64,000 bases of DNA from Bacteroidota bacterium (GTDB lineage Bacteria; Bacteroidota; Bacteroidia; Bacteroidales; GCA-2748055). How positions within the stretch are numbered: position 1 is the stretch's first letter; each line of letters begins with the position of its first letter. A program made the position numbers and the translations under genes. Below the pieces are notes generated by a model. The model saw only the letters and a list, made by a program, of their open reading frames with translations, had not been told where the DNA came from and made no database searches. Of the stretch, positions 1 through 64,000 are shown piece by piece. Location: positions 4,448 through 68,447 of the forward strand of contig JBDLIX010000006.1 of the NCBI GenBank assembly GCA_039714655.1. The letters run 5' to 3'.

Positions 1-248
1 ATATTCTCTTCCTTGCCCAGCCTCTCAAAAATGCCCTGTACCACACAAAATTCCTCATCCCACCTCACGTTCTGACTGTCAACCGGATTCAGGTTGCTTT
101 TACAGAGTGAGAGGTAGTGCACTGCATCCAGGATGTTGGTCTTGCCAACACCATTCTCACCCACAAAACAGTTGATCTTTTCTGACAGGGGTATATCCAC
201 CTGTTCATAATTCTTAAAATTGACCAGAGAGAGCGATTTCAGATGCAT
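1..248 (-). CDS. recF: DNA replication/repair protein RecF, N-terminal part (runs off window edge)
   Basis: Manual translation from ATG at 248 gives MHLKSLSLVNFKNYEQVDIPLSEKINCFVGENGVGKTNILDAVHYLSLCKS, with Walker A GENGVGKTN. Not in the ORF track. Confidence 0.9.
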   Translation of the reverse strand, partial: MHLKSLSLVNFKNYEQVDIPLSEKINCFVGENGVGKTNILDAVHYLSLCKSNLNPVDSQNVRWDEEFCVVQGIFERLGKEEN

Positions 249-250
249 AC

Positions 251-269
251 ACAAAAATACTATTTTTGT
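251..269. promoter_or_regulatory. Back-to-back Bacteroidota -7 promoter elements (TATTTTTG on both strands)
   Basis: ACAAAAATA-C-TATTTTTGT is a perfect 9-bp inverted repeat between divergent recF and the amidohydrolase. Each arm contains TAnnTTTG. Confidence 0.6.
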
Positions 270-295
270 TTTTTGATCAAAAACATTAGCACCTT

Positions 296-1324
296 ATGAA
301 AAGAACTTCTCTGTTCCTTATTACAGGTTTCATTCTCCTTTCATACAAGGGATTTTCACAATTTATCACTAAATATCCTGAGATTCCGAGAATAGATGTA
401 CACACCCATGTATCTAACAACTATCCTGGCATCGTTAATTATCTGGAAATGCGCAATGCTCTGCTCACCGAGAATAAAATTGATCTGGCCATGTGGATCA
501 ATCTTGGTGGCGCAAAAGGAACAGAAACAGGTATTGATACAATTCACGAAGTAAGTAAAGGCAGAGTGATGACCTGCATCAGTGATTATTCCCCTCATAG
601 AGGATTGACCCGTAAGCCGGAAGAGATTAGCGGATATCTTAAAAAAGGTTTTGTGGGATACAAGATCTGGCATGGACCTGCTTCCAGAGTATTGGAGGAG
701 GGAGAAAAAGGAATTGAGTATATTGATAACCTGGCTCATGAACCTCTCTTCGATGCAATGGAAAAAGCAGGTATGGTAATGGCATCCGTACATATTGCCG
801 ATCCAAATGGCCCTTTTGGAGAGAGAGGTAAGTGGTGTGCAGATCCGGTTGAATTCTGGCGGTCAATAGTTGCTCTTGAACGTGTTCTGCAACGACATCC
901 CGATCTTGTAATAGTTGCTGCACATGGATCATGGCTCGTTTGTCAGGATGCCCAGATTGATTTTCTCAGGTATTTGCTAGAGACCTATCCGAATTTCCAT
1001 GTTGATCTTGCAGCAACTTTTCAGTATTATCATTCTGTTAACCAGGAAAACCTAAGAGATTTTTTTATGGAATATTCCGACAGGATATTGTATGGAACAG
1101 ATAATGGAATAATTAAGAAATCTGATATTCCCAATTTAGTCGATCGTTATATAAAAACATTCCAAATCCTGGAGACAGATGATCCTGTTAAAGGGGGCTT
1201 TTTTGGGAAGAGTATGACAACCGGACTTAATCTTCCCAAAGATGTACTTGAGAAAATCTATTTTAAAAATGCACAAAAAATATATCCGGGATTAAAGGAG
1301 AGGATGAGTAAGCTGGAAAATTAA
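296..1324 (+). CDS. Amidohydrolase family protein (Amidohydro_2-like), signal peptide
   Basis: IDVHTH metal-binding motif, VAAHG, RILYGTD, C-terminal KIYFKNA; hydrophobic N-terminus. Confidence 0.8.
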   Translation: MKRTSLFLITGFILLSYKGFSQFITKYPEIPRIDVHTHVSNNYPGIVNYLEMRNALLTENKIDLAMWINLGGAKGTETGIDTIHEVSKGRVMTCISDYSPHRGLTRKPEEISGYLKKGFVGYKIWHGPASRVLEEGEKGIEYIDNLAHEPLFDAMEKAGMVMASVHIADPNGPFGERGKWCADPVEFWRSIVALERVLQRHPDLVIVAAHGSWLVCQDAQIDFLRYLLETYPNFHVDLAATFQYYHSVNQENLRDFFMEYSDRILYGTDNGIIKKSDIPNLVDRYIKTFQILETDDPVKGGFFGKSMTTGLNLPKDVLEKIYFKNAQKIYPGLKERMSKLEN

Positions 1325-1428
1325 TCAAAATTGATATTCATCATAAATTTTGTAGCGCTGCAGCCGGCATGTTTGCAAAAAAGGATTACTTTTGCGGAAG
1401 TTTTTGAGAACCAACAAAAAACAGAGTA

Positions 1429-2124
1429 ATGTCGAAGAAAAAGAATGTGAAGCAAACGGACAAGAGTTTAGAAGGAATAGAACAAGCGTTAACACGTTCC
1501 GAACAATTCATAGAAGATAATCAGAAGTTACTTACATACATCCTTGGCGGACTCATTCTGGTGCTGCTGATCATTATTGGAGGAAACAGGTATTATTTGA
1601 AACCGCTCAATGAGAGAGCTGCGGCTGACATGTATTATGCAGAGCGTTTTTTCGAACTTGATTCATTTAATCTTGCGCTAAACGGATATGGAACCTATCC
1701 CGGATTCCTGAATGTAATCGATGATTATGGGATCACCAAATCTGCAAAAGTTGCCAGGTATTATGCTGGTGTATGTTATAACCAGTTGGGTGACCATGAA
1801 GCGGCCATTGACCTGCTTCAAAAATTTAAAACGGACGATCTGCTGGTTGGCGCAGCAAAATTCAGTACACTTGGGGATGCTTATGTGGAATTGGGTGAGC
1901 TTGAAAAAGCAGCAACCTCCTACCAAAGCGGTATTGATAAATATAAAAATAACTTCTCTTCTCCCATTATGTTGAAAAAACTGGGAATCGTTTATGAAGA
2001 GATGGGAGACCTGGAGCAAGCCCTGGAGGCCTACCAGGTCATTGAATCAAGCTATCCCGAAACCCCTGAAGGCAATGAAATCAGAAAATACATTGGACGG
2101 GTAGAATCTAAAATGGCTCTCTAA
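1429..2124 (+). CDS. Membrane-anchored tetratricopeptide repeat protein (YfgM-like)
   Basis: Single N-terminal TM helix followed by TPR helices; usual position upstream of ribH in Bacteroidota; TACTTTTG at 1387-1394. Confidence 0.8.
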   Translation: MSKKKNVKQTDKSLEGIEQALTRSEQFIEDNQKLLTYILGGLILVLLIIIGGNRYYLKPLNERAAADMYYAERFFELDSFNLALNGYGTYPGFLNVIDDYGITKSAKVARYYAGVCYNQLGDHEAAIDLLQKFKTDDLLVGAAKFSTLGDAYVELGELEKAATSYQSGIDKYKNNFSSPIMLKKLGIVYEEMGDLEQALEAYQVIESSYPETPEGNEIRKYIGRVESKMAL

Positions 2125-2128
2125 AACA

Positions 2129-2614
2129 ATGGCATCAAGTCTGAAGAACCTGTCGGACCACGACCCGGCAAAAATTCCTGACGGATCGTCCCTGAAGGTA
2201 GGTATTGTTGTTGCTGAGTGGAATGAAGAGATTACAGCTTCCCTGCTGGAAGGAGCACTGAACACCCTTGAGAAGCACGGTGTACTAAAAGAGAATATCC
2301 AGATTCGCAACGTACCGGGAAGTTTTGAGCTGCCCTACGGAGCCCGTATTGTAGCTGAGCAATTCTCACCAGGAGTAGTCATTTGCCTTGGATGTGTGAT
2401 CCAGGGAGAAACCAGACACTTCGATTTCATTTGTCAGGGAGTAACCAAGGGGATCACAGACCTGAACCTGGAATACGACATCCCCTTTATTTTCGGTGTT
2501 CTTACTACCGATAACCTGCAGCAAGCCAAGGATCGGTCCGGTGGCAGATATGGCAACAAAGGTGATGAAGCAGCTGTAACTGCACTGAAGATGGCCGCCC
2601 TCCGAACCGGTTAA
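2129..2614 (+). CDS. ribH: 6,7-dimethyl-8-ribityllumazine synthase
   Basis: VPGSFELP, GCVIQGETRHFD and GNKGDEAA motifs. Confidence 0.95.
   Translation: MASSLKNLSDHDPAKIPDGSSLKVGIVVAEWNEEITASLLEGALNTLEKHGVLKENIQIRNVPGSFELPYGARIVAEQFSPGVVICLGCVIQGETRHFDFICQGVTKGITDLNLEYDIPFIFGVLTTDNLQQAKDRSGGRYGNKGDEAAVTALKMAALRTG
2456..2609 (+). repeat. Direct repeat copy 1 (ribH 3' end, 154 bp)
   Basis: Aligns without gaps to 3856-4009 with 6 mismatches; offset exactly 1400 bp. Confidence 0.95.
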
Positions 2615-2676
2615 TCCACCTATTTTATTCTTCTGTTTTCGTCATTGGGATACCCTAATAGGGTTTATAGGAAATC

Positions 2677-3780
2677 TTAGCCTCCTCCCAGCATCTTGAT
2701 ATCCTTCCTGATGAACTCTTCCAGCTCTTTGGCTGTGGGCAACTGGACCTGGTATCGGCTTACAAACAAATGATTATCCAAAGAACCTGTGGCATATTTC
2801 ACCGTTGAAGAACTCTTGTCTGAACATAGCACGATTCCTACAGGAGGATGATCGCCGTCTGCTACTTCTTTGTTTCTGTAGTAGTTCAGATAGAAGTTCA
2901 TCTGACCTGCATCGGTATGCTTGAACTTTCGGTTTTTTAGATCAATGAGGATATGGCACCTCAGTATTCGGTGATAAAAAACCAGATCCACGTAGTAGTA
3001 CTCTCCCTCAATGGTCAGCCTCTTCTGTCTGGCCTCAAAGCAGAAGCCTTTACCAAGCTCCAGCAAGAATTCCTGTAAATGGCTGATAAGGGCCTCCTCC
3101 AGGTTGTTTTCAGCTGTTCTTTCTTTGGGTTGCAGTCCAACAAATTCGAACACGTACGGATCACGCATGATCCCTTTAGGTGTGGATGGCTCCGCTTTCT
3201 TGCTGGTATCCTGGATCAATCCCTTCTTATCTATGGACAGATCTGTCCGTTCATATAGTAAGCTACCCATTTGTCGCTGGAGCTCCTTAACGGACCAGCT
3301 ACCCTGGATTGCCTGGAGTTCATAAAAGGTTCTTTTCAGAGGATCTTCTTCTCTTGTCAACTCAATAATATGAGTGAAAGATAGTTTGGACAGTAAGATA
3401 CCGGGGTCAACACCCATAAAATCTTTATTTTTCTGCTCTTTTTGAGATTTGGCAGTCGACGACTGCCAAATTGAACCAGGTAAGGCATAGTTTGACAAAA
3501 CCTGGCTTATCTCTGGATATACAAGGTAGAACTGTCGGCAGTTTCTTAGGTTTCTGTCCGTGAATCCCTTGGGGTATTTGTTGCTTAATCTGTCTGCGAG
3601 GTTCTTCAATAATTCAGTTCCGTATTTTGCCCGGTCCACACCGTTTTGCTCATACTCCACGATATGATGACCAAACAGCCAGTTCCGGATGGTCAGGGAT
3701 CGGTTTACTACAGATACTGCAGTTTCCTGTAAATAATTATGGGCCTGCTCACAGGCCTGTGTTAACTGTTCGAAAATCAT
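2677..3780 (-). CDS. YhcG/DUF1016 family PD-(D/E)XK nuclease domain protein
   Basis: NWLFGHHIVEYEQNG.RAKYG N-terminus, RDPYVFEF, ELGKGFCFEARQKR, DLVFYHRILRC..LIDLK and GQMNFYLNY. Confidence 0.9.
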   Translation of the reverse strand: MIFEQLTQACEQAHNYLQETAVSVVNRSLTIRNWLFGHHIVEYEQNGVDRAKYGTELLKNLADRLSNKYPKGFTDRNLRNCRQFYLVYPEISQVLSNYALPGSIWQSSTAKSQKEQKNKDFMGVDPGILLSKLSFTHIIELTREEDPLKRTFYELQAIQGSWSVKELQRQMGSLLYERTDLSIDKKGLIQDTSKKAEPSTPKGIMRDPYVFEFVGLQPKERTAENNLEEALISHLQEFLLELGKGFCFEARQKRLTIEGEYYYVDLVFYHRILRCHILIDLKNRKFKHTDAGQMNFYLNYYRNKEVADGDHPPVGIVLCSDKSSSTVKYATGSLDNHLFVSRYQVQLPTAKELEEFIRKDIKMLGGG

Positions 3781-3855
3781 TTTTAGGGTTAATGTGCTTA
3801 AAGCTTACCTGATCGTTGCCCTGATGTAGATTGTTTCAGAACAAGCATACCCCAT

Positions 3856-4009
3856 ACAGACCTGAACCTGGATTACGACATCCCCTTTATTTTCGGTGTT
3901 CTTACAACCGATAACCTGCAGCAAGCCAAGGATCGTGCTGGTGGCAGGTATGGCAACAAAGGTGATGAAGCAGCTGTAACTGCACTGAAGATGGCCGCCC
4001 TCCGAACCG
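3856..4009 (+). pseudogene. Orphan second copy of the ribH 3' end (direct repeat copy 2)
   Basis: Encodes [51 protein letters not shown] with no upstream ribH 5' part. Confidence 0.85.
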
Positions 4010-4028
4010 TGAAAACATTAGGCGGGAT

Positions 4029-5912
4029 TTACCTGCTCTTTTTTGCCGGAAGTGGCTTACCACCCGCCTTCTGTTGTTTCTGCAGCTCTTCCAGTCGTTG
4101 GGCAAACCGGGATTTCTTCCTAGGTTTATTCTTTTTGGCATTGATCTTTTTCATGATCTTCTCCTCATCAATGAACTTCTTGAAGATAAGGTTCTGTCCG
4201 AGGGTTATCACGTTGGCCAGGAAATAGTAGTAGGTTAATCCTGCTGAGAAGTTATTGAGAATAACCATAAACATGACCGGCATGATGTACATCATGGTCT
4301 TCATGCCCGGCATCTGGCTACTGCCTGCGGATGCCTGGTTGTTATACTTCATGGAGAGCATGGTGGTCACTGTCATCAACAGTGTAAAGAGACTCACATG
4401 GTCGCCATACATGGGAATTTCAAAGGGCAGGGTGAGGATTGAATCGTATGTGGAAAGGTCATGGGCCCACAGGAATCCTTGCTGACGCAGTTCGATGGAG
4501 GTGGGAAAGAACCTGAACATGGCATAGAGGATCGGGAACTGTAACACCATGGGCAAGCACCCTCCCATGGGATTCGCACCGGCTTTCTTATAAAGGTCCA
4601 TGGTGGCCTGCTGCTTTTTCATGGCATCCTCTTTTTTGGGATACTTTTCACCAATCTCATCCACCTGGGGTTTCAGCAAACGCATGACCGCCTGAGATTT
4701 GAATGACTTGTAAGTCAGAGGGAACAGCGCCGTTTTTATGATCAGAGTCAATAAAAGGATGATGATTCCAAAATTATCGAACCAGTTGTTGAGCCAATTA
4801 AAAATAGGAATGACAACGAATGCATTGATCCAGCGAATCATGGAGCCACCCACAGTTACTACATTTTCCAGTCCGTAATCTCCATAACCCTTCAATGAAG
4901 TAAAGTTATTTGGACCGAAATAGAGCTGCATTCCGATGTTCTGTTCGTTGGTACGGTTATATGGTACATCAATTGTAGAAGTATAATGCCTTATGTATTT
5001 TCCGGGGTCATTAAATCGTTGCTGGGCAATGTATGCACCTTCAAAATACTCATCTGCTATAATAATTGCAGAAAAGAACTGATGACTAAATGCGATCCAT
5101 TTGATCCGGGTAGTTTCAGTAGCATCCTCAATCTCCTTTTTTGACCTGGATTTAAAGCTCTCTATATCCCCACCATGGTATTTATAGAAGAGGCTGGTGT
5201 ACATTGCTTCATTCTGATAACCTTTCTCCTGTGACGGAAAATAGAAGTCCACATTGAATTCCATCTGGTCCGTTCGATACTGTTCCAGTCCTTTTAGCTG
5301 CATATCAAAATCAAGCATATAATCATCGTCATACAGGTTATAGACGTATGCGATGGAAGCTGATTCTGAGATCACCAATTTCATGATAAGCTGCTGAAAT
5401 GAGCGCCCTTCATCATTGGTCAGGGTCTTGACTTCAGGAGAGAAGTAGAGCTCGCCTGTATTGATCCTTCTGTTGTCGGCAAAAAACTGTAGCGCAAATA
5501 TGGTAGAATCTCCATCGAGCAGGTACACTGGCAGTGAATCGTGGGTCTGGTAATCTTTCAGTTGTACAGTATAAGGCCGCCCCCCAAGGGTGGAAAAAGT
5601 CAGCTTCAATTGCTCATTTTCAAGGATTACTTCCTCCTTTGTTCCTACAGCACCTGTCACAAAATCACCCAATTGTTCAGACATGTGTTCAAGGGATACC
5701 GAATCTTGTTCAGTTTCAGTACTACTTACTGAGGATTGCTGTTCAGTCCTTTGTTGTGCTGATTCCAGCGCCCGGATCTGTTCTACACGTGCAATTGAAT
5801 CAAGCCTGCTTCGCTCTTCCATCTGCGCCTCACGGGCTGGTTTTGTGAAGATGCTATATCCTACAAGGATGAGTCCGATCAATGCCAGGCCTATGATTGT
5901 ATTTCTGTCCAT
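4029..5912 (-). CDS. yidC: Membrane protein insertase YidC
   Basis: [13 protein letters not shown] and [10 protein letters not shown] motifs. Start moved to ATG 5912 (MDRNTIIG) because the track's GTG at 5936 overlaps the promoter element TACTTTTG (5936-5943). Confidence 0.93.
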
Positions 5913-6031
5913 ATCGAGGTCATTAAATTCAGGCACAAAAGTAATGGTTTAGCCTGTATATCAATATAAATTCAGGTAAAATCGATGAGATTTCGGTGAA
6001 TTGTTGCTGAGAGCCTTTAACTGATTAAATA

Positions 6032-7648
<1,617 letters not shown>

Positions 7649-7671
7649 TTAAATTCGCGTAAAAGTAGAAA

Positions 7672-9921
7672 TTAATTTGCATTTTCCATATCATCCAGGA
7701 TGCGGATCTTTCGTTCCAGCACCCTGATTCGCTCATGTGCGGCTTCTATCTTTTCATGAAATCCCTGAATGGTTTCTTCGGAACTGTCCGATTGCTTAAA
7801 AAAGCCGATGTTGTTTTCCCACACCCCTATATCATTTTTCAACTGTTGTAGTCTGTTAGCCAGTTTGTCCCTTTCAAAATTAAGCTTCATTTCGGCCCGG
7901 GGAGCATTCATCATCCCTTTGGCGCGGTTGCGGAATTTATAGATACTCCTGTCCGACTCATTCATTCCTATGCGCTCCAGTAACCTGTCCTGTGCAAGTC
8001 TGAACTGCTCCTTAATCCAGTCCTTCTTACCCGACGGCACATACCCAATTGAATTGAACTTTGACTGGAAATCATCCAACGCCACCAGGTTCTGCTTTCG
8101 CTCATCAGCCGGGATAAATGCATCCATATCTGCAATAAGGGTCTCTTTTGCTTTCAGGTTATTTTCAAATGTGGAATCGATATCTTCGAAATATTTTGAC
8201 TTGTTGTTGAAGAAGCTATCACATGCAGCCCGGAAACGCTTCCATAGTTTATCGGAATCCCTCCGTGGAACAGGCCCGATCTCTTTCCATTGTTTTTGGA
8301 GACGTATTAATTCGGTGGTAGTCTCTTTCCAATCCTCACTGGAGGTGAGTGACTCAGCTCTTTCGGTAATCTCCAGCTTCAGTTTTAGATTCTCTTTCTG
8401 CTCCTCATATGCTGAGGCATAGAACCTGGCTTTATTCCCAAAAAAGGTATCGCATGCCTTCCGAAACCTGGCATAAATGGTATTGTTGTCTTTCTTAGGA
8501 GCATAACCAATGGTCTTCCAGCTTTTCTGGATCTCCAATACCACATTTGTCTTATCCACCCATGCTCCATGAGTCTCGTACACAGTAGCAGCTATCTCCT
8601 CAACCTTGATACACAATTCTGTTTTCTTATCCAGATTTTCATGAAGCGATTCCTTCAGCCTGGAATGATACTCCTGATGTTTCTTATTGATCACCGATGT
8701 GGCCAATTTGAACCGGTCCCAGACCTCATCGCGGTTCTCCCGGGGAACCGGCCCTATCTCCCTCCACCTGGTATGATGCTTCTGCAAAGATTTGAAAGCC
8801 TGAACAATATTGGGTTCCTTGTCCAACTCTTCTGTACGTTCACATAGCTGGGCCTTCAGTTCCAGGTTTTTCTTCAGGTCCAGGGCCCGAAGGTCCCTGT
8901 TAATCCGTACATAGTCGTTGAATTTATCTACGAAATAGTTATAAGAATCCCAGAGGTCCGTCAAATTCTGTTGGGGGACAATGCCGGCGGAGAACCATTT
9001 CTTCTGAAGATCTTTGAATTTTCTAAATGTAACCTCAAAGGATTGTTGTCCTTCCATGAGGATCCGAAACTGCTCCAGTATCTCCTGCTTTTTCAACAGG
9101 TTTTCCTGCTTGGTTTTTTCCAGCTGTCTGGTAAACTCTGCTTTGAGACCTCTGTATTTGTTCAGCAATTCTTTCATGTCCGCTTCAGTTGGATCTTCAG
9201 CAGGCTTGAAATCCTCCAGTTCACCTCCCTCTTCTAAGAAATGTTTCTTTTTCTCTTCCAGGGTAGCATTAATCTTGTCGTAAAACGATTGCTTAATCTC
9301 CTCCACATCTTTGCGGATATTCCCTTTTCCCGAATTGTCCAGTTTTTCCCGCAACAGTTTTACCAGGTCCTCCTTACTGAGTAAACTGACATTGATACGC
9401 TCCTCTTTCTTGACTTCAGGTTTGGATTGGACTACAGGTTCGGGTTGGGTCTCTTGTTCAGGTTGGGACTCTGGTTCGGGTTGGGACTCTTGCTCAGATT
9501 GGGACTCTGGTTCAGGTTGGGACTCTGGTTCAGGTTGGGACTCTGGTTCAGGCTGGGACTCTGGTTCAGGCTGGGACTCTGGTTCGGGTTGGGACTCTTG
9601 TTCGGGCTGGGACTCTTGCTCAGATTGGGACTCTTGCTCAGATTGGGCAGTGGGTTCATCCTCTGAATGTTCGTGATCCACATGATCCACTTCATCGTCG
9701 TAGGAATCGTTCTTAGACTGCTCCTCGTGGTCTTCGATTAATGGATCACCATCTGTATTATTAGATAGTACGGGCTCAGGAGATTTCAGCTCTTTCTCCT
9801 GTGTGGTTTGGTCTGTTTTGTTCTCTTTCTCCTCCTTTAACAGTTCTGATTTCTCTGGTTCTGGCTGCTGTTCGTTAAGTTTATTTTCATTCAGAGGATC
9901 AATTGCATCACTATTTTTCAT
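7672..9921 (-). CDS. DUF349 domain protein with acidic low-complexity N-terminus
   Basis: Repeated W..IGPVP...W.RF..A...F helical units. Confidence 0.85.
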   Translation of the reverse strand: MKNSDAIDPLNENKLNEQQPEPEKSELLKEEKENKTDQTTQEKELKSPEPVLSNNTDGDPLIEDHEEQSKNDSYDDEVDHVDHEHSEDEPTAQSEQESQSEQESQPEQESQPEPESQPEPESQPEPESQPEPESQPEPESQSEQESQPEPESQPEQETQPEPVVQSKPEVKKEERINVSLLSKEDLVKLLREKLDNSGKGNIRKDVEEIKQSFYDKINATLEEKKKHFLEEGGELEDFKPAEDPTEADMKELLNKYRGLKAEFTRQLEKTKQENLLKKQEILEQFRILMEGQQSFEVTFRKFKDLQKKWFSAGIVPQQNLTDLWDSYNYFVDKFNDYVRINRDLRALDLKKNLELKAQLCERTEELDKEPNIVQAFKSLQKHHTRWREIGPVPRENRDEVWDRFKLATSVINKKHQEYHSRLKESLHENLDKKTELCIKVEEIAATVYETHGAWVDKTNVVLEIQKSWKTIGYAPKKDNNTIYARFRKACDTFFGNKARFYASAYEEQKENLKLKLEITERAESLTSSEDWKETTTELIRLQKQWKEIGPVPRRDSDKLWKRFRAACDSFFNNKSKYFEDIDSTFENNLKAKETLIADMDAFIPADERKQNLVALDDFQSKFNSIGYVPSGKKDWIKEQFRLAQDRLLERIGMNESDRSIYKFRNRAKGMMNAPRAEMKLNFERDKLANRLQQLKNDIGVWENNIGFFKQSDSSEETIQGFHEKIEAAHERIRVLERKIRILDDMENAN
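9436..9647 (-). repeat. 18-bp coding tandem repeat, ~11.5 copies (ESQPEP/ESQSEQ)
   Basis: Plus-strand unit such as GGGACTCTGGTTCAGGTT repeats in tandem; 11 hexapeptide units plus a partial unit in the protein. Confidence 0.95.
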
Positions 9922-10035
9922 GGCAGGTAGAGGGTTAATGCACGCGCTATATTAGACAAATTAGACATTTTTCCTGTAAATAAGGGCTTTTTAGCTGAAA
10001 ATCTAATTCTTATCTTTGCGGAAAATCACCTCATC

Positions 10036-10722
10036 ATGCGCATTGACATCATTACGGTATTACCGAAATTGTTAGCAGGCCCCATCGATCATTCCATCAT
10101 TAAACGGGCGAGAGAAAAGGGTCTGGTGGAGATTCATCTGCACGATTTGCGGGATTTCTCGCTGGACAAACACAGGAAGGTGGATGATTATGCATTTGGT
10201 GGTGATGCCGGAATGGTGATGAGCATTGAGCCCATTTACAGAGCTATCAGCCATTTGACCTCCAAGAGGAATTACGACGAGATCATTTACACCTCTCCCG
10301 ATGGCAAGATGTTTAACCAGCAAGAAGCCAACCGCCTTGCCCTGGTGGAGAATATCATCATCCTTTGTGGTCACTACAAAGGGGTAGACCAGCGAGTACG
10401 GGATCAGTTGATCACCTCTGAGATCTCCATTGGAGATTATGTGATGACCGGTGGTGAACTTGCAGCTGCAGTAATTACCGACAGTGTGATACGGCTTTTG
10501 CCAGGTGCCATCTCAGATGAAACTTCGGCCCTGAGCGACTCTTTCCAGGATGGATTGTTAGCCCCGCCCGTCTATACACGTCCTTCTGAATATAAGGGAT
10601 GGAAAGTGCCTGACATATTGCTGTCGGGACACGCTTCCAAAATAACCGAATGGAAACATGAAAAATCCCTGGAACGGACCCGTAAACTGCGCCCACATCT
10701 GCTGGACGGATTTGAGGATTAA
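10036..10722 (+). CDS. trmD: tRNA (guanine37-N1)-methyltransferase
   Basis: [25 protein letters not shown] and [11 protein letters not shown] motifs; TATCTTTG at 10011-10018. Confidence 0.96.
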
Positions 10723-10723
10723 C

Positions 10724-12466
10724 TCAACGAAGTACCTTTCTCACAAATGCCACTGTAAAATAGGACATGAGGAAGAGTCCGAAAAATCCTTCTATGGAGG
10801 ATACCCAACGAATTAATCCGAAAGGGTAATGATCGCCGTACCCGATAGTAAGAAATGTGATTGCACTGTGATAAAATGACCTGGCCAATATGGTTAATTG
10901 GTCGTCCACCGAAGCAATAATATCTGCCGGGGAATAGATAATCAGCAGGTAGTATACGAAGCTGAAAACTACAAACCAGGTGAGCATGGTGATCAACACC
11001 CTTAAAGGGCTGGTTGCATAGAGACCTGCTTTATCAAACAAACCAAGTTTAAACCAGTAGAGAGGATGCTGATAAATCCCGTTTAAACGGCTTTTTTCCA
11101 GCGATTCCTCAAGTTCTGCTTTTGATTCATTCCGTTTGAATTCCACATAGGCCCTGTCCTCGTCATGGTACAATCCCAGGTTCTTAAAATTCTCCTTCAA
11201 TATCCTGAACTGCTCAGCTTTAACACGATGACTGCTCTCATGCTGGGAATAGATCATCTGCTTTAAAATGTTCTGTTTCCAATCAACATAGATCCTTCCA
11301 ATAAGCCTCATACCAGCAATAAAAAGGGTCTGGATGCTGGCTGAATATTCATAAGGATTCATATCGATGATGTCCCTGACAATGGTACTTGTAAGATCGA
11401 TGGAGTGACACTGTTTCACACGAAGGTCAACGAATCCATCGAGATGACAAAAACTCAATGATAGTGTATGGAACCATGACTTGTAAAAGCTGACCTTCCC
11501 CAATCCAAAACTGGTTCGCTCAAAGCTTACATCCACATGCTCGAACATCACCTCCTCAAAACTAAACAGCCCTGAGCCTAATAATGCCCGCTTGAAACTG
11601 AATTTACCAGCATCCATCTCACATTCATCGAAACTCACCTCACCATCGCCGAAAACTGACCGGTTAAAGTTTACCCTCCCGGTTCCAAACTCAACAGTTC
11701 GAAAATCCACCTTACCATCACCGAATTCAGTTCTTTCGAAGCTGACGTTACCATCTTTGAAGGAAGCAAAATGAAAGTCCACCTTGCCCGTTCCAAACCT
11801 GGCTACTTTGAAAGAGACATCTCCACTGCCAAAATCAGTATTGATGAAATTCACATTCCCTCCCGCAAAATCTGTATTGATAAAGAACAAATTTCCATTC
11901 CCGAAAGAGGCATACTGGAAATCTTTTACACCCTGACCGAAATAACAGTTCTTAAAGTTGACCTGTGCCAAATCGATGGAGACATTCTTGAAGTTAAAGT
12001 ATCCATCAGGAAACCGGGCATTGTGAAAAATGACCTTGCCGGTTTCGAAACGGGCCGACTCAAAGATGGTATCGCCTCTGCTGATCCAGGCACTATCCAG
12101 GCTGAATTCCTCTCCTTCGAAAACTGCATTGGAAAAATCCAGTGAAGCTTCTCCTGCAAACAAGGAGTTCCTCGCACTAAATTCTTTCAGCACAACTTTT
12201 TCACTGGGGCCCAAGTTCCTGGTGAGCCTGTAATCCCTGAGACTAAACTTGTCAATATAGCAGTGATCCAGATTCAACACTTCTCCCCTGTCAATGGCGT
12301 TGTAAATCTCTTTCTCCTCCATGTATCCCATCAGCTCCACAACCGGCTTGACCTTACCGTCTACCTGAAAATGGATCAGTGCGGTGCCTGGAAACCTTGT
12401 TCCATCATCCGTTTCAAATTTCAATTTTTTGATTTCCGCCTTGAAGAGAGTATGACCGGGTACCAT
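10724..12466 (-). CDS. Potassium channel (2TM pore) fused to an N-terminal pentapeptide-like repeat solenoid
   Basis: C-terminal TM-pore-TM with filter TFLTIGYGD; 12-residue Phe/Gly periodic repeat over aa ~116-332. Confidence 0.8.
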   Translation of the reverse strand: MVPGHTLFKAEIKKLKFETDDGTRFPGTALIHFQVDGKVKPVVELMGYMEEKEIYNAIDRGEVLNLDHCYIDKFSLRDYRLTRNLGPSEKVVLKEFSARNSLFAGEASLDFSNAVFEGEEFSLDSAWISRGDTIFESARFETGKVIFHNARFPDGYFNFKNVSIDLAQVNFKNCYFGQGVKDFQYASFGNGNLFFINTDFAGGNVNFINTDFGSGDVSFKVARFGTGKVDFHFASFKDGNVSFERTEFGDGKVDFRTVEFGTGRVNFNRSVFGDGEVSFDECEMDAGKFSFKRALLGSGLFSFEEVMFEHVDVSFERTSFGLGKVSFYKSWFHTLSLSFCHLDGFVDLRVKQCHSIDLTSTIVRDIIDMNPYEYSASIQTLFIAGMRLIGRIYVDWKQNILKQMIYSQHESSHRVKAEQFRILKENFKNLGLYHDEDRAYVEFKRNESKAELEESLEKSRLNGIYQHPLYWFKLGLFDKAGLYATSPLRVLITMLTWFVVFSFVYYLLIIYSPADIIASVDDQLTILARSFYHSAITFLTIGYGDHYPFGLIRWVSSIEGFFGLFLMSYFTVAFVRKVLR

Positions 12467-12512
12467 TCACTTATATTTTGTCAGTTTAGAGGTGTCCTAA
12501 ATATAATAAAAC

Positions 12513-15383
12513 CTACTCAATGCCGGTCCGGTTACAGATTGCTGCGAAATCGCAGTATCTGCACTTCAAATCATTTTCTGTCTGAACAAACGGCGTGGCA
12601 GGATCGAACATTGAAACCAGTACCTCCTTTAGCAACAGGATGTATGCTTCTTCAAAATCTGCAAACGATTCAATTTTTGTACGCTGACTATGGCTCCCCA
12701 TGGTAAGGGCAGGATCAAAATCCTCCCCGTACAATGCTTTCATCACATAAAGTCCGGGCACAATCTCTTCTCCTGTATGCTCAGCTGCTACCAGCCATGC
12801 ATAGAAAAGGGTTTGCAATGCTGCTCCGTTCCTGCTCCTCAGTGAAGAATCGAACAACGACTCCAGTGTTGAGAAGCCCATCCTTGCATCACCCGTCTTA
12901 TAATCGATCACCCGAAGTGCATTCCCAATTCGGTCAATTCGATCAATTTTACCACCCATCCGGATCTCAACAGGACGCTCTCCTACCAGTATCCTCAAGT
13001 TTCTTTGATACGTATCCTCAACCGAAACCAGGGTAAAGGGAGCTACTTTGCAATCGGTCTGAATGATTTTTTTCAGGTACTTAAGCATCACACGGAATAC
13101 AATGATGTTCCTGCCTTCTATGGAGGCTCTCTTTCGCCCCTTAAAATGGGTGTCAATAAAAACCTTCTTCAATACATTTTCCGGACGCTCCGAAGTGGAA
13201 ATCTTCTCCAGTGCCTCCAGGGTAATGATACCCTGACTCCGATCTGCTATCTCACTGTAAAGAAGCCTGATGGACTCGTGAACCACTGTCCCGAAACCAG
13301 CAGCATCGATCTCCTCCTGTACCTCATCCGGTTCACCGATACCTGCCAGGTATCGAAGGTAAAACTTAAGGGAACAATCGATGTATGTGTTGATGGCCGA
13401 AGGGGAGAGGTATTTCTCACCTTCCCTTTTCAGGGTGTATCTTTCCAGTTTATGATCAATCTCCGGAGAGTGTGGAACAACCAGGGAGGGTGTCTCCATT
13501 GCCATTACCTCCATTCCTGGTCTGGTAACCGTGATCCCGCGGTTGTAAATCACCTGATAAAGGTACCGGCTCATTTCACCGGTTCGTACTCCCTCCGATC
13601 CGCTGTTATAGAGTAGATCAATCTTATCAGCCCGTTGAAGTAGGCGGTTGAAATAGTAAGCATAGATTGCATCCATATCTTCCCTGGCAGGCATTCTGAA
13701 TGCAATACGCAAAGCGTAGGGTATATATGACTGTCCGGTATGTGAAGCAGGCATCACCTCCTCGTTCATAGAGAGCAAAATCACATGTTTAAAATCCAGC
13801 AACCTGGTTTCAAGAATCCCCATTACCTGGAGCCCTGAAAGGGGTTCACCTTCGAAAGGTACACGAAGTGCCGACAACATTTTACGGAAAAGGCGTTCCA
13901 GGATCGCAGTGGTCATGGTGGGCCTGGCAGCCAGGATGGTTTCAAGCTTATTGAGATGTATCAACAACTGAAAAATAAATTCACGGTCCAACTCCTGGTG
14001 CATCTTATCCGTACGATCTGACAGGTTTTCCAAAATCTGCAGAAAAATCTCTCTGAGATAATCCAGCAGATCCCTGGCTCCTTCCACCTTACGAAAGATC
14101 TTCTGTTCCAGTGCTCCTTTAAAAAGCCGACCTTCCACCATGATGAGATTGCTCCTTGACATCTCTTCAATGAGGGAGTCTCCAGATCTGCCAACAAGAT
14201 TTCTCATGTAGGGATGCAAAAGAATGGAGGTAACATCCTTATGATAGAATTGCACAAACCCTTCCTGGTTCTGACGCATATTATGCTGCAGCCGAAGGAG
14301 CGCATCGATAAAACCATACACCGGGGTGTTTTTCATGGGATATCCCATGGTAACATTGATATCCTCCACCGTCCCGGGGAGCGACATAATCACTGGCATC
14401 AGAAGCTCCTCATCGCATAGAACAAGTGCTGTCTGTGTGCAATCCCTCACCTTATCGGGATCTTCCTTTTCCAGAATCTTGTGCACTGTTTTGGCCTGCA
14501 GGACATCCGTGGGAAGCTCAAAGATCCTGATATCCTTATCATTATCCAGTCCTCTGAACTCTTCAATCTTCGCATGCTGCGGGAACTGTACCAGGTTCTC
14601 TCTCAAAAATCTTCCGGCCTCACTTCTATGATCATCCGTATAGCGATGATCGTAGTCCCAATAAAATTCTGCCCCTCGTTTTTTTAGCCATGAGAAGATT
14701 CGTTTTTCACATCCATTAAGTGCATTGAATCCTGCAATGATGGTTCGATACTCCGGGGGGTCGTCCATGATTCCCTTCCCTATTCGCTCTGCAATCTCCC
14801 TGTATTGCATGCCCTGGTATCCTTCACCTCTGGATTCAAGTTCCTCTCTGAGCCGTTGATAGAGCAATGGCAAACGCTTCCAGATCTCAAGAAATTGATC
14901 TTTTTCCGGAGTTCTGTCTCCCTCATGAAAACCTTCCCAGAACTGACGGATGAATTTGATCTGTTCGGTTTCAAGACCGGACAGAGGCTCCTCCAACTCT
15001 TTCAGATCGATGATATTACTGAAAAGCATGGGAGCATCCACCAGGTATTTGTCCAACTCATCAAAATCTCTAAGCATGATCTCGCCCCAGTGGTAAAATT
15101 CATCAAAAGGCTCCGGAACTTCCACACTCTCCTGGTAGATATCATACAGGGTAAACAAAAGCTCAATGGAATCGCATATTTGGAGCTGACTGATCTCATT
15201 AATAAAGTCATTGATGGCAAAGATCTGAGGTGACCAATGCACCTGTTTAGTGTGCCTGGCCAGGTGTTGCTGCAAGAAGAGACCTGCCCGCCGGTTGGGT
15301 AGGATGATGCGGGTATCACCCAGGTTAGATCCGGCGGTGCGGATCAGATGCGAAGCCAATGATTCAAGAATAGGTTGCATCAC
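12513..15383 (-). CDS. AddB-like PD-(D/E)XK nuclease subunit
   Basis: LPNRRAGLF N-terminus, LSPSAINTYIDC, GKIDRID...VIDYKTG and C-terminal CRYCDFAAIC (Fe-S staple cysteines). Confidence 0.85.
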   Translation of the reverse strand: MMQPILESLASHLIRTAGSNLGDTRIILPNRRAGLFLQQHLARHTKQVHWSPQIFAINDFINEISQLQICDSIELLFTLYDIYQESVEVPEPFDEFYHWGEIMLRDFDELDKYLVDAPMLFSNIIDLKELEEPLSGLETEQIKFIRQFWEGFHEGDRTPEKDQFLEIWKRLPLLYQRLREELESRGEGYQGMQYREIAERIGKGIMDDPPEYRTIIAGFNALNGCEKRIFSWLKKRGAEFYWDYDHRYTDDHRSEAGRFLRENLVQFPQHAKIEEFRGLDNDKDIRIFELPTDVLQAKTVHKILEKEDPDKVRDCTQTALVLCDEELLMPVIMSLPGTVEDINVTMGYPMKNTPVYGFIDALLRLQHNMRQNQEGFVQFYHKDVTSILLHPYMRNLVGRSGDSLIEEMSRSNLIMVEGRLFKGALEQKIFRKVEGARDLLDYLREIFLQILENLSDRTDKMHQELDREFIFQLLIHLNKLETILAARPTMTTAILERLFRKMLSALRVPFEGEPLSGLQVMGILETRLLDFKHVILLSMNEEVMPASHTGQSYIPYALRIAFRMPAREDMDAIYAYYFNRLLQRADKIDLLYNSGSEGVRTGEMSRYLYQVIYNRGITVTRPGMEVMAMETPSLVVPHSPEIDHKLERYTLKREGEKYLSPSAINTYIDCSLKFYLRYLAGIGEPDEVQEEIDAAGFGTVVHESIRLLYSEIADRSQGIITLEALEKISTSERPENVLKKVFIDTHFKGRKRASIEGRNIIVFRVMLKYLKKIIQTDCKVAPFTLVSVEDTYQRNLRILVGERPVEIRMGGKIDRIDRIGNALRVIDYKTGDARMGFSTLESLFDSSLRSRNGAALQTLFYAWLVAAEHTGEEIVPGLYVMKALYGEDFDPALTMGSHSQRTKIESFADFEEAYILLLKEVLVSMFDPATPFVQTENDLKCRYCDFAAICNRTGIE

Positions 15384-16327
15384 TCGATGGATTTATAGTA
15401 TTTTCCCTGCCATGTATCATGCTGTTCCAGGAGCTCCTCGAAGGTGCGCAATACCACATCGTACCGGACTCCCCATCCTTCCCGGAGACTCATACCGGGA
15501 CTCACTTCTCCTGCAATACGTTCAACCACAAAAGCAGGATTCAGGCGTTCAAGGATCTCCCGCATCAGTTGCAAATACTCCTCCATGGTAAGGTCCACAA
15601 AATCTTCAGGTCGATTCTGAAACTCCGCTTCCATAGCCGTTCCCCGGATCACCTGTAACTGATGGAATTTTATGTTATTCAGAGGCCATTGGGAAAGTTG
15701 GATGGCCGATTCCAGGAAATCCTCTTCTGTTTCACCCGGCAATCCAATGATCATATGTCCACCCACACGTATACCCCGCTTTGCGGTTTCACGAATGGCC
15801 CAGATGCTCTTCTCCACATCATGTCCACGGTTTACTCTTTGCAGGGTTTTGTTCGAAAGGGATTCAATGCCATACTCCACCACCACATAGCTTCTTTCGG
15901 AGAGCTCACGGAAATAATCCAACTTCTCTTCATCAACGCAATCGGGACGGGTACCGATCACAATGCCTATGATCCCGGGGATCTCCAGAGCCTGATCATA
16001 CCTTGACTTCAGTGATGAAAGATCAGCATATGTATTGGTATAAGCCTGGAAATATGCCAGGTATTGAGAAGCTTTACGATATCTGGTCCGGTGAAATTCC
16101 ATACCCTGCCTGATCTGTTCTGCGATGGATTTACCCGGATCATTGTAGGAGGGATTAAAAGCTTTGTTGTCGCAAAATGTACAACCACCCCTGCCACGGG
16201 TCCCGTCCCTGTTTGGACAAGTAAAGCCCGCATCGATGGTAATTTTTTGGACACGCTCTCCAAACCGTTTCTTGAAATAGTCGCTATAAGCGTTAAGCCT
16301 TCTCCCGGTTCCCCATGGATAAATCAT
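15380..16327 (-). CDS. TIGR01212 family radical SAM protein (YhcC/YtqA-like)
   Basis: DAGFTCPNRDGTRGRGGCTFC, AYFQAYTNTYA, IGTRPDC and IKFHQL motifs. Confidence 0.9.
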   Translation of the reverse strand: MIYPWGTGRRLNAYSDYFKKRFGERVQKITIDAGFTCPNRDGTRGRGGCTFCDNKAFNPSYNDPGKSIAEQIRQGMEFHRTRYRKASQYLAYFQAYTNTYADLSSLKSRYDQALEIPGIIGIVIGTRPDCVDEEKLDYFRELSERSYVVVEYGIESLSNKTLQRVNRGHDVEKSIWAIRETAKRGIRVGGHMIIGLPGETEEDFLESAIQLSQWPLNNIKFHQLQVIRGTAMEAEFQNRPEDFVDLTMEEYLQLMREILERLNPAFVVERIAGEVSPGMSLREGWGVRYDVVLRTFEELLEQHDTWQGKYYKSIE

Positions 16328-19300
16328 ACGTTCTCTATCTGAATTGTTTTACCCAACCTTACGTACCACACAAAACCCTCCACCTTCCTGTATCCTGCCT
16401 TGCCCAGTTGCTGCATATAATTCCTCACCTGTTCCCTGTATTGATCCTTCACCAACCCGCCGAATTTGAAATCCACCACCGTCACCAGCTCCCCTTCTAC
16501 AATTACCCGGTCGGGTCTAAGCATCTTCCCGTCCCCACATAGTAAACTCCTTTCATTGTAAATGGAACGATCTGCTCTTTCTGAAAACCAGCGTTCTACC
16601 CCTGGTTGTGTAATCATCTCCAGAATCTCCTCCTGCAAGGCGATCCGATCCTTGTGGGGAAGCAATCCCTCTTTCTGCATTCTATTCAGCAGTGGATTCA
16701 CATCACTCACCGATGAGATCCTCGAAAACACCTTGTGCATCACATTGCCATACATTTGTCCCGTTCTGAATGTTCCATCCTCGTCAACAAAATACTCATC
16801 ACTACGCATGCGGACTTTCAGTGTCCGGGTCCTCTGGTTCACGGGATAGGCACTGAATTGCCAGGGATCTTCTTCCACCGGTCTCTTCTTGTGCTGAGAC
16901 AAACTTCCCAGGGATATTATTTGTTCCGATCGATAGGTTTCCAGTGAATCCAATGCCATATCACAATCAGGTTTCTTGTCAATGATGGCCCGTAACAGAT
17001 CGCCCGCCGAGCGAAGGGTATCTGTAGCTGTATCGGGAATTCCGATAAACATGGCTTCCTTAGCCCTTGTAAAGGCAACATACATCAGATTGAGGTTATC
17101 CATGTACCCTTTCATCCGTTCCTGTTGGTAAGCCCTGGAAAAATGTGTGTGTTGCATCTTGTTGCTGAACCTGACCGGGACCGTAGGGAGTCTGTTAAAA
17201 GGGGTACCGGCTGTGTCACACCACAGGATATTTGACTTTTTCTGATCGGTGGTAATCTCCCAATTACAGAATGGCACTACCACAGCTTTAAACTCAAGTC
17301 CCTTTGCTTTGTGAATGGTAAGGATCCTGATGGCATTGGACTCCTCCGACAGAGAGATACCCTTCTTTGATCCATGCTGTTCCCAGAAATGAAGGAATTC
17401 CGCAATACCCTGAGGTTCCTTGCGATGAATATCGATGACCAGCTCCTGGAGTGCCTGCAGGTACGGGAGGTCCTGTGGCCGTTGATCCAGCCTGAACAGC
17501 TTAATGAGGGATTCAACCAGCTCGTAAAGCGGTAACTTCCTGACTATATGAATGCTGTCAAGAAACTCCTCTGGCAGAAGCTGTTCCATAGCTATGGAGG
17601 TATCAAACAGAGCGTCTGGCTCCCTTCCGGGGATCACCTCTGCAATGTTGAGGAGGTATTTGAACAGAGCATTGTTCAATGCATCGTGGGGGTAAACCAG
17701 GTACCGCAGGGCAGACAAGAGCAGGGAGACTGAACTATTGTGAGCCAATAAAAGGGATTCGTTGGAAATAAGCCGGTACTTATGGGTTTCACCTGTACTC
17801 CTGGCATGTTCCAGAAGTCTGTTTGCCACTGCAACACCCTCCCTTCTGCTTCGCACCAGGATGGCAATCTCTCCCGGATCGATTCCTGACAGCTGTATCT
17901 CATGGATCCACTCGGGTAACCGGGAGAGCACCTGCTCCATAAACGGCCTCTCTTCCTCTTCTTCAAACAATTCAACCTTCACCATGCCGCCCGATCCCAT
18001 AAGCTTATCAGGGATCTGTTGTATTGCATCTGCATAAGCCTTTCGAAAACGAAGTATCTCTTTTTCCACCTCTTCCCTGATCACTGCCGAACTGTAAAGC
18101 TCGTTTTCGATGGTCTGAGCCAACAATTGGGGAACCAACTTAAACACCGTATTGTTGAATCGAACGATCTGTTCGCTGCTTCGAAAGTTTTTAACCAGGG
18201 TGTGCATATGAAACTCCTGGTGGCTAAAATCAGTTTCCAGATCAGAGGCCAGGATCTTCCAGTCGGAATTTCTCCATCTGTAAATGGATTGCTTCACATC
18301 GCCTACCACCAGGTTGTTGTGCCCCAATGCCAGCGCATTGTCAAGCAATGGTTTGAAATTGTCATATTGAAAGAGTGATGTATCCTGGAATTCATCCAGC
18401 ATAATATGAGTGTAGCGGTTCCCGGTCCTTTCATAAATGAACGGCACCTGGTTCCCTCCAATGATTCCACGAAGGAATCGGCTGGAATCGGCGATCAGAA
18501 AAAGATTACGTTCCCGGGTATAGGATTTCACCCGCTCCCAAATATCACCCAGAATTCCAAGTGTATAGAAGTTTTGTCTGATGGAAACAATGGTATTCAA
18601 AACCTTTTGTTTGATGTATAATTGATTTAACAAGGGCATAAGCACCTGTTCCGTGAGCCTTGTCATTTCAACTGTTGCACTCTTATTAAGCCATTTTGCA
18701 GGTTGCTCCAGTGAATCCAGTTTTGCCTGGGTAAATTTCAGACTCCTGCCTGCTACTGCCTCCTGGAACAGAGAAGGTGGCGAATTACCCTTCAACCTGA
18801 AATCACCGATTTCTAATCCTGATTGCTTCAAATGATCCAATGCACTGTTACCGATCCCTGCCATCTGTTGCAGGGTATCCTCCTCTACCCTTTTAAGATC
18901 ATCCAGGTAGTGTTCCAGGTTCTCTTTGTCAAGAACGGAGAGATCCTGCTTAAAGAACAAACCCTGGAAAGATTCTCTGAAGAGTTGCATTCCCAGCTGA
19001 ACCATATCATTTCTGAAATTCCAGGATCGGGACTCCTCCATCCGCTCCTCTGCAAAACGGATCAACCACCGCTGCAACTCCTTATGATCAGATATATCAT
19101 GGAACAGCCGGTCCACCGCCAGAGAGAGAACCCGATTGTGGTCAAGTTCCAGATTATACCCTGGCTGGATCCCAATCTCGCGGGTAAATGCCCGGATCAC
19201 CGATTGAAAAAACTTATCAATGGTACCTACAGAAAATCCCGAGTAGTCATTCAGTATGGTTTTTAGCAATTCACCGGCCTTCCGGCTGATGACACTTTCA

Positions 19301-19548
19301 TCCATTCCCGTGTCACGCATCAACTGGACCATCTCCTCCATTGGAGCCGACCCATCATACCTGGAAAGTTCATACAACCGGCCCAGAATCCGTTGTTTCA
19401 TCTCTCCGGCCGCTTTGTTGGTGAAGGTGACTGCCAGTATATGCCGGTGGATCCCGGGATTTCTGAAGAGCAGTTTCAGGTACTCCAGGGTCAGGGCAAA
19501 AGTTTTTCCGGATCCGGCAGAAGCTTTGTATACATTCAGGGGGGACAT
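16324..19548 (-). CDS. AddA-like UvrD-family helicase/nuclease
   Basis: ASAGSGKT, AVTFTNKAA, LDEFQDTS, VGDVKQSIYRWR, TIHKAKGLEF, YVAFTRA and C-terminal RPDRV...VDFKFG. Confidence 0.9.
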   Translation of the reverse strand: MSPLNVYKASAGSGKTFALTLEYLKLLFRNPGIHRHILAVTFTNKAAGEMKQRILGRLYELSRYDGSAPMEEMVQLMRDTGMDESVISRKAGELLKTILNDYSGFSVGTIDKFFQSVIRAFTREIGIQPGYNLELDHNRVLSLAVDRLFHDISDHKELQRWLIRFAEERMEESRSWNFRNDMVQLGMQLFRESFQGLFFKQDLSVLDKENLEHYLDDLKRVEEDTLQQMAGIGNSALDHLKQSGLEIGDFRLKGNSPPSLFQEAVAGRSLKFTQAKLDSLEQPAKWLNKSATVEMTRLTEQVLMPLLNQLYIKQKVLNTIVSIRQNFYTLGILGDIWERVKSYTRERNLFLIADSSRFLRGIIGGNQVPFIYERTGNRYTHIMLDEFQDTSLFQYDNFKPLLDNALALGHNNLVVGDVKQSIYRWRNSDWKILASDLETDFSHQEFHMHTLVKNFRSSEQIVRFNNTVFKLVPQLLAQTIENELYSSAVIREEVEKEILRFRKAYADAIQQIPDKLMGSGGMVKVELFEEEEERPFMEQVLSRLPEWIHEIQLSGIDPGEIAILVRSRREGVAVANRLLEHARSTGETHKYRLISNESLLLAHNSSVSLLLSALRYLVYPHDALNNALFKYLLNIAEVIPGREPDALFDTSIAMEQLLPEEFLDSIHIVRKLPLYELVESLIKLFRLDQRPQDLPYLQALQELVIDIHRKEPQGIAEFLHFWEQHGSKKGISLSEESNAIRILTIHKAKGLEFKAVVVPFCNWEITTDQKKSNILWCDTAGTPFNRLPTVPVRFSNKMQHTHFSRAYQQERMKGYMDNLNLMYVAFTRAKEAMFIGIPDTATDTLRSAGDLLRAIIDKKPDCDMALDSLETYRSEQIISLGSLSQHKKRPVEEDPWQFSAYPVNQRTRTLKVRMRSDEYFVDEDGTFRTGQMYGNVMHKVFSRISSVSDVNPLLNRMQKEGLLPHKDRIALQEEILEMITQPGVERWFSERADRSIYNERSLLCGDGKMLRPDRVIVEGELVTVVDFKFGGLVKDQYREQVRNYMQQLGKAGYRKVEGFVWYVRLGKTIQIENV

Positions 19549-19667
19549 TACGTAAATATAGGATTTTATACATCCATCACATCCCTCACTTTATCAATAA
19601 ATATGAACCTTCCGGCAAATTTCACCAGAACAGAAGAATTTTCTAATTTTGTTCCAAAATAAGAGTT

Positions 19668-20849
19668 TTGGCAAAGCGTGTAGTAGTTGGTTTATCGGGT
19701 GGTGTTGACTCCAGTGTAGCAGCGTTCCTGCTAAAAGAGCAGGGGTATGATGTGACTGCCCTGTTCATGATTAACTGGCATGACAAGACAGGGGTCATTG
19801 ATGCCGATTGTCCCTGGAATGAAGATGTGGTATTTGCCGAACTGGTTGCTAAAAAACTGGAGATCCCGTTCCATGTGGTGGATCTGAGTGAGCCCTACCG
19901 TGAGAGGGTCATCGATTATATGTTCTCAGAGTATCAGAAGGGCCGGACCCCCAATCCAGATGTACTCTGTAACCGGGAGATCAAATTTGATGCTTTTCTG
20001 AAGTCAGCAGAAGCCTACAATCCCGATTATGTGGCCACGGGCCACTACTGTAAAAAAACAACCGACAGTGTGGAGGGTAAGTTGGTCCACCACCTTCTGG
20101 CTGGTGATGATCCCAATAAAGAACAGAGCTATTTTCTCTGTCAGCTTTCCCAGGAACAATTGGCCCGAACCCTCTTCCCCATTGGTCACCTGCACAAACC
20201 CGAAGTGCGTGAAATTGCCAGGCAACAGGGACTGGCATCCGCCAATAAAAAGGATTCCCAGGGGATCTGTTTTGTGGGAAAGGTGCACCTGCCTGTTTTC
20301 CTTCAACAGAAGCTCAAATCCAGGGAAGGTAATATTTTTGAAATCCCGGCAGATCTGTCCCAATACAATGAAGAGAAGCAGGATCGGTCTGACCTGGAAT
20401 CTGTTTGCACTCCATGGAGTTATATAAAAGAAGAGGGAACCTGGGTAGGCAAGCACCAGGGCGCCCATTTCTTTACAGTGGGACAACGCAAAGGACTCCA
20501 GGTGGGCGGCAAGGAAGAGCCCCTTTTCGTAATTTCCACCGATGTGCAGGAGAACCGGGTATATGTTGGTCAGGGACAATCCCATCCTGGATTGTACAGG
20601 CGTGGATTGAAGATCATTCCGGAAGAGATTCACTGGATCAGGGAAGACCAGGTCATGAAACAAGGGGAAAGCCGGGATTACATGGTTCGGATCCGCTACC
20701 GCCAACCGCTGCAGGAAGCTAAATTACATCTGACCGACCAGGGGATGTTCATCATCTTTCGAAAACTTCAGCGGGGAATCGCTGCCGGACAGTTTGCTGC
20801 ATGGTACGAAAAAGACGAACTAATCGGATCGGGAGTGATCCATCGGTAA
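19668..20849 (+). CDS. mnmA: tRNA 2-thiouridine(34) synthase
   Basis: [31 protein letters not shown] and FTVGQRKG; TTG start; TAATTTTG at 19644-19651. Confidence 0.96.
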
Positions 20850-20852
20850 TCG

Positions 20853-21572
20853 CTATCTTTTATGAAGTCCGCACTCCTTGTGGAGTTCATTTTCCCACCA
20901 CCAACGGCCGGAACGAATATCCTCTCCCGGTTCAATGGCGCGGGTGCAAGGCTCACACCCAATACTGGGGAATCCCCTGTCATGTAACAGATTATAGGGA
21001 ATTCCGTGATCTTTAATGTAGGACCAAACCTTCTTCTCGGACCAGTTGATCAATGGATTAATTTTCACCAGACCATTATTGGCATCCCACTCCACAAGGC
21101 TGTTGAAAAATCTGGACACTGACTGGTCTTTTCTCAAACCACAAATCCACGCTTCCATGCCTTCAAATGCCCTGGGTAGTTGTGCCACTTTTCTGATCCC
21201 GCAACACAGTTTACGATTCTCAACACTGTCGTAAAAGAGGTTGATTCCATAATTGGCCACCATCTCCTCTACCTTTGCAGGTTCGGGGAAGTAGGTTCTC
21301 ATCCTGATCTTAAAGTGTTTATTGGTCCGCGCAATAAGATCATATGTCTCAGGAAATAGCCGTCCCGTATCCAGCGTAAATACCCCCACCTCCTTATTCT
21401 GGCGCAGAACCATCTCTGTCAGCACCTGATCTTCCAGTCCCAGGCTGGTGGATAACACGATCTTCTCGCCGAAGTGGTGCAAAAAGAAACCGATCACCCC
21501 AATGGCACTCTTCTCCTTCAACTCCTCATTCCACTGCGCTATCTGCGCTTTCATCTCTTCAGTAGCTTCCAT
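20853..21572 (-). CDS. cysH: Thioredoxin-dependent (phospho)adenylylsulfate reductase, [4Fe-4S] APS-reductase type
   Basis: LDTGRLFPETY, CC pair (KLCCGIRK), SIGCEPCT and C-terminal KECGLH. Confidence 0.9.
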   Translation of the reverse strand: MEATEEMKAQIAQWNEELKEKSAIGVIGFFLHHFGEKIVLSTSLGLEDQVLTEMVLRQNKEVGVFTLDTGRLFPETYDLIARTNKHFKIRMRTYFPEPAKVEEMVANYGINLFYDSVENRKLCCGIRKVAQLPRAFEGMEAWICGLRKDQSVSRFFNSLVEWDANNGLVKINPLINWSEKKVWSYIKDHGIPYNLLHDRGFPSIGCEPCTRAIEPGEDIRSGRWWWENELHKECGLHKR

Positions 21573-21595
21573 ATTCTGTTACGCTGTTAGGCTGA

Positions 21596-22300
21596 CTAAG
21601 TGAAAGATTTTAATCTACCCTTTTCACTCCAGCTGTCCTGGTCATGCCGATAGAGGTGGATGGGCATGGATCTGGCCAGCTCCAGATAAAAGGGCATGAT
21701 TGAAAACCTCTTTTCTGCGGGGAAAAGTTTAAACACGGCCGGATCCATCACATGAATGCCACTGAAAGCAATGGGGATTAGCTGCTCTTCCCTTTCGTCC
21801 AGAAGAATGGTCTCCCCGGTACGATTATCCCGCCAACCTTTCAGGAGGCCTTCCCGATTCATAAGTAGGCTCCTGGTAGTCACCCGCTCTTTCACTGCCA
21901 ATGTAGCAATGGCCCTGTTTTTCACATGTGCCTCTAACAAATGAGTCAGGTCAATATCACTGATAACGTCCACATTATAAACCAGGAACGGTTTCTCCCC
22001 GAAAAACCAGGAGGCATGACCAATACCACCTCCCGTGTCAAGCAGTTCATCACGTTCATGTGAAAACTCAATGTGAATCCCAAAATGATCTTTTTGCTTT
22101 ATAAAATCTATGATTAACTCCGGGAAATGGTGTACATTGATAATAAGTTCGGTGAATCCCTGGTCCTTCAGTTTGAGGATCACATGTTCCAGGAGGGGAA
22201 CACCTTTCCACTCAAGCAAAGCCTTGGGTTTGTGATCTGTTAACGGCTGCAACCTGGTGCCCAGGCCAGCCGCCAGGATCATCGCTTTATTTCCTAACAC
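21596..22300 (-). CDS. Sugar-phosphate nucleotidyltransferase (MurU-like)
   Basis: AMILAAGLGTRLQPLT..KPKAL, LLDTGGG and YNVDV; short single-domain NTP transferase. MurU specificity is inferred from context only. Confidence 0.75.
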   Translation of the reverse strand: MLGNKAMILAAGLGTRLQPLTDHKPKALLEWKGVPLLEHVILKLKDQGFTELIINVHHFPELIIDFIKQKDHFGIHIEFSHERDELLDTGGGIGHASWFFGEKPFLVYNVDVISDIDLTHLLEAHVKNRAIATLAVKERVTTRSLLMNREGLLKGWRDNRTGETILLDEREEQLIPIAFSGIHVMDPAVFKLFPAEKRFSIMPFYLELARSMPIHLYRHDQDSWSEKGRLKSFT

Positions 22301-22325
22301 AAAAAGAGGTTTTTGTTGAAATCAA

Positions 22326-22502
22326 TCAGGCAGTGGTCCAGAAACACCTTTTGGGAGAGACAATCCTGCCCTCGGCCTTCAAAACCTTCATGGACTTATC
22401 AACCTCTTTCTTATCCAGGCTGGCAGCTTCGGCAATCTCCCCGGCTTTAAGCGGTTCTGTAGAGGATTCGAGTGTTTTAAATACAATTTCGATGGTTTCC
22501 AT
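22326..22502 (-). CDS. Small winged-helix protein, 58 aa (missing from ORF track)
   Basis: Manual translation: [58 protein letters not shown]. Starts 2 bp after the regulator's stop codon. Confidence 0.8.
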
Positions 22503-22504
22503 AA

Positions 22505-23251
22505 TTATCGAATACTATTGTTATAATGATTACCAAGATTCATGTGTTTTTCATAGATCGACTTTGTCCGAAGAAGATGTTCTTTCATAACCTGATACGC
22601 CTGATCACCATCCTGATCCCTGATCGCATACAAAATCTGATTGTGGTAGTTCAGGGTGTGGGCCTTTTCTCCATCAATATTACCATAAATATAGTTGCGC
22701 ATCCTGGGCAAAAGTGAATAGATGGGTTCCATGGTAATCTGCATAATCGGGTTGGAAGTAGATTTGGTAATACTTAAATGGAATTTATTGTCCAGGTCAG
22801 TCTCCTTCTGAGTATTGTCGGGATCGCAATTTTCAAATTCAGAATGGATCTCCTCCAGTTCGGAAATGTTTGCATCTGTTCTGTTCTGAGCTGCCAGTCT
22901 GGCAATCTCAGGCTCGAACAGAAGCCTCACTTCAATGATCTGGGCAATTAAATTTTTATCAAATTTCAGATCATAATAGAGGTTCAGGGATTTTATGGCA
23001 TCCTCAATGTTAATCTCAGTAACATACATCCCACTCCCCTTCTGAATGGTGATAAGTCCCCTGGCACTCAGCCTCCTCAAAGCTTCCCTCAAAGCCGTCC
23101 TGCTCACCCCAAAAGATTCACACATCTCTCTTTCGGTGGGAAGTTTGGAACCCACAATCAGCTTCTTCTCTCTGATTGCACTCTCCAGTGTCCGCTCAAT
23201 ACGCTGGCTCAGAGTAAGCTTGCTCCCAATATTTTGAAAAATATCATCCAT
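22505..23251 (-). CDS. GntR family transcriptional regulator, FadR subfamily
   Basis: [23 protein letters not shown] wHTH; FCD domain ([16 protein letters not shown]); TATCTTTG on the minus strand at 23274-23281. Confidence 0.92.
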
Positions 23252-23319
23252 TCATTTAAAAATTCATTGGCGTCAAAGATACATTTTTACCTGTACAATA
23301 TATTATTCAGTTATTAACC

Positions 23320-24858
23320 TTATTCAATTCCTATGAGGTCACTCAGTTGACTCTCATTATTTAAACGATCCAGGGCCGATATCCGGTAGATTCCCGGAGC
23401 AATCCCACCCTTGAATAAAACACTCTTCTCTCCTACGACTCTTACTATATTCTTAGCTTTCTTAAGGAATCGTGTCTCACCCGGATCAAACCTGTATATC
23501 ACAAAAAACCTGGATCGATTCATTTCATCAGGCTCATCAACCACATCCCAGACCAGGGAGTTACCCATCACCCGCACATTGATCGGGGCCTGAGGAGCCA
23601 GGATATCGATCCACGGCATGGTTGGAACCAGGGAGGGATGTGAACAATATTGCTTCTGCAGCTTCCTGTTCATGGATTCAATATCCTTTCTGAAGAAATG
23701 TCTGCTGCTGAAATACCCGAAACCATCCAATCCTTCCAGGGAACGAATGATATCAATCTGATGCAGAAAATATTTCTCCTTTCTCCACAGCTTGTGTTCT
23801 GACTTCTTATCAATCCTGTATGGGGCCAATCCAATGTATACCGACCTGCCATATCCAAAATCGCTCCACCAGTAAGCCAGTGTGGAAAAGTCAACTGCCG
23901 GATGATCATCCCGCCAGTACAACTGCGGCATCAGATAATCGATCCACCCTTTACGTTGCCAGGAGATCACATCAGCGTAAAGATCGTCGAAATTGGTCGA
24001 ACCTGCAGATGTTTCTGAACCGATTGGATCCTGAGAGCGATTTCTCCATACCCCAAAAGGACTGATCCCGAATTTCACCCAGGGCTTTTCCGTTGTAATG
24101 GCTGCCTGGAGCAGCTGGATGATCGTATCCACATTATGCCTTCTCCAATCTTCCACGCTGTCTGGATAATAATTTCCTCCAAATCTTTCAAAGTCTATGC
24201 TATCGGGTAACGATTTCCCCTCGATCCTGTATGGATAAAAATAATCATCAAAATGAACCGCATCCACATCATACCGTTTGACAACATCCACTACTACCCT
24301 CTTTACAAAATCCCAGACCTCCGGATTTGCCGGTGAAAAATAGACTTTTGAGCCATAGGTAAAGATCCACTCAGGGTGACTCTGTATGACATGATCTTCA
24401 CTCAACTCATCATACATGTTCATTTTGATCCTGTATGGATTGAACCAGGCATGGAGTTCCATGCCCCTTATGTGTGACTCTTTGATCCAGAATTCAAGAG
24501 GATCATAGTAGGGCTCAGGTGCTTTACCCTGCTCTCCTGACAAAAACCTGGACCATGGTTCCAGCTCAGATGAATAGATCGCATCGGCGGAAGGTCTGAC
24601 CTGAAGTATGATGGCATTGGCACCATTCATTTTATGATGATCAAGGATCTTAATGATCTCTTCCTGTTGTATAGCAGTTGTAAGACCAGGCTTTGATGGC
24701 CAGTCAATGTTTGCCACTGTGGAAACCCATACGCCCCTGAATTCTCGCTTATCAGACTGTCCATTAATAGGATGTATGACAAATCCTAAGAGAGATACTG
24801 CCATAAGTAGATGACTCCGAAGAATATACATGAAGTATTGATTCATAGTATTTTCCAA
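23320..24858 (-). CDS. GHL10 (DUF187, YddW/DigH-like) glycoside hydrolase, signal peptide, no T9SS CTD
   Basis: EFRGVWVSTVANIDWPS, ELHAWFNPYR, VHFDDYFYPY, FGISPFGVWRN and DYLMPQLYW. True start may be ATG at 24846 or slightly further in. Confidence 0.88.
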   Translation of the reverse strand: MENTMNQYFMYILRSHLLMAVSLLGFVIHPINGQSDKREFRGVWVSTVANIDWPSKPGLTTAIQQEEIIKILDHHKMNGANAIILQVRPSADAIYSSELEPWSRFLSGEQGKAPEPYYDPLEFWIKESHIRGMELHAWFNPYRIKMNMYDELSEDHVIQSHPEWIFTYGSKVYFSPANPEVWDFVKRVVVDVVKRYDVDAVHFDDYFYPYRIEGKSLPDSIDFERFGGNYYPDSVEDWRRHNVDTIIQLLQAAITTEKPWVKFGISPFGVWRNRSQDPIGSETSAGSTNFDDLYADVISWQRKGWIDYLMPQLYWRDDHPAVDFSTLAYWWSDFGYGRSVYIGLAPYRIDKKSEHKLWRKEKYFLHQIDIIRSLEGLDGFGYFSSRHFFRKDIESMNRKLQKQYCSHPSLVPTMPWIDILAPQAPINVRVMGNSLVWDVVDEPDEMNRSRFFVIYRFDPGETRFLKKAKNIVRVVGEKSVLFKGGIAPGIYRISALDRLNNESQLSDLIGIE

Positions 24859-24945
24859 TATTTTTTCTCTAATTATAGTACAATATACAAATTTTTATCA
24901 TAGATTTGTCATACATATTACGTATTATTAGTATTATGTTATACA
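24772..24945. promoter_or_regulatory. Candidate FadR/GntR operator array in the divergent promoter
   Basis: ATGTATGACAAATC (24772-24785) and GATTTGTCATACAT (24903-24916) are exact reverse complements; third related core TGTTATACA at 24937-24945. Confidence 0.55.
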
Positions 24946-25047
24946 ACCCACCTTTTTCACCTGCTGTTTCAGCAACTCCATTCTCTAAGTGGACTCAACG
25001 GTTAATAGATCAAGCATTGCGAAATATTTTAACTAAAATCTTTAAAT

Positions 25048-26469
25048 ATGAAGAAACCTTTACTATTTATCATGGTTTTCCTTGTGTTATCATTTATAGG
25101 GTATGCACAGGGAGATACGACCTTTGTGGAGGTCTGGGCCCATTACGGCGAAAATGCACCTGAATGGTTTACCGATGGAAGCGAAGTAGAGCAGGGAGAT
25201 CCATCCTTTGCCGCCTCTGAGCGGGGAATCGTATACAGTGACTATTCAGGTCACCTATACGTTTCGAGCCGGCATCCCGAGGATGTTGACAGCGACGGCA
25301 CATTGGACTGGGGAGAGCCCCATGTGTATGTGCTGGATCCGGAAACCGGTGAAGCACCACAATTCGGTTTGGCCCAATTGCTTACAACCGGGATCAGATC
25401 CTCCGATGAATTCTTTGGTGGTGGCTATCCGCTGAACAATGTGACAAGCACGGTGGATGGCTCCATATTTGCATGCAACATGACCCTGGCCTCAGGACCG
25501 GATATTGTCAGCGATGGCGGTGTAACGGTGAAAGCCTTCAGGGTATACCGCTGGAGCTGGGAACAGGATATTCCCCAAACCATCATCGATTACAAGGAGG
25601 GTGGCTTCCGCCTGGGAGACAAGTTCAGCGTTATCGGGAACTGGGATGAAGAGGCCTACATCTACGCCGGTGCCGGAGAGACAAGCAAGTTGCTTCGCTG
25701 GAAAGTGACCGCTGGGGTGGTGGATGAAGCTCCCACCATCATAACTCTGCAGGATATTGCCAATGCCGGCACTTCTATTACAGTGGCACCTTCCATCAGC
25801 AAAGATGACTGGATCTATGTGAGTGGTAAAGGATTCTTGCCTACCCTGTTTACGACCGAAGGGGTCAACCTGACCCAGGTTTCCATCACCGCTGCTGATA
25901 TGCCATCTTCTCTTATTGCCGGCCGGACCATTGAATATAACGACAGGCTCTATATGGGCATGTTCAGCGGGGATCAGAGCGCTTTTGTCTTTGACATTAC
26001 CAAACATGGCGAGAATGTGACCGATGTGGATGTGATTGGCTTCTCTCCTGTTTTCGGAACCAAATATGACGATGCTTATGGTGAAGGTGCGGTAGAATTC
26101 GGGATTATTGAGGAGCAACTGCATCTATTTGTATGTGCTCCCAGTAATGGGATCGCATGCTACCGGATCGAGGGGATCAACCACACCTCTGTGGAAAAGA
26201 GAATCACCGAATCATTCCGGATATCTGCTTATCCAAATCCTGCCACAGAATTTGCCAATATAAGCTTCACGCTACCCATGGATGCCAATGGCGCCGTGGC
26301 TGTGAAGCTTTTTGACATGTCAGGCCGGTTTATGGGGATCACTGCTGACAAAGCAACCGGTGGAACCCAGGAGATGCGTCTAAACACTTCTGAACTATCA
26401 TCCGGTCAATACATCTTCCAGGTGGTATACAACAATGAAATCAACATCGGAAAACTAATTATTCAATAA
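25048..26469 (+). CDS. T9SS-secreted protein with putative beta-propeller (DUF4623-like) domain
   Basis: Signal peptide; ERGIVY...RLGDKFSVIG module; type A CTD (AYPNPA...LSSGQYIF...KLIIQ). Confidence 0.7.
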   Translation: MKKPLLFIMVFLVLSFIGYAQGDTTFVEVWAHYGENAPEWFTDGSEVEQGDPSFAASERGIVYSDYSGHLYVSSRHPEDVDSDGTLDWGEPHVYVLDPETGEAPQFGLAQLLTTGIRSSDEFFGGGYPLNNVTSTVDGSIFACNMTLASGPDIVSDGGVTVKAFRVYRWSWEQDIPQTIIDYKEGGFRLGDKFSVIGNWDEEAYIYAGAGETSKLLRWKVTAGVVDEAPTIITLQDIANAGTSITVAPSISKDDWIYVSGKGFLPTLFTTEGVNLTQVSITAADMPSSLIAGRTIEYNDRLYMGMFSGDQSAFVFDITKHGENVTDVDVIGFSPVFGTKYDDAYGEGAVEFGIIEEQLHLFVCAPSNGIACYRIEGINHTSVEKRITESFRISAYPNPATEFANISFTLPMDANGAVAVKLFDMSGRFMGITADKATGGTQEMRLNTSELSSGQYIFQVVYNNEINIGKLIIQ

Positions 26470-26493
26470 CATGTCTTACTAAATCATGCAACT

Positions 26494-29400
26494 ATGAGAA
26501 AAAGATTTACATTTTTAATGATGCTGGTTGCAGGTTTCCTCTTTTTTGGGAGTGACCTGGCAATGGCACAGGCTGAAGTCTGGAACAAGTCACATGTCTG
26601 GAATGCCGACCGGTATTACAGAGGACTCGCTTACAGCCCTTTGAATAACCACCTATATGTGGGTGGAACGGAAGGAGCCTATGTGGGTGATGCAGGCGGT
26701 ACTGTAAAAGAGGACAGCAAGATTCAGGTCCTTGATGCCGCTACCGGAGATTCTGTAACCACTCTTTCTCCCGCATCCGCAATGGGCGGTGACTGGGGAT
26801 ATGGCATCAGAGATGTTGAGGTCGATATGGAAGGGGGCATTTATGCCACCACTGGTACTTCGAATCAATACAATCCGGTACAGCTCTATTACTGGGCCAG
26901 TGAAGATGCAGAACCTGTTCAGTTATGGAAGGATGCTTCCGGAACTGCCGATGATTTTGGCGGTTCATTCAGTGTATATGGAAGTTTTTCCCATGAGGCA
27001 CTCATCATCATTCCCTTTGTCAATGTGGCCAAGGTGTATTATTTCGAAGTCGTTGACGGTGTGCTGGGCGAAGTAAAGACCCTTGATCTGACAGGACTCA
27101 CAAGCGTGAGGACTCCCACCGTACAGGCTCTTGGAGCGAAAATAGCGGATGGATTCTGGTACAATAACGTGGCGCTTCCGGGACCGGTTAAGTTTGACGG
27201 ATCCGGAAACATTACAGCAACAGTTCCTGCCGAAGTGTTTGCAACGCCTACCACAGGTGATTGTAAATTCGTTCAAATGGCACCTTTTGAGGCTCTGGTT
27301 ATTTCTGATTCGGGAAGTGTTGTAGCCATCAATATTACAGGTAAAGCTGCAGATCTGTCAGATGTGACCGCAGCAGATATACTGATGACTCTGCCGGGAA
27401 CTCCTCCGATCCATCAATCCATATGGCCGCACGTTTACGGTAACGGACAAGAGCAGATAGCCCTCGGTAATCCTGATGGTGGCTGGGCCATTTATTCATT
27501 ATCAGGAGGCAACTATGTAGCTGCCGTTGCAGGGGATGGAGCACCTACAGCGACCAACCTGAGCTTTAGCGGAAATCCTGTTGTGGCTGATGTGATTACT
27601 GCAGAATATCAATATATCGATTTTAACAATGACCTGGAAGGAACCTCAGAGATCAAGTGGTATGTGGCTGATGATGACGAGGGTACAGGTAAAGCTGAGA
27701 TCACTGCCAATGCTGGTAACCTGACCTACACACTGGATGCAGTTGATGAGGGTAAATACATCAGTTTCACAGTATTACCAGTTTCATCAACCGGGGCTAC
27801 CACCTCCAGTGCCTTGCATTTGGTCGAATCGGCAGCTTTCGGACCCGTACTGGCAGCAGCCAATCCTCCTGTAGCCAGCGATGTGGCTATCAGCGGAACC
27901 CTCTGGGCAGGAGAAATCCTTACCGGTAGTTATACCTATAGCGATGCCAATGGGGACTCTGAAGGAGAATCCGTGATCGAATGGTACCGTGCAGATGAAA
28001 CGGATACACTTCTTGTCAGCTCCGGTGGCCTGGAATATACCCTTGTAGATGCTGATACAGGTAAATATATCATATTGAGTGTTACACCTGTAGCTGAGGC
28101 AGGATGGTTCACAATTGGTGAGACTGTCAGTGCAGTAACTGCCGATACAGTATCGCCTCCACCACCCATACCTCCGGTGGCTTCTGAGCTTGGCATTACA
28201 GGCCGTGAAGAGGTAGCTGGTATTTTAACAGGAAGCTATACCTACACAGACTACAACGGAGATGCTGAGGCAGAAACCATATTAAAATGGTATCGGGCTG
28301 ATGATGCTATCGGGACCGGCAAAGTTGAGATTGTCGCCGATACCAACATGTATACCGTTGCAGTTGAAGATGAAGCTAAATATATATTGTTTGAAGTAAC
28401 CCCCATATCCGTAGAAACAGTCGGTATTGATACCGGTGTTGTGGTGATGGTCGCAACAGGTGTAATTGGTCCGGAACCCGCGGCTGAAGCGCCGGTGGCA
28501 ACCGATGTAATGATACACGGCACGGCCGAAGTTGGCGTTGTACTCTATGGTACCTATACGTATACCGACCGTACTGATGATCCTGAAGGAGCATCTGTCC
28601 ACTCATGGTATACGGCTGATGATACCCTCGGAACCAACCTTGCACCGGTTGCCGGTGCAGATGATAACGCCCTTCTGGTAACGGAAGATATGATTGGCAG
28701 TTACGTGGGATATGGAATTACCCCGGTTGCCACAGTAGGTGACCTGCTCACTGGTGAACTGGTCATTGTTCCTTCTGAAACTGTTGTCGCTGCATCCACC
28801 AATGATGGTGACTTTGAGCGTGTTTGGATGAGAGCTGCCAAACACAATGCGATTCCTGAATATATGGGGAGCGGAAATACCGAGCGTGGATTTGCAGTTG
28901 GGGCTGACCATATTTACATTGCCAGCAGGAATGGCGGAACGAACCTGCTTGTTGTCGATAAGAGCGATGGTACACTGATCACAAAAATGAATACCGAAGG
29001 CATGGATGCCGGGTTGTATAAGATCAGTGATGTGGAAGTTTCTGACGACGGTCAGATACTCGCCTGTCCGCTGACACTGAATGCAAGTGCGGCAACAGGA
29101 TGGGGTGCCGGATTATTTACCATCTACAAATGGACCGATGAACTGTCAGCTCCTGTAAAATGGATTGAATACCAGGCTTCTGAAAAGATGCGTCTTGGTG
29201 ATAAATTCACTGTCACAGGTGATGTCTCCGGAGATGCAGTGATTTATGCTGCAGCACCGGAAGGAAAAGTGGTCCGCTGGATTGTCACCGGTGGTATACC
29301 CGATACCGGCACTGAATTATCGCTGGAGGGTTTATCTACATTGGGAGTGACTCCTGCTGTAGTCCCATTCCAACCAACTGCAGACTCAGACTTCCTGGTG

Positions 29401-30627
29401 GATGCACGCGGATTACAGGCTCAGATTTTCGATAAAGACGGAATGTCTGTAGGAGCCATTGAAGGGGTAGGTAAGGATGATAACCAGTCCAATTCCCCGA
29501 ATATTTTCTATCATAAAGGGCGTACACTTGCAGCGTTCCATCAGAAAACCGAGGATTTGCAATGGAATGTGATTGTCAAAGACATCACTGCTGCACCGTT
29601 TGCGACTGTGGGTACATCCGAGGCACTCTCTTTTACGGACCAGGAACTTGGCGGTGTGCATGTAGCGTCTGATGCAGATTTCTTCTACCTCTATATGTTG
29701 TCAGCCAACAACGGAGTTGCACATTTCAAAGGTGTCTTAATAAGTCCTGAATTCGTATCGGCAGAATCCACTGAGACAGGAGACAGTCTGTTTGTTGTGT
29801 TCAGCAAGAGCATGCCCGATACCACCAATCAAAGTACAGGGTGGATTGTGAATGTAGATGGTGCACCGGTAGCGATCGATACCATCATTGGTACGGGTAC
29901 AGCGCCAGAGGTGTTAACCTTTGTTCTGGAATCAGCTGCTACTGAGGGACAGAGCATCACCATTGAATATGACGGAACAGGAACAGCCGCCGCTGCTGAT
30001 GCGCAGCCGCTGCTTGCCTTTGGTCCCGAGAATGTGGTCAATATTGTTGGTGCCCAAGTACCGGTTGCTACTGATGCTGCAGTGACAGGGGACCTCTTTG
30101 TGGGATCCACGCTTACAGGCACCTATACTTATGCAGATGCCAACGGCGATGTTGAGGAAGGCTCCGCTTATCAGTGGTACTATGCTTCTGATGCAGCAGG
30201 CAGCGATGCCCTGAAGCTTTTGGGTGAAAACGGAGCGACCTATGTGGTAGGAGATGATATGCGTGAGAAATATGTGGCATTCGAGGTGACTCCGGCCACT
30301 GCCACAGGTGGAATGAACTACCTGGTAGGCGAACCGGTAATGTCTGAATTTGTTCAGATCTCTACAGTTGGAATCGGGCTGGATCAATCATTGAATGTAA
30401 ATGTTTATCCCAACCCGTTTGCCAACACGCTGACCATTGATAACTGCAGTTCTTTCGAAACCATTGCTGTCATTGACATCACTGGTAGAGTTCAGCAGAG
30501 TGTCAAGACACTCGGTGAAAACAGAATTGAGCTGAACATGGAAGGATGCCAGAAGGGTGTCTACTTCCTGAAGCTCACCACTGTTGAGAGTAAAACTGAA
30601 GTAGTGCGCATTGTAAAAGCGCAATAA
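26494..30627 (+). CDS. Large T9SS-secreted multidomain protein: two propeller-like (DUF4623-like) domains, five AIR9/A9-like Ig repeats, SwmB-like domain
   Basis: Signal peptide; five P.A....I.G...VG..L.G.Y.Y.D...D.EG.S...WY..D-type repeats; RLGDKFTVTG module; CTD VYPNPF...GVYFLKL...RIVK. Confidence 0.72.
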   Translation: MRKRFTFLMMLVAGFLFFGSDLAMAQAEVWNKSHVWNADRYYRGLAYSPLNNHLYVGGTEGAYVGDAGGTVKEDSKIQVLDAATGDSVTTLSPASAMGGDWGYGIRDVEVDMEGGIYATTGTSNQYNPVQLYYWASEDAEPVQLWKDASGTADDFGGSFSVYGSFSHEALIIIPFVNVAKVYYFEVVDGVLGEVKTLDLTGLTSVRTPTVQALGAKIADGFWYNNVALPGPVKFDGSGNITATVPAEVFATPTTGDCKFVQMAPFEALVISDSGSVVAINITGKAADLSDVTAADILMTLPGTPPIHQSIWPHVYGNGQEQIALGNPDGGWAIYSLSGGNYVAAVAGDGAPTATNLSFSGNPVVADVITAEYQYIDFNNDLEGTSEIKWYVADDDEGTGKAEITANAGNLTYTLDAVDEGKYISFTVLPVSSTGATTSSALHLVESAAFGPVLAAANPPVASDVAISGTLWAGEILTGSYTYSDANGDSEGESVIEWYRADETDTLLVSSGGLEYTLVDADTGKYIILSVTPVAEAGWFTIGETVSAVTADTVSPPPPIPPVASELGITGREEVAGILTGSYTYTDYNGDAEAETILKWYRADDAIGTGKVEIVADTNMYTVAVEDEAKYILFEVTPISVETVGIDTGVVVMVATGVIGPEPAAEAPVATDVMIHGTAEVGVVLYGTYTYTDRTDDPEGASVHSWYTADDTLGTNLAPVAGADDNALLVTEDMIGSYVGYGITPVATVGDLLTGELVIVPSETVVAASTNDGDFERVWMRAAKHNAIPEYMGSGNTERGFAVGADHIYIASRNGGTNLLVVDKSDGTLITKMNTEGMDAGLYKISDVEVSDDGQILACPLTLNASAATGWGAGLFTIYKWTDELSAPVKWIEYQASEKMRLGDKFTVTGDVSGDAVIYAAAPEGKVVRWIVTGGIPDTGTELSLEGLSTLGVTPAVVPFQPTADSDFLVDARGLQAQIFDKDGMSVGAIEGVGKDDNQSNSPNIFYHKGRTLAAFHQKTEDLQWNVIVKDITAAPFATVGTSEALSFTDQELGGVHVASDADFFYLYMLSANNGVAHFKGVLISPEFVSAESTETGDSLFVVFSKSMPDTTNQSTGWIVNVDGAPVAIDTIIGTGTAPEVLTFVLESAATEGQSITIEYDGTGTAAAADAQPLLAFGPENVVNIVGAQVPVATDAAVTGDLFVGSTLTGTYTYADANGDVEEGSAYQWYYASDAAGSDALKLLGENGATYVVGDDMREKYVAFEVTPATATGGMNYLVGEPVMSEFVQISTVGIGLDQSLNVNVYPNPFANTLTIDNCSSFETIAVIDITGRVQQSVKTLGENRIELNMEGCQKGVYFLKLTTVESKTEVVRIVKAQ

Positions 30628-30638
30628 ACTTCTCATAT

Positions 30639-30680
30639 ATGAAGGGCGGACAGTAATCTGTCTGCCCTTCATTTTATTTC
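30639..30680 (+). terminator. Intrinsic terminator-like hairpin inside the operon
   Basis: ATGAAGGGCGGACAG-TAAT-CTGTCTGCCCTTCAT is a 15-bp stem with one G-U pair, followed by TTTATTTC. Confidence 0.8.
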
Positions 30681-30711
30681 TTTCCTAAACAGATCATTTA
30701 TCTCTCCTATA

Positions 30712-31419
30712 ATGAAGAGAATATTCATTTTATGCACTTTAATGGCCGTTGGAATAGCTGTGGGAGCACAGGATATCAGGGCCAGAAGAATTAAGAAAGT
30801 CCCCTTAAAACACGAGGCCTTCTATCCCTCTTTTGGACAGAAAAGCTATCAAATTCTGCTATCTGGAAATGATGGAGATGTGGTTTCGATGTACAATACA
30901 AGGTTTCGCCGGGAAAAACAAGTTTCGGAGCTTGACCCTACTCAATTAATGAATGTAACGCAATCCGGGGAGAATCATCTGCAGGTCAGAACAACCGGGA
31001 AACAAATGGAACTGGTAAGTCCAAATGCTGATCCGGTGGTACTTGCTCCTGCTGGTGACCATTTCTATATCTGGGTATCTCTTTCTCCCGACAAAAAACA
31101 GTTGCTATTTACCGCTGCAGGAAAAGGGACCTTTATATCTGACCTTCATGGATCTATCCTGAAGGAATTGGGATATCTGAATTCCCCAACCTGGATGAAT
31201 AACCAGTGGATACTGGGAATGAAGGACCTGGATGATGGTCATCAGGTTAAATCATCAGACATTATTACGATTCATGTGCCTTCGGGGATTAGAAAGAACC
31301 TGACCACCGGGAGCGATGAAGTTGCTCTGAACCCAAGAGCTTCAGAGGCAGCAGACCGTATTGTTTTTCACAATATGAAGGGCGAAGTGTTCACCATGAG
31401 AATCAGAATCAGGGATTAA
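30712..31419 (+). CDS. Secreted/periplasmic hypothetical protein, TolB/WD40-like propeller fragments
   Basis: Signal peptide; WVSLSPDKKQLLF, SPTW and NPRAS...RIVF blade-like motifs. Confidence 0.6.
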   Translation: MKRIFILCTLMAVGIAVGAQDIRARRIKKVPLKHEAFYPSFGQKSYQILLSGNDGDVVSMYNTRFRREKQVSELDPTQLMNVTQSGENHLQVRTTGKQMELVSPNADPVVLAPAGDHFYIWVSLSPDKKQLLFTAAGKGTFISDLHGSILKELGYLNSPTWMNNQWILGMKDLDDGHQVKSSDIITIHVPSGIRKNLTTGSDEVALNPRASEAADRIVFHNMKGEVFTMRIRIRD

Positions 31420-31430
31420 GAAATGTCTAC

Positions 31431-33773
31431 ATGTTGAAATTCAGATACTGCATATCCATCCTTATCATTACAGGATTTGTAATGATCTCCCCGGCCCAGA
31501 CCCCCAACTTCAGTGGCTATAAGGTAATGATCAATCCAGGCCATGGTGGCCATGATTCCGATGACCGGGGTCAGCCCAATGGTTTCTGGGAATCGGAAGG
31601 CAACCTTACCAAAGGTTTATGGCTGCGTGACCTGCTTGAAGCAAGGGGATGCGAGGTAATCATGTCGAGGGTTCTGAACCGGACCGAAGATGACCTGCCA
31701 CTCTCCCAGATCGCTGCCATTGCCAATGAGAACAATGTGGACCTCTTTCTCTCAATTCACAGCAATGCAGGAAATCAGTACTCCAACTACCCGATGACCA
31801 TCTTTAACGGGAAGAGTGAATCTCCTTCCAATCCTGAAGCTAAGGTCTGGGCTATCACGCTGTGGGAACAGTTAATTACCAACCAGGCCACCTACTGGAC
31901 CGACACCGCTCCACACTATATTGGGGATCTTACGCTGCGTCCTGACTGGAATTACGGTTACGGTGTGCTATACCCGCTCCAGGTACCGGGAATCATTTCG
32001 GAAGGCAGTTTTCATGACTACCAGCCTGAAGTGGATCGTCTGCTCAACCTGGATTACAGGAAGCAGGAGGCCTGGAACATGCTCTACGCCATGATCACAT
32101 ATTTTCAACTGGATGGAACCGAACCTCTTGGGAATATTTCAGGGATTATCCGTGACTCATTGCTGACAAAGGAGAATTATACCATTTTGGGTTCGCCTGA
32201 CAAATACCATAATGTAAACGGAGCCCTTGCAGAATTGCTTGAGACCGGAGAGTCATATCAGGTGGATGAGGTCAACACCGGATTCTATATGTTTGACAGT
32301 ATTCCACCCGGTAACTATCATCTGGTTTTTTCGGCCCCGGATTATTTCAACGATACTGTAGCGGTGGAGGTGGTCGCACACAAGTTCAGTTATATAAACC
32401 GGTGGATGGAAGCCGATAAAACCATGGCTCCCAAACTTATGGGACATACACCCATTGACAGTAGTTTGATCCCATGTTTTGATCCGGTGACCTTTACTTT
32501 TAATATGAATATGGATTCGGCTTCTGTGGCAGAAGCATTTACCATTGACCCTCCGGTTGATGGAACCTTCTCATGGGATAAATATTACCTGACCGCTACT
32601 TTCCAACCCAATTTACCCTATGATACCGGAACAGTGTATACTGTGATGCTGGATAGCATTGCTGAGCATCAGTGGGGTGTGAATATGGATACCATACACA
32701 GTTTCTCATTTATAACGGACCACCGCAACAGGTACCTGCTGGAAGCCTCTTTTCCGGATAGCGGACAGGAGTTGGTCAGTCCCTACCTGCAGTTCCGCCT
32801 TATTTTTGATGCACCACTGAAAAATTCATCACTGATCAATGCGGTCTCGATCATGGCAGAGGACGGAACCATCCTGACTACAAAAGGTGCTTCCATCCTC
32901 ACGTTGGAAGAAAAGGGACATTACTACTTCTCTCCTGAAATGGATCTTCAATTCAATACCGGATACACATTAACACTGGCCGGATCCATTAAGGACGAGG
33001 GCAACATCCCCATGGTGGATACCCAGCGGATCAGTTTCCGGACCATGACAGAGCCGGGGGTGATTACCATCCTGGAAGAATTTGATGATGTGGAAGAGTG
33101 GAGCCTCGATCTGGTCAACAGTCAGGGAATCGACAACTCCTCCTTCCTCTACCGGTGGACCAAAACATACCTTTCAGGCTACGCTTCCATGCTGCTCAGG
33201 TATCAGTTCCTTAACAATGATGCCTTCTGCATGATCAAACCAGTGGAGCCAATTGATCTGAACGAAAGATTGCAGGAGGCAGGCATGTGGATCTGGGGTG
33301 ACCTGAGTCACAACCAGATAATCCTTGGATTCAACAACGGTACGGAAGCTCTGCTTGGCGAGGTGAATTATGCCGGTTGGGGCTATAACCTGACCGAAGT
33401 TCCTGAAGGGGCCGATTCACTGGTATATATCAAGCTGATCAGAACGGATGGGGCTGTGGAAACCGGAGATCTATATTTTGATCTGTTTCATCAGCCGGGA
33501 AGCACCGTCTCTGTACCACCATTCAAAGAAGATGATATCACTCTCTATCCCAACCCTGTCAACGGTTCAACCATTCACATTGATGGCATACCGGAAGGAT
33601 CTTTCGGATACTCCATGTACAGTGTGACAGGTACTTTGATCCAGGAAGGAAAACTGATGCAGGGAGAAAATTCCATAGAATTGAGAAAAAATGCATTGAA
33701 TCAGCAGCTTATAATTCTGAATATCTCCACCGAAACAGGTACCTATTCAGAATTAATTATAAATGTGAATTAA
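31431..33773 (+). CDS. N-acetylmuramoyl-L-alanine amidase (Amidase_3) with Ig-like (Big_5-like) domains and T9SS CTD
   Basis: Zn/catalytic motifs INPGHGG, WESEGN, LFLSIHSNA and ISEGSFHD; CTD LYPNPV. Confidence 0.88.
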   Translation: MLKFRYCISILIITGFVMISPAQTPNFSGYKVMINPGHGGHDSDDRGQPNGFWESEGNLTKGLWLRDLLEARGCEVIMSRVLNRTEDDLPLSQIAAIANENNVDLFLSIHSNAGNQYSNYPMTIFNGKSESPSNPEAKVWAITLWEQLITNQATYWTDTAPHYIGDLTLRPDWNYGYGVLYPLQVPGIISEGSFHDYQPEVDRLLNLDYRKQEAWNMLYAMITYFQLDGTEPLGNISGIIRDSLLTKENYTILGSPDKYHNVNGALAELLETGESYQVDEVNTGFYMFDSIPPGNYHLVFSAPDYFNDTVAVEVVAHKFSYINRWMEADKTMAPKLMGHTPIDSSLIPCFDPVTFTFNMNMDSASVAEAFTIDPPVDGTFSWDKYYLTATFQPNLPYDTGTVYTVMLDSIAEHQWGVNMDTIHSFSFITDHRNRYLLEASFPDSGQELVSPYLQFRLIFDAPLKNSSLINAVSIMAEDGTILTTKGASILTLEEKGHYYFSPEMDLQFNTGYTLTLAGSIKDEGNIPMVDTQRISFRTMTEPGVITILEEFDDVEEWSLDLVNSQGIDNSSFLYRWTKTYLSGYASMLLRYQFLNNDAFCMIKPVEPIDLNERLQEAGMWIWGDLSHNQIILGFNNGTEALLGEVNYAGWGYNLTEVPEGADSLVYIKLIRTDGAVETGDLYFDLFHQPGSTVSVPPFKEDDITLYPNPVNGSTIHIDGIPEGSFGYSMYSVTGTLIQEGKLMQGENSIELRKNALNQQLIILNISTETGTYSELIINVN

Positions 33774-33832
33774 GTAAGAATGGTTATTGGTTAGGTAAAA
33801 AAAGTTTGGATGTTAGAAAGACCGCAAAAGCT

Positions 33833-36800
33833 ATGAACAGAATCTTTTTGATCTTTGCAGCGTTACTAGTTGCAATCAACCTGCATGGGCAGGTACGGAC
33901 AATCACTGGACAGGTGAAAGACCAGACCGGTGAAACATTGATCAGTGCCACAGTAGTTGTGCAGACCGAGAGCGGAGCTTCACAGACGGGAACAACTACT
34001 GATCTGGATGGGAATTTCACACTCAATATTCCCGAAGGGTCTAATTCACTATTTATCTCTTACATCGGCTACGAGAGTAAGGTGGTGGATATCACCGGAT
34101 TAACCGAAGTGGAAATCATCTTGAACCAATCCACCACTCAGCTGGAAGATGTGGTTGTAACCGCCCTGGGAATCAAGAAAGAGAAGAAAGCACTGGGGTA
34201 TGCTTTTTCAGATGTGAAGGGTGAAGAACTCACCACCAACAGGGACGTAAACTTTATCAACTCCATCAGCAACAAAGTGGCCGGAGTAAATATCTCTCAG
34301 ACAGCCGGGGGAGCAGGAACCTCCTCCAGGATCGTAATCCGGGGAATTAAGTCACTCTCCACGGAGAGTCAACCACTGATCGTTGTGGACGGTGTCCCCA
34401 TGGACAATGCATCGGACGGCGCTTCCTGGTTGGGTGGACTCGATTACGGGAATGCACTGATGGGAATTTCACCCGATGACATCGAAACCATGTCTGTTCT
34501 GAAGGGCCCCAATGCTGCCGCACTGTATGGTTCAAGGGCAGCCACCGGTGTAATCCTGATCACGACCCGGAAAGGAACCGAGCGGGACCGCCTCAGGGTG
34601 ACACTGAACACAAATTTTATGATTGACAGGGCCTACCTGGTGGCCGACTACCAGAATGAATATGGTGCAGGTTTTAGCGGAGCCATACAGTACCAGGCAC
34701 TTAGTGAGAGTCAGCAGGAAGAGCATGGGGTTGATTCGGCCTATTACTACTACTCTACAGGTAGCTGGGGACCCAAAATGGACGGGACTATGGAGGTGCT
34801 GAACTGGAATAACGAGTTCTATACCCTCACTCCCCAGCCAAACAATGTATCAGACTACTTTAATCAGGGATACACCCTTACCAATTCCGTTGCCGTTGAG
34901 AATGGCTCCGAGAAGTTCAACTGGAGATTTTCCGCAAGTGCACTGAATAACAGCGGCCTGAAGCCCAATAGCACCTACAACCGGAAGACGGTGAACTATA
35001 ACATGAACTCAAAGCTGAATGAGATGTTCAGCCTCAGCTTTAAGGCCAACTATATCCGCGAGGATGCCTTTAACCGGGTGGGCCAGGGAGATGCCCGGAC
35101 TGGTGCCAGAACCTTTATCTGGATGCCTCGCAGCATCAACACAAACACCCTTCGGGATGACCATATGAGTGATAATGGTTATGAACAGAACTGGTATTTT
35201 GCCAGTGACTGGCATACCAATCCCTATTGGGAGGCTTATGAAAACTATAACAACGACAACAAGGACCAATTTACCGGATACGGCAAAATTGATATGCAAA
35301 TCACTCCCTGGCTCAAGGGCTTTATCAGGAGTAGTATGGACACTTACACTTCGAAACGGTACCTGAGGATAGCCAACAATGCCCTCCGGGCAAACGGTGA
35401 AGGTGCATTTACTGAACGCTGGGTTAACTATCGGTCGTTGAATCATGACTTCCTGCTGACCGCAGAAAAAAACTTTGGAGATGACCTGAACCTGATGGTG
35501 CATGCCGGAGGAAATTACTACAACTACGCTGTGGATTATCAGTCCTCCTCCATTGTGGGTCTGGCAGTTCCCAACTTCTTCTCCCTGAACAACCCTAAGT
35601 ATCCGGCTGAGACATCGGTGGGAACATCAAAAAGAGAGAAAGTGATCCAGTCCTTCTATGGCTCAGCCCAGCTGAATTATAAATCATGGCTATACACGGA
35701 ATTAACCGCACGAAATGACTGGTCCACCACCCTGCCGCTTCATAATAACTCCTATTTCTACCCATCTGTGAACAGCAGTGTGGTATTTACCGAGTTGCTG
35801 GGAATGAACAAGAACACGTTAAGTTTTGGAAAGGTACGCTTCTCCTACGCTTTTGTAGGGAATGATACGGATCCCTACCGATTATCTTCCGCCTATATCA
35901 GTCAGCAATACGGTGATGTACCTGCGGTTTACCTCACAAACGAGCGGGGCAATCCGAATCTGAAACCTGAACGGACCGGTTCATGGGAAGTGGGAGCTGA
36001 CCTGCGGTTCTTTATGAGCAGAGTGACCATGGATGTGACCTATTATAATGAGACAACCTATGACCAGATTGTCTCTGCAGAGATCTCCAAAGCTTCTGGT
36101 TTTGCAAAGGTGGTCACCAATGGCGGGGAGATCTCCAACAAGGGTGTTGAGATACAGATGAACTTCAAACCGGTTAAGTCACCTGATCTGAACTGGGATA
36201 TATCAGTGAACTTTGCCAAGAATCAGAACATGGTGCTATCCCTGGCAGGTGGTTTGTCCCAGCTAACCATTACCAATGAAAGTCAAATCGATATAGTTGC
36301 TGTCCCCGGACAACCCTATGGTGAGATCCTTGGAACCCGGCTGGCACGATACTACAGGAGAGATGACCAGGGCAATGTGATCGATGATCCCAACAATGGC
36401 AAACCCCTGATCGGTGAAGACGGTTACTATATTGCGGAAGAGCGGGGGGTGATCGGGAATGTAACCCCGGACTGGACCGGAGGCATCACCAATGCACTGC
36501 GATATAAAGAGCTCTCCCTCTCCTTCTCCATTGGTGTACAGAAAGGGGGAGATCTCTTCTCCAAGACCAACAAGTATGGCCTGGACAACGGTCAGTTTGT
36601 AGAAACCCTTGAGGGCCGGGAGTCCTGGTATGCAGCCACCTCTGAAGAGCAATTATCAGGAAGTGTGGGATACGTAGCTGACGGGGTACTGGCCGATGGT
36701 TCAGAAAACACAAGAGGTATTGATCCTCAGATGTACTGGCACCAGCGCAAATGGGGCGGGATCGCAGAGCTGGATGTCTATGATGCCACCTATGTGAAAT

Positions 36801-37030
36801 TAAGAGATGTAACCCTCAACTACAATTTGCCATCGGCATGGTTCGGGGACGGTTTTATTCAGAGTGCCTCACTGGCACTTGTGGGCAGAAACCTCTGGCT
36901 CATATACAGTGGAGTGCCCAACATTGATCCGGAATCCTCCTTCACCTCCAATAACAACGGGATCGGACAGGAATATGCGGCCATGCCCACCACAAGATCC
37001 ATTGGATTTAATTTGAAACTTGTCTTTTAA
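33833..37030 (+). CDS. susC: SusC/RagA TonB-dependent outer membrane transporter
   Basis: VVVTALGIK, PLIVVDGVP, DIETMSVLKGPNAAALYGSRAATGVILITT, NPNLKPE and C-terminal Phe. Start moved to ATG 33833 (MNRIF). Confidence 0.95.
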   Translation: MNRIFLIFAALLVAINLHGQVRTITGQVKDQTGETLISATVVVQTESGASQTGTTTDLDGNFTLNIPEGSNSLFISYIGYESKVVDITGLTEVEIILNQSTTQLEDVVVTALGIKKEKKALGYAFSDVKGEELTTNRDVNFINSISNKVAGVNISQTAGGAGTSSRIVIRGIKSLSTESQPLIVVDGVPMDNASDGASWLGGLDYGNALMGISPDDIETMSVLKGPNAAALYGSRAATGVILITTRKGTERDRLRVTLNTNFMIDRAYLVADYQNEYGAGFSGAIQYQALSESQQEEHGVDSAYYYYSTGSWGPKMDGTMEVLNWNNEFYTLTPQPNNVSDYFNQGYTLTNSVAVENGSEKFNWRFSASALNNSGLKPNSTYNRKTVNYNMNSKLNEMFSLSFKANYIREDAFNRVGQGDARTGARTFIWMPRSINTNTLRDDHMSDNGYEQNWYFASDWHTNPYWEAYENYNNDNKDQFTGYGKIDMQITPWLKGFIRSSMDTYTSKRYLRIANNALRANGEGAFTERWVNYRSLNHDFLLTAEKNFGDDLNLMVHAGGNYYNYAVDYQSSSIVGLAVPNFFSLNNPKYPAETSVGTSKREKVIQSFYGSAQLNYKSWLYTELTARNDWSTTLPLHNNSYFYPSVNSSVVFTELLGMNKNTLSFGKVRFSYAFVGNDTDPYRLSSAYISQQYGDVPAVYLTNERGNPNLKPERTGSWEVGADLRFFMSRVTMDVTYYNETTYDQIVSAEISKASGFAKVVTNGGEISNKGVEIQMNFKPVKSPDLNWDISVNFAKNQNMVLSLAGGLSQLTITNESQIDIVAVPGQPYGEILGTRLARYYRRDDQGNVIDDPNNGKPLIGEDGYYIAEERGVIGNVTPDWTGGITNALRYKELSLSFSIGVQKGGDLFSKTNKYGLDNGQFVETLEGRESWYAATSEEQLSGSVGYVADGVLADGSENTRGIDPQMYWHQRKWGGIAELDVYDATYVKLRDVTLNYNLPSAWFGDGFIQSASLALVGRNLWLIYSGVPNIDPESSFTSNNNGIGQEYAAMPTTRSIGFNLKLVF

Positions 37031-37032
37031 AG

Positions 37033-38580
37033 ATGCAGATCATGATCAGAAAGAAATATTTATACGTTGTCCTGATGGCAGGGATCCTGTCATCGGCATG
37101 CACCAAGAATTTCGAGGAAATCAATTCCAATCCGAATAATCCAAATACATCGGATGAGGAGTATGTATTCAATTACGTATTAAAAGAGGGGGCCGGAGAG
37201 TACGGATTCCAGAATACATATAACATCACCTATGTACAGCGCTGGATCATGCAGACAGCAGCTGTTTGGGGCAACTCAACCATGCCTCCATACACACTTT
37301 TTGACCAGTACCGGATACAAAACCTCTGGTCATATTACTATTCAAACCTTTTACTCAACTGCACAGTCCTTGAGGATATGACTGCTGATGATCCGGAAGA
37401 TATGAACAAGCACCAGGTGGCACGCATCTGGAAAGCATACTGTTTCCACAGGGTCACCGATATCTGGGGCGATGTCCCCTATTCAGAAGCATGGAAACTC
37501 CTTGATGAATATTCACAGGAAAATATATCCCCGGCGTATGATACCCAGGAAGATATCTATGCCGATCTGCTGGCAATCCTGGAAAACGCAGCATCAACCA
37601 TCGATCCTTCTGAAACCTTTTATGCAAACGACATGCTCTTTGATGGCGACCTTGATCTCTGGATCAGGTTTGCCAATTCGCTTCGCCTCAGGCTGGCAGT
37701 CAGAAGTGGCAACCAGCAGGTGGTTGCCCAGCTCATTTTGGAAGAGAACCTGATGAGATCCAGTGATGAAAGTGCATTGTTCCATTACATCGAGGACCAG
37801 ATATGGTGGAATCCCTATTATGAATTGAATGTGGATTCTAAAAACCCCAGCAATCCGGAGTTAACCGGAACCTCCAGTCCGAAGATCAGTGAACTGATGA
37901 CACGGCAACTCGAAGAGACCGTTGATCCCAGGCTTGCCATCCTCGCCCAACCCATGGAGTTGGACAATATGACCTACCGGGGTGTTCCCAACTTAATGAA
38001 TTCTACCATAAAGGAGAATCAGGCCATGGGGATGGGTGTTTCCAGCACCTCCTACATTGGACTGCACTTTACCAATAATCCGATCCATATAAATCCTGTG
38101 CTGACCTATGCAGAGGTTTGCTTCCTCAGGGCAGAAGCAGCTTTCAGGGGATGGACCACAGAAAATGCACAACAGTGGTATGAGGAAGGGATCAAAAATG
38201 CCATCACATATTATGGGATCTCTGAAGAGGATGCAGACCTGTTCCTTTTGGGCAATGGAGCTTATGACAATACACTGGAGCAGATCATGGTACAGAAATG
38301 GATCGCACTCTTTCTGAATGGCTGGGAGGCATGGGCTGATTACAGGAGAACAGGTTTCCCCCAGCTGAAGAAATGGGACCTGGTTTTGGATGGGATCAAG
38401 ATTAAAAGTGCGGAATGGGTGGATATCCCGAGGGATTATCTTCCAGGCAGGTTGCCCTATCCCGATGATGAGCTGGATCTGAATAAGGACAATTATGAGG
38501 CTGCTGTTAACAACCAGGGAGGCGACTCCTATTATCAGCAGGTATGGTGGTCAAGGAAATTTGGGGAGATAGGGTATTAG
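37033..38580 (+). CDS. susD: SusD/RagB nutrient-binding lipoprotein
   Basis: Lipobox ILSSAC-TKNFEEINSNPN, TDIWGDVPYSEA, TYAEVCFLRAEAA, QKWIALF..GWEAWADYRRTGFP; directly follows susC. Confidence 0.93.
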   Translation: MQIMIRKKYLYVVLMAGILSSACTKNFEEINSNPNNPNTSDEEYVFNYVLKEGAGEYGFQNTYNITYVQRWIMQTAAVWGNSTMPPYTLFDQYRIQNLWSYYYSNLLLNCTVLEDMTADDPEDMNKHQVARIWKAYCFHRVTDIWGDVPYSEAWKLLDEYSQENISPAYDTQEDIYADLLAILENAASTIDPSETFYANDMLFDGDLDLWIRFANSLRLRLAVRSGNQQVVAQLILEENLMRSSDESALFHYIEDQIWWNPYYELNVDSKNPSNPELTGTSSPKISELMTRQLEETVDPRLAILAQPMELDNMTYRGVPNLMNSTIKENQAMGMGVSSTSYIGLHFTNNPIHINPVLTYAEVCFLRAEAAFRGWTTENAQQWYEEGIKNAITYYGISEEDADLFLLGNGAYDNTLEQIMVQKWIALFLNGWEAWADYRRTGFPQLKKWDLVLDGIKIKSAEWVDIPRDYLPGRLPYPDDELDLNKDNYEAAVNNQGGDSYYQQVWWSRKFGEIGY

Positions 38581-38619
38581 TCGAAAGTCGTCGTACAGTT
38601 GAAAGTGGGAAAGTTGAAA

Positions 38620-41600
38620 ATGGGAAAGTCTATTGTTATATCAATTATGTTGTCTGTCGTTGCATTGAGCGCTGCAGCAGCACAGGAGGAAAGCAAACAC
38701 GAACTGCGTTCCACCTGGATCGCTACGGTAGCCAATATTGACTGGCCCAAATATGAGCACAGGGAGAAACCTGACCAGCAGAAACAGGACCTTTTAGAGA
38801 TGCTGGATCTCTACCGCAGCATGAACCTTAATGCCATTTTTCTCCAGGTACGGCCTGAATGCGATGCGCTATACCAATCGGCTTACGAACCCTGGTCACG
38901 TTTTCTCACATGGAACCAGGGAACCGATCCGGGTTATGATCCCCTGCAGTTCGCTTTGGAGGAAGCTCACAAACGGGGTATTGAAATGCATGTATGGCTT
39001 AACCCTTACAGGATTAATGCATCCACCAGCGATGGAGAAGATTACTACCACTCCACACATATCTACAGCGAACATCCCGAATGGGCTATCGAATATGTAT
39101 CAGGAAAAAAGATCCTGAATCCGGGAAGGCCCGAAGTGATGAGCTATATCGGATCCATTGTGAGGGATATTGTCTTGAATTACCAGGTGGACGGTGTACA
39201 TTTTGACGACTACTTCTATGCTTATGAGGGCACACCATCGGTGCTGGATGCCAATGAATTTGAGACCTATGGCGGGGGTATGTCACGGGATGACTGGCGC
39301 AGGGATAACGTAAACCGTATGATAGATACTGTTTACAAAGTGATCCAGGAGGTGAATCCCTCCATCCGGTTTGGGGTAAGTCCCTTCGGTATTTACAGGG
39401 ATGGTGTCCCACCGGGAATCATCGGATTTGATGCTTACAATACCATTTATTGTGATCCCCTGGCATGGTTGAGAGCCGGAAGTGTGGATTATATCACACC
39501 TCAGATATACTGGCCCACAGGTGGAGCACAGGATTTTGAAACACTGGTTAACTGGTGGGCAGACTCCTGTTTCAGGTACGAAAGGCACCTTTTCCCAGGT
39601 CACGGCACCTATAAGCTTCCGGATAATCCCGGAGTTAAAAAGTCAGCCCCCTATGATGCCCTGCTTCATGAATCGAAGTACTATATGGAGCTGCATCTTT
39701 CTCAACATGAGATGCAAATACTTAAAGGAACCGGTGACCCTGCAGCTCCCTGGACATTGGGACAGATCGGTACACAGATCGACATTATTCGTTCCAACCG
39801 GGAGAAAAATGGGCTGGGAAGTCTGTTCTTCAGTGCCAAAGACTTCACCAGGGTGAGCGGACTGGCTGAATACCTGAGAGGAGATAAATATACCCATCCA
39901 GCCCTTATTCCCGAAATGGGCTGGAAACCGGATGACACTCCAGGAACCCCGCAGAATCTGAGGAGCGAGATCATAGGCGATGAATATCACATGGCCTGGG
40001 ACCATGCATTTTCAGGCAATGAAAGAGTTGCCATCTATGTTTCCGATGTGGAGAGTGATACCACTGTCATCATTCAGGAACCCTCAAATCTGCAGGAGAT
40101 CGTTTTCGGCAACACAGTACCACTTTCTGCCCTGGTCATCACACCGAACAGCACCATTACCGCAACGGTTGTTTCTGAAACAGGCAGGGAGGGGATTCCC
40201 TCTTCCCCACTCACACTTGATGAAACTGTCCCATTTGTGGAACTGATTACTCCGGCAGATGGAGATACAGTCGGTCAGGCTCATCTGTTCCAGTGGCAAT
40301 CTGATTTTACAGATCCCCAATACCAAATCCAGATCGCTACCAATGCAACCTTTAGCAACATCATTTATACATCTGGGTGGACTACCCACAACAGCATGTC
40401 CATTGATTCAGCCGGACTAAAAGGAGAGTCCAATTATTTCTGGAGGGTTCGGGGAAGTGATGGTGTTGCAGGTCCTTATTCAGGTGCCGGATCATTTGTT
40501 TCCGGATATCCCGAAGTGCCCGAATTCCTGTCACCCGAAAACCTTGATCAGAACGTTTCCACAAGACCCACATTCAGGTGGAGTGCCAGCGGAATAACAG
40601 AAAATGCAGTAGTCCAGATCTCGGAAAGCAGCACCTTTTTTCCTGTTGTAGCAGAAGCGTCATTCGATGCATCAGCCGGTCAGGGTACACTCTCCTTGCA
40701 ACTGGAGAAGGATACCTGGTATTACGCCAGGCTGCAGGGAAACAACAGCTATGGATCAAGCCCATATACCGGTTTTGTGACTTTCAAGACCTCCGCAGGT
40801 GATCTCCCGGATGTACAGATCATATCCCCTGAAGATCTGGACACAGTAGCTTCCTTTGACAAACTCCGCTGGGAAACCACCACCACAGAAGGAACTATTA
40901 CCTACCAGCTTGAGGTTGCCATGGATGAGGCATTTTCAGGAACCATATACCGTTCGGAATGGATCAGTGAGAATGAACTACTAATCTCAGAGATGAATCT
41001 GGAAGGGAAACGCAGCTATTTCTGGAGGGTGAAAGGAAAAAGTGAATTCGGAGAGGGCGAATTCAGCATTTCACCAAGTTTCTTTACCGGATATCCAACC
41101 AGACCATCGATCACACAACCACTGCACCTTTCGGAAGGAATTAATGCTAAACCTCTGATAGGTTGGAATGTGGATGATGACACCGACTCCGTCTTTGTGG
41201 AGTTCTCAGAAGAGAGTGATTTCAGCACCCTCACCCACTCCGAGACCTTTGCTGCTGTACCAGACACTGCCAGTATTTCAGCATCCCTCAGAGGGTTTAC
41301 CTGGTACTACTTACATATCCGGGCAGAAAACAAGTTTGGAAGAGGTGTCGCCAGTGCTAAAAAGTATTTCATGACCGGCGAAGGAACTGACATCCAGCTT
41401 ATTATGCTGAACCAACAACAATTACTTGTCTACCCAACACCTTTCACAAATGGAACACTCTATATCAGGTATACCCTGAGTGAACCTGAGCATCTTAATC
41501 TTAAGATATTTGACCAAATGGGTAGGCAAATATATCAGGAACTTGTATCTTCAAGCCCGGGAGAATTATCCGTTGATATAGGAATTAAGCGTGATCTGTT

Positions 41601-41676
41601 CCCAACACCTGGAGTCTACTTTATCCAATTAAGCAATAACAGAATTTGTGGAATAGAATCTATTATCGTACACTAA
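38620..41676 (+). CDS. GHL10 (DigH-like) glycoside hydrolase with FN3-like repeats and T9SS CTD
   Basis: ELRSTWIATVANIDWP, HVWLNPYR, VHFDDYFY and DYITPQIYW; repeated Y.WRV.G FN3-like units; CTD VYPTPF...PGVYFIQL. Start moved to ATG 38620. Confidence 0.88.
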   Translation: MGKSIVISIMLSVVALSAAAAQEESKHELRSTWIATVANIDWPKYEHREKPDQQKQDLLEMLDLYRSMNLNAIFLQVRPECDALYQSAYEPWSRFLTWNQGTDPGYDPLQFALEEAHKRGIEMHVWLNPYRINASTSDGEDYYHSTHIYSEHPEWAIEYVSGKKILNPGRPEVMSYIGSIVRDIVLNYQVDGVHFDDYFYAYEGTPSVLDANEFETYGGGMSRDDWRRDNVNRMIDTVYKVIQEVNPSIRFGVSPFGIYRDGVPPGIIGFDAYNTIYCDPLAWLRAGSVDYITPQIYWPTGGAQDFETLVNWWADSCFRYERHLFPGHGTYKLPDNPGVKKSAPYDALLHESKYYMELHLSQHEMQILKGTGDPAAPWTLGQIGTQIDIIRSNREKNGLGSLFFSAKDFTRVSGLAEYLRGDKYTHPALIPEMGWKPDDTPGTPQNLRSEIIGDEYHMAWDHAFSGNERVAIYVSDVESDTTVIIQEPSNLQEIVFGNTVPLSALVITPNSTITATVVSETGREGIPSSPLTLDETVPFVELITPADGDTVGQAHLFQWQSDFTDPQYQIQIATNATFSNIIYTSGWTTHNSMSIDSAGLKGESNYFWRVRGSDGVAGPYSGAGSFVSGYPEVPEFLSPENLDQNVSTRPTFRWSASGITENAVVQISESSTFFPVVAEASFDASAGQGTLSLQLEKDTWYYARLQGNNSYGSSPYTGFVTFKTSAGDLPDVQIISPEDLDTVASFDKLRWETTTTEGTITYQLEVAMDEAFSGTIYRSEWISENELLISEMNLEGKRSYFWRVKGKSEFGEGEFSISPSFFTGYPTRPSITQPLHLSEGINAKPLIGWNVDDDTDSVFVEFSEESDFSTLTHSETFAAVPDTASISASLRGFTWYYLHIRAENKFGRGVASAKKYFMTGEGTDIQLIMLNQQQLLVYPTPFTNGTLYIRYTLSEPEHLNLKIFDQMGRQIYQELVSSSPGELSVDIGIKRDLFPTPGVYFIQLSNNRICGIESIIVH

Positions 41677-41700
41677 ATCTAAAGAAAAAGCATTAGCACA

Positions 41701-43386
41701 ATGATATTAATAGCAGACAGTGGCTCCACAAAAACCGATTGGAGATTAATCGATGGTGAGAAAGAGTATTCCATGTCAACCCGGGGGATCAATCCATACC
41801 ACTCCTCCACTGATGAAATTGCAGCAGAGTTGGATAAACTGGATGTGACCAAAGAGATAGAGAAAGTCCAGGATATTTTCTTCTATGGTTCCGGAGTAGC
41901 CAATGAGGCGATGAAAGAGGTGATGCGCAACTGCCTCCAACGTAAATTTGGTGAGAACACCAACATCCAGGTTGAAGATGATCTTACTGGAGTGGCACGG
42001 GCACTCTTTCTGCAGAATAACGGCATTGCCTGCATCCTTGGAACCGGTTCCAATTCGTGCCTTTACAAGGATGGTGAGATCCAGGATAAGGTACCTGCCC
42101 TGGGGTATTCCCTGGGTGATGAAGGGAGCGGTACCGATATTGGTAAACGACTTGTGAATGCGCTGTTAAAGAGAAACCTGAGTGATCAATTAAGAGAGGC
42201 GATTATTTCCGAAGAGGGACTTTCCGAGAACGAGATCCTGGAGAATGTATATAAGAAACCTCACGCAAACCGGTACCTTGCATCTCTTACGAAGATTGCT
42301 GGAAAATATATTGAACACAAGGAGATCAGGGAGATCGTATCCGAGGCATTTGACGACTTTATCCAAAAGAATATTTCAAAATACAAGGATTATGAAACCT
42401 CTGAAATTGGATTTGCAGGTTCTGTGGCCTATCATTTCAGCGAAATCCTCGCTGATGTACTCAAAAAACAACAACTGAAGTTCAGTCAGATCATCGCCAC
42501 GCCCATTGAGGGTCTGGTCAAATATCACAGGGAGGTAAAAACAACAAAGGCGAAGAGTACCGAATCCATCACAGAATCATCCTCCAGGTATGATAACCTT
42601 GAGAAAATGTCGGTGAAAGAGTTGCTGGCCAACATCAACAGGGAGGATAGTACCGTACACAAAGCGGTCCACACCATTATTCCTCAGATTCAAAAACTTG
42701 TGGAGGGCATCATACCCCGCATTATGAAGGGGGGGCGACTGTTCTATGTGGGAGCCGGGACCAGTGGCAGGTTAGGGATTTTAGATGCATCTGAGATCCC
42801 CCCCACCTTTGGTGTACCATATGACATTGTGATCGGGATCATCGCCGGGGGTGACAAAGCGATTCGAAAGGCTGTTGAATCGGCCGAAGATGATTTTCAC
42901 GGAGCCTGGCGCGACCTGGCCAAGTTTAAGCCCGGTAAAAATGATGTTATTGTAGGGATTGCTGCTTCGGGCAGAACTCCCTATGTGATCGGAGCAGTCA
43001 GAGACGGCAGGAATAATGGTCTCCTGACAGGTTGCATTACCTGTAATCCCAACTCCCAACTGGCCAAAGAGGTGGATGTCCCCCTGGAGGCCCTTGTGGG
43101 ACCTGAATTTGTAACAGGAAGTACGCGTATGAAGGCAGGAACTGCCCAAAAACTGATCCTGAATATGATTACCACTTCCACCATGATCAAGCTGGGAAAG
43201 GTGAAAGGCAACAAGATGGTGGATATGCAACTCACCAACAAAAAACTGGTGGAGCGGGGTTCCCGGATGATCAGTGATGAACTGGGCATCGACATGGAGG
43301 AATCACAACGCCTGCTGCTTCTGCACGGATCGGTCAGGAATGTTCTGGACATCTACAATATCGACAATCCCGAACAGAAATATTAG
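41701..43386 (+). CDS. murQ: Fusion of BadF/BcrAD-type amino-sugar kinase (MurK-like) and MurNAc-6-phosphate etherase MurQ
   Basis: N-half: ILIADSGSTKTDW, CILGTGSNS, LGDEGSG. C-half: GAGTSGRLGILDASEIPPTFG, ESAED, GIAASGRTPYV, GPEFVTGSTRMKAGTAQK. Confidence 0.92.
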   Translation: MILIADSGSTKTDWRLIDGEKEYSMSTRGINPYHSSTDEIAAELDKLDVTKEIEKVQDIFFYGSGVANEAMKEVMRNCLQRKFGENTNIQVEDDLTGVARALFLQNNGIACILGTGSNSCLYKDGEIQDKVPALGYSLGDEGSGTDIGKRLVNALLKRNLSDQLREAIISEEGLSENEILENVYKKPHANRYLASLTKIAGKYIEHKEIREIVSEAFDDFIQKNISKYKDYETSEIGFAGSVAYHFSEILADVLKKQQLKFSQIIATPIEGLVKYHREVKTTKAKSTESITESSSRYDNLEKMSVKELLANINREDSTVHKAVHTIIPQIQKLVEGIIPRIMKGGRLFYVGAGTSGRLGILDASEIPPTFGVPYDIVIGIIAGGDKAIRKAVESAEDDFHGAWRDLAKFKPGKNDVIVGIAASGRTPYVIGAVRDGRNNGLLTGCITCNPNSQLAKEVDVPLEALVGPEFVTGSTRMKAGTAQKLILNMITTSTMIKLGKVKGNKMVDMQLTNKKLVERGSRMISDELGIDMEESQRLLLLHGSVRNVLDIYNIDNPEQKY

Positions 43387-43614
43387 GATATCATTCCAGC
43401 GTCGATTTGAAAATCCAGGATAGTTCATTTGCATTCTATTTAAATATACTCGAATTTTGGAAATGTTAATTCCAAATTGAGGGTTAAACTGGTCTTAGGA
43501 GTATCCTGAAAAAATAAGAACTTTTCGATAACGGCAACATTGCGGCAAAACTTCAGGAAGTGAAGGATGAGTTGAAACAAAGATGAAAAACATAAATGGC
43601 TCATACCACGAGCT

Positions 43615-44709
43615 CTATTTCCTTCCGATAGATCTGGCATACAGCAATGCCACGGTCCTGTAAAGTATGTGTCCAAACTTTGTGAAAGGGAGGTACATGA
43701 TCACAAACCACACGGCCACAAGATGAAAAAAGTAAAGGTGATAGGCAATGGACCAGTTTCCAAAACGGGCCCACTCCACAAATGTTCCTGAGATGGTCAA
43801 TAAGCCTATGGATATGAGTAACAGCCAATCGGAATAACCGCTCTTCCCAAAGAGAGTTCTGTTAAAAAGGCGCTGTCCAGTCATGATACCCAGTCCGGTA
43901 AGGATCATTAATGAAGCTACATTTCCCGCGATCTTGAATGGATTCAGGAATGGCAATGGATAGTTATGTGTAATAGAAGCCCAGATAGCGTAAAGGGTGA
44001 CCAGGATCAGTGTTCCAAATCCAAAAAACACCAGCATATGAGCTATCTGCCTTTTTCGTTGTGAACCGCAACCTGAGAAATTGGAATGGGAGAGGATCTC
44101 GCCCAATATCTTTAACACCGGACGACTGGGACCTTTTTTATCTCCTGATGGCGGAGTCTGGCGTTTCATATCTTTCCAGAAAGATCCTATTCCCCATGAA
44201 GCCAGCAAATAAAAGACAAGTGTGATTGCCGAGAAGGTTGAGTTGAGCCATGCATGGGGAAAGAACTCGGAGTAATCCACCGGTCCCTCAGGGATTTTAA
44301 ATGTGCCTGCAATGGAAAGGATGGAGATAATCACCACCACCGGAATCAGGATAGCAACTGGCAACCATGCAGGCTCACTCACCAGTTTTCCCAGAAACTG
44401 CGGACGTGCATAATGCATATAACTCTTCTGCCGCACAGCGGCGATCACATCTGCCGGTTTTACATCACGGGGACAGTAGCTGCTGCAATCACCGCACTGA
44501 TGGCACAACCATACATCCACGTTTCCAATGAGTTTCTCCTTTAAACCCCAACCCGACCATACCATCTCCTTCCTGGGGAACGGTCTATCAGCCGGAGCCA
44601 GCGAACATACCGCAGAGCAATTCCCGCACTGCATGCACTGATTCAGTGGTGAACCGCTCATGCGGCTCAGCTCCCTTTTAAATTCTATGTCAGGTTTAAT
44701 TAAGTTCAC
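43615..44709 (-). CDS. qmoC: Quinone-interacting membrane-bound oxidoreductase subunit C
   Basis: CMQCGNCSAVC and WLCHQCGDCSSYCPR (HdrC-like) plus a multi-TM domain with four candidate heme-b His (FFPH, IAHML, FFHLV, FGHIL). Likely GTG start at 44709; the track's start at 44745 overlaps qmoB. Confidence 0.9.
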   Translation of the reverse strand: MNLIKPDIEFKRELSRMSGSPLNQCMQCGNCSAVCSLAPADRPFPRKEMVWSGWGLKEKLIGNVDVWLCHQCGDCSSYCPRDVKPADVIAAVRQKSYMHYARPQFLGKLVSEPAWLPVAILIPVVVIISILSIAGTFKIPEGPVDYSEFFPHAWLNSTFSAITLVFYLLASWGIGSFWKDMKRQTPPSGDKKGPSRPVLKILGEILSHSNFSGCGSQRKRQIAHMLVFFGFGTLILVTLYAIWASITHNYPLPFLNPFKIAGNVASLMILTGLGIMTGQRLFNRTLFGKSGYSDWLLLISIGLLTISGTFVEWARFGNWSIAYHLYFFHLVAVWFVIMYLPFTKFGHILYRTVALLYARSIGRK

Positions 44710-44716
44710 TTCTCTA

Positions 44717-46828
44717 TTACATACTCTTGAAAGGATTTGGACCAATGAGTTCCAGCTCCTCTATGTATTCATTAATGATCTCCTGTATTTCATGATGACC
44801 TGTAATCTCAACAAAACGGGTCCGGATCCGTTCAGGCTCCAGCATCATAGTTTCCAGAGTCTCCTGCAGGTTTTCGCCCCGTTGCTCGGTGAGTTCGCTG
44901 CCATGAATAAAATGACACTGGTAGTCGTCACCCGGCTTGCACCCAATCTGCAGAATTCCATCATACCCATGGGAAAGTGCATCTGAGATCCACACCTTGT
45001 TGATGGAGCCAAGGCATCGAACCGGGATAACCCTGACAAACGGACTATATTTTAACCGATGGACACCTGCTGCATCCAGGGCAGGATAAGCATCATTCTC
45101 ACAAACAAATACCAGTACCCTTGGTTTCTCTTCAAACTCATCGGGTACATGGATGGATTTGATCATGGCAGATACACTATTGATGGAGAAATCTGCAAAA
45201 CCGATGACCCTCTCAGGGCAAGAACCCACACAGATTCCACACCTGCGACACCTTGCCGGGTTGGGCAGGGGGGTCCCTTTTTCATTCTCGTCATAGCTCC
45301 CGAAAGGACACTCCTCCGTGCACCGCTTGCAATCGGTACAGCGGTCCATATAAAGCTCCGGGAAAGTCAGATCTCCGGATCGGGGATGGACCGCTTCTCC
45401 CCTCTTTACAGATTCAACAGACTGGATTGCCTTCATCATGGCTCCTGCCGCATCTTCCTGACTTGATTCCAGCTCCATGGGAGCCCTCACTGTGCCTGCA
45501 GCATAGACACCTGTCCTCCTGGTTTCATAGGGGAAGCAGATAAAGTGAGAATCGGAAAAATTATAGGCTATCTCAGGCAGTCCCCTACCCTGTCTGTATT
45601 GAAGCTGCAGATCCTCTGTACTGTTGGGAACCATTCCTGTGGCCAGCACTACCATATCGCTCTCGATCCCGATCATATCATCCAGCAGAGAATCTTTCAC
45701 GACAACTTGTACCGCATCAGCTTCTTCTGAAACCGAATCGATCACTCCCTTGGTGAGGAATATGGCATCATCGGCCTGGACCATTTTATAAAACTCTTCC
45801 TGAAATCCTGTTGTGCGGATATCCCTGTAGACAATAAAAACCTGTGAGTCAGGATTCTTTTCCCGCACATAGAGTGCCTGTTTAAGTGCAGCTGAACAGC
45901 AATAGGAGGAGCAGTAGGGAAGATGGTTCTCGTCCCTGGATCCTGCACATAATATAAAGAGAACCCGGTCCGGCACCTTTTCTACCTGAACAAACTTTTC
46001 AAACTCCTCCATGGTTTGAACCCTGGATGCACCATAACCCAGGTGTTTAAGTTTTCCCGTATCATACGGCTTCCATCCGGTTGCGACAACCACAGAACCA
46101 ACAGTGAACGGACGATCCTTTCCGTTTTGTAACTGTACTAAAAACTGACCTGGCTCACCGGAGACAGATCCTATCATCGTATCCAGATAAACCTCCACAT
46201 CTGAATGTGCAAGCACCTTTTCTGCCAGCGCCGTAGTATCTGGTTCACGCAATCCCTCACCTTGACCAGCAGAGGGCATTAGTTTATAAAGTCTTCCCGC
46301 GTATCCGCCCAGGGCTTTCCCCTTCTCCACCAGGTGTATCCGGTATCCGGCCTCTGCGCCTTCCAGCGCTGCTGTAATTCCGGTGACCCCTCCTCCAACC
46401 ACAAGTATGTCTGTGGATATGTTTTCAGGAATATAGGGGGTGTTATCTGAAATCGCATCCAGTTTAGCCAGAACCATCCTTACCTGGTCTTCCGCCATCA
46501 TTTGGGTATCTTCATCACCCGGCTCCATGACCCAGGTCACCTGCTCCCGCAGGTTAATCCTCTCCACATAGACATCTTCAATATTAAACAGCTCGCTCTT
46601 GACCCTTGGCGAGCATGCTGCAATGGCCAGCCTGTCAACTTCTGCCTCCCCGGAGATCCTGTGTAACTCCTCCAATCCCGCTTCAGAACAGAGTGCCTCA
46701 TGGGTAAAAGAGGTAATTCCCTCCACGGCTTCACCTGCTACCTGGAGAAGTTTCCCTGTATGGATGCAATCCCCTATTCCGCATCCGCTGCAAACTGCCA
46801 GAGCCATATGTTTTTTCGTTGTCTCCAT
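44717..46828 (-). CDS. qmoB: QmoB (HdrA-like FAD domain, ferredoxin, MvhD-like domain)
   Basis: VVGGGVTG, CAGSRD...YCSSYCC, HFICFPYETRRTG, CTDCKRCTEECP, CRRCGICVGSCP, VCENDAYPA and GCKPGDDYQCHF. Confidence 0.93.
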   Translation of the reverse strand: METTKKHMALAVCSGCGIGDCIHTGKLLQVAGEAVEGITSFTHEALCSEAGLEELHRISGEAEVDRLAIAACSPRVKSELFNIEDVYVERINLREQVTWVMEPGDEDTQMMAEDQVRMVLAKLDAISDNTPYIPENISTDILVVGGGVTGITAALEGAEAGYRIHLVEKGKALGGYAGRLYKLMPSAGQGEGLREPDTTALAEKVLAHSDVEVYLDTMIGSVSGEPGQFLVQLQNGKDRPFTVGSVVVATGWKPYDTGKLKHLGYGASRVQTMEEFEKFVQVEKVPDRVLFILCAGSRDENHLPYCSSYCCSAALKQALYVREKNPDSQVFIVYRDIRTTGFQEEFYKMVQADDAIFLTKGVIDSVSEEADAVQVVVKDSLLDDMIGIESDMVVLATGMVPNSTEDLQLQYRQGRGLPEIAYNFSDSHFICFPYETRRTGVYAAGTVRAPMELESSQEDAAGAMMKAIQSVESVKRGEAVHPRSGDLTFPELYMDRCTDCKRCTEECPFGSYDENEKGTPLPNPARCRRCGICVGSCPERVIGFADFSINSVSAMIKSIHVPDEFEEKPRVLVFVCENDAYPALDAAGVHRLKYSPFVRVIPVRCLGSINKVWISDALSHGYDGILQIGCKPGDDYQCHFIHGSELTEQRGENLQETLETMMLEPERIRTRFVEITGHHEIQEIINEYIEELELIGPNPFKSM

Positions 46829-48048
46829 TATGGTTGCATCGCCTTTAGAACTGCTGCCGTGGCATCCCTGACCGATGAAGCCACATCCATGGGCCTTTTG
46901 CAGGTGGCTGCCGGGATCATACCTGCCACCATGCCTGGTTCATAGAATCCATAGTTGTTTGTGGGTAGTTCAACCGCCAGATGATTGGGCACAAGACCCA
47001 TTGCCAGCACCACCATGTCATAGGACTCCATGCGCCTGGTTGCCGCCATGATATCCTCCACTTCAAGGATCAACCCATTCCCATTCTCATCAGAATTAAT
47101 TCGGCCCACCTTCCCTTTTGTAAGGGTGATGGAGGAGGATTCCTGAGCCTTGTTCAATAGTTTTTCATTTCTTCCTGCAAGCCTCAGATCGATGTAGAAT
47201 ATTTCGGTTTTCATTTCGGGATAACTCTCTGCCAGGGTCAGGGCATGCTTCAGGGATGCCGAACAGCAAACCGCTGAACAATAGGGCAAATGAAGATGGT
47301 CCCGTGAACCGGCGCACTGTATAAATGCAATGTTTTTGGGCACCTCTCCATCTGATGGTCTGATCAATTTCTTATGATCCCTCGTACAGGCCGCCAGCAT
47401 GTGCTCAAACTCCAGGTTGGTGACCACGTCAGGCTCTTCGGAATAGCGGTAATTCTCGATTCTGGATGCATCATAGAGCCTCCATCCGGTGGCCACAATA
47501 ATCTTCTTGGCCTGAATTTCAATTTCAACGGGTTTTGCATCCAGCTGGATGGCTTCATAGCCGCAAACCGCCAGGCATTTCCCGCACGCCTCTTTTTTAC
47601 ATACCTGCTCATCGATGGTATACTTCATTGGGAAAGCCAGTCCCCCTGGAACATAAGCAGCTTTTTCCTCCGGATTGCCACCTACAACAGTGGGCCTGAT
47701 TTCGGGACAAACCTCTGCGCACTTCCCACAGGATGTACACCTGCTATTGATAAGCCGGGCATCCAGTAATATCTTTGCATTGAAATCGCCGTCACTCCCC
47801 GAAATATCCTGCAACTGGGCTCCGGTATAATAGGTAATGCGAGAATTGGATCGGATTCTTTTGTAATTGATCTCCAGTCCGCATGCAGGAGGACACAGTT
47901 TGGGAAAGTAGTTGTTGAATCCAGATACATTTCCTCCCAGGTAGGGTTTCTTCTCAATGAGTACCACCTCCTGACCGGCCTCTGCCATTTCAACTGCTGC
48001 AGTTATACCGCTGATACCACCACCTATAATCAGAGTCGGAAAGCTCAA
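46828..48048 (-). CDS. qmoA: QmoA (HdrA-like)
   Basis: IIGGGISG, YFPKLCPPACG, CTSCGKCAEVCP and QCAGSRD..HLPYCSAVCC; TTG start; stop overlaps qmoB ATG (TAATG). Confidence 0.93.
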   Translation of the reverse strand: MSFPTLIIGGGISGITAAVEMAEAGQEVVLIEKKPYLGGNVSGFNNYFPKLCPPACGLEINYKRIRSNSRITYYTGAQLQDISGSDGDFNAKILLDARLINSRCTSCGKCAEVCPEIRPTVVGGNPEEKAAYVPGGLAFPMKYTIDEQVCKKEACGKCLAVCGYEAIQLDAKPVEIEIQAKKIIVATGWRLYDASRIENYRYSEEPDVVTNLEFEHMLAACTRDHKKLIRPSDGEVPKNIAFIQCAGSRDHLHLPYCSAVCCSASLKHALTLAESYPEMKTEIFYIDLRLAGRNEKLLNKAQESSSITLTKGKVGRINSDENGNGLILEVEDIMAATRRMESYDMVVLAMGLVPNHLAVELPTNNYGFYEPGMVAGMIPAATCKRPMDVASSVRDATAAVLKAMQP

Positions 48049-48071
48049 AGTGAAAAGTTGAAAGTTTTAAA

Positions 48072-49952
48072 TTATAAGATTTCGCGTTTTATCATGCTCC
48101 ACTCTCCGGTCCCGGGATCCCAACGGCAATTAGCAAAGGCTTCCCAATCTTCTTTCATGGTAGGATGATCAGTTCGGAAGTAGTAACCTGGCCACCTGGT
48201 CTCCTCCCTGAAAAGCAGCGTGCGCAGATGAGATTCAGCCTGCCACATCCGGTGAACATTCTCCCAGCAGCGCATCAGTTCATTCAGGTCACCTGCTGCC
48301 AGTTTAGCTGCATCCTCTTTCATAAACTGAAGGTACTCCAGCCCTTTGGTCAACAGTGCTTCGGAGGTTTTGAACCCAACAGAAGCACCTCCCGCATATT
48401 CGTCCATGATCTTCTGTAGCCGGAACATGAACATTTTTGGCTTGATGAAGTGGGGATTCACATCCTCATCGTTGGTGTAGTCACGATGCTGCTCAAATGT
48501 TTTCAGAGGTTGGAGCACCTGTTCTTTTAAGGCTGCAATCTGCTCATCACTGATGTGAACCGGCTCCGGATGATCCACACAAAAAGCGATGGCTGCTTTC
48601 CCTGCAATCCTGCCTTCGGTAAAGGAACCAGAAGAGAATTTATGGGACGAAGCACCCGATGCATCCCCTGCTGCAAAGAGTCCCTTCACGGTTGTCATGT
48701 TGTCGTATCCCCAGGAGTGTTCCCCCGGAGCAAGGTCTTCCGGACCGCTGATCCAGGCCCCGGAAGCTCCCGAATGCGAGCTGATGAAATAGGGCTCAGT
48801 GGCGGAAATCTCAGAAGGAGCTTTCTCTGGCATTATATTATGAGATGCCCAGTTTAGCGCCTGGCTGACAGTCATATCCAGAAAATCCTCCCATGCCTCC
48901 GATTCCAGCTCCTTAAGCTTTCTCTTCGACTCCTTTTCATCAGGAATCTGCGCCACCAGTTCCCTGATGGCCTCGTCGGTTCGCATATAGATGGGACCAT
49001 TGCCTTCCTCGAGCTCAAGCAGCATCAGGTAGTTTCGAAGGTTTGTGGGAGTAGGTTTTGCAGTTCCGTATGGAGCCCATTTTTCTAACTCTCCAGCACG
49101 AGTCTGCATGTAATCTTCCCCTTTTGCATTGGTAGCTTTGGCCTTAAAAAGCAGGAACCATGCTCCCACCGGCCCATAAGAATCCTTAAAACGCACAGGT
49201 ACAAAACGAACTTCCTGACAGGTCATTTCGGCACCTGACTTCAAAGTGAAGTAGGTACTGGCGCCGCTGTTGAAAGGGGGATACCAGGATCTACCCAGTC
49301 CCTCTCCCACTGAGCGTGGACGGAATATATGTACAGCACCACCCATGGAATCGAGGACAGCTTTGGCCTTAAAGAGATAAAATTTATTCTCCCGAACACT
49401 GAATCCCACTGCTCCAACACATCGATCTTCGAGAACCACCGGTTCCGTGATGAAAATGCGTTCATGGTAAGATCCATTTTCGCCCAACTCTTTCAGGGCA
49501 TTCTTGGCTGCCTCGGATACAATATTCTTATACGATTCTCCGTGGATCATGATCTGCCACCTTCCCTCGTTCACATAATTTCCTTCATCATCCTTCCAGA
49601 TGGGTAATCCCCATTTTTCAAAAAGATGGACCGATGAATCCACATGACGGGCAATATTTGCAACCAGGTCTTTCCTGGCAATCCCCATGAGGTCGTTCTT
49701 TACATAACTGACGTAATCCTCAACCGTGTTGTTGCCATTCTTCAGACCCAGGTAGAGGTTGATGGCTGAAAGTCCCATGGCCACAGCCCCGCTTCGCTCC
49801 ATTGCAGCTTTATCCACCAATGTAACACGCTGGTTATGTTTTTTTGCCCAGTGGGCAGCTTCGTAGGCTGCCCCGCAGGCAGCCATTCCACCTCCAAGGA
49901 TCAACAGATCGGTTTCCACTACCACTGTCTCAAAACTATCTGCATTTATCAC
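48072..49952 (-). CDS. aprA: Dissimilatory-type adenylylsulfate reductase alpha subunit
   Basis: RSGAVAMGLSAIN, WQIMIHGESYK, GRSWYPPFN, RFVPVRFKDSYGPVGAWF, HKFSSGSFTEGR and REETRWPGYY; GTG start. Confidence 0.96.
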   Translation of the reverse strand: MINADSFETVVVETDLLILGGGMAACGAAYEAAHWAKKHNQRVTLVDKAAMERSGAVAMGLSAINLYLGLKNGNNTVEDYVSYVKNDLMGIARKDLVANIARHVDSSVHLFEKWGLPIWKDDEGNYVNEGRWQIMIHGESYKNIVSEAAKNALKELGENGSYHERIFITEPVVLEDRCVGAVGFSVRENKFYLFKAKAVLDSMGGAVHIFRPRSVGEGLGRSWYPPFNSGASTYFTLKSGAEMTCQEVRFVPVRFKDSYGPVGAWFLLFKAKATNAKGEDYMQTRAGELEKWAPYGTAKPTPTNLRNYLMLLELEEGNGPIYMRTDEAIRELVAQIPDEKESKRKLKELESEAWEDFLDMTVSQALNWASHNIMPEKAPSEISATEPYFISSHSGASGAWISGPEDLAPGEHSWGYDNMTTVKGLFAAGDASGASSHKFSSGSFTEGRIAGKAAIAFCVDHPEPVHISDEQIAALKEQVLQPLKTFEQHRDYTNDEDVNPHFIKPKMFMFRLQKIMDEYAGGASVGFKTSEALLTKGLEYLQFMKEDAAKLAAGDLNELMRCWENVHRMWQAESHLRTLLFREETRWPGYYFRTDHPTMKEDWEAFANCRWDPGTGEWSMIKREIL

Positions 49953-49973
49953 AATTAAATCTCTTTAGTTTGT

Positions 49974-50408
49974 CTACTTTTTGTACAACTCTGTTCCCAG
50001 TGATTCGGGTTCAGTTCTCAATCCGGGCCCTTTCAAGTCATCTGTCCCTGTAGAACATCCGGCATCAGGCACGATGCTCCCTTCGGGGGTGGTCCGGATG
50101 GGAAATTTGAAACGTTTCACCATCTTATTCCGGAACCTGACCGCCCACATGATCGAATCGGTACTCCGTAGAGGCTGCACCACCCCACCCATGGGCATAA
50201 AATCTGCATAACCTCTGATCTCGATTGCCTGCGTAGGACAGATCTTTACACAGCTGTAACACTCCCAGCACATGTCCACAGCACGATTAAAGGCTTTGTT
50301 TTTTTCCTTGTCAAGCACCATCAGGTCATTGGGACAAATATACTGACAGGCAGTACGATCCTGGGCTTTGCAGCCATCGCACTTTTCAGTAATTACGAAA
50401 CTCGGCAT
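49974..50408 (-). CDS. aprB: Adenylylsulfate reductase beta subunit
   Basis: CDGCK....ACQYICPNDLM, CWECYSCVKICP, RGYADF and KRFKFPIRTTPEG. Confidence 0.96.
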   Translation of the reverse strand: MPSFVITEKCDGCKAQDRTACQYICPNDLMVLDKEKNKAFNRAVDMCWECYSCVKICPTQAIEIRGYADFMPMGGVVQPLRSTDSIMWAVRFRNKMVKRFKFPIRTTPEGSIVPDAGCSTGTDDLKGPGLRTEPESLGTELYKK

Positions 50409-50432
50409 AGATTTTTTTGTTTGAGAACTTCA

Positions 50433-50440
50433 CAAACATA
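50433..50440 (-). promoter_or_regulatory. Bacteroidota -7 promoter element for aprBA-qmoABC
   Basis: TATGTTTG (TAnnTTTG) 24 bp upstream of the aprB ATG; no clear -33 TTTG seen. Confidence 0.6.
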
Positions 50441-50513
50441 ATTAAATAATCCCGGGGGTGATTGTTGAAAACCCGGGGCAGAGGAAATTTAGAATTATTA
50501 TAAAATCAATTAA

Positions 50514-52286
50514 TCAATCGTCTGAAAAATGTTTGAGCATTTCGCGGTAAGAGGAGAAAACCCGGGCGCGGGAGACAAATCCAAGGTATTTGCCATTTTG
50601 CAAGACCGGAATATTATAGCGCTGACTTTCGGTAAAGACCCTGGCAACCTCTTCCATCTGATCGGTGCTCTCAACCGTCCAGGCTGGATGGATCATCAGG
50701 TCACTGATTTTAGTGGTATCATACATCTCCTGGTTGAACATGATGTGCCTGATGTCATCCAGTTTGACGATCCCCTCCAGGTTGTGCTTTTCATCTACAA
50801 CCGGGTAGATGTTCCTGCTGGACTTGGTAACCACTTTGATAAGGTCCCTGAGCGTCTCATTGGACCGTACCGTACTGAAATTGGTTTCGATCAGATCAGC
50901 TACTTTCATCATCAGAAGGATGTTCTTGTCCTTGTGATGGGTCATCAATTCCCCCCTTTTAGCCAGCTGAACTGTATACACCGAGTTCGTCACAAAATAC
51001 CTGGTTGTAGCATAGGAGATGGTAGAGGCCAGCATCAGGGGTAAAAAAAGTTCGTACCCACCGGTAATTTCCGCAATCAGGAAAATGGCTGTTAAAGGCG
51101 CATGGACCACACCTGCTATCATGCCAGCCATGCCTACCAGGGCCATGTTACTAACCGAAACATCGATACCCAGCTGGTTCAGAACAAGACCAAATATTAA
51201 ACCCATGTTGGCCCCCATAAACAAGGACGGTGCAAAGATCCCCCCAATACCCCCTGCAGCAAAGGTGAGTGTGGTTGCAATCACTTTGATCCCGATCACC
51301 AGTAAGATATAGATAATTACAAGGGCAAATGTGTGGTGCCACCCTTCAAAAAATGTCCCATCAAAAAGGTGCAGGTACTCTCCCCGTAATCCCTGGTTCA
51401 CTACTTCATAGCCTTCACCATACAGAGAGGGAAAAAAGAAAATAATTACTCCAAGTATACCTCCGGCCACCAGGAGTCGTTTCCAGGGACTCTGAAACTT
51501 TTCAAAAAGGCTGGAAATATGGATGTAAATCTTAGTGAAATAAACAGATAGTAATCCCAATACAATTCCAAGCATCAGGTAGTAATGGATCTGGTTCATC
51601 TGAAAGCTTTCAGCTACCTGGAAAGGATAGAGTACATTCTGGCCCAGAAAAAAGTAGGAGGTCATGGCTCCGGTTGCAGAAGCAATAAGCAATGGAATCA
51701 CAGCCCACATGGTCAGGTCGAGCATAAGCACCTCCAGTGCAAACACAATCCCGGCAATAGGCGCTTTGAATATGGCCGACATAGCCCCGGCACTGGCACA
51801 GGAGATCAACAGGGTAACCTCTTTGTAACTGAGCTTAAAAAGTTTCCCAATACTGGATCCAATGGCCCCACCAGTGGCCACGGTCGGTCCCTCCAATCCC
51901 ACCGATCCTCCAAATCCCACCGTTAATGCACTTGTGATGATACTGGAGTAGAGATTATGGGGACGAATAATCCCGTTGTTTTTAGAGATTGAAAACAGCA
52001 CACCAGGAATACCATGGCCCACACGATGTCTATTGATGTACTTTATGTAGACTACAGCCAGCGCAATCCCCACAACGGGCAGTATGAAAATATAATACCT
52101 GCTGTATTCACCGTGGAAACCATTTTCAAGTGCCTCTCGTATAAAATGCACCAGGTTTTTAATGACCACAGCTGCAAGACCTACACCCAGACCAACAAAA
52201 GCAGCCAGTAGATACAGAAACCTTTGGCGTGTTAAGTGCCTGTTTTTGAAATTATTAACCCTATGTAGAAATCGCTTTTCCGACAT
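50514..52286 (-). CDS. ClC chloride channel/transporter with tandem CBS domains
   Basis: GHGIP, GGSVGLEGP and GGIFAPSLFMG motifs plus a C-terminal CBS pair. Start moved to ATG 52286, downstream of TATTTTTG at 52294-52301. Confidence 0.9.
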   Translation of the reverse strand: MSEKRFLHRVNNFKNRHLTRQRFLYLLAAFVGLGVGLAAVVIKNLVHFIREALENGFHGEYSRYYIFILPVVGIALAVVYIKYINRHRVGHGIPGVLFSISKNNGIIRPHNLYSSIITSALTVGFGGSVGLEGPTVATGGAIGSSIGKLFKLSYKEVTLLISCASAGAMSAIFKAPIAGIVFALEVLMLDLTMWAVIPLLIASATGAMTSYFFLGQNVLYPFQVAESFQMNQIHYYLMLGIVLGLLSVYFTKIYIHISSLFEKFQSPWKRLLVAGGILGVIIFFFPSLYGEGYEVVNQGLRGEYLHLFDGTFFEGWHHTFALVIIYILLVIGIKVIATTLTFAAGGIGGIFAPSLFMGANMGLIFGLVLNQLGIDVSVSNMALVGMAGMIAGVVHAPLTAIFLIAEITGGYELFLPLMLASTISYATTRYFVTNSVYTVQLAKRGELMTHHKDKNILLMMKVADLIETNFSTVRSNETLRDLIKVVTKSSRNIYPVVDEKHNLEGIVKLDDIRHIMFNQEMYDTTKISDLMIHPAWTVESTDQMEEVARVFTESQRYNIPVLQNGKYLGFVSRARVFSSYREMLKHFSDD

Positions 52287-52405
52287 GGCATGACAAAAAT
52301 AGCATTTTAGGCTGCAGAACAAAAAGGAATGTTGAATTTAGAATGTACTATCTTTGTTCAGAAGTTTGTCGGAAATAATGTAAGAAGGTTTGCGTTTAAG
52401 AGTAT

Positions 52406-53923
52406 ATGGCTGGTACACAAAAATATGCAAGGGTTAGGTGGGCTCTGTTTTTTCTCACCTTTCTCTTCATGCTTCCAATCCTTTCATTGGCCCAGGATCC
52501 ACCGGATAAACCTGACCTGATCCGAGTGACAGTTGACCATTCGGATAATGGTGTGCTAATCCAATGGGAGGCAAGCAGTGATGCAGACATTGAGTTTTAC
52601 CATCTGTACAAAAGGAATGCGGACCAGACATTTGAACTCATATCTACATTTTCAGGCGATACTTTACAACATAAACTTATGACCAGCGGTCTGAAAAACC
52701 TTGCCTATTCAGTTACCGCAGAAGATAGCACTCGCAATGAAAGTCTGTTTGAGCAGAATGTTCACAGGGCTGTAGACGTTTCTGTGGAATTCGATCCGTG
52801 TACCCCCTCTAACATTATTACATGGAGCGCCTACGAAGGATGGGAAGGAAACATCTCCGGCTATAAGATCTATGGTGGAACTTTAGGCTCTACTATGCAA
52901 TTACTGAATTTTGTTCATCCGGCCATCCTTACCTATACGCATGATGGAATCGACATCGGTTCGACCTACAACTATTACATTGAAACAGCCCACACCAGTG
53001 GGATTACGTCACTCTCAGCCATTGATAGCACCTTATCCATATATCCCGATGCCCCCCAATACCTTACGGTGGATTATGTCTCTGCAATCGACCAGGCTAC
53101 TGTCGAGCTCCAGTTCTCTGCTGATGTTAGCGGAGAGGTAAATGATTTCAGGGTGATGAAAAGGAGCAATACAGCAACTCCTTTTGTTGAAGTAGAAACC
53201 ATCACGGATGCGGGTCAGTCCACCCAGACGATCCATGACCAATTCCCTACCTCATCCAGCAGCTATGAATACCTGGTACAATCTGTTTTCACTCCCCCCA
53301 ACTGTAATGACCCCATTGTTATTTCGGAATCAAATCCCGGAAAGAATATAGTACTTGGTTATGAACTTGCTGACCAGATGGTGACGTTGAGCTGGACTCC
53401 ATATGATGAATATGACAATGGTCTATCCGGCTATATTATTCAGCGAAGCAGCAGTACGGAAGAATTTATTGATATCCAGTCAGTTGGGCCAGCCACCACC
53501 ACGTGGACGGAGACGATTCAATCTGTTATTAATGGTTTCCAGCCCGGTGCGCTCGAGTACAAGGTGATTGCTGTGGAGAATCAGGGTGGCCCGGGCCACC
53601 CCGGCAGAAGTATCTCAAACATTATCACGGTTACTGTAGAAACCAACATTCAGGTTCCCAATGCATTTACTCCTGGGAGCAATGATATGAATTTCGAATT
53701 CAAACCTATCATTGATTTTGCCCCTAAGGATTATTTAATGATCGTTGTGGACAGGGGTGGAAGGAAAATGTATGAAACAACCGATCCGGGAGCAGGTTGG
53801 GACGGACGATTTCAGACTGGGAAGTTTGTCAATGAAGGGGTCTATGTTTACTATATCCAGTTTACCGATTACACCGGGATGTTCAAATCCTTCACAGGGA
53901 ATGTTACCGTTTTGTTTCCCTGA
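52406..53923 (+). CDS. FN3-repeat protein with T9SS type B (gliding motility-associated) C-terminal domain
   Basis: Signal peptide; VPNAFTPG..N..F.P...WDG...GVYVYYI CTD; TATCTTTG at 52349-52356. Confidence 0.85.
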   Translation: MAGTQKYARVRWALFFLTFLFMLPILSLAQDPPDKPDLIRVTVDHSDNGVLIQWEASSDADIEFYHLYKRNADQTFELISTFSGDTLQHKLMTSGLKNLAYSVTAEDSTRNESLFEQNVHRAVDVSVEFDPCTPSNIITWSAYEGWEGNISGYKIYGGTLGSTMQLLNFVHPAILTYTHDGIDIGSTYNYYIETAHTSGITSLSAIDSTLSIYPDAPQYLTVDYVSAIDQATVELQFSADVSGEVNDFRVMKRSNTATPFVEVETITDAGQSTQTIHDQFPTSSSSYEYLVQSVFTPPNCNDPIVISESNPGKNIVLGYELADQMVTLSWTPYDEYDNGLSGYIIQRSSSTEEFIDIQSVGPATTTWTETIQSVINGFQPGALEYKVIAVENQGGPGHPGRSISNIITVTVETNIQVPNAFTPGSNDMNFEFKPIIDFAPKDYLMIVVDRGGRKMYETTDPGAGWDGRFQTGKFVNEGVYVYYIQFTDYTGMFKSFTGNVTVLFP

Positions 53924-54008
53924 TCTTCAAAAAATATCCGCTGCATCTACGCACTTTCTATTTAATCACTAATTTTGTAAGAAAGAGTATAGCTCAGGGT
54001 GAACGCAT

Positions 54009-56228
54009 ATGGAGGAAAAAGTAATCACAGACGATCAAAAAATCAGCAGCTTGCTTGAACAGCTGATCAATAACTGTTCTTATTGCAAATCAACAAAGGA
54101 CGAGAAATTGATCAGAAAAGCCTTTAAAATGGCCAACGAAGCCCATAAAGGCATGCGCAGGAAGTCTGGAGATCCTTTTATTATTCATCCTCTGGAAGTA
54201 GCAGTGATCGTTAGTGAAGAGATCGGTCTCGGGGTGACCAGTACTGTTTGTGCTATTCTGCATGACGTGGTGGAGGATACAGACCTGACCATCGAGGATA
54301 TTGAGAATGCTTTTGGGAAAAAGATTGCCTCTATTATTGATGGGCTGACTAAAATTTCGGGAGTATTTGATAAAGAATCCAATTCCCTTCAAGCAGAAAA
54401 TTTCCGTAAAATGCTCCTCACCCTTTCTGAAGATGTCAGGGTGATTTTTGTGAAGCTGGCCGACAGGCTTCACAATATGCGCACCTTGGATTCCATGCCC
54501 CGGAACAAGCAGATCAAGATTGCAGGGGAAACCATCTACCTTTACGCTCCACTTGCGCACAGGCTGGGACTTTACACAGTAAAATCGGAACTGGAGGATC
54601 TTAGTCTCAAATACCGCTATCCCGAAGTTTACAATGAGGTCGCTGAAAAAATTAAACTTACCGAAGAACGACGTCTCCACCTGATCAACCATTTCTCTTT
54701 GCCCATTATCGATGCGCTGAGTAAGAACGGATTTAAATTCAACATTGCGGGAAGGCCCAAATCGATCTATTCCATCTGGCAGAAGATGCACCAGAAAAAT
54801 GTAACCTTTGAAGAGATCTATGATCTTTTTGCCATTCGGATCATCTTCGAACCAAAGCCAGACATTCCTGAGAAGACACAATGTTGGAACGTCTACTCCA
54901 TTATCACCGATATTTACGCTCCTAAACCTGAACGGATCCGTGACTGGGTGTCCACTCCCAAAGCCAATGGTTATGAAGCACTACATACAACAGTAATGGG
55001 GCCCAATGGGAAATGGATGGAAGTGCAGATTCGCTCCAACCGCATGAACGAGATTGCTGAGCGTGGATTTGCAGCCCATTGGAAGTACAAGGATAAAACA
55101 TCCCCGGAATCGGAATTGGATAAATGGATCAAGCGGATCAGGGAAACACTTGAAACACCTTCCAGTGATGCCATGGAGTTCCTGGACGATTTCAAACTGA
55201 ATCTTTTCTCATCTGAGATCATGGTCTTCACTCCGAAAGGTCACATCATAACGCTCCCAAAAGACGCCACTGCCCTCGATTTCGCATATGATATCCATAC
55301 TGAGATCGGCAACAAGGCAATCGGGGCAAAAGTGAACCATCGGTTGGTTCCCCTCAGTCATGCACTTACAAGTGGAGACCAGGTGGAGATACTTACCTCG
55401 GAGGTTCAAAAACCCACCGTTGAATGGTACCAGTTCGTGACTACGGTCAAGGCCAAGACAGCCATCAAAAATGGTCTGAAATCAGAAACCAAGAACCGTA
55501 CCGAGCTGGGTAAGCAAATATTAATTGATAAGCTGAAGGAGCTGAACCTGACCCCAAGCTCCCGGATCCTGAAAAAACTGGTTCCTGCCTACAGTTCTAC
55601 CCACAAGGATGAACTCTACTCCAAAATTGGAAGCGGACTCATTAGTATGGATGACCTGAAGGAGATCCTTAGTAAGAACACCAAGAACAAATGGGTGAGG
55701 GTGTGGGACCTCTCGCTGGGAAGATCTCAGAAAAAATCGGGTCAGAAGGAGGAATATGATTCCAGAGGAACACTCATCCTCAGGGAGACCATGGAGAATG
55801 AAGTAAGCAACTATTACCTGGCAAAATGCTGTGGCCCTATTCCAGGAGATGAGGTGGTTGCCGTTCGACAGGAGGATGGTACGCTGCTTATACACCGCAC
55901 CGATTGCACCACGGCTGTAAAAATTATGTCGAGTCAGGGAAATAAGCTGGTGGCTGCCAAATGGACACAACACAAAGTGCTCTCTTACCTGGCCAAGATC
56001 AAGTTAAACGGATGGGATCGATTCGGGGTGTATAACACCATTACCAATACCATTACCAAAGAGTTAAATATCAGCATGCGGACCATTAATCTGCATGGCC
56101 ATGATGGAATATTTAATGGCACTATCGACCTTTATGTACACAATACCAACGACCTTAATAATCTGATCCTGAACCTAATGAAACTTAAAGGTGTGGAATC
56201 AGTCCACCGGGTTGAGGTGAAGGAGTAA
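54009..56228 (+). CDS. relA: Bifunctional (p)ppGpp synthetase/hydrolase Rel (RelA/SpoT)
   Basis: LHDVVED hydrolase motif, KLADRLHNMRTL, PKANGYEALH, EVQIRS, TGS and ACT domains. Confidence 0.95.
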   Translation: MEEKVITDDQKISSLLEQLINNCSYCKSTKDEKLIRKAFKMANEAHKGMRRKSGDPFIIHPLEVAVIVSEEIGLGVTSTVCAILHDVVEDTDLTIEDIENAFGKKIASIIDGLTKISGVFDKESNSLQAENFRKMLLTLSEDVRVIFVKLADRLHNMRTLDSMPRNKQIKIAGETIYLYAPLAHRLGLYTVKSELEDLSLKYRYPEVYNEVAEKIKLTEERRLHLINHFSLPIIDALSKNGFKFNIAGRPKSIYSIWQKMHQKNVTFEEIYDLFAIRIIFEPKPDIPEKTQCWNVYSIITDIYAPKPERIRDWVSTPKANGYEALHTTVMGPNGKWMEVQIRSNRMNEIAERGFAAHWKYKDKTSPESELDKWIKRIRETLETPSSDAMEFLDDFKLNLFSSEIMVFTPKGHIITLPKDATALDFAYDIHTEIGNKAIGAKVNHRLVPLSHALTSGDQVEILTSEVQKPTVEWYQFVTTVKAKTAIKNGLKSETKNRTELGKQILIDKLKELNLTPSSRILKKLVPAYSSTHKDELYSKIGSGLISMDDLKEILSKNTKNKWVRVWDLSLGRSQKKSGQKEEYDSRGTLILRETMENEVSNYYLAKCCGPIPGDEVVAVRQEDGTLLIHRTDCTTAVKIMSSQGNKLVAAKWTQHKVLSYLAKIKLNGWDRFGVYNTITNTITKELNISMRTINLHGHDGIFNGTIDLYVHNTNDLNNLILNLMKLKGVESVHRVEVKE

Positions 56229-56299
56229 AATTCCCTCTTTATCTGTTCTAAATTAAAATTATTGCTATCTTAGCTTCGTAATTTTTATTAAGACTAAGT

Positions 56300-56755
56300 A
56301 TGGTCCTAGAGGAGACGAAAGACACCGTAAAACAAATCTTCACAGATTACCTGGAAAAGAAGGGTCACCGAAAAACTCCCGAAAGATATGCTATCCTGGA
56401 TGAGATTTATTCAAGGGATGGGCACTTCGATATAGAGTCGCTCTATATTTTCATGAAGAATAAGAATTACAGGGTAAGCCGTGCTACTTTATACAATACG
56501 ATTGAATTGCTGCTGGACTGCAGCCTGGTGGTTAAACATCAATTTGGGAAAAACATTGCACAGTTTGAAAAAGCTTACCATTGCATGCAACACGATCACT
56601 TAATCGACATGGATACAGGAAATGTCATTGAATTTTGTGACCCGAGGATCGAAGAAATTATCAAGACAGCATGCGAACTTAACAACTTCTCTCCGAGTCA
56701 TCACTCCCTCTACATCTACGGACGGGGCAGTAATGACAGTGATGGTGATAAATAG
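56300..56755 (+). CDS. fur: Fur family transcriptional repressor
   Basis: [19 protein letters not shown] and HDHLI; upstream of purA as usual in Bacteroidota. Confidence 0.88.
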
Positions 56756-56899
56756 TTCAAATATTTGATAACCTAACACTCCCTGTAGAGGGTTTTTTTC
56801 TTACTTTTAACAGGATTTATTATGCCGGGGATCCGGCATATTTTATGCCATAAAATCGCACGGTTCAAATAAATTAATCTGTTGAATGCAAATTATAAA

Positions 56900-58159
56900 A
56901 TGATGAAAATTGATGTTCTGTTAGGCCTCCAGTGGGGAGATGAAGGTAAAGGTAAGGTGGTAGATGTACTGACCCCACAGTACGATATTATCACCCGCTT
57001 CCAGGGCGGTCCCAATGCCGGCCACACCCTGGAATTCAATAATATCAAACATATTCTCCACAATATTCCATCGGGCATTTTCCGTGAAAATACATTGAAT
57101 ATTATCACAAATGGTGTGGTACTGGACCCCATGGTTTTCAAGCGTGAAATTGATTCTCTGGAAGCCCTGGGCATCAATCTTACAAAGAATCTTTGGATTT
57201 CCAAAAAAGCACATCTGATCCTTCCCACACATCGAATCCTTGATGCTGCATCTGAAGCTGCCAAGGGTAAATCTAAAATCGGCTCCACCTTAAAAGGCAT
57301 TGGGCCAACCTACATGGATAAAACCGGACGTAATGGATTGCGTGTAGGAGATATTGATCTGGATTTTAAATCAAAATACGAGGCTCTCAAAGCCAAACAC
57401 CAGCAGTTGCTCAAGCAGTACGATTATGAGTACAATCTGGATGAAGAAGAGAAGTTCTTCGAGGGAATCGAAGTGATCAGTAAATTCAAACGAGTGGATA
57501 CAGAGTATGAAGTGAACCGGTTTTTGGAAGAGGGAAAATCCATTCTTGCTGAAGGTGCACAGGGAACCCTGCTGGACATTGACTTTGGCTCCTACCCTTT
57601 TGTCACCTCTTCAAATACCATTTGTGCAGGTGCCTGTACCGGGATGGGAGTAGCCCCCACCACCATAGGTGAAGTTTATGGCATATTCAAAGCCTATTGC
57701 ACCCGCGTAGGCAGCGGACCTTTCCCCTCCGAACTCCTGGATAAGGAGGGTGAATTGCTCAGAGATATTGGAAAAGAGTTTGGCTCGACCACCGGCAGAC
57801 CACGCCGCTGTGGCTGGCTGGATCTTGTGGCGCTGAAATACAGCCTCATGCTCAATGGCGTCACTCAGCTGATCATGACAAAGACAGATGTACTGGATAC
57901 TTTTGATACTATAAAAGTAGCTACTGCATATTCCATCGATGGTGAATTAACCGATCAGCTTCCCTATGATCTTTATGCTGATGTGAAACCTGTATTTACT
58001 GAGATGGCAGGTTGGAAAACCGATCTTACCGGAGTACGTTCAAAAGAGCAGTTCCCAAAAGAGTTAAACGAATACATCCGTTTCCTTGAAAAAGAGTTGC
58101 TGGTGCCCATTAAGTTTGTCTCTGTTGGGCCTGACCGTGAGCAGATTATAGAGATGTAA
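56900..58159 (+). CDS. purA: Adenylosuccinate synthetase
   Basis: GLQWGDEGKGK, GGPNAGHT, EGAQGTLLD and TTGRPRRCGW. Start ATG 56900 or 56903. Confidence 0.97.
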   Translation: MMKIDVLLGLQWGDEGKGKVVDVLTPQYDIITRFQGGPNAGHTLEFNNIKHILHNIPSGIFRENTLNIITNGVVLDPMVFKREIDSLEALGINLTKNLWISKKAHLILPTHRILDAASEAAKGKSKIGSTLKGIGPTYMDKTGRNGLRVGDIDLDFKSKYEALKAKHQQLLKQYDYEYNLDEEEKFFEGIEVISKFKRVDTEYEVNRFLEEGKSILAEGAQGTLLDIDFGSYPFVTSSNTICAGACTGMGVAPTTIGEVYGIFKAYCTRVGSGPFPSELLDKEGELLRDIGKEFGSTTGRPRRCGWLDLVALKYSLMLNGVTQLIMTKTDVLDTFDTIKVATAYSIDGELTDQLPYDLYADVKPVFTEMAGWKTDLTGVRSKEQFPKELNEYIRFLEKELLVPIKFVSVGPDREQIIEM

Positions 58160-58189
58160 GGAGTTCGCCTGTCACTAACTGTCACTAAC

Positions 58190-60100
58190 ATGAAGACCCT
58201 AATTCAATTTTTTGAGGAAAACGTTGAAAAATCTTCCAGCAATCCCTATATGTGGGAGAAGCGGGACGGCGAGTTCCGGTCCACCTCCTATGGAGAGATG
58301 CGCGATCAGGTATACCAGTTTGCTGCGGGACTGATGACCCTGGGGATCAAAAAGGGAGACCGGCTCACACTCATGGCTGAAGGGCGCACCCGGTGGGTGG
58401 TGGCCGAGATGGGAATGTTCTATCTGGGCGCAATTGATGTGCCCATCTCCATCCAGCTAAACGAACCGGCCGATTTGACATTCCGGATCAAACATTCAGA
58501 ATCCCGAATGATCATCGTATCGGGAAGTCAGCTTAAAAAAATTGATGCCATCAAAAAAGAACTTCCGCTGGTGGAAAAGATCATCCTGATGGACCCCAAG
58601 GAGAGCTACGAAAAGGAAGAGGTCTATATGGGCGATGTGATGGAGGAGGGTAAAAAGCTCCTGGATAAGGATTTCGATGCATTTAAAAAGGTATACGAAT
58701 CGGTTAGTCCGGACGATATCGCCAACATATGCTATACCTCCGGAACCACAGCCGACCCCAAGGGGATCATGCTTAGTCAGCGGAACTACACCTCCAATAC
58801 AGAGCAGGCCCTCTCCATTCTTTCGGTCCCGGAACATTACAAGATGTTTCTCTTTTTGCCCTGGGACCATAGCTTTGCCCATACGGCGGGACTTTTTACT
58901 GTGATGTCGGTGGGTGCCAGCATTGCTGCCCTTGAGATGGGTAAGAGTGCCATAGAGACCACCAAGAACATCTCCAAGAACATTAAGGAGGTCAAGCCCG
59001 ACATCATGTTCAGTGTTCCCACCATCTCCAAGAATTTCAGGAACAACATTGAAAGTGCAATTCGGGACAAAGGCAAATTCACCTGGTCGCTGTTCCAGAC
59101 CGGACTAAAGATTGCCTACCGGTACAATGGCATTGCCTGGGATAAGGGAAAAGGGATGAAGGCGCTGTTGAAACCCATCTATGCCCTGTTCGACGCGGTC
59201 ATCTTTAAGAAAGTGAGAGATGGGCTGGGCGGAAATATGCAGTATTTCTTTGGTGGAGGGGCTCTTCTTGATATTGAATTGCAACGTTTCTTTTATGCCA
59301 TTGGAATCCCCATATACCAGGGATACGGGCTCACCGAGGCCAGCCCGATTATCAGTGCCAACGGGGAGAAGGCATATAAAATGGGATCATCAGGCCTGAT
59401 CCCGGAAAACCTCGAGGTAAAAATATGCAATGACGAAGGCATCGAATTACCTATGGGAGAGAAGGGGGAAATTGTGATCAAGGGCGAAAACGTTATGAAA
59501 GGTTACTGGAGAAATGAGGAGGCAACAGCCGATACCATCAAGGAAGGGTGGCTCTTCACCGGTGATATGGGTTATTTGGATCCGGACGGGTTCCTCTATG
59601 TGCTGGGACGTTACAAGAGTCTGCTCATTGCCGATGACGGGGAAAAGTTCAGTCCGGAAGGGATTGAGGAATCATTCACCGACCAGTCTGAGTATATCAG
59701 TCAGGCACTGTTGCACAACAACCAGAATCCTTATACCGTGGCACTGGTCTATCCGGAGCCTGCTGCCCTCAGGCGTTATCTGGAAAGCAAAGGATTGTCG
59801 GCCGACTCGGATGAAGGCATTGAGGCGTGCCTTACCCTGCTTGATAACGAAGTGCGGGAGTACCGGAAAAACGGGAAATATGGTGATCTGTTTCCCCAGA
59901 GATGGATTCCCTCCAATGTGGGGATCCTTTCGGAAGGGTTTACTGTGGCAAATAAGCTGATGAATCCCACCTATAAAGTAATCAGGCCCAAGGTAGAAGA
60001 GCACTATAAAGAGCTGTTTGAATTTCTCTACACCCCCGAATCCAAGAATGTAGTGAATCCACGCAATAAAGAAGCGATGAAAGCCTTGCTGGCAAAATAA
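58190..60100 (+). CDS. Long-chain fatty acid-CoA ligase (AMP-binding)
   Basis: YTSGTTADPKG, QGYGLTEASP and GWLFTGDMG motifs. Confidence 0.9.
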   Translation: MKTLIQFFEENVEKSSSNPYMWEKRDGEFRSTSYGEMRDQVYQFAAGLMTLGIKKGDRLTLMAEGRTRWVVAEMGMFYLGAIDVPISIQLNEPADLTFRIKHSESRMIIVSGSQLKKIDAIKKELPLVEKIILMDPKESYEKEEVYMGDVMEEGKKLLDKDFDAFKKVYESVSPDDIANICYTSGTTADPKGIMLSQRNYTSNTEQALSILSVPEHYKMFLFLPWDHSFAHTAGLFTVMSVGASIAALEMGKSAIETTKNISKNIKEVKPDIMFSVPTISKNFRNNIESAIRDKGKFTWSLFQTGLKIAYRYNGIAWDKGKGMKALLKPIYALFDAVIFKKVRDGLGGNMQYFFGGGALLDIELQRFFYAIGIPIYQGYGLTEASPIISANGEKAYKMGSSGLIPENLEVKICNDEGIELPMGEKGEIVIKGENVMKGYWRNEEATADTIKEGWLFTGDMGYLDPDGFLYVLGRYKSLLIADDGEKFSPEGIEESFTDQSEYISQALLHNNQNPYTVALVYPEPAALRRYLESKGLSADSDEGIEACLTLLDNEVREYRKNGKYGDLFPQRWIPSNVGILSEGFTVANKLMNPTYKVIRPKVEEHYKELFEFLYTPESKNVVNPRNKEAMKALLAK

Positions 60101-60130
60101 ATCAGGAATGTGTGGAACAGGCACTCTGAT

Positions 60131-61018
60131 TTACACTACGATGGTCACTCCCCCCAACTGTAATTTTTCCAGTTGCCATGCCGGTATCCGGTTTCCCATT
60201 ACATTGACGTAACTCAAATGAGACAACTCAAAGAGTGGGGAAATATCATCCACATCATTGTAGGAGATATCCAATACCTGCAATACGATCATGTTACTGA
60301 GTGAATCAATCATTCCAATATGGTTGTTGGAGAGGTATAACCGCTCAATCTGATGCAGGTAGCGCAGATCTGTAAGGTCCGTGAGGTTGTTGTTGGATAG
60401 ATCCACAACCCTGGCATGCCGGCAGGCTTCAATTCCATCCAGGAATTCAATCTCATAGTCAGCCATATCAATCTCTTCCAGATCCTCAAGCAGGTACATG
60501 GGAAAATCCACATTCAGGTTGCCATAGACTCTTCTTTTCAGGGCTGTAAGGAAACTTCGATTCGTATAGTCAAGATTATCCTCCTCATCAGCTTCATTCC
60601 CCTCCCGGTCCATAAAGTAGGAGAAGCCTTCCACGGCATCATCCCAGCCGAACTCTTCTGCCAGGTCTTCGTCTGTAATAACCGAACTAACTGTAACCAG
60701 TTCCGGTTCCAGATTCTGTACATTCAGGATGTGAGACATGGTATATAATTCCTCGAAATCGCTCCGTTTATATGCCTGTTCCATTTGCATTATTGATTGG
60801 CTAAGCCTGTCGGGATGATAAATCATAATCAGTTTGGAAAAGACCCTGTTGATCTTTTCGTCCTCACATTGTGTATACTCATTAACCACTTTCTGAACAG
60901 CACGCAAAGCGTCGTACCTGTGATCCCTGAACATGTCAATAATTCGACCGGAAATACGACCTAAATTTTCTGCGGTGTAGGCCTCCTTCAATCTTATATA
61001 CAAATCCTTGATCTCCAC
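60131..61018 (-). CDS. Leucine-rich repeat protein with N-terminal HPD (J-domain-like) motif
   Basis: KLIMIYHPDR; C-terminal LxLSNN LRRs; GTG start 5 nt downstream of TAATTTTG (61023-61030). Confidence 0.7.
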   Translation of the reverse strand: MEIKDLYIRLKEAYTAENLGRISGRIIDMFRDHRYDALRAVQKVVNEYTQCEDEKINRVFSKLIMIYHPDRLSQSIMQMEQAYKRSDFEELYTMSHILNVQNLEPELVTVSSVITDEDLAEEFGWDDAVEGFSYFMDREGNEADEEDNLDYTNRSFLTALKRRVYGNLNVDFPMYLLEDLEEIDMADYEIEFLDGIEACRHARVVDLSNNNLTDLTDLRYLHQIERLYLSNNHIGMIDSLSNMIVLQVLDISYNDVDDISPLFELSHLSYVNVMGNRIPAWQLEKLQLGGVTIVV

Positions 61019-61048
61019 TCCGCAAAATTACAATTTTCGGAGATTCTT

Positions 61049-62536
61049 CTACCTCACTTTAAATCTCTTTTTATCCTTATGGGTTATCCATTGAAATGCC
61101 CATTTACCGGATTGGGCCGAAGGCGGCAAACCACCTCCTGGAAACAACCACTGTCCTATTAAATAAAAATTATCCAATCCTTTCAATTTCATATTTAGTG
61201 ATTTCCCAATATTTTTACTGGTAGGTTGAAATCCTTCATAGGCACCTTTCCAGACACCCGTATACCCGATCCCGGTTAACGGAGTCGCCACATCCACCAC
61301 TTCAATATGCCCCTTCACACCGGGATAAAGCTGCTCCAGCTTTTCCGATGCATCCTGTGCGATTCTTCCCTTTTCTTCCTGGTACTCCTCTTTTTCCAAT
61401 CCTTCCCATCCTTCAATGGGAGATTCAAACAGCATCTTCATCACGCATTTACCATCTGGTGTAATTTCAGGATCGTGGTTGTAGTTGGAAACCCCATATC
61501 CGCTTTTCAGGGTAGTACTCCCGATTTTCTGACCGGGGGCGATCACCTGGTACGTATGATAGCTGCTGGGAATGGTCCGGTCAATACCAAATGAAACCTG
61601 AACGATGGGTGTAAAAAGGGGCCATTTATCAAAGGCCTTCTTAATCTTTGGTGTCATGTACCGGCCATCCAGCATTTCGTACATGATGGCATGAAGGTCG
61701 CAAGCCCCGATGATGTAATCTGCATACTTTATGGTTCCATCTTCAAGCCGGACACCTACAGCCCTGCCTTCATTGATCATGATCTTCTCTACCCTGGTTT
61801 TTCCGGTAAAGGTTCCGCCGAGGTTCCGGTACCTTTCCGCCATCCGAAGTGTAAATGGCATAGAACCACCTACCGGATAGCCTGCATTTTTTTGTGAAAA
61901 CCATACCAGGATAAAGAGGAAGATGATGGCCGAGAAGTCCTCCATGGCATTAGCGATCTGTAGTAACCGGTCTTTCAAAAAGGGACTCTGAATTCCCAGT
62001 TGGTTGAAATACTCACCGATGGGCTTTCTTCCATACTTCATTATTAATCGAATTGCAGGGCCACTCCTGGCTACAAACCTTGCATAGTCAATTACATTTC
62101 GTTGGAAGGATGGCTTCTCAAACAACTGTATGGTTGACATTTTTCGCATGTCATTACACATCTGTTTGATAGCCTTTTGATCTTCCGGAGCCAGTTCGAT
62201 GAGGTACTTTTCCCACCTGTCAATATCTGAGTAGATAATAAAATCTCCTCCATCGGGCATTCTCATAGTGACGTAGGTATCAGGATCCACTATAACAGTG
62301 TCGTCTGTCAGGGCACCGGTCTCCTTCCATATGTCATGATAGGGCCCATGAGAAGATCCAACCAACCAGTGTATACAATAATCGAAAGTATAACCCTTTC
62401 GTCTCCATGAAGTACACTGTCCTCCTGGCATGGAATGCATTTCGAGGATCTCGGTATCATAGTCATTCAACTCTCCATATATTCCGGCAGAGAGTCCCGC
62501 CACACCGCCTCCAATAATGATTGCTTTTTTTTGCAT
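61049..62536 (-). CDS. FAD-dependent oxidoreductase, phytoene desaturase-like family
   Basis: IIGGGVAGL, PGGQCTSWRRKGYTFD, DVATP and GQWLFPGGGLP. Confidence 0.85.
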   Translation of the reverse strand: MQKKAIIIGGGVAGLSAGIYGELNDYDTEILEMHSMPGGQCTSWRRKGYTFDYCIHWLVGSSHGPYHDIWKETGALTDDTVIVDPDTYVTMRMPDGGDFIIYSDIDRWEKYLIELAPEDQKAIKQMCNDMRKMSTIQLFEKPSFQRNVIDYARFVARSGPAIRLIMKYGRKPIGEYFNQLGIQSPFLKDRLLQIANAMEDFSAIIFLFILVWFSQKNAGYPVGGSMPFTLRMAERYRNLGGTFTGKTRVEKIMINEGRAVGVRLEDGTIKYADYIIGACDLHAIMYEMLDGRYMTPKIKKAFDKWPLFTPIVQVSFGIDRTIPSSYHTYQVIAPGQKIGSTTLKSGYGVSNYNHDPEITPDGKCVMKMLFESPIEGWEGLEKEEYQEEKGRIAQDASEKLEQLYPGVKGHIEVVDVATPLTGIGYTGVWKGAYEGFQPTSKNIGKSLNMKLKGLDNFYLIGQWLFPGGGLPPSAQSGKWAFQWITHKDKKRFKVR

Positions 62537-62699
62537 GATTCTATTCAGATTTCTTGTTAATTTTGATCCAAACTACAAAAGCATCTAATTGCCAACCCCG
62601 GAATCGACAAAATATCGGTGAAATTTCGAGTAGCATGTGAATAAAACCCGGCAAACAATCTTCATTCTGTTTTGTTATTGATTGTGAACCATTCAAATT

Positions 62700-63143
62700 A
62701 TGAAGTACACCACTGAAGTAACCATAAATCTGCCTCGCAATAGAGTGATTGAACTTTTCGACAGCACCAAGAATTTACAACAGTGGCAAGTGGGACTAAA
62801 AAGTTTTGAAACAATTAGCGGAAATCCTGGTCAGGAAGGTACCCGTTCCAAAATGGTTTATGAAGGCAGGAAGGGTGATCTGGAAATGACTGAAACCATT
62901 ACGAAACGAAACTTACCTGATGAGTATCATGGAATTTATAAAGCACGAGGTGTATACAATGAGATCTACAACTACTTTACCGAACCGGAAGAGCGAAGGA
63001 CCCATTGGCGAATTGTAAGTGTTTTCAGGTTTCGCGGACTGATGGCCCTGATGGCCCCTTTTATGAAAACTGCCTTTACCCACAACACACTCCTGAACAT
63101 GGAACGGTTTAAATCCTTTGCAGAAAAAACTAATCAACAATAA
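62700..63143 (+). CDS. SRPBCC (START-like) family protein
   Basis: YTTEVTINLPR..V..LF....NL..W pattern; C-terminal helix MERFKSFAE. Confidence 0.8.
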   Translation: MKYTTEVTINLPRNRVIELFDSTKNLQQWQVGLKSFETISGNPGQEGTRSKMVYEGRKGDLEMTETITKRNLPDEYHGIYKARGVYNEIYNYFTEPEERRTHWRIVSVFRFRGLMALMAPFMKTAFTHNTLLNMERFKSFAEKTNQQ

Positions 63144-63171
63144 TTCCAATCTGAATAAATAGCAACAAATC

Positions 63172-64000
63172 ATGAAGAAATTCTTTTTATTAGTTACAGC
63201 CATCTTTCTCTCTTTTTCAATGAGTGCACAAGATTCCACTGAGGCAGATACCCTCTGGAAGTATAATGGAGTCACTTCACTGAACGTTTCTCAACTTTCA
63301 CTTTCCAATTGGGCTGCAGGAGGTGAGAACAGCCTCTCGGGCAATGCCCTGGTCATGCTCTCTGCAGATTTTGACGACGGCACAATGAATTGGGACAACG
63401 ACCTGATCATGGGATTTGGCCTGATTCGTCAGGGTGATGACCCCACAAGAAAGAGCGATGATAAGCTGGACCTCTCTTCTAAATTTGGATATCGTGCATC
63501 AAAAAATTGGTTTTATAGTGGTTTGTTGAGTTTCAAGACACAATTTGCTGAAGGGTATGACAATCCTGGGGAAGCTGACCGCATTAAAATCTCAAATTGG
63601 TTGGCTCCGGGTTATCTGAATATCTCTGCAGGTATGGATTTTAAACCCAATGATGAGTTTTCCATGCTCATTGCTCCGGTCTCGGGGAAAATGACCTTTG
63701 TTTTGGATGATGATCTCTCTGCAGCAGGAACCTTTGGCCTGGACCCTGGTGAGACCTTCAGGGGGGAGTTTGGGGGTTATGTAAAAGTTGCATTTAAAAA
63801 AGAGATACTAAAAAATGTTTTATTGGATACCAAGCTCGACTTTTTCTCCAATTACCTGGAAAACCCCCAGTATGTTGATGTGAACTGGGACATGCTTCTT
63901 ACTTTTACAATCAATGAGTTCCTTTCTGCCACACTGGTCACTCAACTGATATATGACAGGGACATTGAATTTGGATTTGACAGCACCGGCGATGGTGTTC
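63172..64000 (+). CDS. DUF3078 family outer-membrane protein (truncated by window edge)
   Basis: Manual translation: MKKFFLLVTAIFLSFSMSAQDSTEADTLWKYNGVTSLNVSQLSLSNWAAGGENS...RKSDDKLDLSSKFGY...FKTQFAEGY. Not in the ORF track. Confidence 0.8.
   Translation, partial: MKKFFLLVTAIFLSFSMSAQDSTEADTLWKYNGVTSLNVSQLSLSNWAAGGENSLSGNALVMLSADFDDGTMNWDNDLIMGFGLIRQGDDPTRKSDDKLDLSSKFGYRASKNWFYSGLLSFKTQFAEGYDNPGEADRIKISNWLAPGYLNISAGMDFKPNDEFSMLIAPVSGKMTFVLDDDLSAAGTFGLDPGETFRGEFGGYVKVAFKKEILKNVLLDTKLDFFSNYLENPQYVDVNWDMLLTFTINEFLSATLVTQLIYDRDIEFGFDSTGDGV

Follow-up and report, generated by a model that had tools for sequence, protein, structure and literature searches.

A candidate polysaccharide utilisation locus for foreign peptidoglycan in an uncultured marine Bacteroidales bacterium

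Does a SusCD locus in the 5.75-Mb genome of an uncultured marine Bacteroidales bacterium allow its host to feed on the cell walls of other bacteria? The locus occupies positions 21596–43386 of the window (the whole 64-kb stretch of DNA that was analysed) and comprises 12 genes in a divergent minus arm and plus arm (Table 1), with the plus-arm genes bound to SusCD by gaps of 2–84 nt. All genes named in a first-pass annotation of this DNA are present and its coordinates correspond to real gene ends, but the locus holds 12 genes rather than the 9 then counted, and two paralogous T9SS-exported proteins, probably beta-propellers, and a small PD40-like protein had been overlooked. NagZ, NamZ, AmgK and an inner-membrane transporter had been reported as lacking from the window, and this holds for the 22 further ORFs scanned (all but two ORFs near the right end, 61049–62536 and 63172–63999), among which no NagZ, NamZ, AmgK or obvious sugar transporter was found; the scanned neighbour genes are housekeeping. 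The grouping of these genes is above chance, because the only two strong GHL10 genes and the sole MurQ of the genome lie inside the locus and a second MAG (L001) preserves its complete gene order. A terminator-like hairpin, first-listed and with the longest stem among 24 terminator-like sites, separates the two surface-protein genes from the remaining operon.

Table 1 Features of the locus, with positions in the 64-kb window.
Feature	Position	Strand	Evidence
MurU-like sugar-1-phosphate nucleotidyltransferase, 234 aa	21596..22300	-	NTP_transferase Pfam 67.9 bits
GntR/FCD (FadR-subfamily) regulator, 248 aa	22505..23251	-	GntR 72.1 bits, FCD 88.2 bits
GHL10 glycanase A, 512 aa	23320..24858	-	PF02638 241.6 bits
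Candidate operator pair of GntR/FCD regulator	24772..24916		Two inverted TGTCATACAT copies
T9SS-exported protein, 473 aa, probably beta-propeller	25048..26469	+	Por_Secre_tail 44 bits
T9SS-exported protein, 1377 aa	26494..30627	+	IG_AIR9 x3 111.7 bits, Por_Secre_tail 49.2 bits
Terminator-like hairpin	30639..30672	+	15-bp stem, 8 G-C pairs, T tail
PD40-like (TolB-type repeat) protein, 235 aa	30712..31419	+	PD40 matches in relatives
Exported N-acetylmuramoyl-L-alanine amidase, 780 aa	31431..33773	+	Amidase_3 65.5 bits
SusC-type TonB-dependent transporter, 1074 aa	33806..37030	+	CarbopepD_reg_2, Plug, beta-barrel domains
SusD-type lipoprotein, 515 aa	37033..38580	+	SusD-like_2 257.7 bits
Exported GHL10 glycanase B, 1025 aa	38599..41676	+	PF02638 235.5 bits, TIGR04183 28.9 bits
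MurNAc kinase-MurQ fusion, 561 aa, one ORF	41701..43386	+	TIGR00274 305.9 bits, NF003915 362 bits

The amidase combines an Amidase_3 domain, matched above cut-off, with a CarboxypepD_reg-like domain, two Big_5 domains and a T9SS tail, and its residues H38, E54, H110 and E191 are invariant across 7 relatives and likewise across 12 of 12 (25–68% identity). Its own Por_Secre_tail match (21.5 bits) is under the 27-bit Pfam cut-off, and export is backed by the family, in which 9 of 12 members carry a Por_Secre_tail and 2 a CHU_C tail; the C-terminus contains LYPNPV. This amidase type occurs in 44 of 401 genomes of the phylum. The PD40-like gene, 11 nt upstream, encodes a protein that has a signal peptide and lacks a tail; the window copy has no Pfam match, and its relatives match PD40. 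Of 13 genome loci from across the phylum, all 13 have a homologue immediately before the amidase gene, the PD40-like gene was found in 76 of 80 metagenome loci carrying the amidase, the two are fused into one protein once (L036), and the family has 353 cluster representatives (E ≤ 1e-30). On this linkage the PD40-like protein is a dedicated partner of the amidase, and it may act as an activator, chaperone or safety catch in periplasmic transit. Across the same 80 metagenome loci, many of them short, GHL10 was found in 12, a MurK-like kinase in 19 and SusC in 7, and the full locus composition is a minority arrangement among amidase loci. In one genome (G135) the pair comes first in an operon with two NAGPA genes and genes for a K1058-like kinase, a xanthan-lyase-like protein, GT2 and DUF4922, which continues with SpoIID, an AmpG-like permease, NamZ and then MurK and MurQ, the gene set of the experimentally studied scavenging operon of Tannerella forsythia (PMC5388701). 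In other classes the pair is found next to a GH18 and an endonuclease I, both of them T9SS hydrolases.

Both GHL10 glycanases are close relatives of C. difficile Cwp19, with E-values of 4.1e-89 for glycanase A (PDB 5oq2) and 1.1e-83 for glycanase B. In the latter, all 13 residues proposed to form the active site of Cwp19 are conserved (read against PMC5765458), and the protein consists of a GHL10 domain, an Ig/Fn3-like region and a T9SS tail (TIGR04183, 28.9 bits against a cut-off of 23). Glycanase A has a signal peptide (N-terminus ending in ...ING|QS) and no T9SS tail was found in it, so that it is presumably located in the periplasm; in three genomes (G125, G007, G086) its relatives (39–45% identity) neighbour either murK-murQ or a kinase paralogue. 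GHL10 is present in 66 of 201 Bacteroidales genomes. Two enzymes of the family have been characterised, DigH and Cwp19, and the glycan of peptidoglycan is the reported target of both (PMC6016235, PMC12288456): Cwp19, a peptidoglycan-degrading enzyme, drives autolysis and behaves as a lytic transglycosylase, with some hydrolysis where MurNAc is unsubstituted (PMC6016235), and DigH cleaves specifically those strands that have been denuded (PMC12288456).

Por_Secre_tail or TIGR04183 matches above cut-off are present in three of the four exported proteins, the amidase being assigned through its family. The 473-aa protein matches DUF4623 with only 17.3 bits, and its 71 homologues are all unnamed T9SS proteins from Bacteroidales or Salinivirgaceae MAGs; its atlas neighbours, a lead only, are beta-propeller T9SS clusters. 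It is probably a beta-propeller and a candidate surface binding protein. The 1377-aa protein has an N-terminal domain followed by Ig-like repeats and a T9SS tail, with a weak DUF5018 match, and its residues 1–499 align to the 473-aa family over 297 columns (hhalign probability 98.2%, E 5e-14); by this alignment its N-terminal domain is paralogous to the 473-aa protein. SusC is 83% identical to the L001 copy, and SusD has a lipobox (...SSAC). The best solved relative of SusD is 5j5u (E 1.9e-45), no solved relative has an informative ligand, and some solved SusD relatives bind chitin or mixed-linkage glucan. The SusC phylogeny suggested in the first-pass annotation gave no single lineage for peptidoglycan-linked loci: in a quick tree with SH-aLRT support only and 10 paralogues of this genome as background, their SusC proteins form at least three clades, intermingled with unrelated paralogues of this genome. 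On this tree the SusC proteins of different locus versions are not orthologous, and the transporter would therefore have been recruited several times, with its cargo not set by orthology.

The last gene encodes a fusion of a MurNAc kinase (residues 1–280) and the MurNAc-6-phosphate etherase MurQ (residues 290–541); L001 carries the same fusion (556 aa). The MurQ match exceeds the TIGR00274 equivalog cut-off of 302, and the kinase half is a BadF-type sugar kinase of the MurK/K1058/PG1100 clade. Against the PDB, the fusion matches MurQ 4s12 (253.7 bits) and T. forsythia MurK 8oqw and 8ow9 (183.9 and 182.9 bits). A residue comparison places the small residues P-A-L where MurK accommodates the lactyl ether (PMC10465942), and the kinase departs from MurK in having Asp for T94 and Tyr and His for F34/F35. 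The MurU-like transferase is present as annotated, but its MurU identity is less secure: MurU is its best NCBIfam match at 134.8 bits, under the 250-bit cut-off, which no control genome exceeded either. Within the genome it is the top-scoring gene of this kind, ahead of one at 63 bits, and it occupies the same place in L001 (71% identity). Between it and the regulator lie 204 nt, a PAPS-reductase-like gene comes 23 nt after it, and its membership of the locus is uncertain. Steps that the first-pass annotation had listed as missing are covered elsewhere in the genome by three NamZ, AnmK, three AmpG-like proteins and two NagA. MurA and MurB are also present, so that the organism is predicted not to be a MurNAc auxotroph; for AmgK, the genome yielded just one weak candidate gene (56 bits, with cut-offs of 500–550). 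Homologues of the xanthan-lyase-like, GT2, DUF4922 and NamZ genes lie on one contig (C90) and a SpoIID and AmpG-like pair on another (C110).

The nearest NCBIfam model to the regulator is NanR (147.6 bits, under the 260-bit cut-off), and orthologues with 60–63% identity adjoin murK-murQ in two genomes, G029 and G125. Two exact inverted copies of TGTCATACAT, at 24907–24916 (+) and 24772–24781 (-), are the only ones in the window, and a -7-like promoter box, TAGATTTG, at 24901–24908 runs into the first of them. The consensus forms used in comparison were TAnnTTTG and T-GT-N3-AC-A. An extended form, ATTTGTCATACATC, is also present in the orthologous intergenic region in L001 and in the promoters of murK in G029 and G125, which makes the motif a candidate operator through which the GntR/FCD regulator is linked to the promoters of murK in other species. 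Across the genome the 10-mer is not enriched (14 copies against about 15.6 expected), and it is absent from the other peptidoglycan clusters.

The co-location search in MAGs that the first-pass annotation had proposed recovered the full gene order in L001 and rearranged sets of GHL10-T9SS, PD40-like, amidase, SusCD and MurK/MurQ genes in distant Bacteroidales families (G032, G181 with two loci, G029, and G055, which is L003). Among the matches listed, six genomes (G000, G032, G181, G125, G007, G158) have GHL10 and a MurQ match no more than about 10 kb apart, and about 21 others have GHL10 elsewhere (hand count). A member of the same genus (G127, 99% complete) has no match to the MurK-MurQ or GHL10 queries. 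By this distribution the locus is accessory.

Taken as a whole, the locus is probably a polysaccharide utilisation locus for extracellular peptidoglycan of other bacteria, from dead cells, shed wall or prey, put to catabolic use. Catabolism is the most likely fate because MurA and MurB are present and NamZ, AnmK, AmpG-like proteins and NagA are encoded elsewhere in the genome. The earlier reading, foreign peptidoglycan rather than self-recycling, agrees with all the computational tests and gains support from export, likeness to Cwp19, MurA and MurB, recurrence, accessory status and the steps encoded elsewhere, and in keeping with its statement that no PUL of this composition is known to be characterised, no characterised peptidoglycan PUL was found in the literature searched (one library). 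From gene content, family membership, catalytic residues, export signals, synteny and the pathway genes of the genome, we infer the following order of steps. The T9SS would export the amidase, glycanase B and the two predicted beta-propeller proteins, which are probably anchored on the cell surface; the beta-propellers would hold the substrate, the amidase, acting together with its PD40-like partner, would strip the stem peptides, and glycanase B, like DigH and Cwp19, would cut the denuded GlcNAc-MurNAc strands into oligomers for import by SusCD. No inner-membrane transporter or exo-glycosidase lies within the locus; in the periplasm, glycanase A and NamZ-type exo-muramidases encoded elsewhere would release MurNAc, anhydro-MurNAc, GlcNAc and disaccharides, taken up by AmpG-like or other permeases. 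The fused MurK-MurQ would convert MurNAc to GlcNAc-6-P and D-lactate, with NagA and glycolysis completing the route. The GntR/FCD protein probably represses both arms through the operator in the divergent promoter, and a MurNAc-derived carboxylate presumably lifts this repression. Uncultured anaerobic Bacteroidetes have been enriched with peptidoglycan as sole substrate (PMC7511781).

The closest studied counterpart is the T. forsythia operon Tanf_08345-08385, which encodes a xanthan-lyase-like protein, two gtf, lytB, ampG, ybbC/namZ, murT, murK and murQ (PMC5388701). Both systems end in MurK and MurQ, the proposed logic is the same, with foreign peptidoglycan stripped of its peptides, shortened in the periplasm and imported (PMC5388701, PMC7670621, 10.1101/2021.12.02.470905), and the homologues on C90 and C110 add to the likeness. 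The T. forsythia papers name no outer-membrane importer and call the amidase 'so far unidentified', whereas here exported amidase, exported GHL10 and SusCD are encoded together; a single fused protein combines MurK and MurQ, the regulator is of the GntR/FCD type rather than the hybrid two-component GppX, and the organism, unlike T. forsythia, appears not to be a MurNAc auxotroph. If our reading holds, the locus would reveal which proteins carry out the initial, previously unidentified steps by which members of the phylum scavenge cell walls. It resembles classical Sus-like PULs in uniting, within a single divergent locus, adjacent SusC and SusD, candidate surface binding proteins, endo-acting enzymes at the surface, one enzyme in the periplasm and a dedicated regulator. 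It differs in that the predicted substrate is a peptide-crosslinked heteropolymer, which would therefore require a peptide-removing amidase first, in that the surface proteins are T9SS cargo and not lipoproteins, and in having cytoplasmic catabolic enzymes (MurK-MurQ) inside the operon and a GntR/FCD one-component regulator. DigH (YddW) and Cwp19 belong to the same catalytic family as both glycanases, and DigH also works downstream of amidases on denuded strands (PMC12288456), but both target the wall of their producer, in division and autolysis, whereas glycanase B has Ig/Fn3-like modules and a T9SS tail for export and is encoded in a SusCD operon. The Bacillus subtilis amiE-nagZ-namZ-murQRP cluster similarly unites amidase, wall glycosidases, MurQ, transporter and regulator and uses turnover or lysed-cell wall material (10.1101/2021.12.02.470905); this cluster is from a Gram-positive organism, relies on exo-acting enzymes and a PTS transporter, and includes no outer-membrane import, GHL10 or PD40-like partner.

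It is unlikely that the locus mainly salvages MurNAc and GlcNAc from foreign peptidoglycan for its host's own wall, with the MurU-like enzyme routing MurNAc-1-P to UDP-MurNAc. That gene is conserved at the locus edge in L001, salvage is the role of the T. forsythia system (PMC7670621, PMC5388701), and the PD40-amidase pair heads an operon of that type in G135; MurA and MurB nevertheless argue against auxotrophy, MurK-MurQ is the catabolic branch, the MurU and AmgK scores fall short of their cut-offs, and the 204-nt gap sets the MurU-like gene apart. A weapon, in which exported amidase and GHL10 lyse living neighbours through antagonism or predation and uptake of debris is secondary, is a decidedly improbable primary role. 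In intact Gram-negative cells the wall is shielded behind the outer membrane, and the tight operon with SusCD and MurK-MurQ, along with a regulator tentatively tied to murK promoters, points to nutrition. Exported wall hydrolases can lyse cells, as Cwp19 does in autolysis (PMC6016235), and the pair adjoins the T9SS GH18 and endonuclease I in other classes, but DigH-type enzymes act on strands that are already denuded (PMC12288456).

We give very little credence to the possibility that GHL10 and SusCD act on PNAG, a chitin-like glycan or a secondary wall polymer beside a merely co-located MurK-MurQ. The structure paper on Cwp19 names PgaB as its nearest relative in fold, ligands of some SusD relatives include chitin, and the substrate range of GHL10 is barely explored; against this, the chemistry of Amidase_3 and of MurQ is particular to MurNAc, GHL10, amidase and MurK/MurQ genes repeatedly turn up together in independent arrangements, and both characterised GHL10 enzymes target peptidoglycan. 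Equally remote is a housekeeping role, in which amidase, PD40-like partner and GHL10 serve the division and wall turnover of the host and proximity to SusCD is incidental: E. coli DigH and AmiA/B/C are reported in such roles, GHL10 is common in Bacteroidales and the genome has no MurQ outside the locus, yet T9SS tails place four proteins beyond the outer membrane, the amidase type is restricted within the phylum, a genome of the same genus has no match to the MurK-MurQ and GHL10 queries, and short gaps bind the genes to SusCD. Under the preferred reading of feeding on foreign peptidoglycan, recycling of the host's own wall may also depend on the locus, since it holds the sole MurQ of the genome.

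The likeliest function of this divergent locus, in the genome of a marine, uncultured member of the Bacteroidales, is predicted to be the use of extracellular peptidoglycan, a reading we consider probable. Two features by which a PUL is recognised were found: adjoining susC-like and susD-like genes, and the grouping with them of enzymes (two GHL10 proteins and an amidase) and a GntR/FCD regulator. An ORF map with Pfam and NCBIfam scans recovered every gene named in the first-pass annotation at identical coordinates, but that annotation had missed three genes of the plus arm, those for a 473-aa and a 1377-aa T9SS protein and for a 235-aa PD40-like protein. The plus arm was counted as nine genes, eight of which are itemised below, with intergenic gaps of 2-84 nt. 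The scanned flanking genes, which cover all but two ORFs near the window's right end, are housekeeping genes, and no Rfam families were found within the window. Two DNA sequencing runs, both from a single marine-metagenome study, contain the stretch, whereas no RNA run was listed as containing it.

Coordinates of features in the window, on other contigs of the same genome and in related loci (L, retrieved locus; G, comparison genome; C, contig)
Feature	Sequence	Position	Strand	Basis or remark
PD-(D/E)XK nuclease (956 aa), radical SAM protein, UvrD-type helicase (1074 aa), consecutive	window	12513-19548	-	
PAPS-reductase-domain gene	window	20853-21572	-	23 nt after MurU-like gene
MurU-like nucleotidyltransferase	window	21596-22300	-	204-nt gap from regulator
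GntR/FCD regulator	window	22505-23251	-	Pfam
GHL10-A, periplasmic-type	window	23320-24858	-	Pfam
Plus arm 1: T9SS protein, 473 aa	window	25048-26469	+	tail match
Plus arm 2: T9SS protein, 1377 aa	window	26494-30627	+	tail match
Strong terminator-like hairpin	window	30639-30672		between first two plus-arm genes and remainder
Plus arm 3: PD40-like protein, 235 aa	window	30712-31419	+	no Pfam match
Plus arm 4: Amidase_3 protein	window	31431-33773	+	Pfam
Plus arm 5: SusC	window	33806-37030	+	Pfam
Plus arm 6: SusD	window	37033-38580	+	2-nt gap after SusC
Plus arm 7: GHL10-B, 1025 aa, T9SS tail	window	38599-41676	+	Pfam, TIGR04183
Plus arm 8: BadF-type kinase-MurQ fusion, 561 aa	window	41701-43386	+	NCBIfam
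Heterodisulfide-reductase-like cluster	window	43615-49952	-	directly downstream
CHU_C protein, 505 aa	window	52406-53923	+	
AmgK-like/RapZ-like protein, 489 aa	C20 (L043)	2604-4073		
NamZ gene set	C90 (L045)	158-9683		
Second SusC/SusD locus	C139 (L046)	91-8852		
NAGPA protein	L031 (G029:C1)	6783-9323		
NAGPA protein	L031 (G029:C1)	15688-18120		
NAGPA protein	L049 (G135:C22)	3429-5897		
NAGPA protein	L049 (G135:C22)	5917-8382		
PD40-like/amidase fusion, 1268 aa	L036 (G181:C4)	11318-15124		
Locus outside Bacteroidales	L051	5306-7807		
Locus outside Bacteroidales	L057	12619-14835		
Locus outside Bacteroidales	L059	4722-7166		

GHL10-A and GHL10-B matched PF02638 at 241.6 and 235.5 bits (Pfam gathering cut-off 27.9), with E values of 4.1e-89 and 1.1e-83 against the catalytic domain of Clostridioides difficile Cwp19. 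At the 13 positions of the active site proposed for Cwp19 in PMC5765458 (W36, Q77, W127, R132, D195, D196, Y197, S250, Q295, Y297, G328, F367 and S368, in the numbering of that paper), GHL10-B has the identical residue in 13 of 13 by alignment; those of GHL10-A were read by eye in the translation, without an alignment. Cwp19 is described in PMC6016235 as a lytic transglycosylase acting at the MurNAc-GlcNAc bond, with hydrolytic products at unsubstituted MurNAc, and denuded strands are the sole material degraded by Escherichia coli DigH according to PMC12288456. On their sequences, both GHL10 proteins are predicted peptidoglycan-backbone glycanases. The amidase scored 65.5 bits against the Amidase_3 profile (cut-off 27), and its H38, E54, H110 and E191, assigned as the metal-binding His/Glu/His set and the catalytic Glu of the family, are invariant in all 12 relatives compared (25-68% identity), with E191 aligned with the Glu in the second stretch of 3ne8.

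T9SS tails of type A were matched in the 473-aa and 1377-aa proteins (44 and 49.2 bits, Pfam cut-off 27) and in GHL10-B (TIGR04183, 28.9 bits, cut-off 23). The first-pass annotation had taken the Amidase_3 protein, too, to be T9SS-secreted, a claim on which the evidence is divided: its own tail scores 21.5 bits, below the cut-off of 27, with no TIGR04183 match, but a YPNP motif is present. Across its family, Por_Secre_tail was found in 9 of 12 members (E<=0.01, best 2e-11) and CHU_C in 2 of the 12. Signal peptides were seen, with a Gln behind the likely cleavage site; GHL10-A and the 235-aa protein lack a tail and should therefore remain periplasmic. From position and architecture we infer that the 473-aa and 1377-aa proteins are surface binding proteins. 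By hhalign, the main domain of the 473-aa protein and the N-terminal part of the 1377-aa protein are paralogues (probability 98.2%), and the 473-aa protein has 71 homologues, all unnamed T9SS proteins of Bacteroidales or Salinivirgaceae MAGs. Atlas matches of both proteins fell only in generic beta-propeller/T9SS clusters, which hint at beta-propellers as a lead only. A PKD protein in the equivalent position in comparison genome G029 was ruled out as a relative of the 473-aa protein (hhalign probability 0.6%).

The MurQ half of the fusion, the sole MurQ of the genome, exceeds the equivalog cut-off of TIGR00274 (305.9 versus 302 bits) and that of NF003915 (362.2 versus 168). The kinase half groups with Tannerella forsythia MurK, K1058, PG1100 and BT Q8A1P1, scoring ~183-184 bits against MurK and ~172 bits against its slow paralogue K1058, a pair not separable by score. 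The catalytic Asp is kept (D94, aligned with MurK D95), and a P-A-L stretch, with no bulky Glu or His, aligns with MurK S133-P134-L135, small residues that leave space for the lactyl ether according to PMC10465942. Because three other MurK pocket positions are not kept (T94 to Asp, F34 to Tyr and F35 to His), the argument for MurNAc as substrate draws chiefly on the gene fusion with MurQ. This fusion recurs in L001, a related locus from another MAG, while other genomes with a match across both halves have two genes, split by stops. The MurU-like protein scored 134.8 bits, below the equivalog cut-off of 250, which was reached in none of 14 control genomes. No clear AmgK partner for it was found in the genome, the sole AmgK-like candidate being a doubtful 489-aa protein on contig C20, in which the AmgK-like kinase region scores weakly (56 bits) and the C-terminus is RapZ-like (115.6 bits).

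The whole locus was found in L001 in the same gene order, with 53-91% identity, and parts of it in L002 and L003. Among 201 genomes sampled from the order, more distantly related versions combine the components in varied ways: MurK, MurQ, SusC, SusD, two surface-type proteins, GHL10-T9SS, PD40-like protein and amidase in G032; MurK, MurQ, SusC, SusD, two proteins and GHL10 on contig C1 of G181; SusC, SusD, two proteins, NAGPA-T9SS, GHL10, PD40-like protein, amidase and a further NAGPA-T9SS in G029; and GH20, GHL10, a PD40-like/amidase fusion, SusC and SusD on contig C4 of G181. Short GHL10-A-like genes adjoin murK-murQ in G125 and lie no more than ~7-9 kb from it in G007 and G158.

The most constant element of the locus is the pair of PD40-like and amidase genes, which adjoin in all 13 of the additional genome loci, drawn from several classes. 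The natural fusion of G181, with the PD40-like domain N-terminal and Amidase_3 after it, has no detected T9SS tail. Among 80 metagenome amidase loci (several near-duplicates, many short), the PD40-like gene was found in 76, with two of the remaining four lacking upstream sequence, while a MurK-like kinase was present in 19, GHL10 in 12 and SusC in 7. The PD40-like family comprises 353 cluster representatives at E<=1e-30, mostly of ~300 aa. Relatives are recorded in marine, gut and rumen metagenomes, and cultured carriers should therefore exist. In G135 the pair stands first in an operon whose remaining genes are the set of the T. forsythia scavenging operon; identification of G135 as T. forsythia itself was rejected, its MurK (373 bits against the PDB MurK) being nearer to a Bacteroides thetaiotaomicron protein.

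Pairs of T9SS-exported NAGPA (phosphodiester glycosidase) proteins adjoin the PD40-like/amidase pair in related loci, and it might be speculated that they free MurNAc of wall polymers attached through phosphodiesters, teichoic acids for example. Outside Bacteroidales, the pair was anecdotally seen near a T9SS GH18, a T9SS endonuclease I and an alpha-amylase, whose targets would likewise be polymers of dead cells.

In a quick SusC tree (SH-aLRT support only, with 10 paralogues from the same genome as background), peptidoglycan-linked SusCs fell into at least three clades, so that the pairing of SusCD with wall enzymes appears to have arisen repeatedly rather than by single inheritance. This recurrence argues for a functional association and says nothing firm about the cargo; comparison of SusD with solved structures returned no relative with an informative ligand. 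One of the clades joins the SusC of G181 contig C4 with that of a second SusC/SusD locus of the window's own genome, on contig C139; that locus also encodes the exo-muramidase NamZ and a DUF6259 protein.

The rivals to the use of extracellular peptidoglycan are a salvage role that serves the wall of the cell itself, antagonism, a housekeeping role and action on another substrate. The genome encodes MurA and MurB, which rules out MurNAc auxotrophy, and has on other contigs three NamZ genes, AnmK, NagA and AmpG-like permeases, one of the permease genes adjoining a SpoIID-like gene. For T. forsythia, the best-studied scavenger, the part of the preprint 10.1101/2021.12.02.470905 at hand terms the amidase 'so far unidentified' and names no outer-membrane importer. 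In contrast to the T. forsythia-type operon, no ampG, namZ or lytB and no recognised murT lies beside murK-murQ among the scanned window ORFs, and homologues of that operon's genes are here on contigs C90, C110 and C139. Those on C90 comprise NamZ, a 1000-aa Golvesin_C 'xanthan-lyase-like' protein, a 488-aa GT2-domain protein and DUF4922, and are transcribed away from the gene for a FAD/Fe-S dehydrogenase of 925 aa, GlcD/GlpC-like, which could, speculatively, oxidise the D-lactate released by MurQ.

The first-pass annotation knew of no characterised PUL of such composition; nor did we find one, or any characterised peptidoglycan PUL, in the literature library searched, whose scope excludes PULDB and paper supplements. 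In PMC10877868 and PMC10266427, peptidoglycan genes receive no more than a passing mention.

The regulator, earlier called FadR, indeed has the domains of the FadR (FCD) subfamily, a GntR helix-turn-helix (72.1 bits) and a C-terminal FCD domain (88.2 bits), both above cut-off. The 10-mer TGTCATACAT occurs in exactly two window copies, inverted and 126 nt apart, which lie around the divergent promoter, the first overlapping a TAGATTTG box. L001 carries its extended form ATTTGTCATACATC in the orthologous spacer, G029 and G125 carry it upstream of murK, and a regulator orthologue (60-91% identity) is encoded at all three loci. The form of the motif agrees with that of FadR-subfamily operators. 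The 10-mer is not enriched genome-wide (14 copies against ~15.6 expected), and the case for an operator is therefore based on position and orthology; the C90, C139 and C110 clusters have no copies. In L013, L119 and L128 the motif matches sit between GC-rich flanks and are probably fortuitous. A sigma-70 promoter scan gave 22 sites against 31.7 expected and so was uninformative for Bacteroidota.

A joint reading of all these components, which as a whole we hold to be rather unlikely and offer tentatively, is of a Bacteroidota surface machine that eats the walls of other bacteria. The T9SS-anchored amidase and a DigH-like glycanase would strip and cut foreign sacculi, SusCD would take in peptide-free GlcNAc-MurNAc oligomers, a new cargo class for such transporters, and the whole set would be under a MurNAc-sensing GntR/FCD repressor. 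The widespread PD40-like protein would be the obligate periplasmic partner of the amidase and could act as a safety catch, sparing the wall of the producing cell while the enzyme is in T9SS transit, and the PD40-like/amidase pair would supply the missing amidase step in Tannerella-type salvage. Peptidoglycan makes up a large share of bacterial necromass, and we know of no established route by which the cross-linked wall polymer crosses the diderm outer membrane. The locus and its relatives provide concrete candidates for the amidase step and for the outer-membrane import step, together with further leads in a new family of amidase partners and in a regulator for which an operator is proposed. 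If confirmed, they would add a substrate class to SusCD and provide marker genes of necromass turnover for sediments, digesters and guts, with a bearing on the influence of gut Bacteroidales on the immune-active muropeptide pool.

Elsewhere in the window, a heterodisulfide-reductase-like cluster of Fe-S proteins and flavoproteins, with an FlpD domain, fits an anaerobic lifestyle, and its first gene also lies 3' of the locus in L001. The 505-aa protein, which bears a type B (CHU_C) T9SS signal, has no relation to the locus. The consecutive nuclease, radical SAM and helicase genes resemble an AddAB-like repair pair into which another gene has been inserted.

Follow-up and report, generated by a model that had tools for sequence, protein, structure and literature searches.

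Five back-to-back ORFs on the minus strand, in the order aprB-aprA-qmoA-qmoB-qmoC, occupy positions 43615-50408 of the window (i.e. the whole 64,000-nucleotide stretch of DNA that was analysed), exactly as previously noted. The genes of this operon and the features adjoining it are:

50514..52322, minus strand: ClC-type anion channel with a CBS pair (PF00654, 274.7 bits), upstream of aprB
50409..50513, minus strand: intergenic region 5' of aprB, where a TAnnTTTG-like box follows a G+C-rich hairpin
49974..50408, minus strand: aprB, APS reductase beta (electron-transfer) subunit, 144 aa (TIGR02060, PF12139)
48072..49952, minus strand: aprA, APS reductase alpha (FAD, catalytic) subunit, 626 aa (TIGR02061)
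46828..48048, minus strand: qmoA, HdrA-like flavoprotein, 406 aa (HdrA2 model, N-terminal FAD-fold Pfam matches)
44717..46828, minus strand: qmoB, HdrA-like flavoprotein with ferredoxin and MvhD/FlpD domains, 703 aa (HdrA2, PF02662)
43615..44745, minus strand: qmoC, membrane heme-b/Fe-S subunit, 376 aa as listed (NF038018 equivalog)
41701..43386, plus strand: MurQ (MurNAc-6-P etherase) fused to a BadF/NagK-like ATPase domain (NF003915)

The aprA product scored 867.8 bits with the equivalog model TIGR02061 (cut-off 641.75), and its phmmer alignment to the A. fulgidus enzyme (2FJA/1JNR; 778 bits) covers 619 residues. All 13 active-site and substrate-channel residues that were checked in this alignment, i.e. 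Leu70, Asn74, Tyr95, Glu141, Trp234, Arg265, Val273, Gly274, Leu278, Arg317, Asp361, His398 and His446, are identical to those of 2FJA; their list and roles were taken from passages of PMC2211403. The AprB protein (TIGR02060, 196.7 bits versus a cut-off of 135.65; PF12139, the APS-reductase C-terminal segment, 104.2 bits) carries eight cysteines (10, 13, 21, 25, 47, 50, 53 and 57) that constitute two [4Fe-4S] motifs, as well as Trp48, corresponding to the Trp-B48 whose role is described in passages of the same source (PMC2211403).

QmoA matched the HdrA2 model over residues 5-404 with 312 bits, which is under the family cut-off, as expected for Qmo, and its identity is also backed by its place in the conserved aprBA-qmoABC order. 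In QmoB, the HdrA2 match (370.7 bits) is accompanied by a 4Fe-4S dicluster (residues 491-557) and a C-terminal FlpD/MvhD domain (PF02662, 133.9 bits, residues 571-696). QmoC scored 369.3 bits with NF038018 (cut-off 300); its start is uncertain, as the model aligns from residue 18 onwards and residue 29 is the first to be encoded by ATG. This protein has hydrophobic stretches between residues 120 and 362, two CxxCxxCxxxC motifs (8 Cys) and His220, His236, His341 and His359. Each of these Cys and His residues is retained by 92-100% of the 51 QmoC sequences compared, and the histidines are candidate heme ligands. The description in the earlier note of five full-length genes with intact motifs is thus borne out by the conservation of the catalytic, Fe-S and candidate heme-ligand residues and, the HdrA2 match of QmoA aside, by family scores exceeding the cut-offs.

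The TAnnTTTG-like box, read from the sequence about 30 nt before the aprB ATG, would correspond to the Bacteroidetes -7 consensus, and it is possible that the region upstream of aprB combines the terminator of the ClC gene with the operon's own promoter. A sigma-70 scan gave 13 sites versus 12.2 expected from shuffles, i.e. no excess. The ClC gene adjoins aprB in all five same-clade loci (L012-L016), while the MurQ fusion (NF003915, 362 bits at residues 290-541), which is convergent with qmoC, adjoins it in L012-L015. The wider flanks are of the Bacteroidota type, with T9SS sorting domains and a SusC/RagA protein (636.8 bits). The host group comprises uncultured marine-sediment Bacteroidales, and the earlier assignment to a Bacteroidales-like host stands, resting on the T9SS and SusC genes and on 'Bacteroidales' record titles.

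The genome assembly consists of 320 contigs with an estimated contamination of 4.43%, and the G+C content of the operon (0.48-0.51) is slightly over that of its flanks (0.43-0.48), which would be in line with a chimeric or contaminant contig carrying the operon of a sulfate reducer. However, the same operon with the same flanks recurs in five other independent assemblies, contigs as long as 0.56 and 1.95 Mb among them, and aprA is present in 21 of the 24 other species of the window's genus. Moreover, the AprA clade consists solely of Bacteroidales, and in two runs the read depth is even across 38-56 kb, over both borders and with no joints. The suspicion of chimeric borders is therefore effectively refuted.

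Wherever the contig reaches far enough, the aprBA-qmoABC order is held across the Bacteroidales loci. In a survey of the order, aprA was found in 25 of the 401 sampled genomes, representing 16/236 genera and 14/148 families. All 44 Bacteroidales-type AprA sequences form one clade (SH-aLRT 100), separate from 55 sequences of the SRB or Ignavibacteria type. The nearest non-Bacteroidales AprA proteins, with up to 71% identity, belong to sulfate-reducer-like lineages, and none of the best 80 loci is from Chlorobia. The host therefore does not appear to fall into a lineage already known for Apr/Qmo, as judged from a clade standing apart from the Ignavibacteria type in a tree without a Chlorobia or Kapabacteria reference. 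Full-text searches of the literature yielded no description of a stand-alone Bacteroidales AprBA-QmoABC. Within the genus, aprA shows dN of 0.04-0.07 with saturated dS, so that omega (≤0.09 where computable) is approximate; the AprA clade is kept under purifying selection in many families.

As had been observed, neither sat nor dsr lies beside the operon, and this absence extends to the remainder of the 97.7%-complete genome and to the genus. Sat (TIGR00339) was found in none of the 49 genus genomes, and in the 22 other aprA-positive Bacteroidales genomes there was a single match, under the cut-off, in a genome that is 63% complete. DsrA (TIGR02064) gave no match in G000. Siroheme sulfite reductase (PF01077) is absent from G000 and from the 22 other genomes, and occurs in one of the 49 genus genomes, on a 1.1-kb contig; in the order survey, the 31 genomes (of 401) in which it was detected do not include any of the 25 with aprA. 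DsrC proteins are recognised by two conserved C-terminal cysteines, and the sole DsrC/TusE homologue has one. An SQR-like/DsrE2/TusE-like cluster is also present.

Canonical dissimilatory sulfate reduction is hence short of Sat, siroheme sulfite reductase and a two-cysteine DsrC, and the oxidative Apr pathway (rDsr or sHdr, then sulfite, AprBA and Sat) is short of DsrA and Sat. Because Sat, reductases of the DsrAB, AsrC or CysI type and a two-cysteine DsrC are lacking, the operon stands outside sulfate respiration and Dsr-based sulfur oxidation.

A cryptic form of full dissimilatory sulfate/sulfite reduction, with an unrecognised non-siroheme enzyme, e.g. a multiheme cytochrome, taking sulfite to sulfide, would agree with the SRB type of the operon, with the sulfate-reducer-like affiliation of the closest non-Bacteroidales AprA and with passages of the Zodletone study that name 'Bacteroidota' among lineages with sulfate-reduction capacity, its main text giving no details (PMC9040765). 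Nevertheless, we consider it very improbable, since Sat, DsrA, PF01077 and a two-cysteine DsrC were not found in the genus or in the 22 other aprA-positive genomes (apart from the exceptions given above), and activation by CysDN would presumably cost more than two electrons could repay. Of the four options put forward in the earlier note, unrecognised sulfate reduction accordingly fails for want of a siroheme sulfite reductase, and reduction of sulfate to sulfite as an electron sink would be energetically unattractive, as CysDN activation costs ATP and GTP per two electrons. Two options are still live: Apr/Qmo running in reverse to oxidise sulfite, and a quinone-linked route at the assimilatory APS node.

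The window also encodes a second APS reductase, located 22 kb from the operon:

20853..21572, minus strand: cysH, thioredoxin-dependent assimilatory APS reductase, 239 aa (TIGR02055)

Its product scored 255 bits with TIGR02055 (cut-off 235.3), contains the motifs CC...CxxC and ECGLH, and found its best solved match in 2GOY ('adenosine phosphosulfate reductase', 189 bits), with PAPS reductases at about 105 bits. In relatives, cysH is a neighbour of the operon: it lies within 4.5 kb in at least five families (f1, f25, f79, f84 and f127), and in L100, L101 and L104 (f25 and f127) it immediately precedes aprB in the same orientation, 232-312 bp away. In G154, G412 and G166 the two are distant. CysH was found in 24 of the 25 aprA-positive genomes of the order versus 236 of the 376 aprA-negative ones. 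This recurrent adjacency across families suggests that the two are linked in function, or at least in history, and it reverses the earlier argument that a separate CysH speaks against a purely assimilatory role. The adjacency may partly be inherited synteny rather than selection; the context of cysH (Mpl, NamZ, MnmA, NhaA) is conserved in aprA-negative Bacteroidales too.

CysD, CysN and CysC accompany CysH. CysD is present in 43 of the 49 genus genomes, with CysN adjoining, CysDN in 18 of the 22 other aprA-positive genomes, and CysC in G000 and G017. As for the assimilatory sulfite reductase (CysIJ/Sir), PF01077 was detected neither in G000 nor in 48 of the 49 genus genomes. CysH without such a reductase is the norm in the order (CysH in 260/401 genomes, siroheme sulfite reductase in 31/401), so a sulfite sink of some kind must exist anyway. 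In family f25, three of the five genomes (all its aprA-positive ones) carry cysH-aprBA-qmoABC, and no ATP sulfurylase was found (CysD 0/5; Sat domain PF01747 0/5), these genomes being fragmented MAGs of 77-96% completeness in which cysDN may be missed (the cysC of G212 is at the edge of its contig).

The arrangement in f25 and f127, with cysH just ahead of aprB in the same orientation, would suit a catalytic APS/sulfite shuttle, in which CysH would reduce APS with thioredoxin and AprBA would re-oxidise sulfite plus AMP, passing the electrons via Qmo to menaquinone. The net transfer would run from thioredoxin (NADPH) to menaquinone, mediated by a small pool of sulfur that is recycled. Thioredoxin has a potential of about -270 mV, making such a transfer (to -75 mV) exergonic, and in f25 CysH and AprBA are the only APS enzymes recognised. 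On the other hand, we know of no physiological need or precedent for draining thioredoxin into the quinone pool, CysDN occurs in most aprA-positive genomes, and cysH is far from the operon in many genomes, including the window and the three named above. We regard this shuttle as improbable.

Our best explanation, which we propose tentatively and with somewhat less than even confidence, is that AprBA-QmoABC acts as a near-equilibrium APS/sulfite:menaquinone oxidoreductase on the CysDN/CysC/CysH node, usually with a net direction from sulfite to APS. It includes the assumption that the native operon encodes a functional complex, as its sequence suggests. From gene content, conservation, phylogeny and genomic context we infer in which direction the enzyme runs, how it is coupled to the quinone and what becomes of the APS, as follows. 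CysDN would make APS, CysC would convert it to PAPS and CysH would reduce it to sulfite, whereas AprBA-QmoABC would interconvert APS with sulfite plus AMP, exchanging two electrons with the membrane menaquinone through Qmo. The enzyme itself probably does no more than carry electrons from sulfite to the membrane quinone pool or back. In the oxidative direction, sulfite plus AMP would yield APS, the electrons would pass through menaquinone to a fumarate reductase or an oxidase, and the APS would be drained by CysC, by reversed CysD(N) (giving ATP and sulfate) or by CysH.

Passages of PMC3333476 give potentials of -60 mV for the APS/sulfite couple and -75 mV for menaquinone; these are so close that the module should run near equilibrium. 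According to the same passages (Ramos et al. 2012; PMC3333476), menaquinol alone cannot drive APS reduction, which the membrane potential opposes, and hence the flow from sulfite to quinone would be the easier direction. In f25, where no ATP sulfurylase was found, APS would arise from sulfite alone. A precedent is offered by passages of PMC7416419, in which the AprAB of Pelagibacter is proposed to serve sulfite detoxification.

Several observations weigh against sulfite oxidation. There is no Sat to pull the oxidative reaction, and, to our knowledge, CysDN is GTP-driven and known for APS synthesis, with no precedent for its reverse use. No sulfite-generating enzyme was identified, Xsc reaching the cut-off in 0/5 genomes, and molybdoenzymes, which could include a thiosulfate or polysulfide reductase, are inconsistent in number (4, 1, 3, 3 and 0 in five genomes). 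The adjacency of cysH, whose product converts APS to sulfite, is explained no less well by a reductive role common to both.

In such a reductive role, APS made by CysDN would be reduced by AprBA-QmoABC with menaquinol, probably together with a low-potential donor, as a second route beside CysH, and the sulfite would enter a non-sulfide sink, e.g. sulfonates, sulfonolipids or other sulfite-consuming biosynthesis. We think this rather unlikely, if clearly worth considering. It would fit the prevalence of CysDN in aprA-positive genomes and the neighbouring, in places possibly co-transcribed, cysH and operon, an arrangement typical of one-pathway enzymes. It would also fit the sulfite sink that the order needs anyway, and cysteate synthase (TIGR03844) exceeds the cut-off in G154 and G412. 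Furthermore, the PDB entry 8A8O, titled as the assimilatory PAPS reductase of a methanogen, is presumably an Apr-like enzyme serving assimilation. However, the role would be redundant with that of a 0.7-kb cysH, yet the 6.8-kb, cofactor-rich operon is strongly constrained, and menaquinol alone is described in passages of PMC3333476 as poorly suited to reduce APS. No cysteate synthase was detected in G000 and G017 (both of the window's genus) or in G362, and f25 has the operon with no ATP sulfurylase found for the supply of APS.

The net oxidation of sulfite to APS that we favour invites comparison with known systems, as these Bacteroidales keep an enzyme that is usual in sulfate-breathing and sulfur-oxidising bacteria without the remainder of either pathway. 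The closest parallel is Sat-AprBA-QmoABC of Chlorobaculum tepidum, a non-sulfate-reducer of the same wider phylum (in the GTDB sense), which shares the five-gene module including QmoC and reportedly uses it for sulfite oxidation. In green sulfur bacteria, sulfite presumably delivers its electrons to the quinone pool. In Chlorobi, according to passages of PMC10504309, Sat adjoins the operon and the sulfite comes from an oxidative Dsr system; in contrast, the Bacteroidales possess neither, and their AprA forms its own clade.

With the sulfate reducers (Desulfovibrio; A. fulgidus 1JNR/2FJA), the operon shares its gene order, the QmoC equivalog and the AprA active-site residues, but the lack of Sat, DsrAB, a two-cysteine DsrC and siroheme sulfite reductase means that it cannot carry out APS reduction as part of an eight-electron respiration. 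AprBA(+AprM) of Pelagibacter is similar in being a dissimilatory-type APS reductase of an organoheterotroph without Dsr, proposed in passages of PMC7416419 to convert sulfite to APS. That enzyme belongs to SOB Apr lineage I and, as far as passages of PMC2211403 go, does not use Qmo; its host differs in being an aerobe, with taurine catabolism as the proposed source of sulfite, whereas Xsc was found in 0/5 of the Bacteroidales genomes.

Finally, assimilatory sulfate reduction (CysDN-CysC-CysH-CysIJ/Sir) has in common with the Bacteroidales system CysD, CysN, CysC, an APS-type CysH and the adjacency of cysH. The Bacteroidales differ from it by lacking the sulfite reductase step and by possessing an extra APS reductase, which is of the dissimilatory, quinone-linked type.

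Five contiguous ORFs (43615-50408, minus strand) form the operon aprB-aprA-qmoA-qmoB-qmoC:

49974-50408, minus strand: aprB, 144 aa (TIGR02060, 196.7 bits versus a cut-off of 135.65)
48072-49952, minus strand: aprA, 626 aa (TIGR02061, 867.8 bits versus a cut-off of 641.75)
46828-48048, minus strand: qmoA, 406 aa, HdrA-like flavoprotein
44717-46828, minus strand: qmoB, 703 aa, with HdrA-like, ferredoxin and MvhD/FlpD (PF02662) domains
43615-44745, minus strand: qmoC, 376 aa (NF038018, 369.3 bits versus a cut-off of 300)

The solved enzyme of A. fulgidus matched the window AprA with 778 bits over 619 aligned residues, and 13 of the 13 flavin-binding, active-site and substrate-channel residues named in the accessible text of Meyer & Kuever 2008 (PMC2211403) are kept. 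AprB contains eight Cys and the electron-transfer residue Trp48. Two CxxCxxCxxxC motifs and four His are conserved at 92-100% among 51 QmoC sequences; the His, located inside or beside hydrophobic stretches, are candidate heme-b ligands. Within the genus dN ranges from 0.04 to 0.24 with dS saturated, and omega is at most 0.09 where computable, an approximate value given this saturation and not computable for more distant pairs. The operon genes are intact, as the earlier note had observed, and constrained, and the predicted proteins are textbook AprBA and QmoABC.

The region preceding aprB (50409-50513, minus strand) contains a G+C-rich palindromic hairpin, then a TAnnTTTG-like box about 30 nt 5' of the aprB start, which suggests a terminator of the ClC gene and a separate promoter of the operon. 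At five loci from different families, an ORF of about 134 aa belonging to the '23S rRNA-intervening sequence protein' family (PF05635, 70 bits) is located inside the operon: between aprB and aprA (locus L017), aprA and qmoA (L021, L115) or qmoB and qmoC (L099, L102). In one closed genome (locus L112, G412:C1, ~9922-14987) the operon is split by about 5 kb with four ORFs between aprA and qmoA.

The window (positions 4448-68447) lies on a 78.7-kb contig (G000:C6) of an assembly that totals 5.75 Mb and 320 contigs, with 97.7% completeness and 4.4% contamination. The flanks of the operon are of the Bacteroidota type (T9SS sorting-domain proteins, SusC/RagA with 636.8 bits, a MurQ fusion and a ClC channel), in agreement with the Bacteroidales-like host proposed previously. 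Five loci from independent public MAGs (L012-L016), two of them on contigs of 0.56 and 1.95 Mb, share the order RelA/SpoT-like, T9SS protein, ClC, aprBA-qmoABC; the MurQ fusion beyond qmoC is kept in L012-L015, and the L016 contig stops within qmoB. Among the sequencing runs listed, the stretch is present in two DNA runs of one marine-metagenome study and in no RNA run; in both, the read depth across 38-56 kb, an interval that includes the borders for which a coverage check had been proposed, is even (~30-45 and 4-9), with no joints; this evidence is one of depth only, as the Logan contigs are short and no listed piece spans the borders. Because of the conserved flanks in other MAGs, the genus-wide presence of aprA and the even depth, a chimeric assembly is effectively excluded.

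In the MurQ fusion (41701-43386, plus strand) the etherase (residues 290-541) is joined to an N-terminal BadF/BcrA/NagK-like ATPase domain, and in several families cysH and the apr operon lie among genes of MurNAc/peptidoglycan recycling (MurU, AmgK-like, Mpl-like, NamZ). A 1377-aa protein with weak matches to the ZirU and SinI families (95 and 86 bits, below the cut-offs) is encoded at 26494-30627 (plus strand), 5' of a SusC/D-type locus.

Of the genomes of 24 other species in the window's genus, 21 carry aprA; it was detected in none of 16 genomes of 16 other families drawn as relatives. An even draw across the order revealed it in 25 of 401 genomes, representing 16 of 236 genera and 14 of 148 families. 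The public metagenomes contain at least 120 protein clusters (90% identity level) with 85-95% identity to the window AprA, and every named one comes from a MAG, with no isolate seen. The AprA tree (IQ-TREE quick, LG+G4) was built from 99 distinct sequences, two loci having been dropped for internal stops and eight as duplicates. All 44 Bacteroidales-type AprA form one clade (SH-aLRT 100, stem length 0.21), and the remaining 55, of Desulfobacterota, Bacillota, Acidobacteriota, Gemmatimonadota, Zixibacteria and Ignavibacteria types, fall outside it; the phylogenetic check that had been proposed therefore separates the Bacteroidales-type clade from Ignavibacteria types. Identity to the window AprA is 81-92% in the nearest group, 74-77% in the second and at most 71% outside Bacteroidales. 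In three Ignavibacteria-type loci (L055, L064, L086) sat is directly upstream of aprB, an arrangement present in none of the 36 non-redundant Bacteroidales-type loci (29 in the gene-neighbour listing). One family, f79, occurs at two places in the clade (L113 with L026, L028 and L029; L034, whose long branch arises close to the base of the third subclade), which makes some transfer of apr within the order likely. The AprA of L019, a locus recorded as 'Chlorobiota bacterium', falls within the Bacteroidales sequences, probably owing to a wrong label or a mixed bin.

The absence of sat and dsr next to the operon, already remarked in the earlier note, extends to the genus and the order. Sat (TIGR00339) was detected in none of 49 genomes of the window's genus and in one of 22 other aprA-positive genomes (13 other families and a second genus of the window's family), where it scored below the cut-off in a 63%-complete MAG. 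The siroheme nitrite/sulfite reductase domain PF01077, which spans DsrAB, AsrC, CysI, Sir and Fsr, occurs in 1/49 genomes of the genus, on a 1.1-kb contig of a 950-contig MAG, and in 0/22 of the others, two closed genomes among them; order-wide it is present in 31 of 401 genomes, none of them among the 25 with aprA. The dsrA model had no match in the window's own assembly. Two C-terminal cysteines are the criterion for DsrC, and because the sole DsrC/TusE homologue has a single one, it is classified by sequence as TusE-like. With Sat, PF01077, dsrA and a two-cysteine DsrC missing, no recognised enzyme is predicted for the respiration of sulfate or sulfite to sulfide, and the same applies to Dsr-based sulfur oxidation. 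A hidden sulfate reducer, the first option considered in the earlier note, is rejected, dissimilatory sulfate reduction failing on Sat, DsrAB and two-cysteine DsrC. A Dsr-based oxidative pathway fails on Sat and DsrA, and complete assimilatory reduction on sulfite reductase.

The TusE-like gene is part of a conserved cluster that also encodes a DsrE2-like protein, a 231-aa protein (weak DUF1641 match) and an SQR/FCSD-like flavoprotein (L097, G000:C149, 12009-12842; L098, G017:C8, 8442-11222), which may constitute a module for sulfide or persulfide handling. A tie of the TusE/DsrC-like gene to Apr was discarded, as its occurrence (4/5 genus genomes, 13/22 other aprA-positive genomes) is too inconsistent.

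Genes acting on APS are common. CysD was identified in 43 of 49 genus genomes (25/26 of high quality), with CysN adjoining, and in 18 of the 22 aprA-positive genomes outside it. Two CysD types exist in the genus (~504 and ~415 bits to TIGR02039); the window's assembly has the first only (~504 bits; locus L004, G000:C284, a 3.7-kb contig), and genomes G019 and G049 have both. In three genomes (G017, G012, G015) cysDN and aprA share a contig, 53-62 kb apart. CysC is present in G017 and in the window's assembly, where it is fused to CysN on the L004 contig. The window CysH (TIGR02055, 255 bits versus a cut-off of 235.3) has the P. aeruginosa APS reductase 2GOY as its best solved match and carries CC...CxxC and ECGLH motifs, which we take to be marks of the APS type; it is an APS-type enzyme. 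CysH occurs in 24 of 25 aprA-positive versus 236 of 376 aprA-negative genomes, which are related and not independent, and the sole aprA-positive genome lacking it is 63% complete. With CysH in 260/401 genomes of the order and the siroheme sulfite/nitrite reductase domain in 31/401, most of these Bacteroidales would produce sulfite without a known enzyme for its reduction, which raises the wider question of the fate of sulfite where CysH is common and sulfite reductase rare.

The separate CysH had been read as an argument against a purely assimilatory role of the operon. This was not borne out, as cysH recurrently adjoins it: it lies within the fetched region beside the operon in 14 of 36 non-redundant Bacteroidales loci, several others being uninformative because they stop at a contig edge. 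In two families (f127 and f25) cysH shares the strand of aprB and immediately precedes it, with 232-312 bp between them in L100, L101 and L104; L099 and L102 have a single gene in between. A cluster of MnmA, cysH, (NhaA), MurU and AmgK-like genes is divergent from aprB in f79 and in the unplaced loci L026 and L029 (the latter LJUP01). The distance is 3.3 kb in family f84 and about 4 kb beyond qmoC in L013-L015 of the window's genus; in the window itself it is 22 kb, with a SusC/D-type locus between. In aprA-negative Bacteroidales cysH is found beside cysDN, or in a Mpl/NamZ/MnmA/NhaA context like that of aprA-positive genomes. Comparison of the aprA-negative locus L125 (NamZ, cysH, Mpl) with the aprA-positive L101 (NamZ, FtsX-like, peptidase gene, qmoCBA, aprAB, cysH, Mpl) places the operon immediately 3' of cysH within an otherwise conserved neighbourhood. 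The presence of this adjacency in all three main AprA subclades suggests that it is ancestral, and either selection or inherited synteny may account for its persistence. None of the remaining recurrent neighbours is related to sulfur (Rho, Mpl-like Mur ligase, NamZ, FtsX-like, DUF4293, NhaA, SiaC-like, BNR, peptidase and fucosidase genes). Overall, the data narrow the function to the APS/sulfite-quinone couple at the CysH node.

The accessible text of Ramos et al. 2012 (PMC3333476) gives potentials of -75 mV for menaquinol and -60 mV for APS/sulfite, and argues that electrons moving from the quinone site to AprBA run against the membrane potential, so that a second donor of low potential is required in sulfate reducers. 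In the direction from sulfite to quinone this obstacle should be absent, and any APS-consuming reaction, together with quinol oxidation, would pull in the same direction. Moreover, reducing CysDN-made APS just to shed two electrons would cost ATP and GTP without repayment here, which weakens the earlier suggestion of a sulfate-to-sulfite electron sink. Because the reverse flow would be unobstructed and APS reduction as an electron dump unrepaid, we tentatively favour net sulfite oxidation to APS, although we would stop short of calling it probable. It could serve to dispose of sulfite, to add modestly to the electron supply of the quinone pool, and to provide cheap APS for PAPS or ATP. However, Sat is absent, the neighbouring cysH works in the opposite sense and the candidate sulfite sources fail: Xsc was above the cut-off in 0/5 genomes, its matches being generic ThDP enzymes, and the molybdoenzyme counts (PF00384) expected of a thiosulfate/polysulfide reductase are inconsistent, with 0 in G362.

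The main rival, which we consider somewhat unlikely, is quinol-dependent APS reduction feeding a sulfite sink shared with most CysH-bearing Bacteroidales; it would run in the same sense as CysH, and against the membrane potential. Cysteate synthase of the sulfonolipid pathway is a candidate for such a sink. The corresponding model (TIGR03844) scored above the cut-off in two of five genomes (G154 and G412) and is missing in the window's genus, so it was rejected as a general explanation; the full-text literature on this pathway yielded no match. Among the options of the earlier note, sulfite oxidation and reduction at the APS node stay live, and sulfate reduction does not.

The strongest, though indirect, pointer to the oxidative direction is the gene set of family f25 (five genomes of one genus, 77-96% complete). 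Neither CysD nor a Sat-type ATP-sulfurylase domain (PF01747) was detected in any of the five; aprA is present in three, each time with cysH beside it, and CysC in G212 only, at a contig edge. If the absence of a sulfurylase is real, APS could arise there only from sulfite via AprBA. The boldest reading compatible with f25, which we regard as improbable, is that cysH-aprBA-qmoABC is a self-contained redox shuttle with the APS/sulfite pool as a soluble mediator: CysH and thioredoxin would turn APS into sulfite, and AprBA-Qmo would remake APS and pass the electrons to menaquinone. This would account for the retention of the cluster in f25 without ATP sulfurylase or sulfite reductase, and, if true, would join thiol/NADPH reducing power to the respiratory chain without net sulfur turnover.

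Studies of sediments and water columns routinely use aprA as a marker gene of sulfate reducers and sulfur oxidisers. Our results indicate that a distinct AprA clade belongs to polysaccharide-degrading Bacteroidales of 14 families without known enzymes of sulfate respiration. Because this clade is widespread (at least 120 clusters) in such hosts, surveys based on marker genes and KEGG modules will miscount them as sulfate reducers or sulfur oxidisers. The Apr-Qmo module, which here stands apart from Sat and Dsr and is linked to the assimilatory CysH node, offers a clean natural system for asking what Apr-Qmo alone does and which way it runs.

In the accessible text of Diao et al. 2023 (PMC10591310) and of the DiSCo paper (PMC8477390), Dsr-pathway genes in Bacteroidota are those of Chlorobia and Kapabacteria only, and the main text of the Zodletone paper, as far as accessible, names 'Bacteroidota' among lineages capable of sulfate reduction without details. 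Full-text literature searches yielded no description of Apr-Qmo in Bacteroidales or the class Bacteroidia; further papers and supplements, e.g. the Zodletone MAG tables, may contain one. The closest analogues in function are Sat-AprBA-QmoABC of Chlorobaculum, from which the Bacteroidales system differs in lacking Sat, and AprBA of Pelagibacter, for which the accessible part of the source proposes sulfite detoxification (PMC7416419). The Bacteroidales operon represents an established module that is wired into metabolism in a new and reproducible way.
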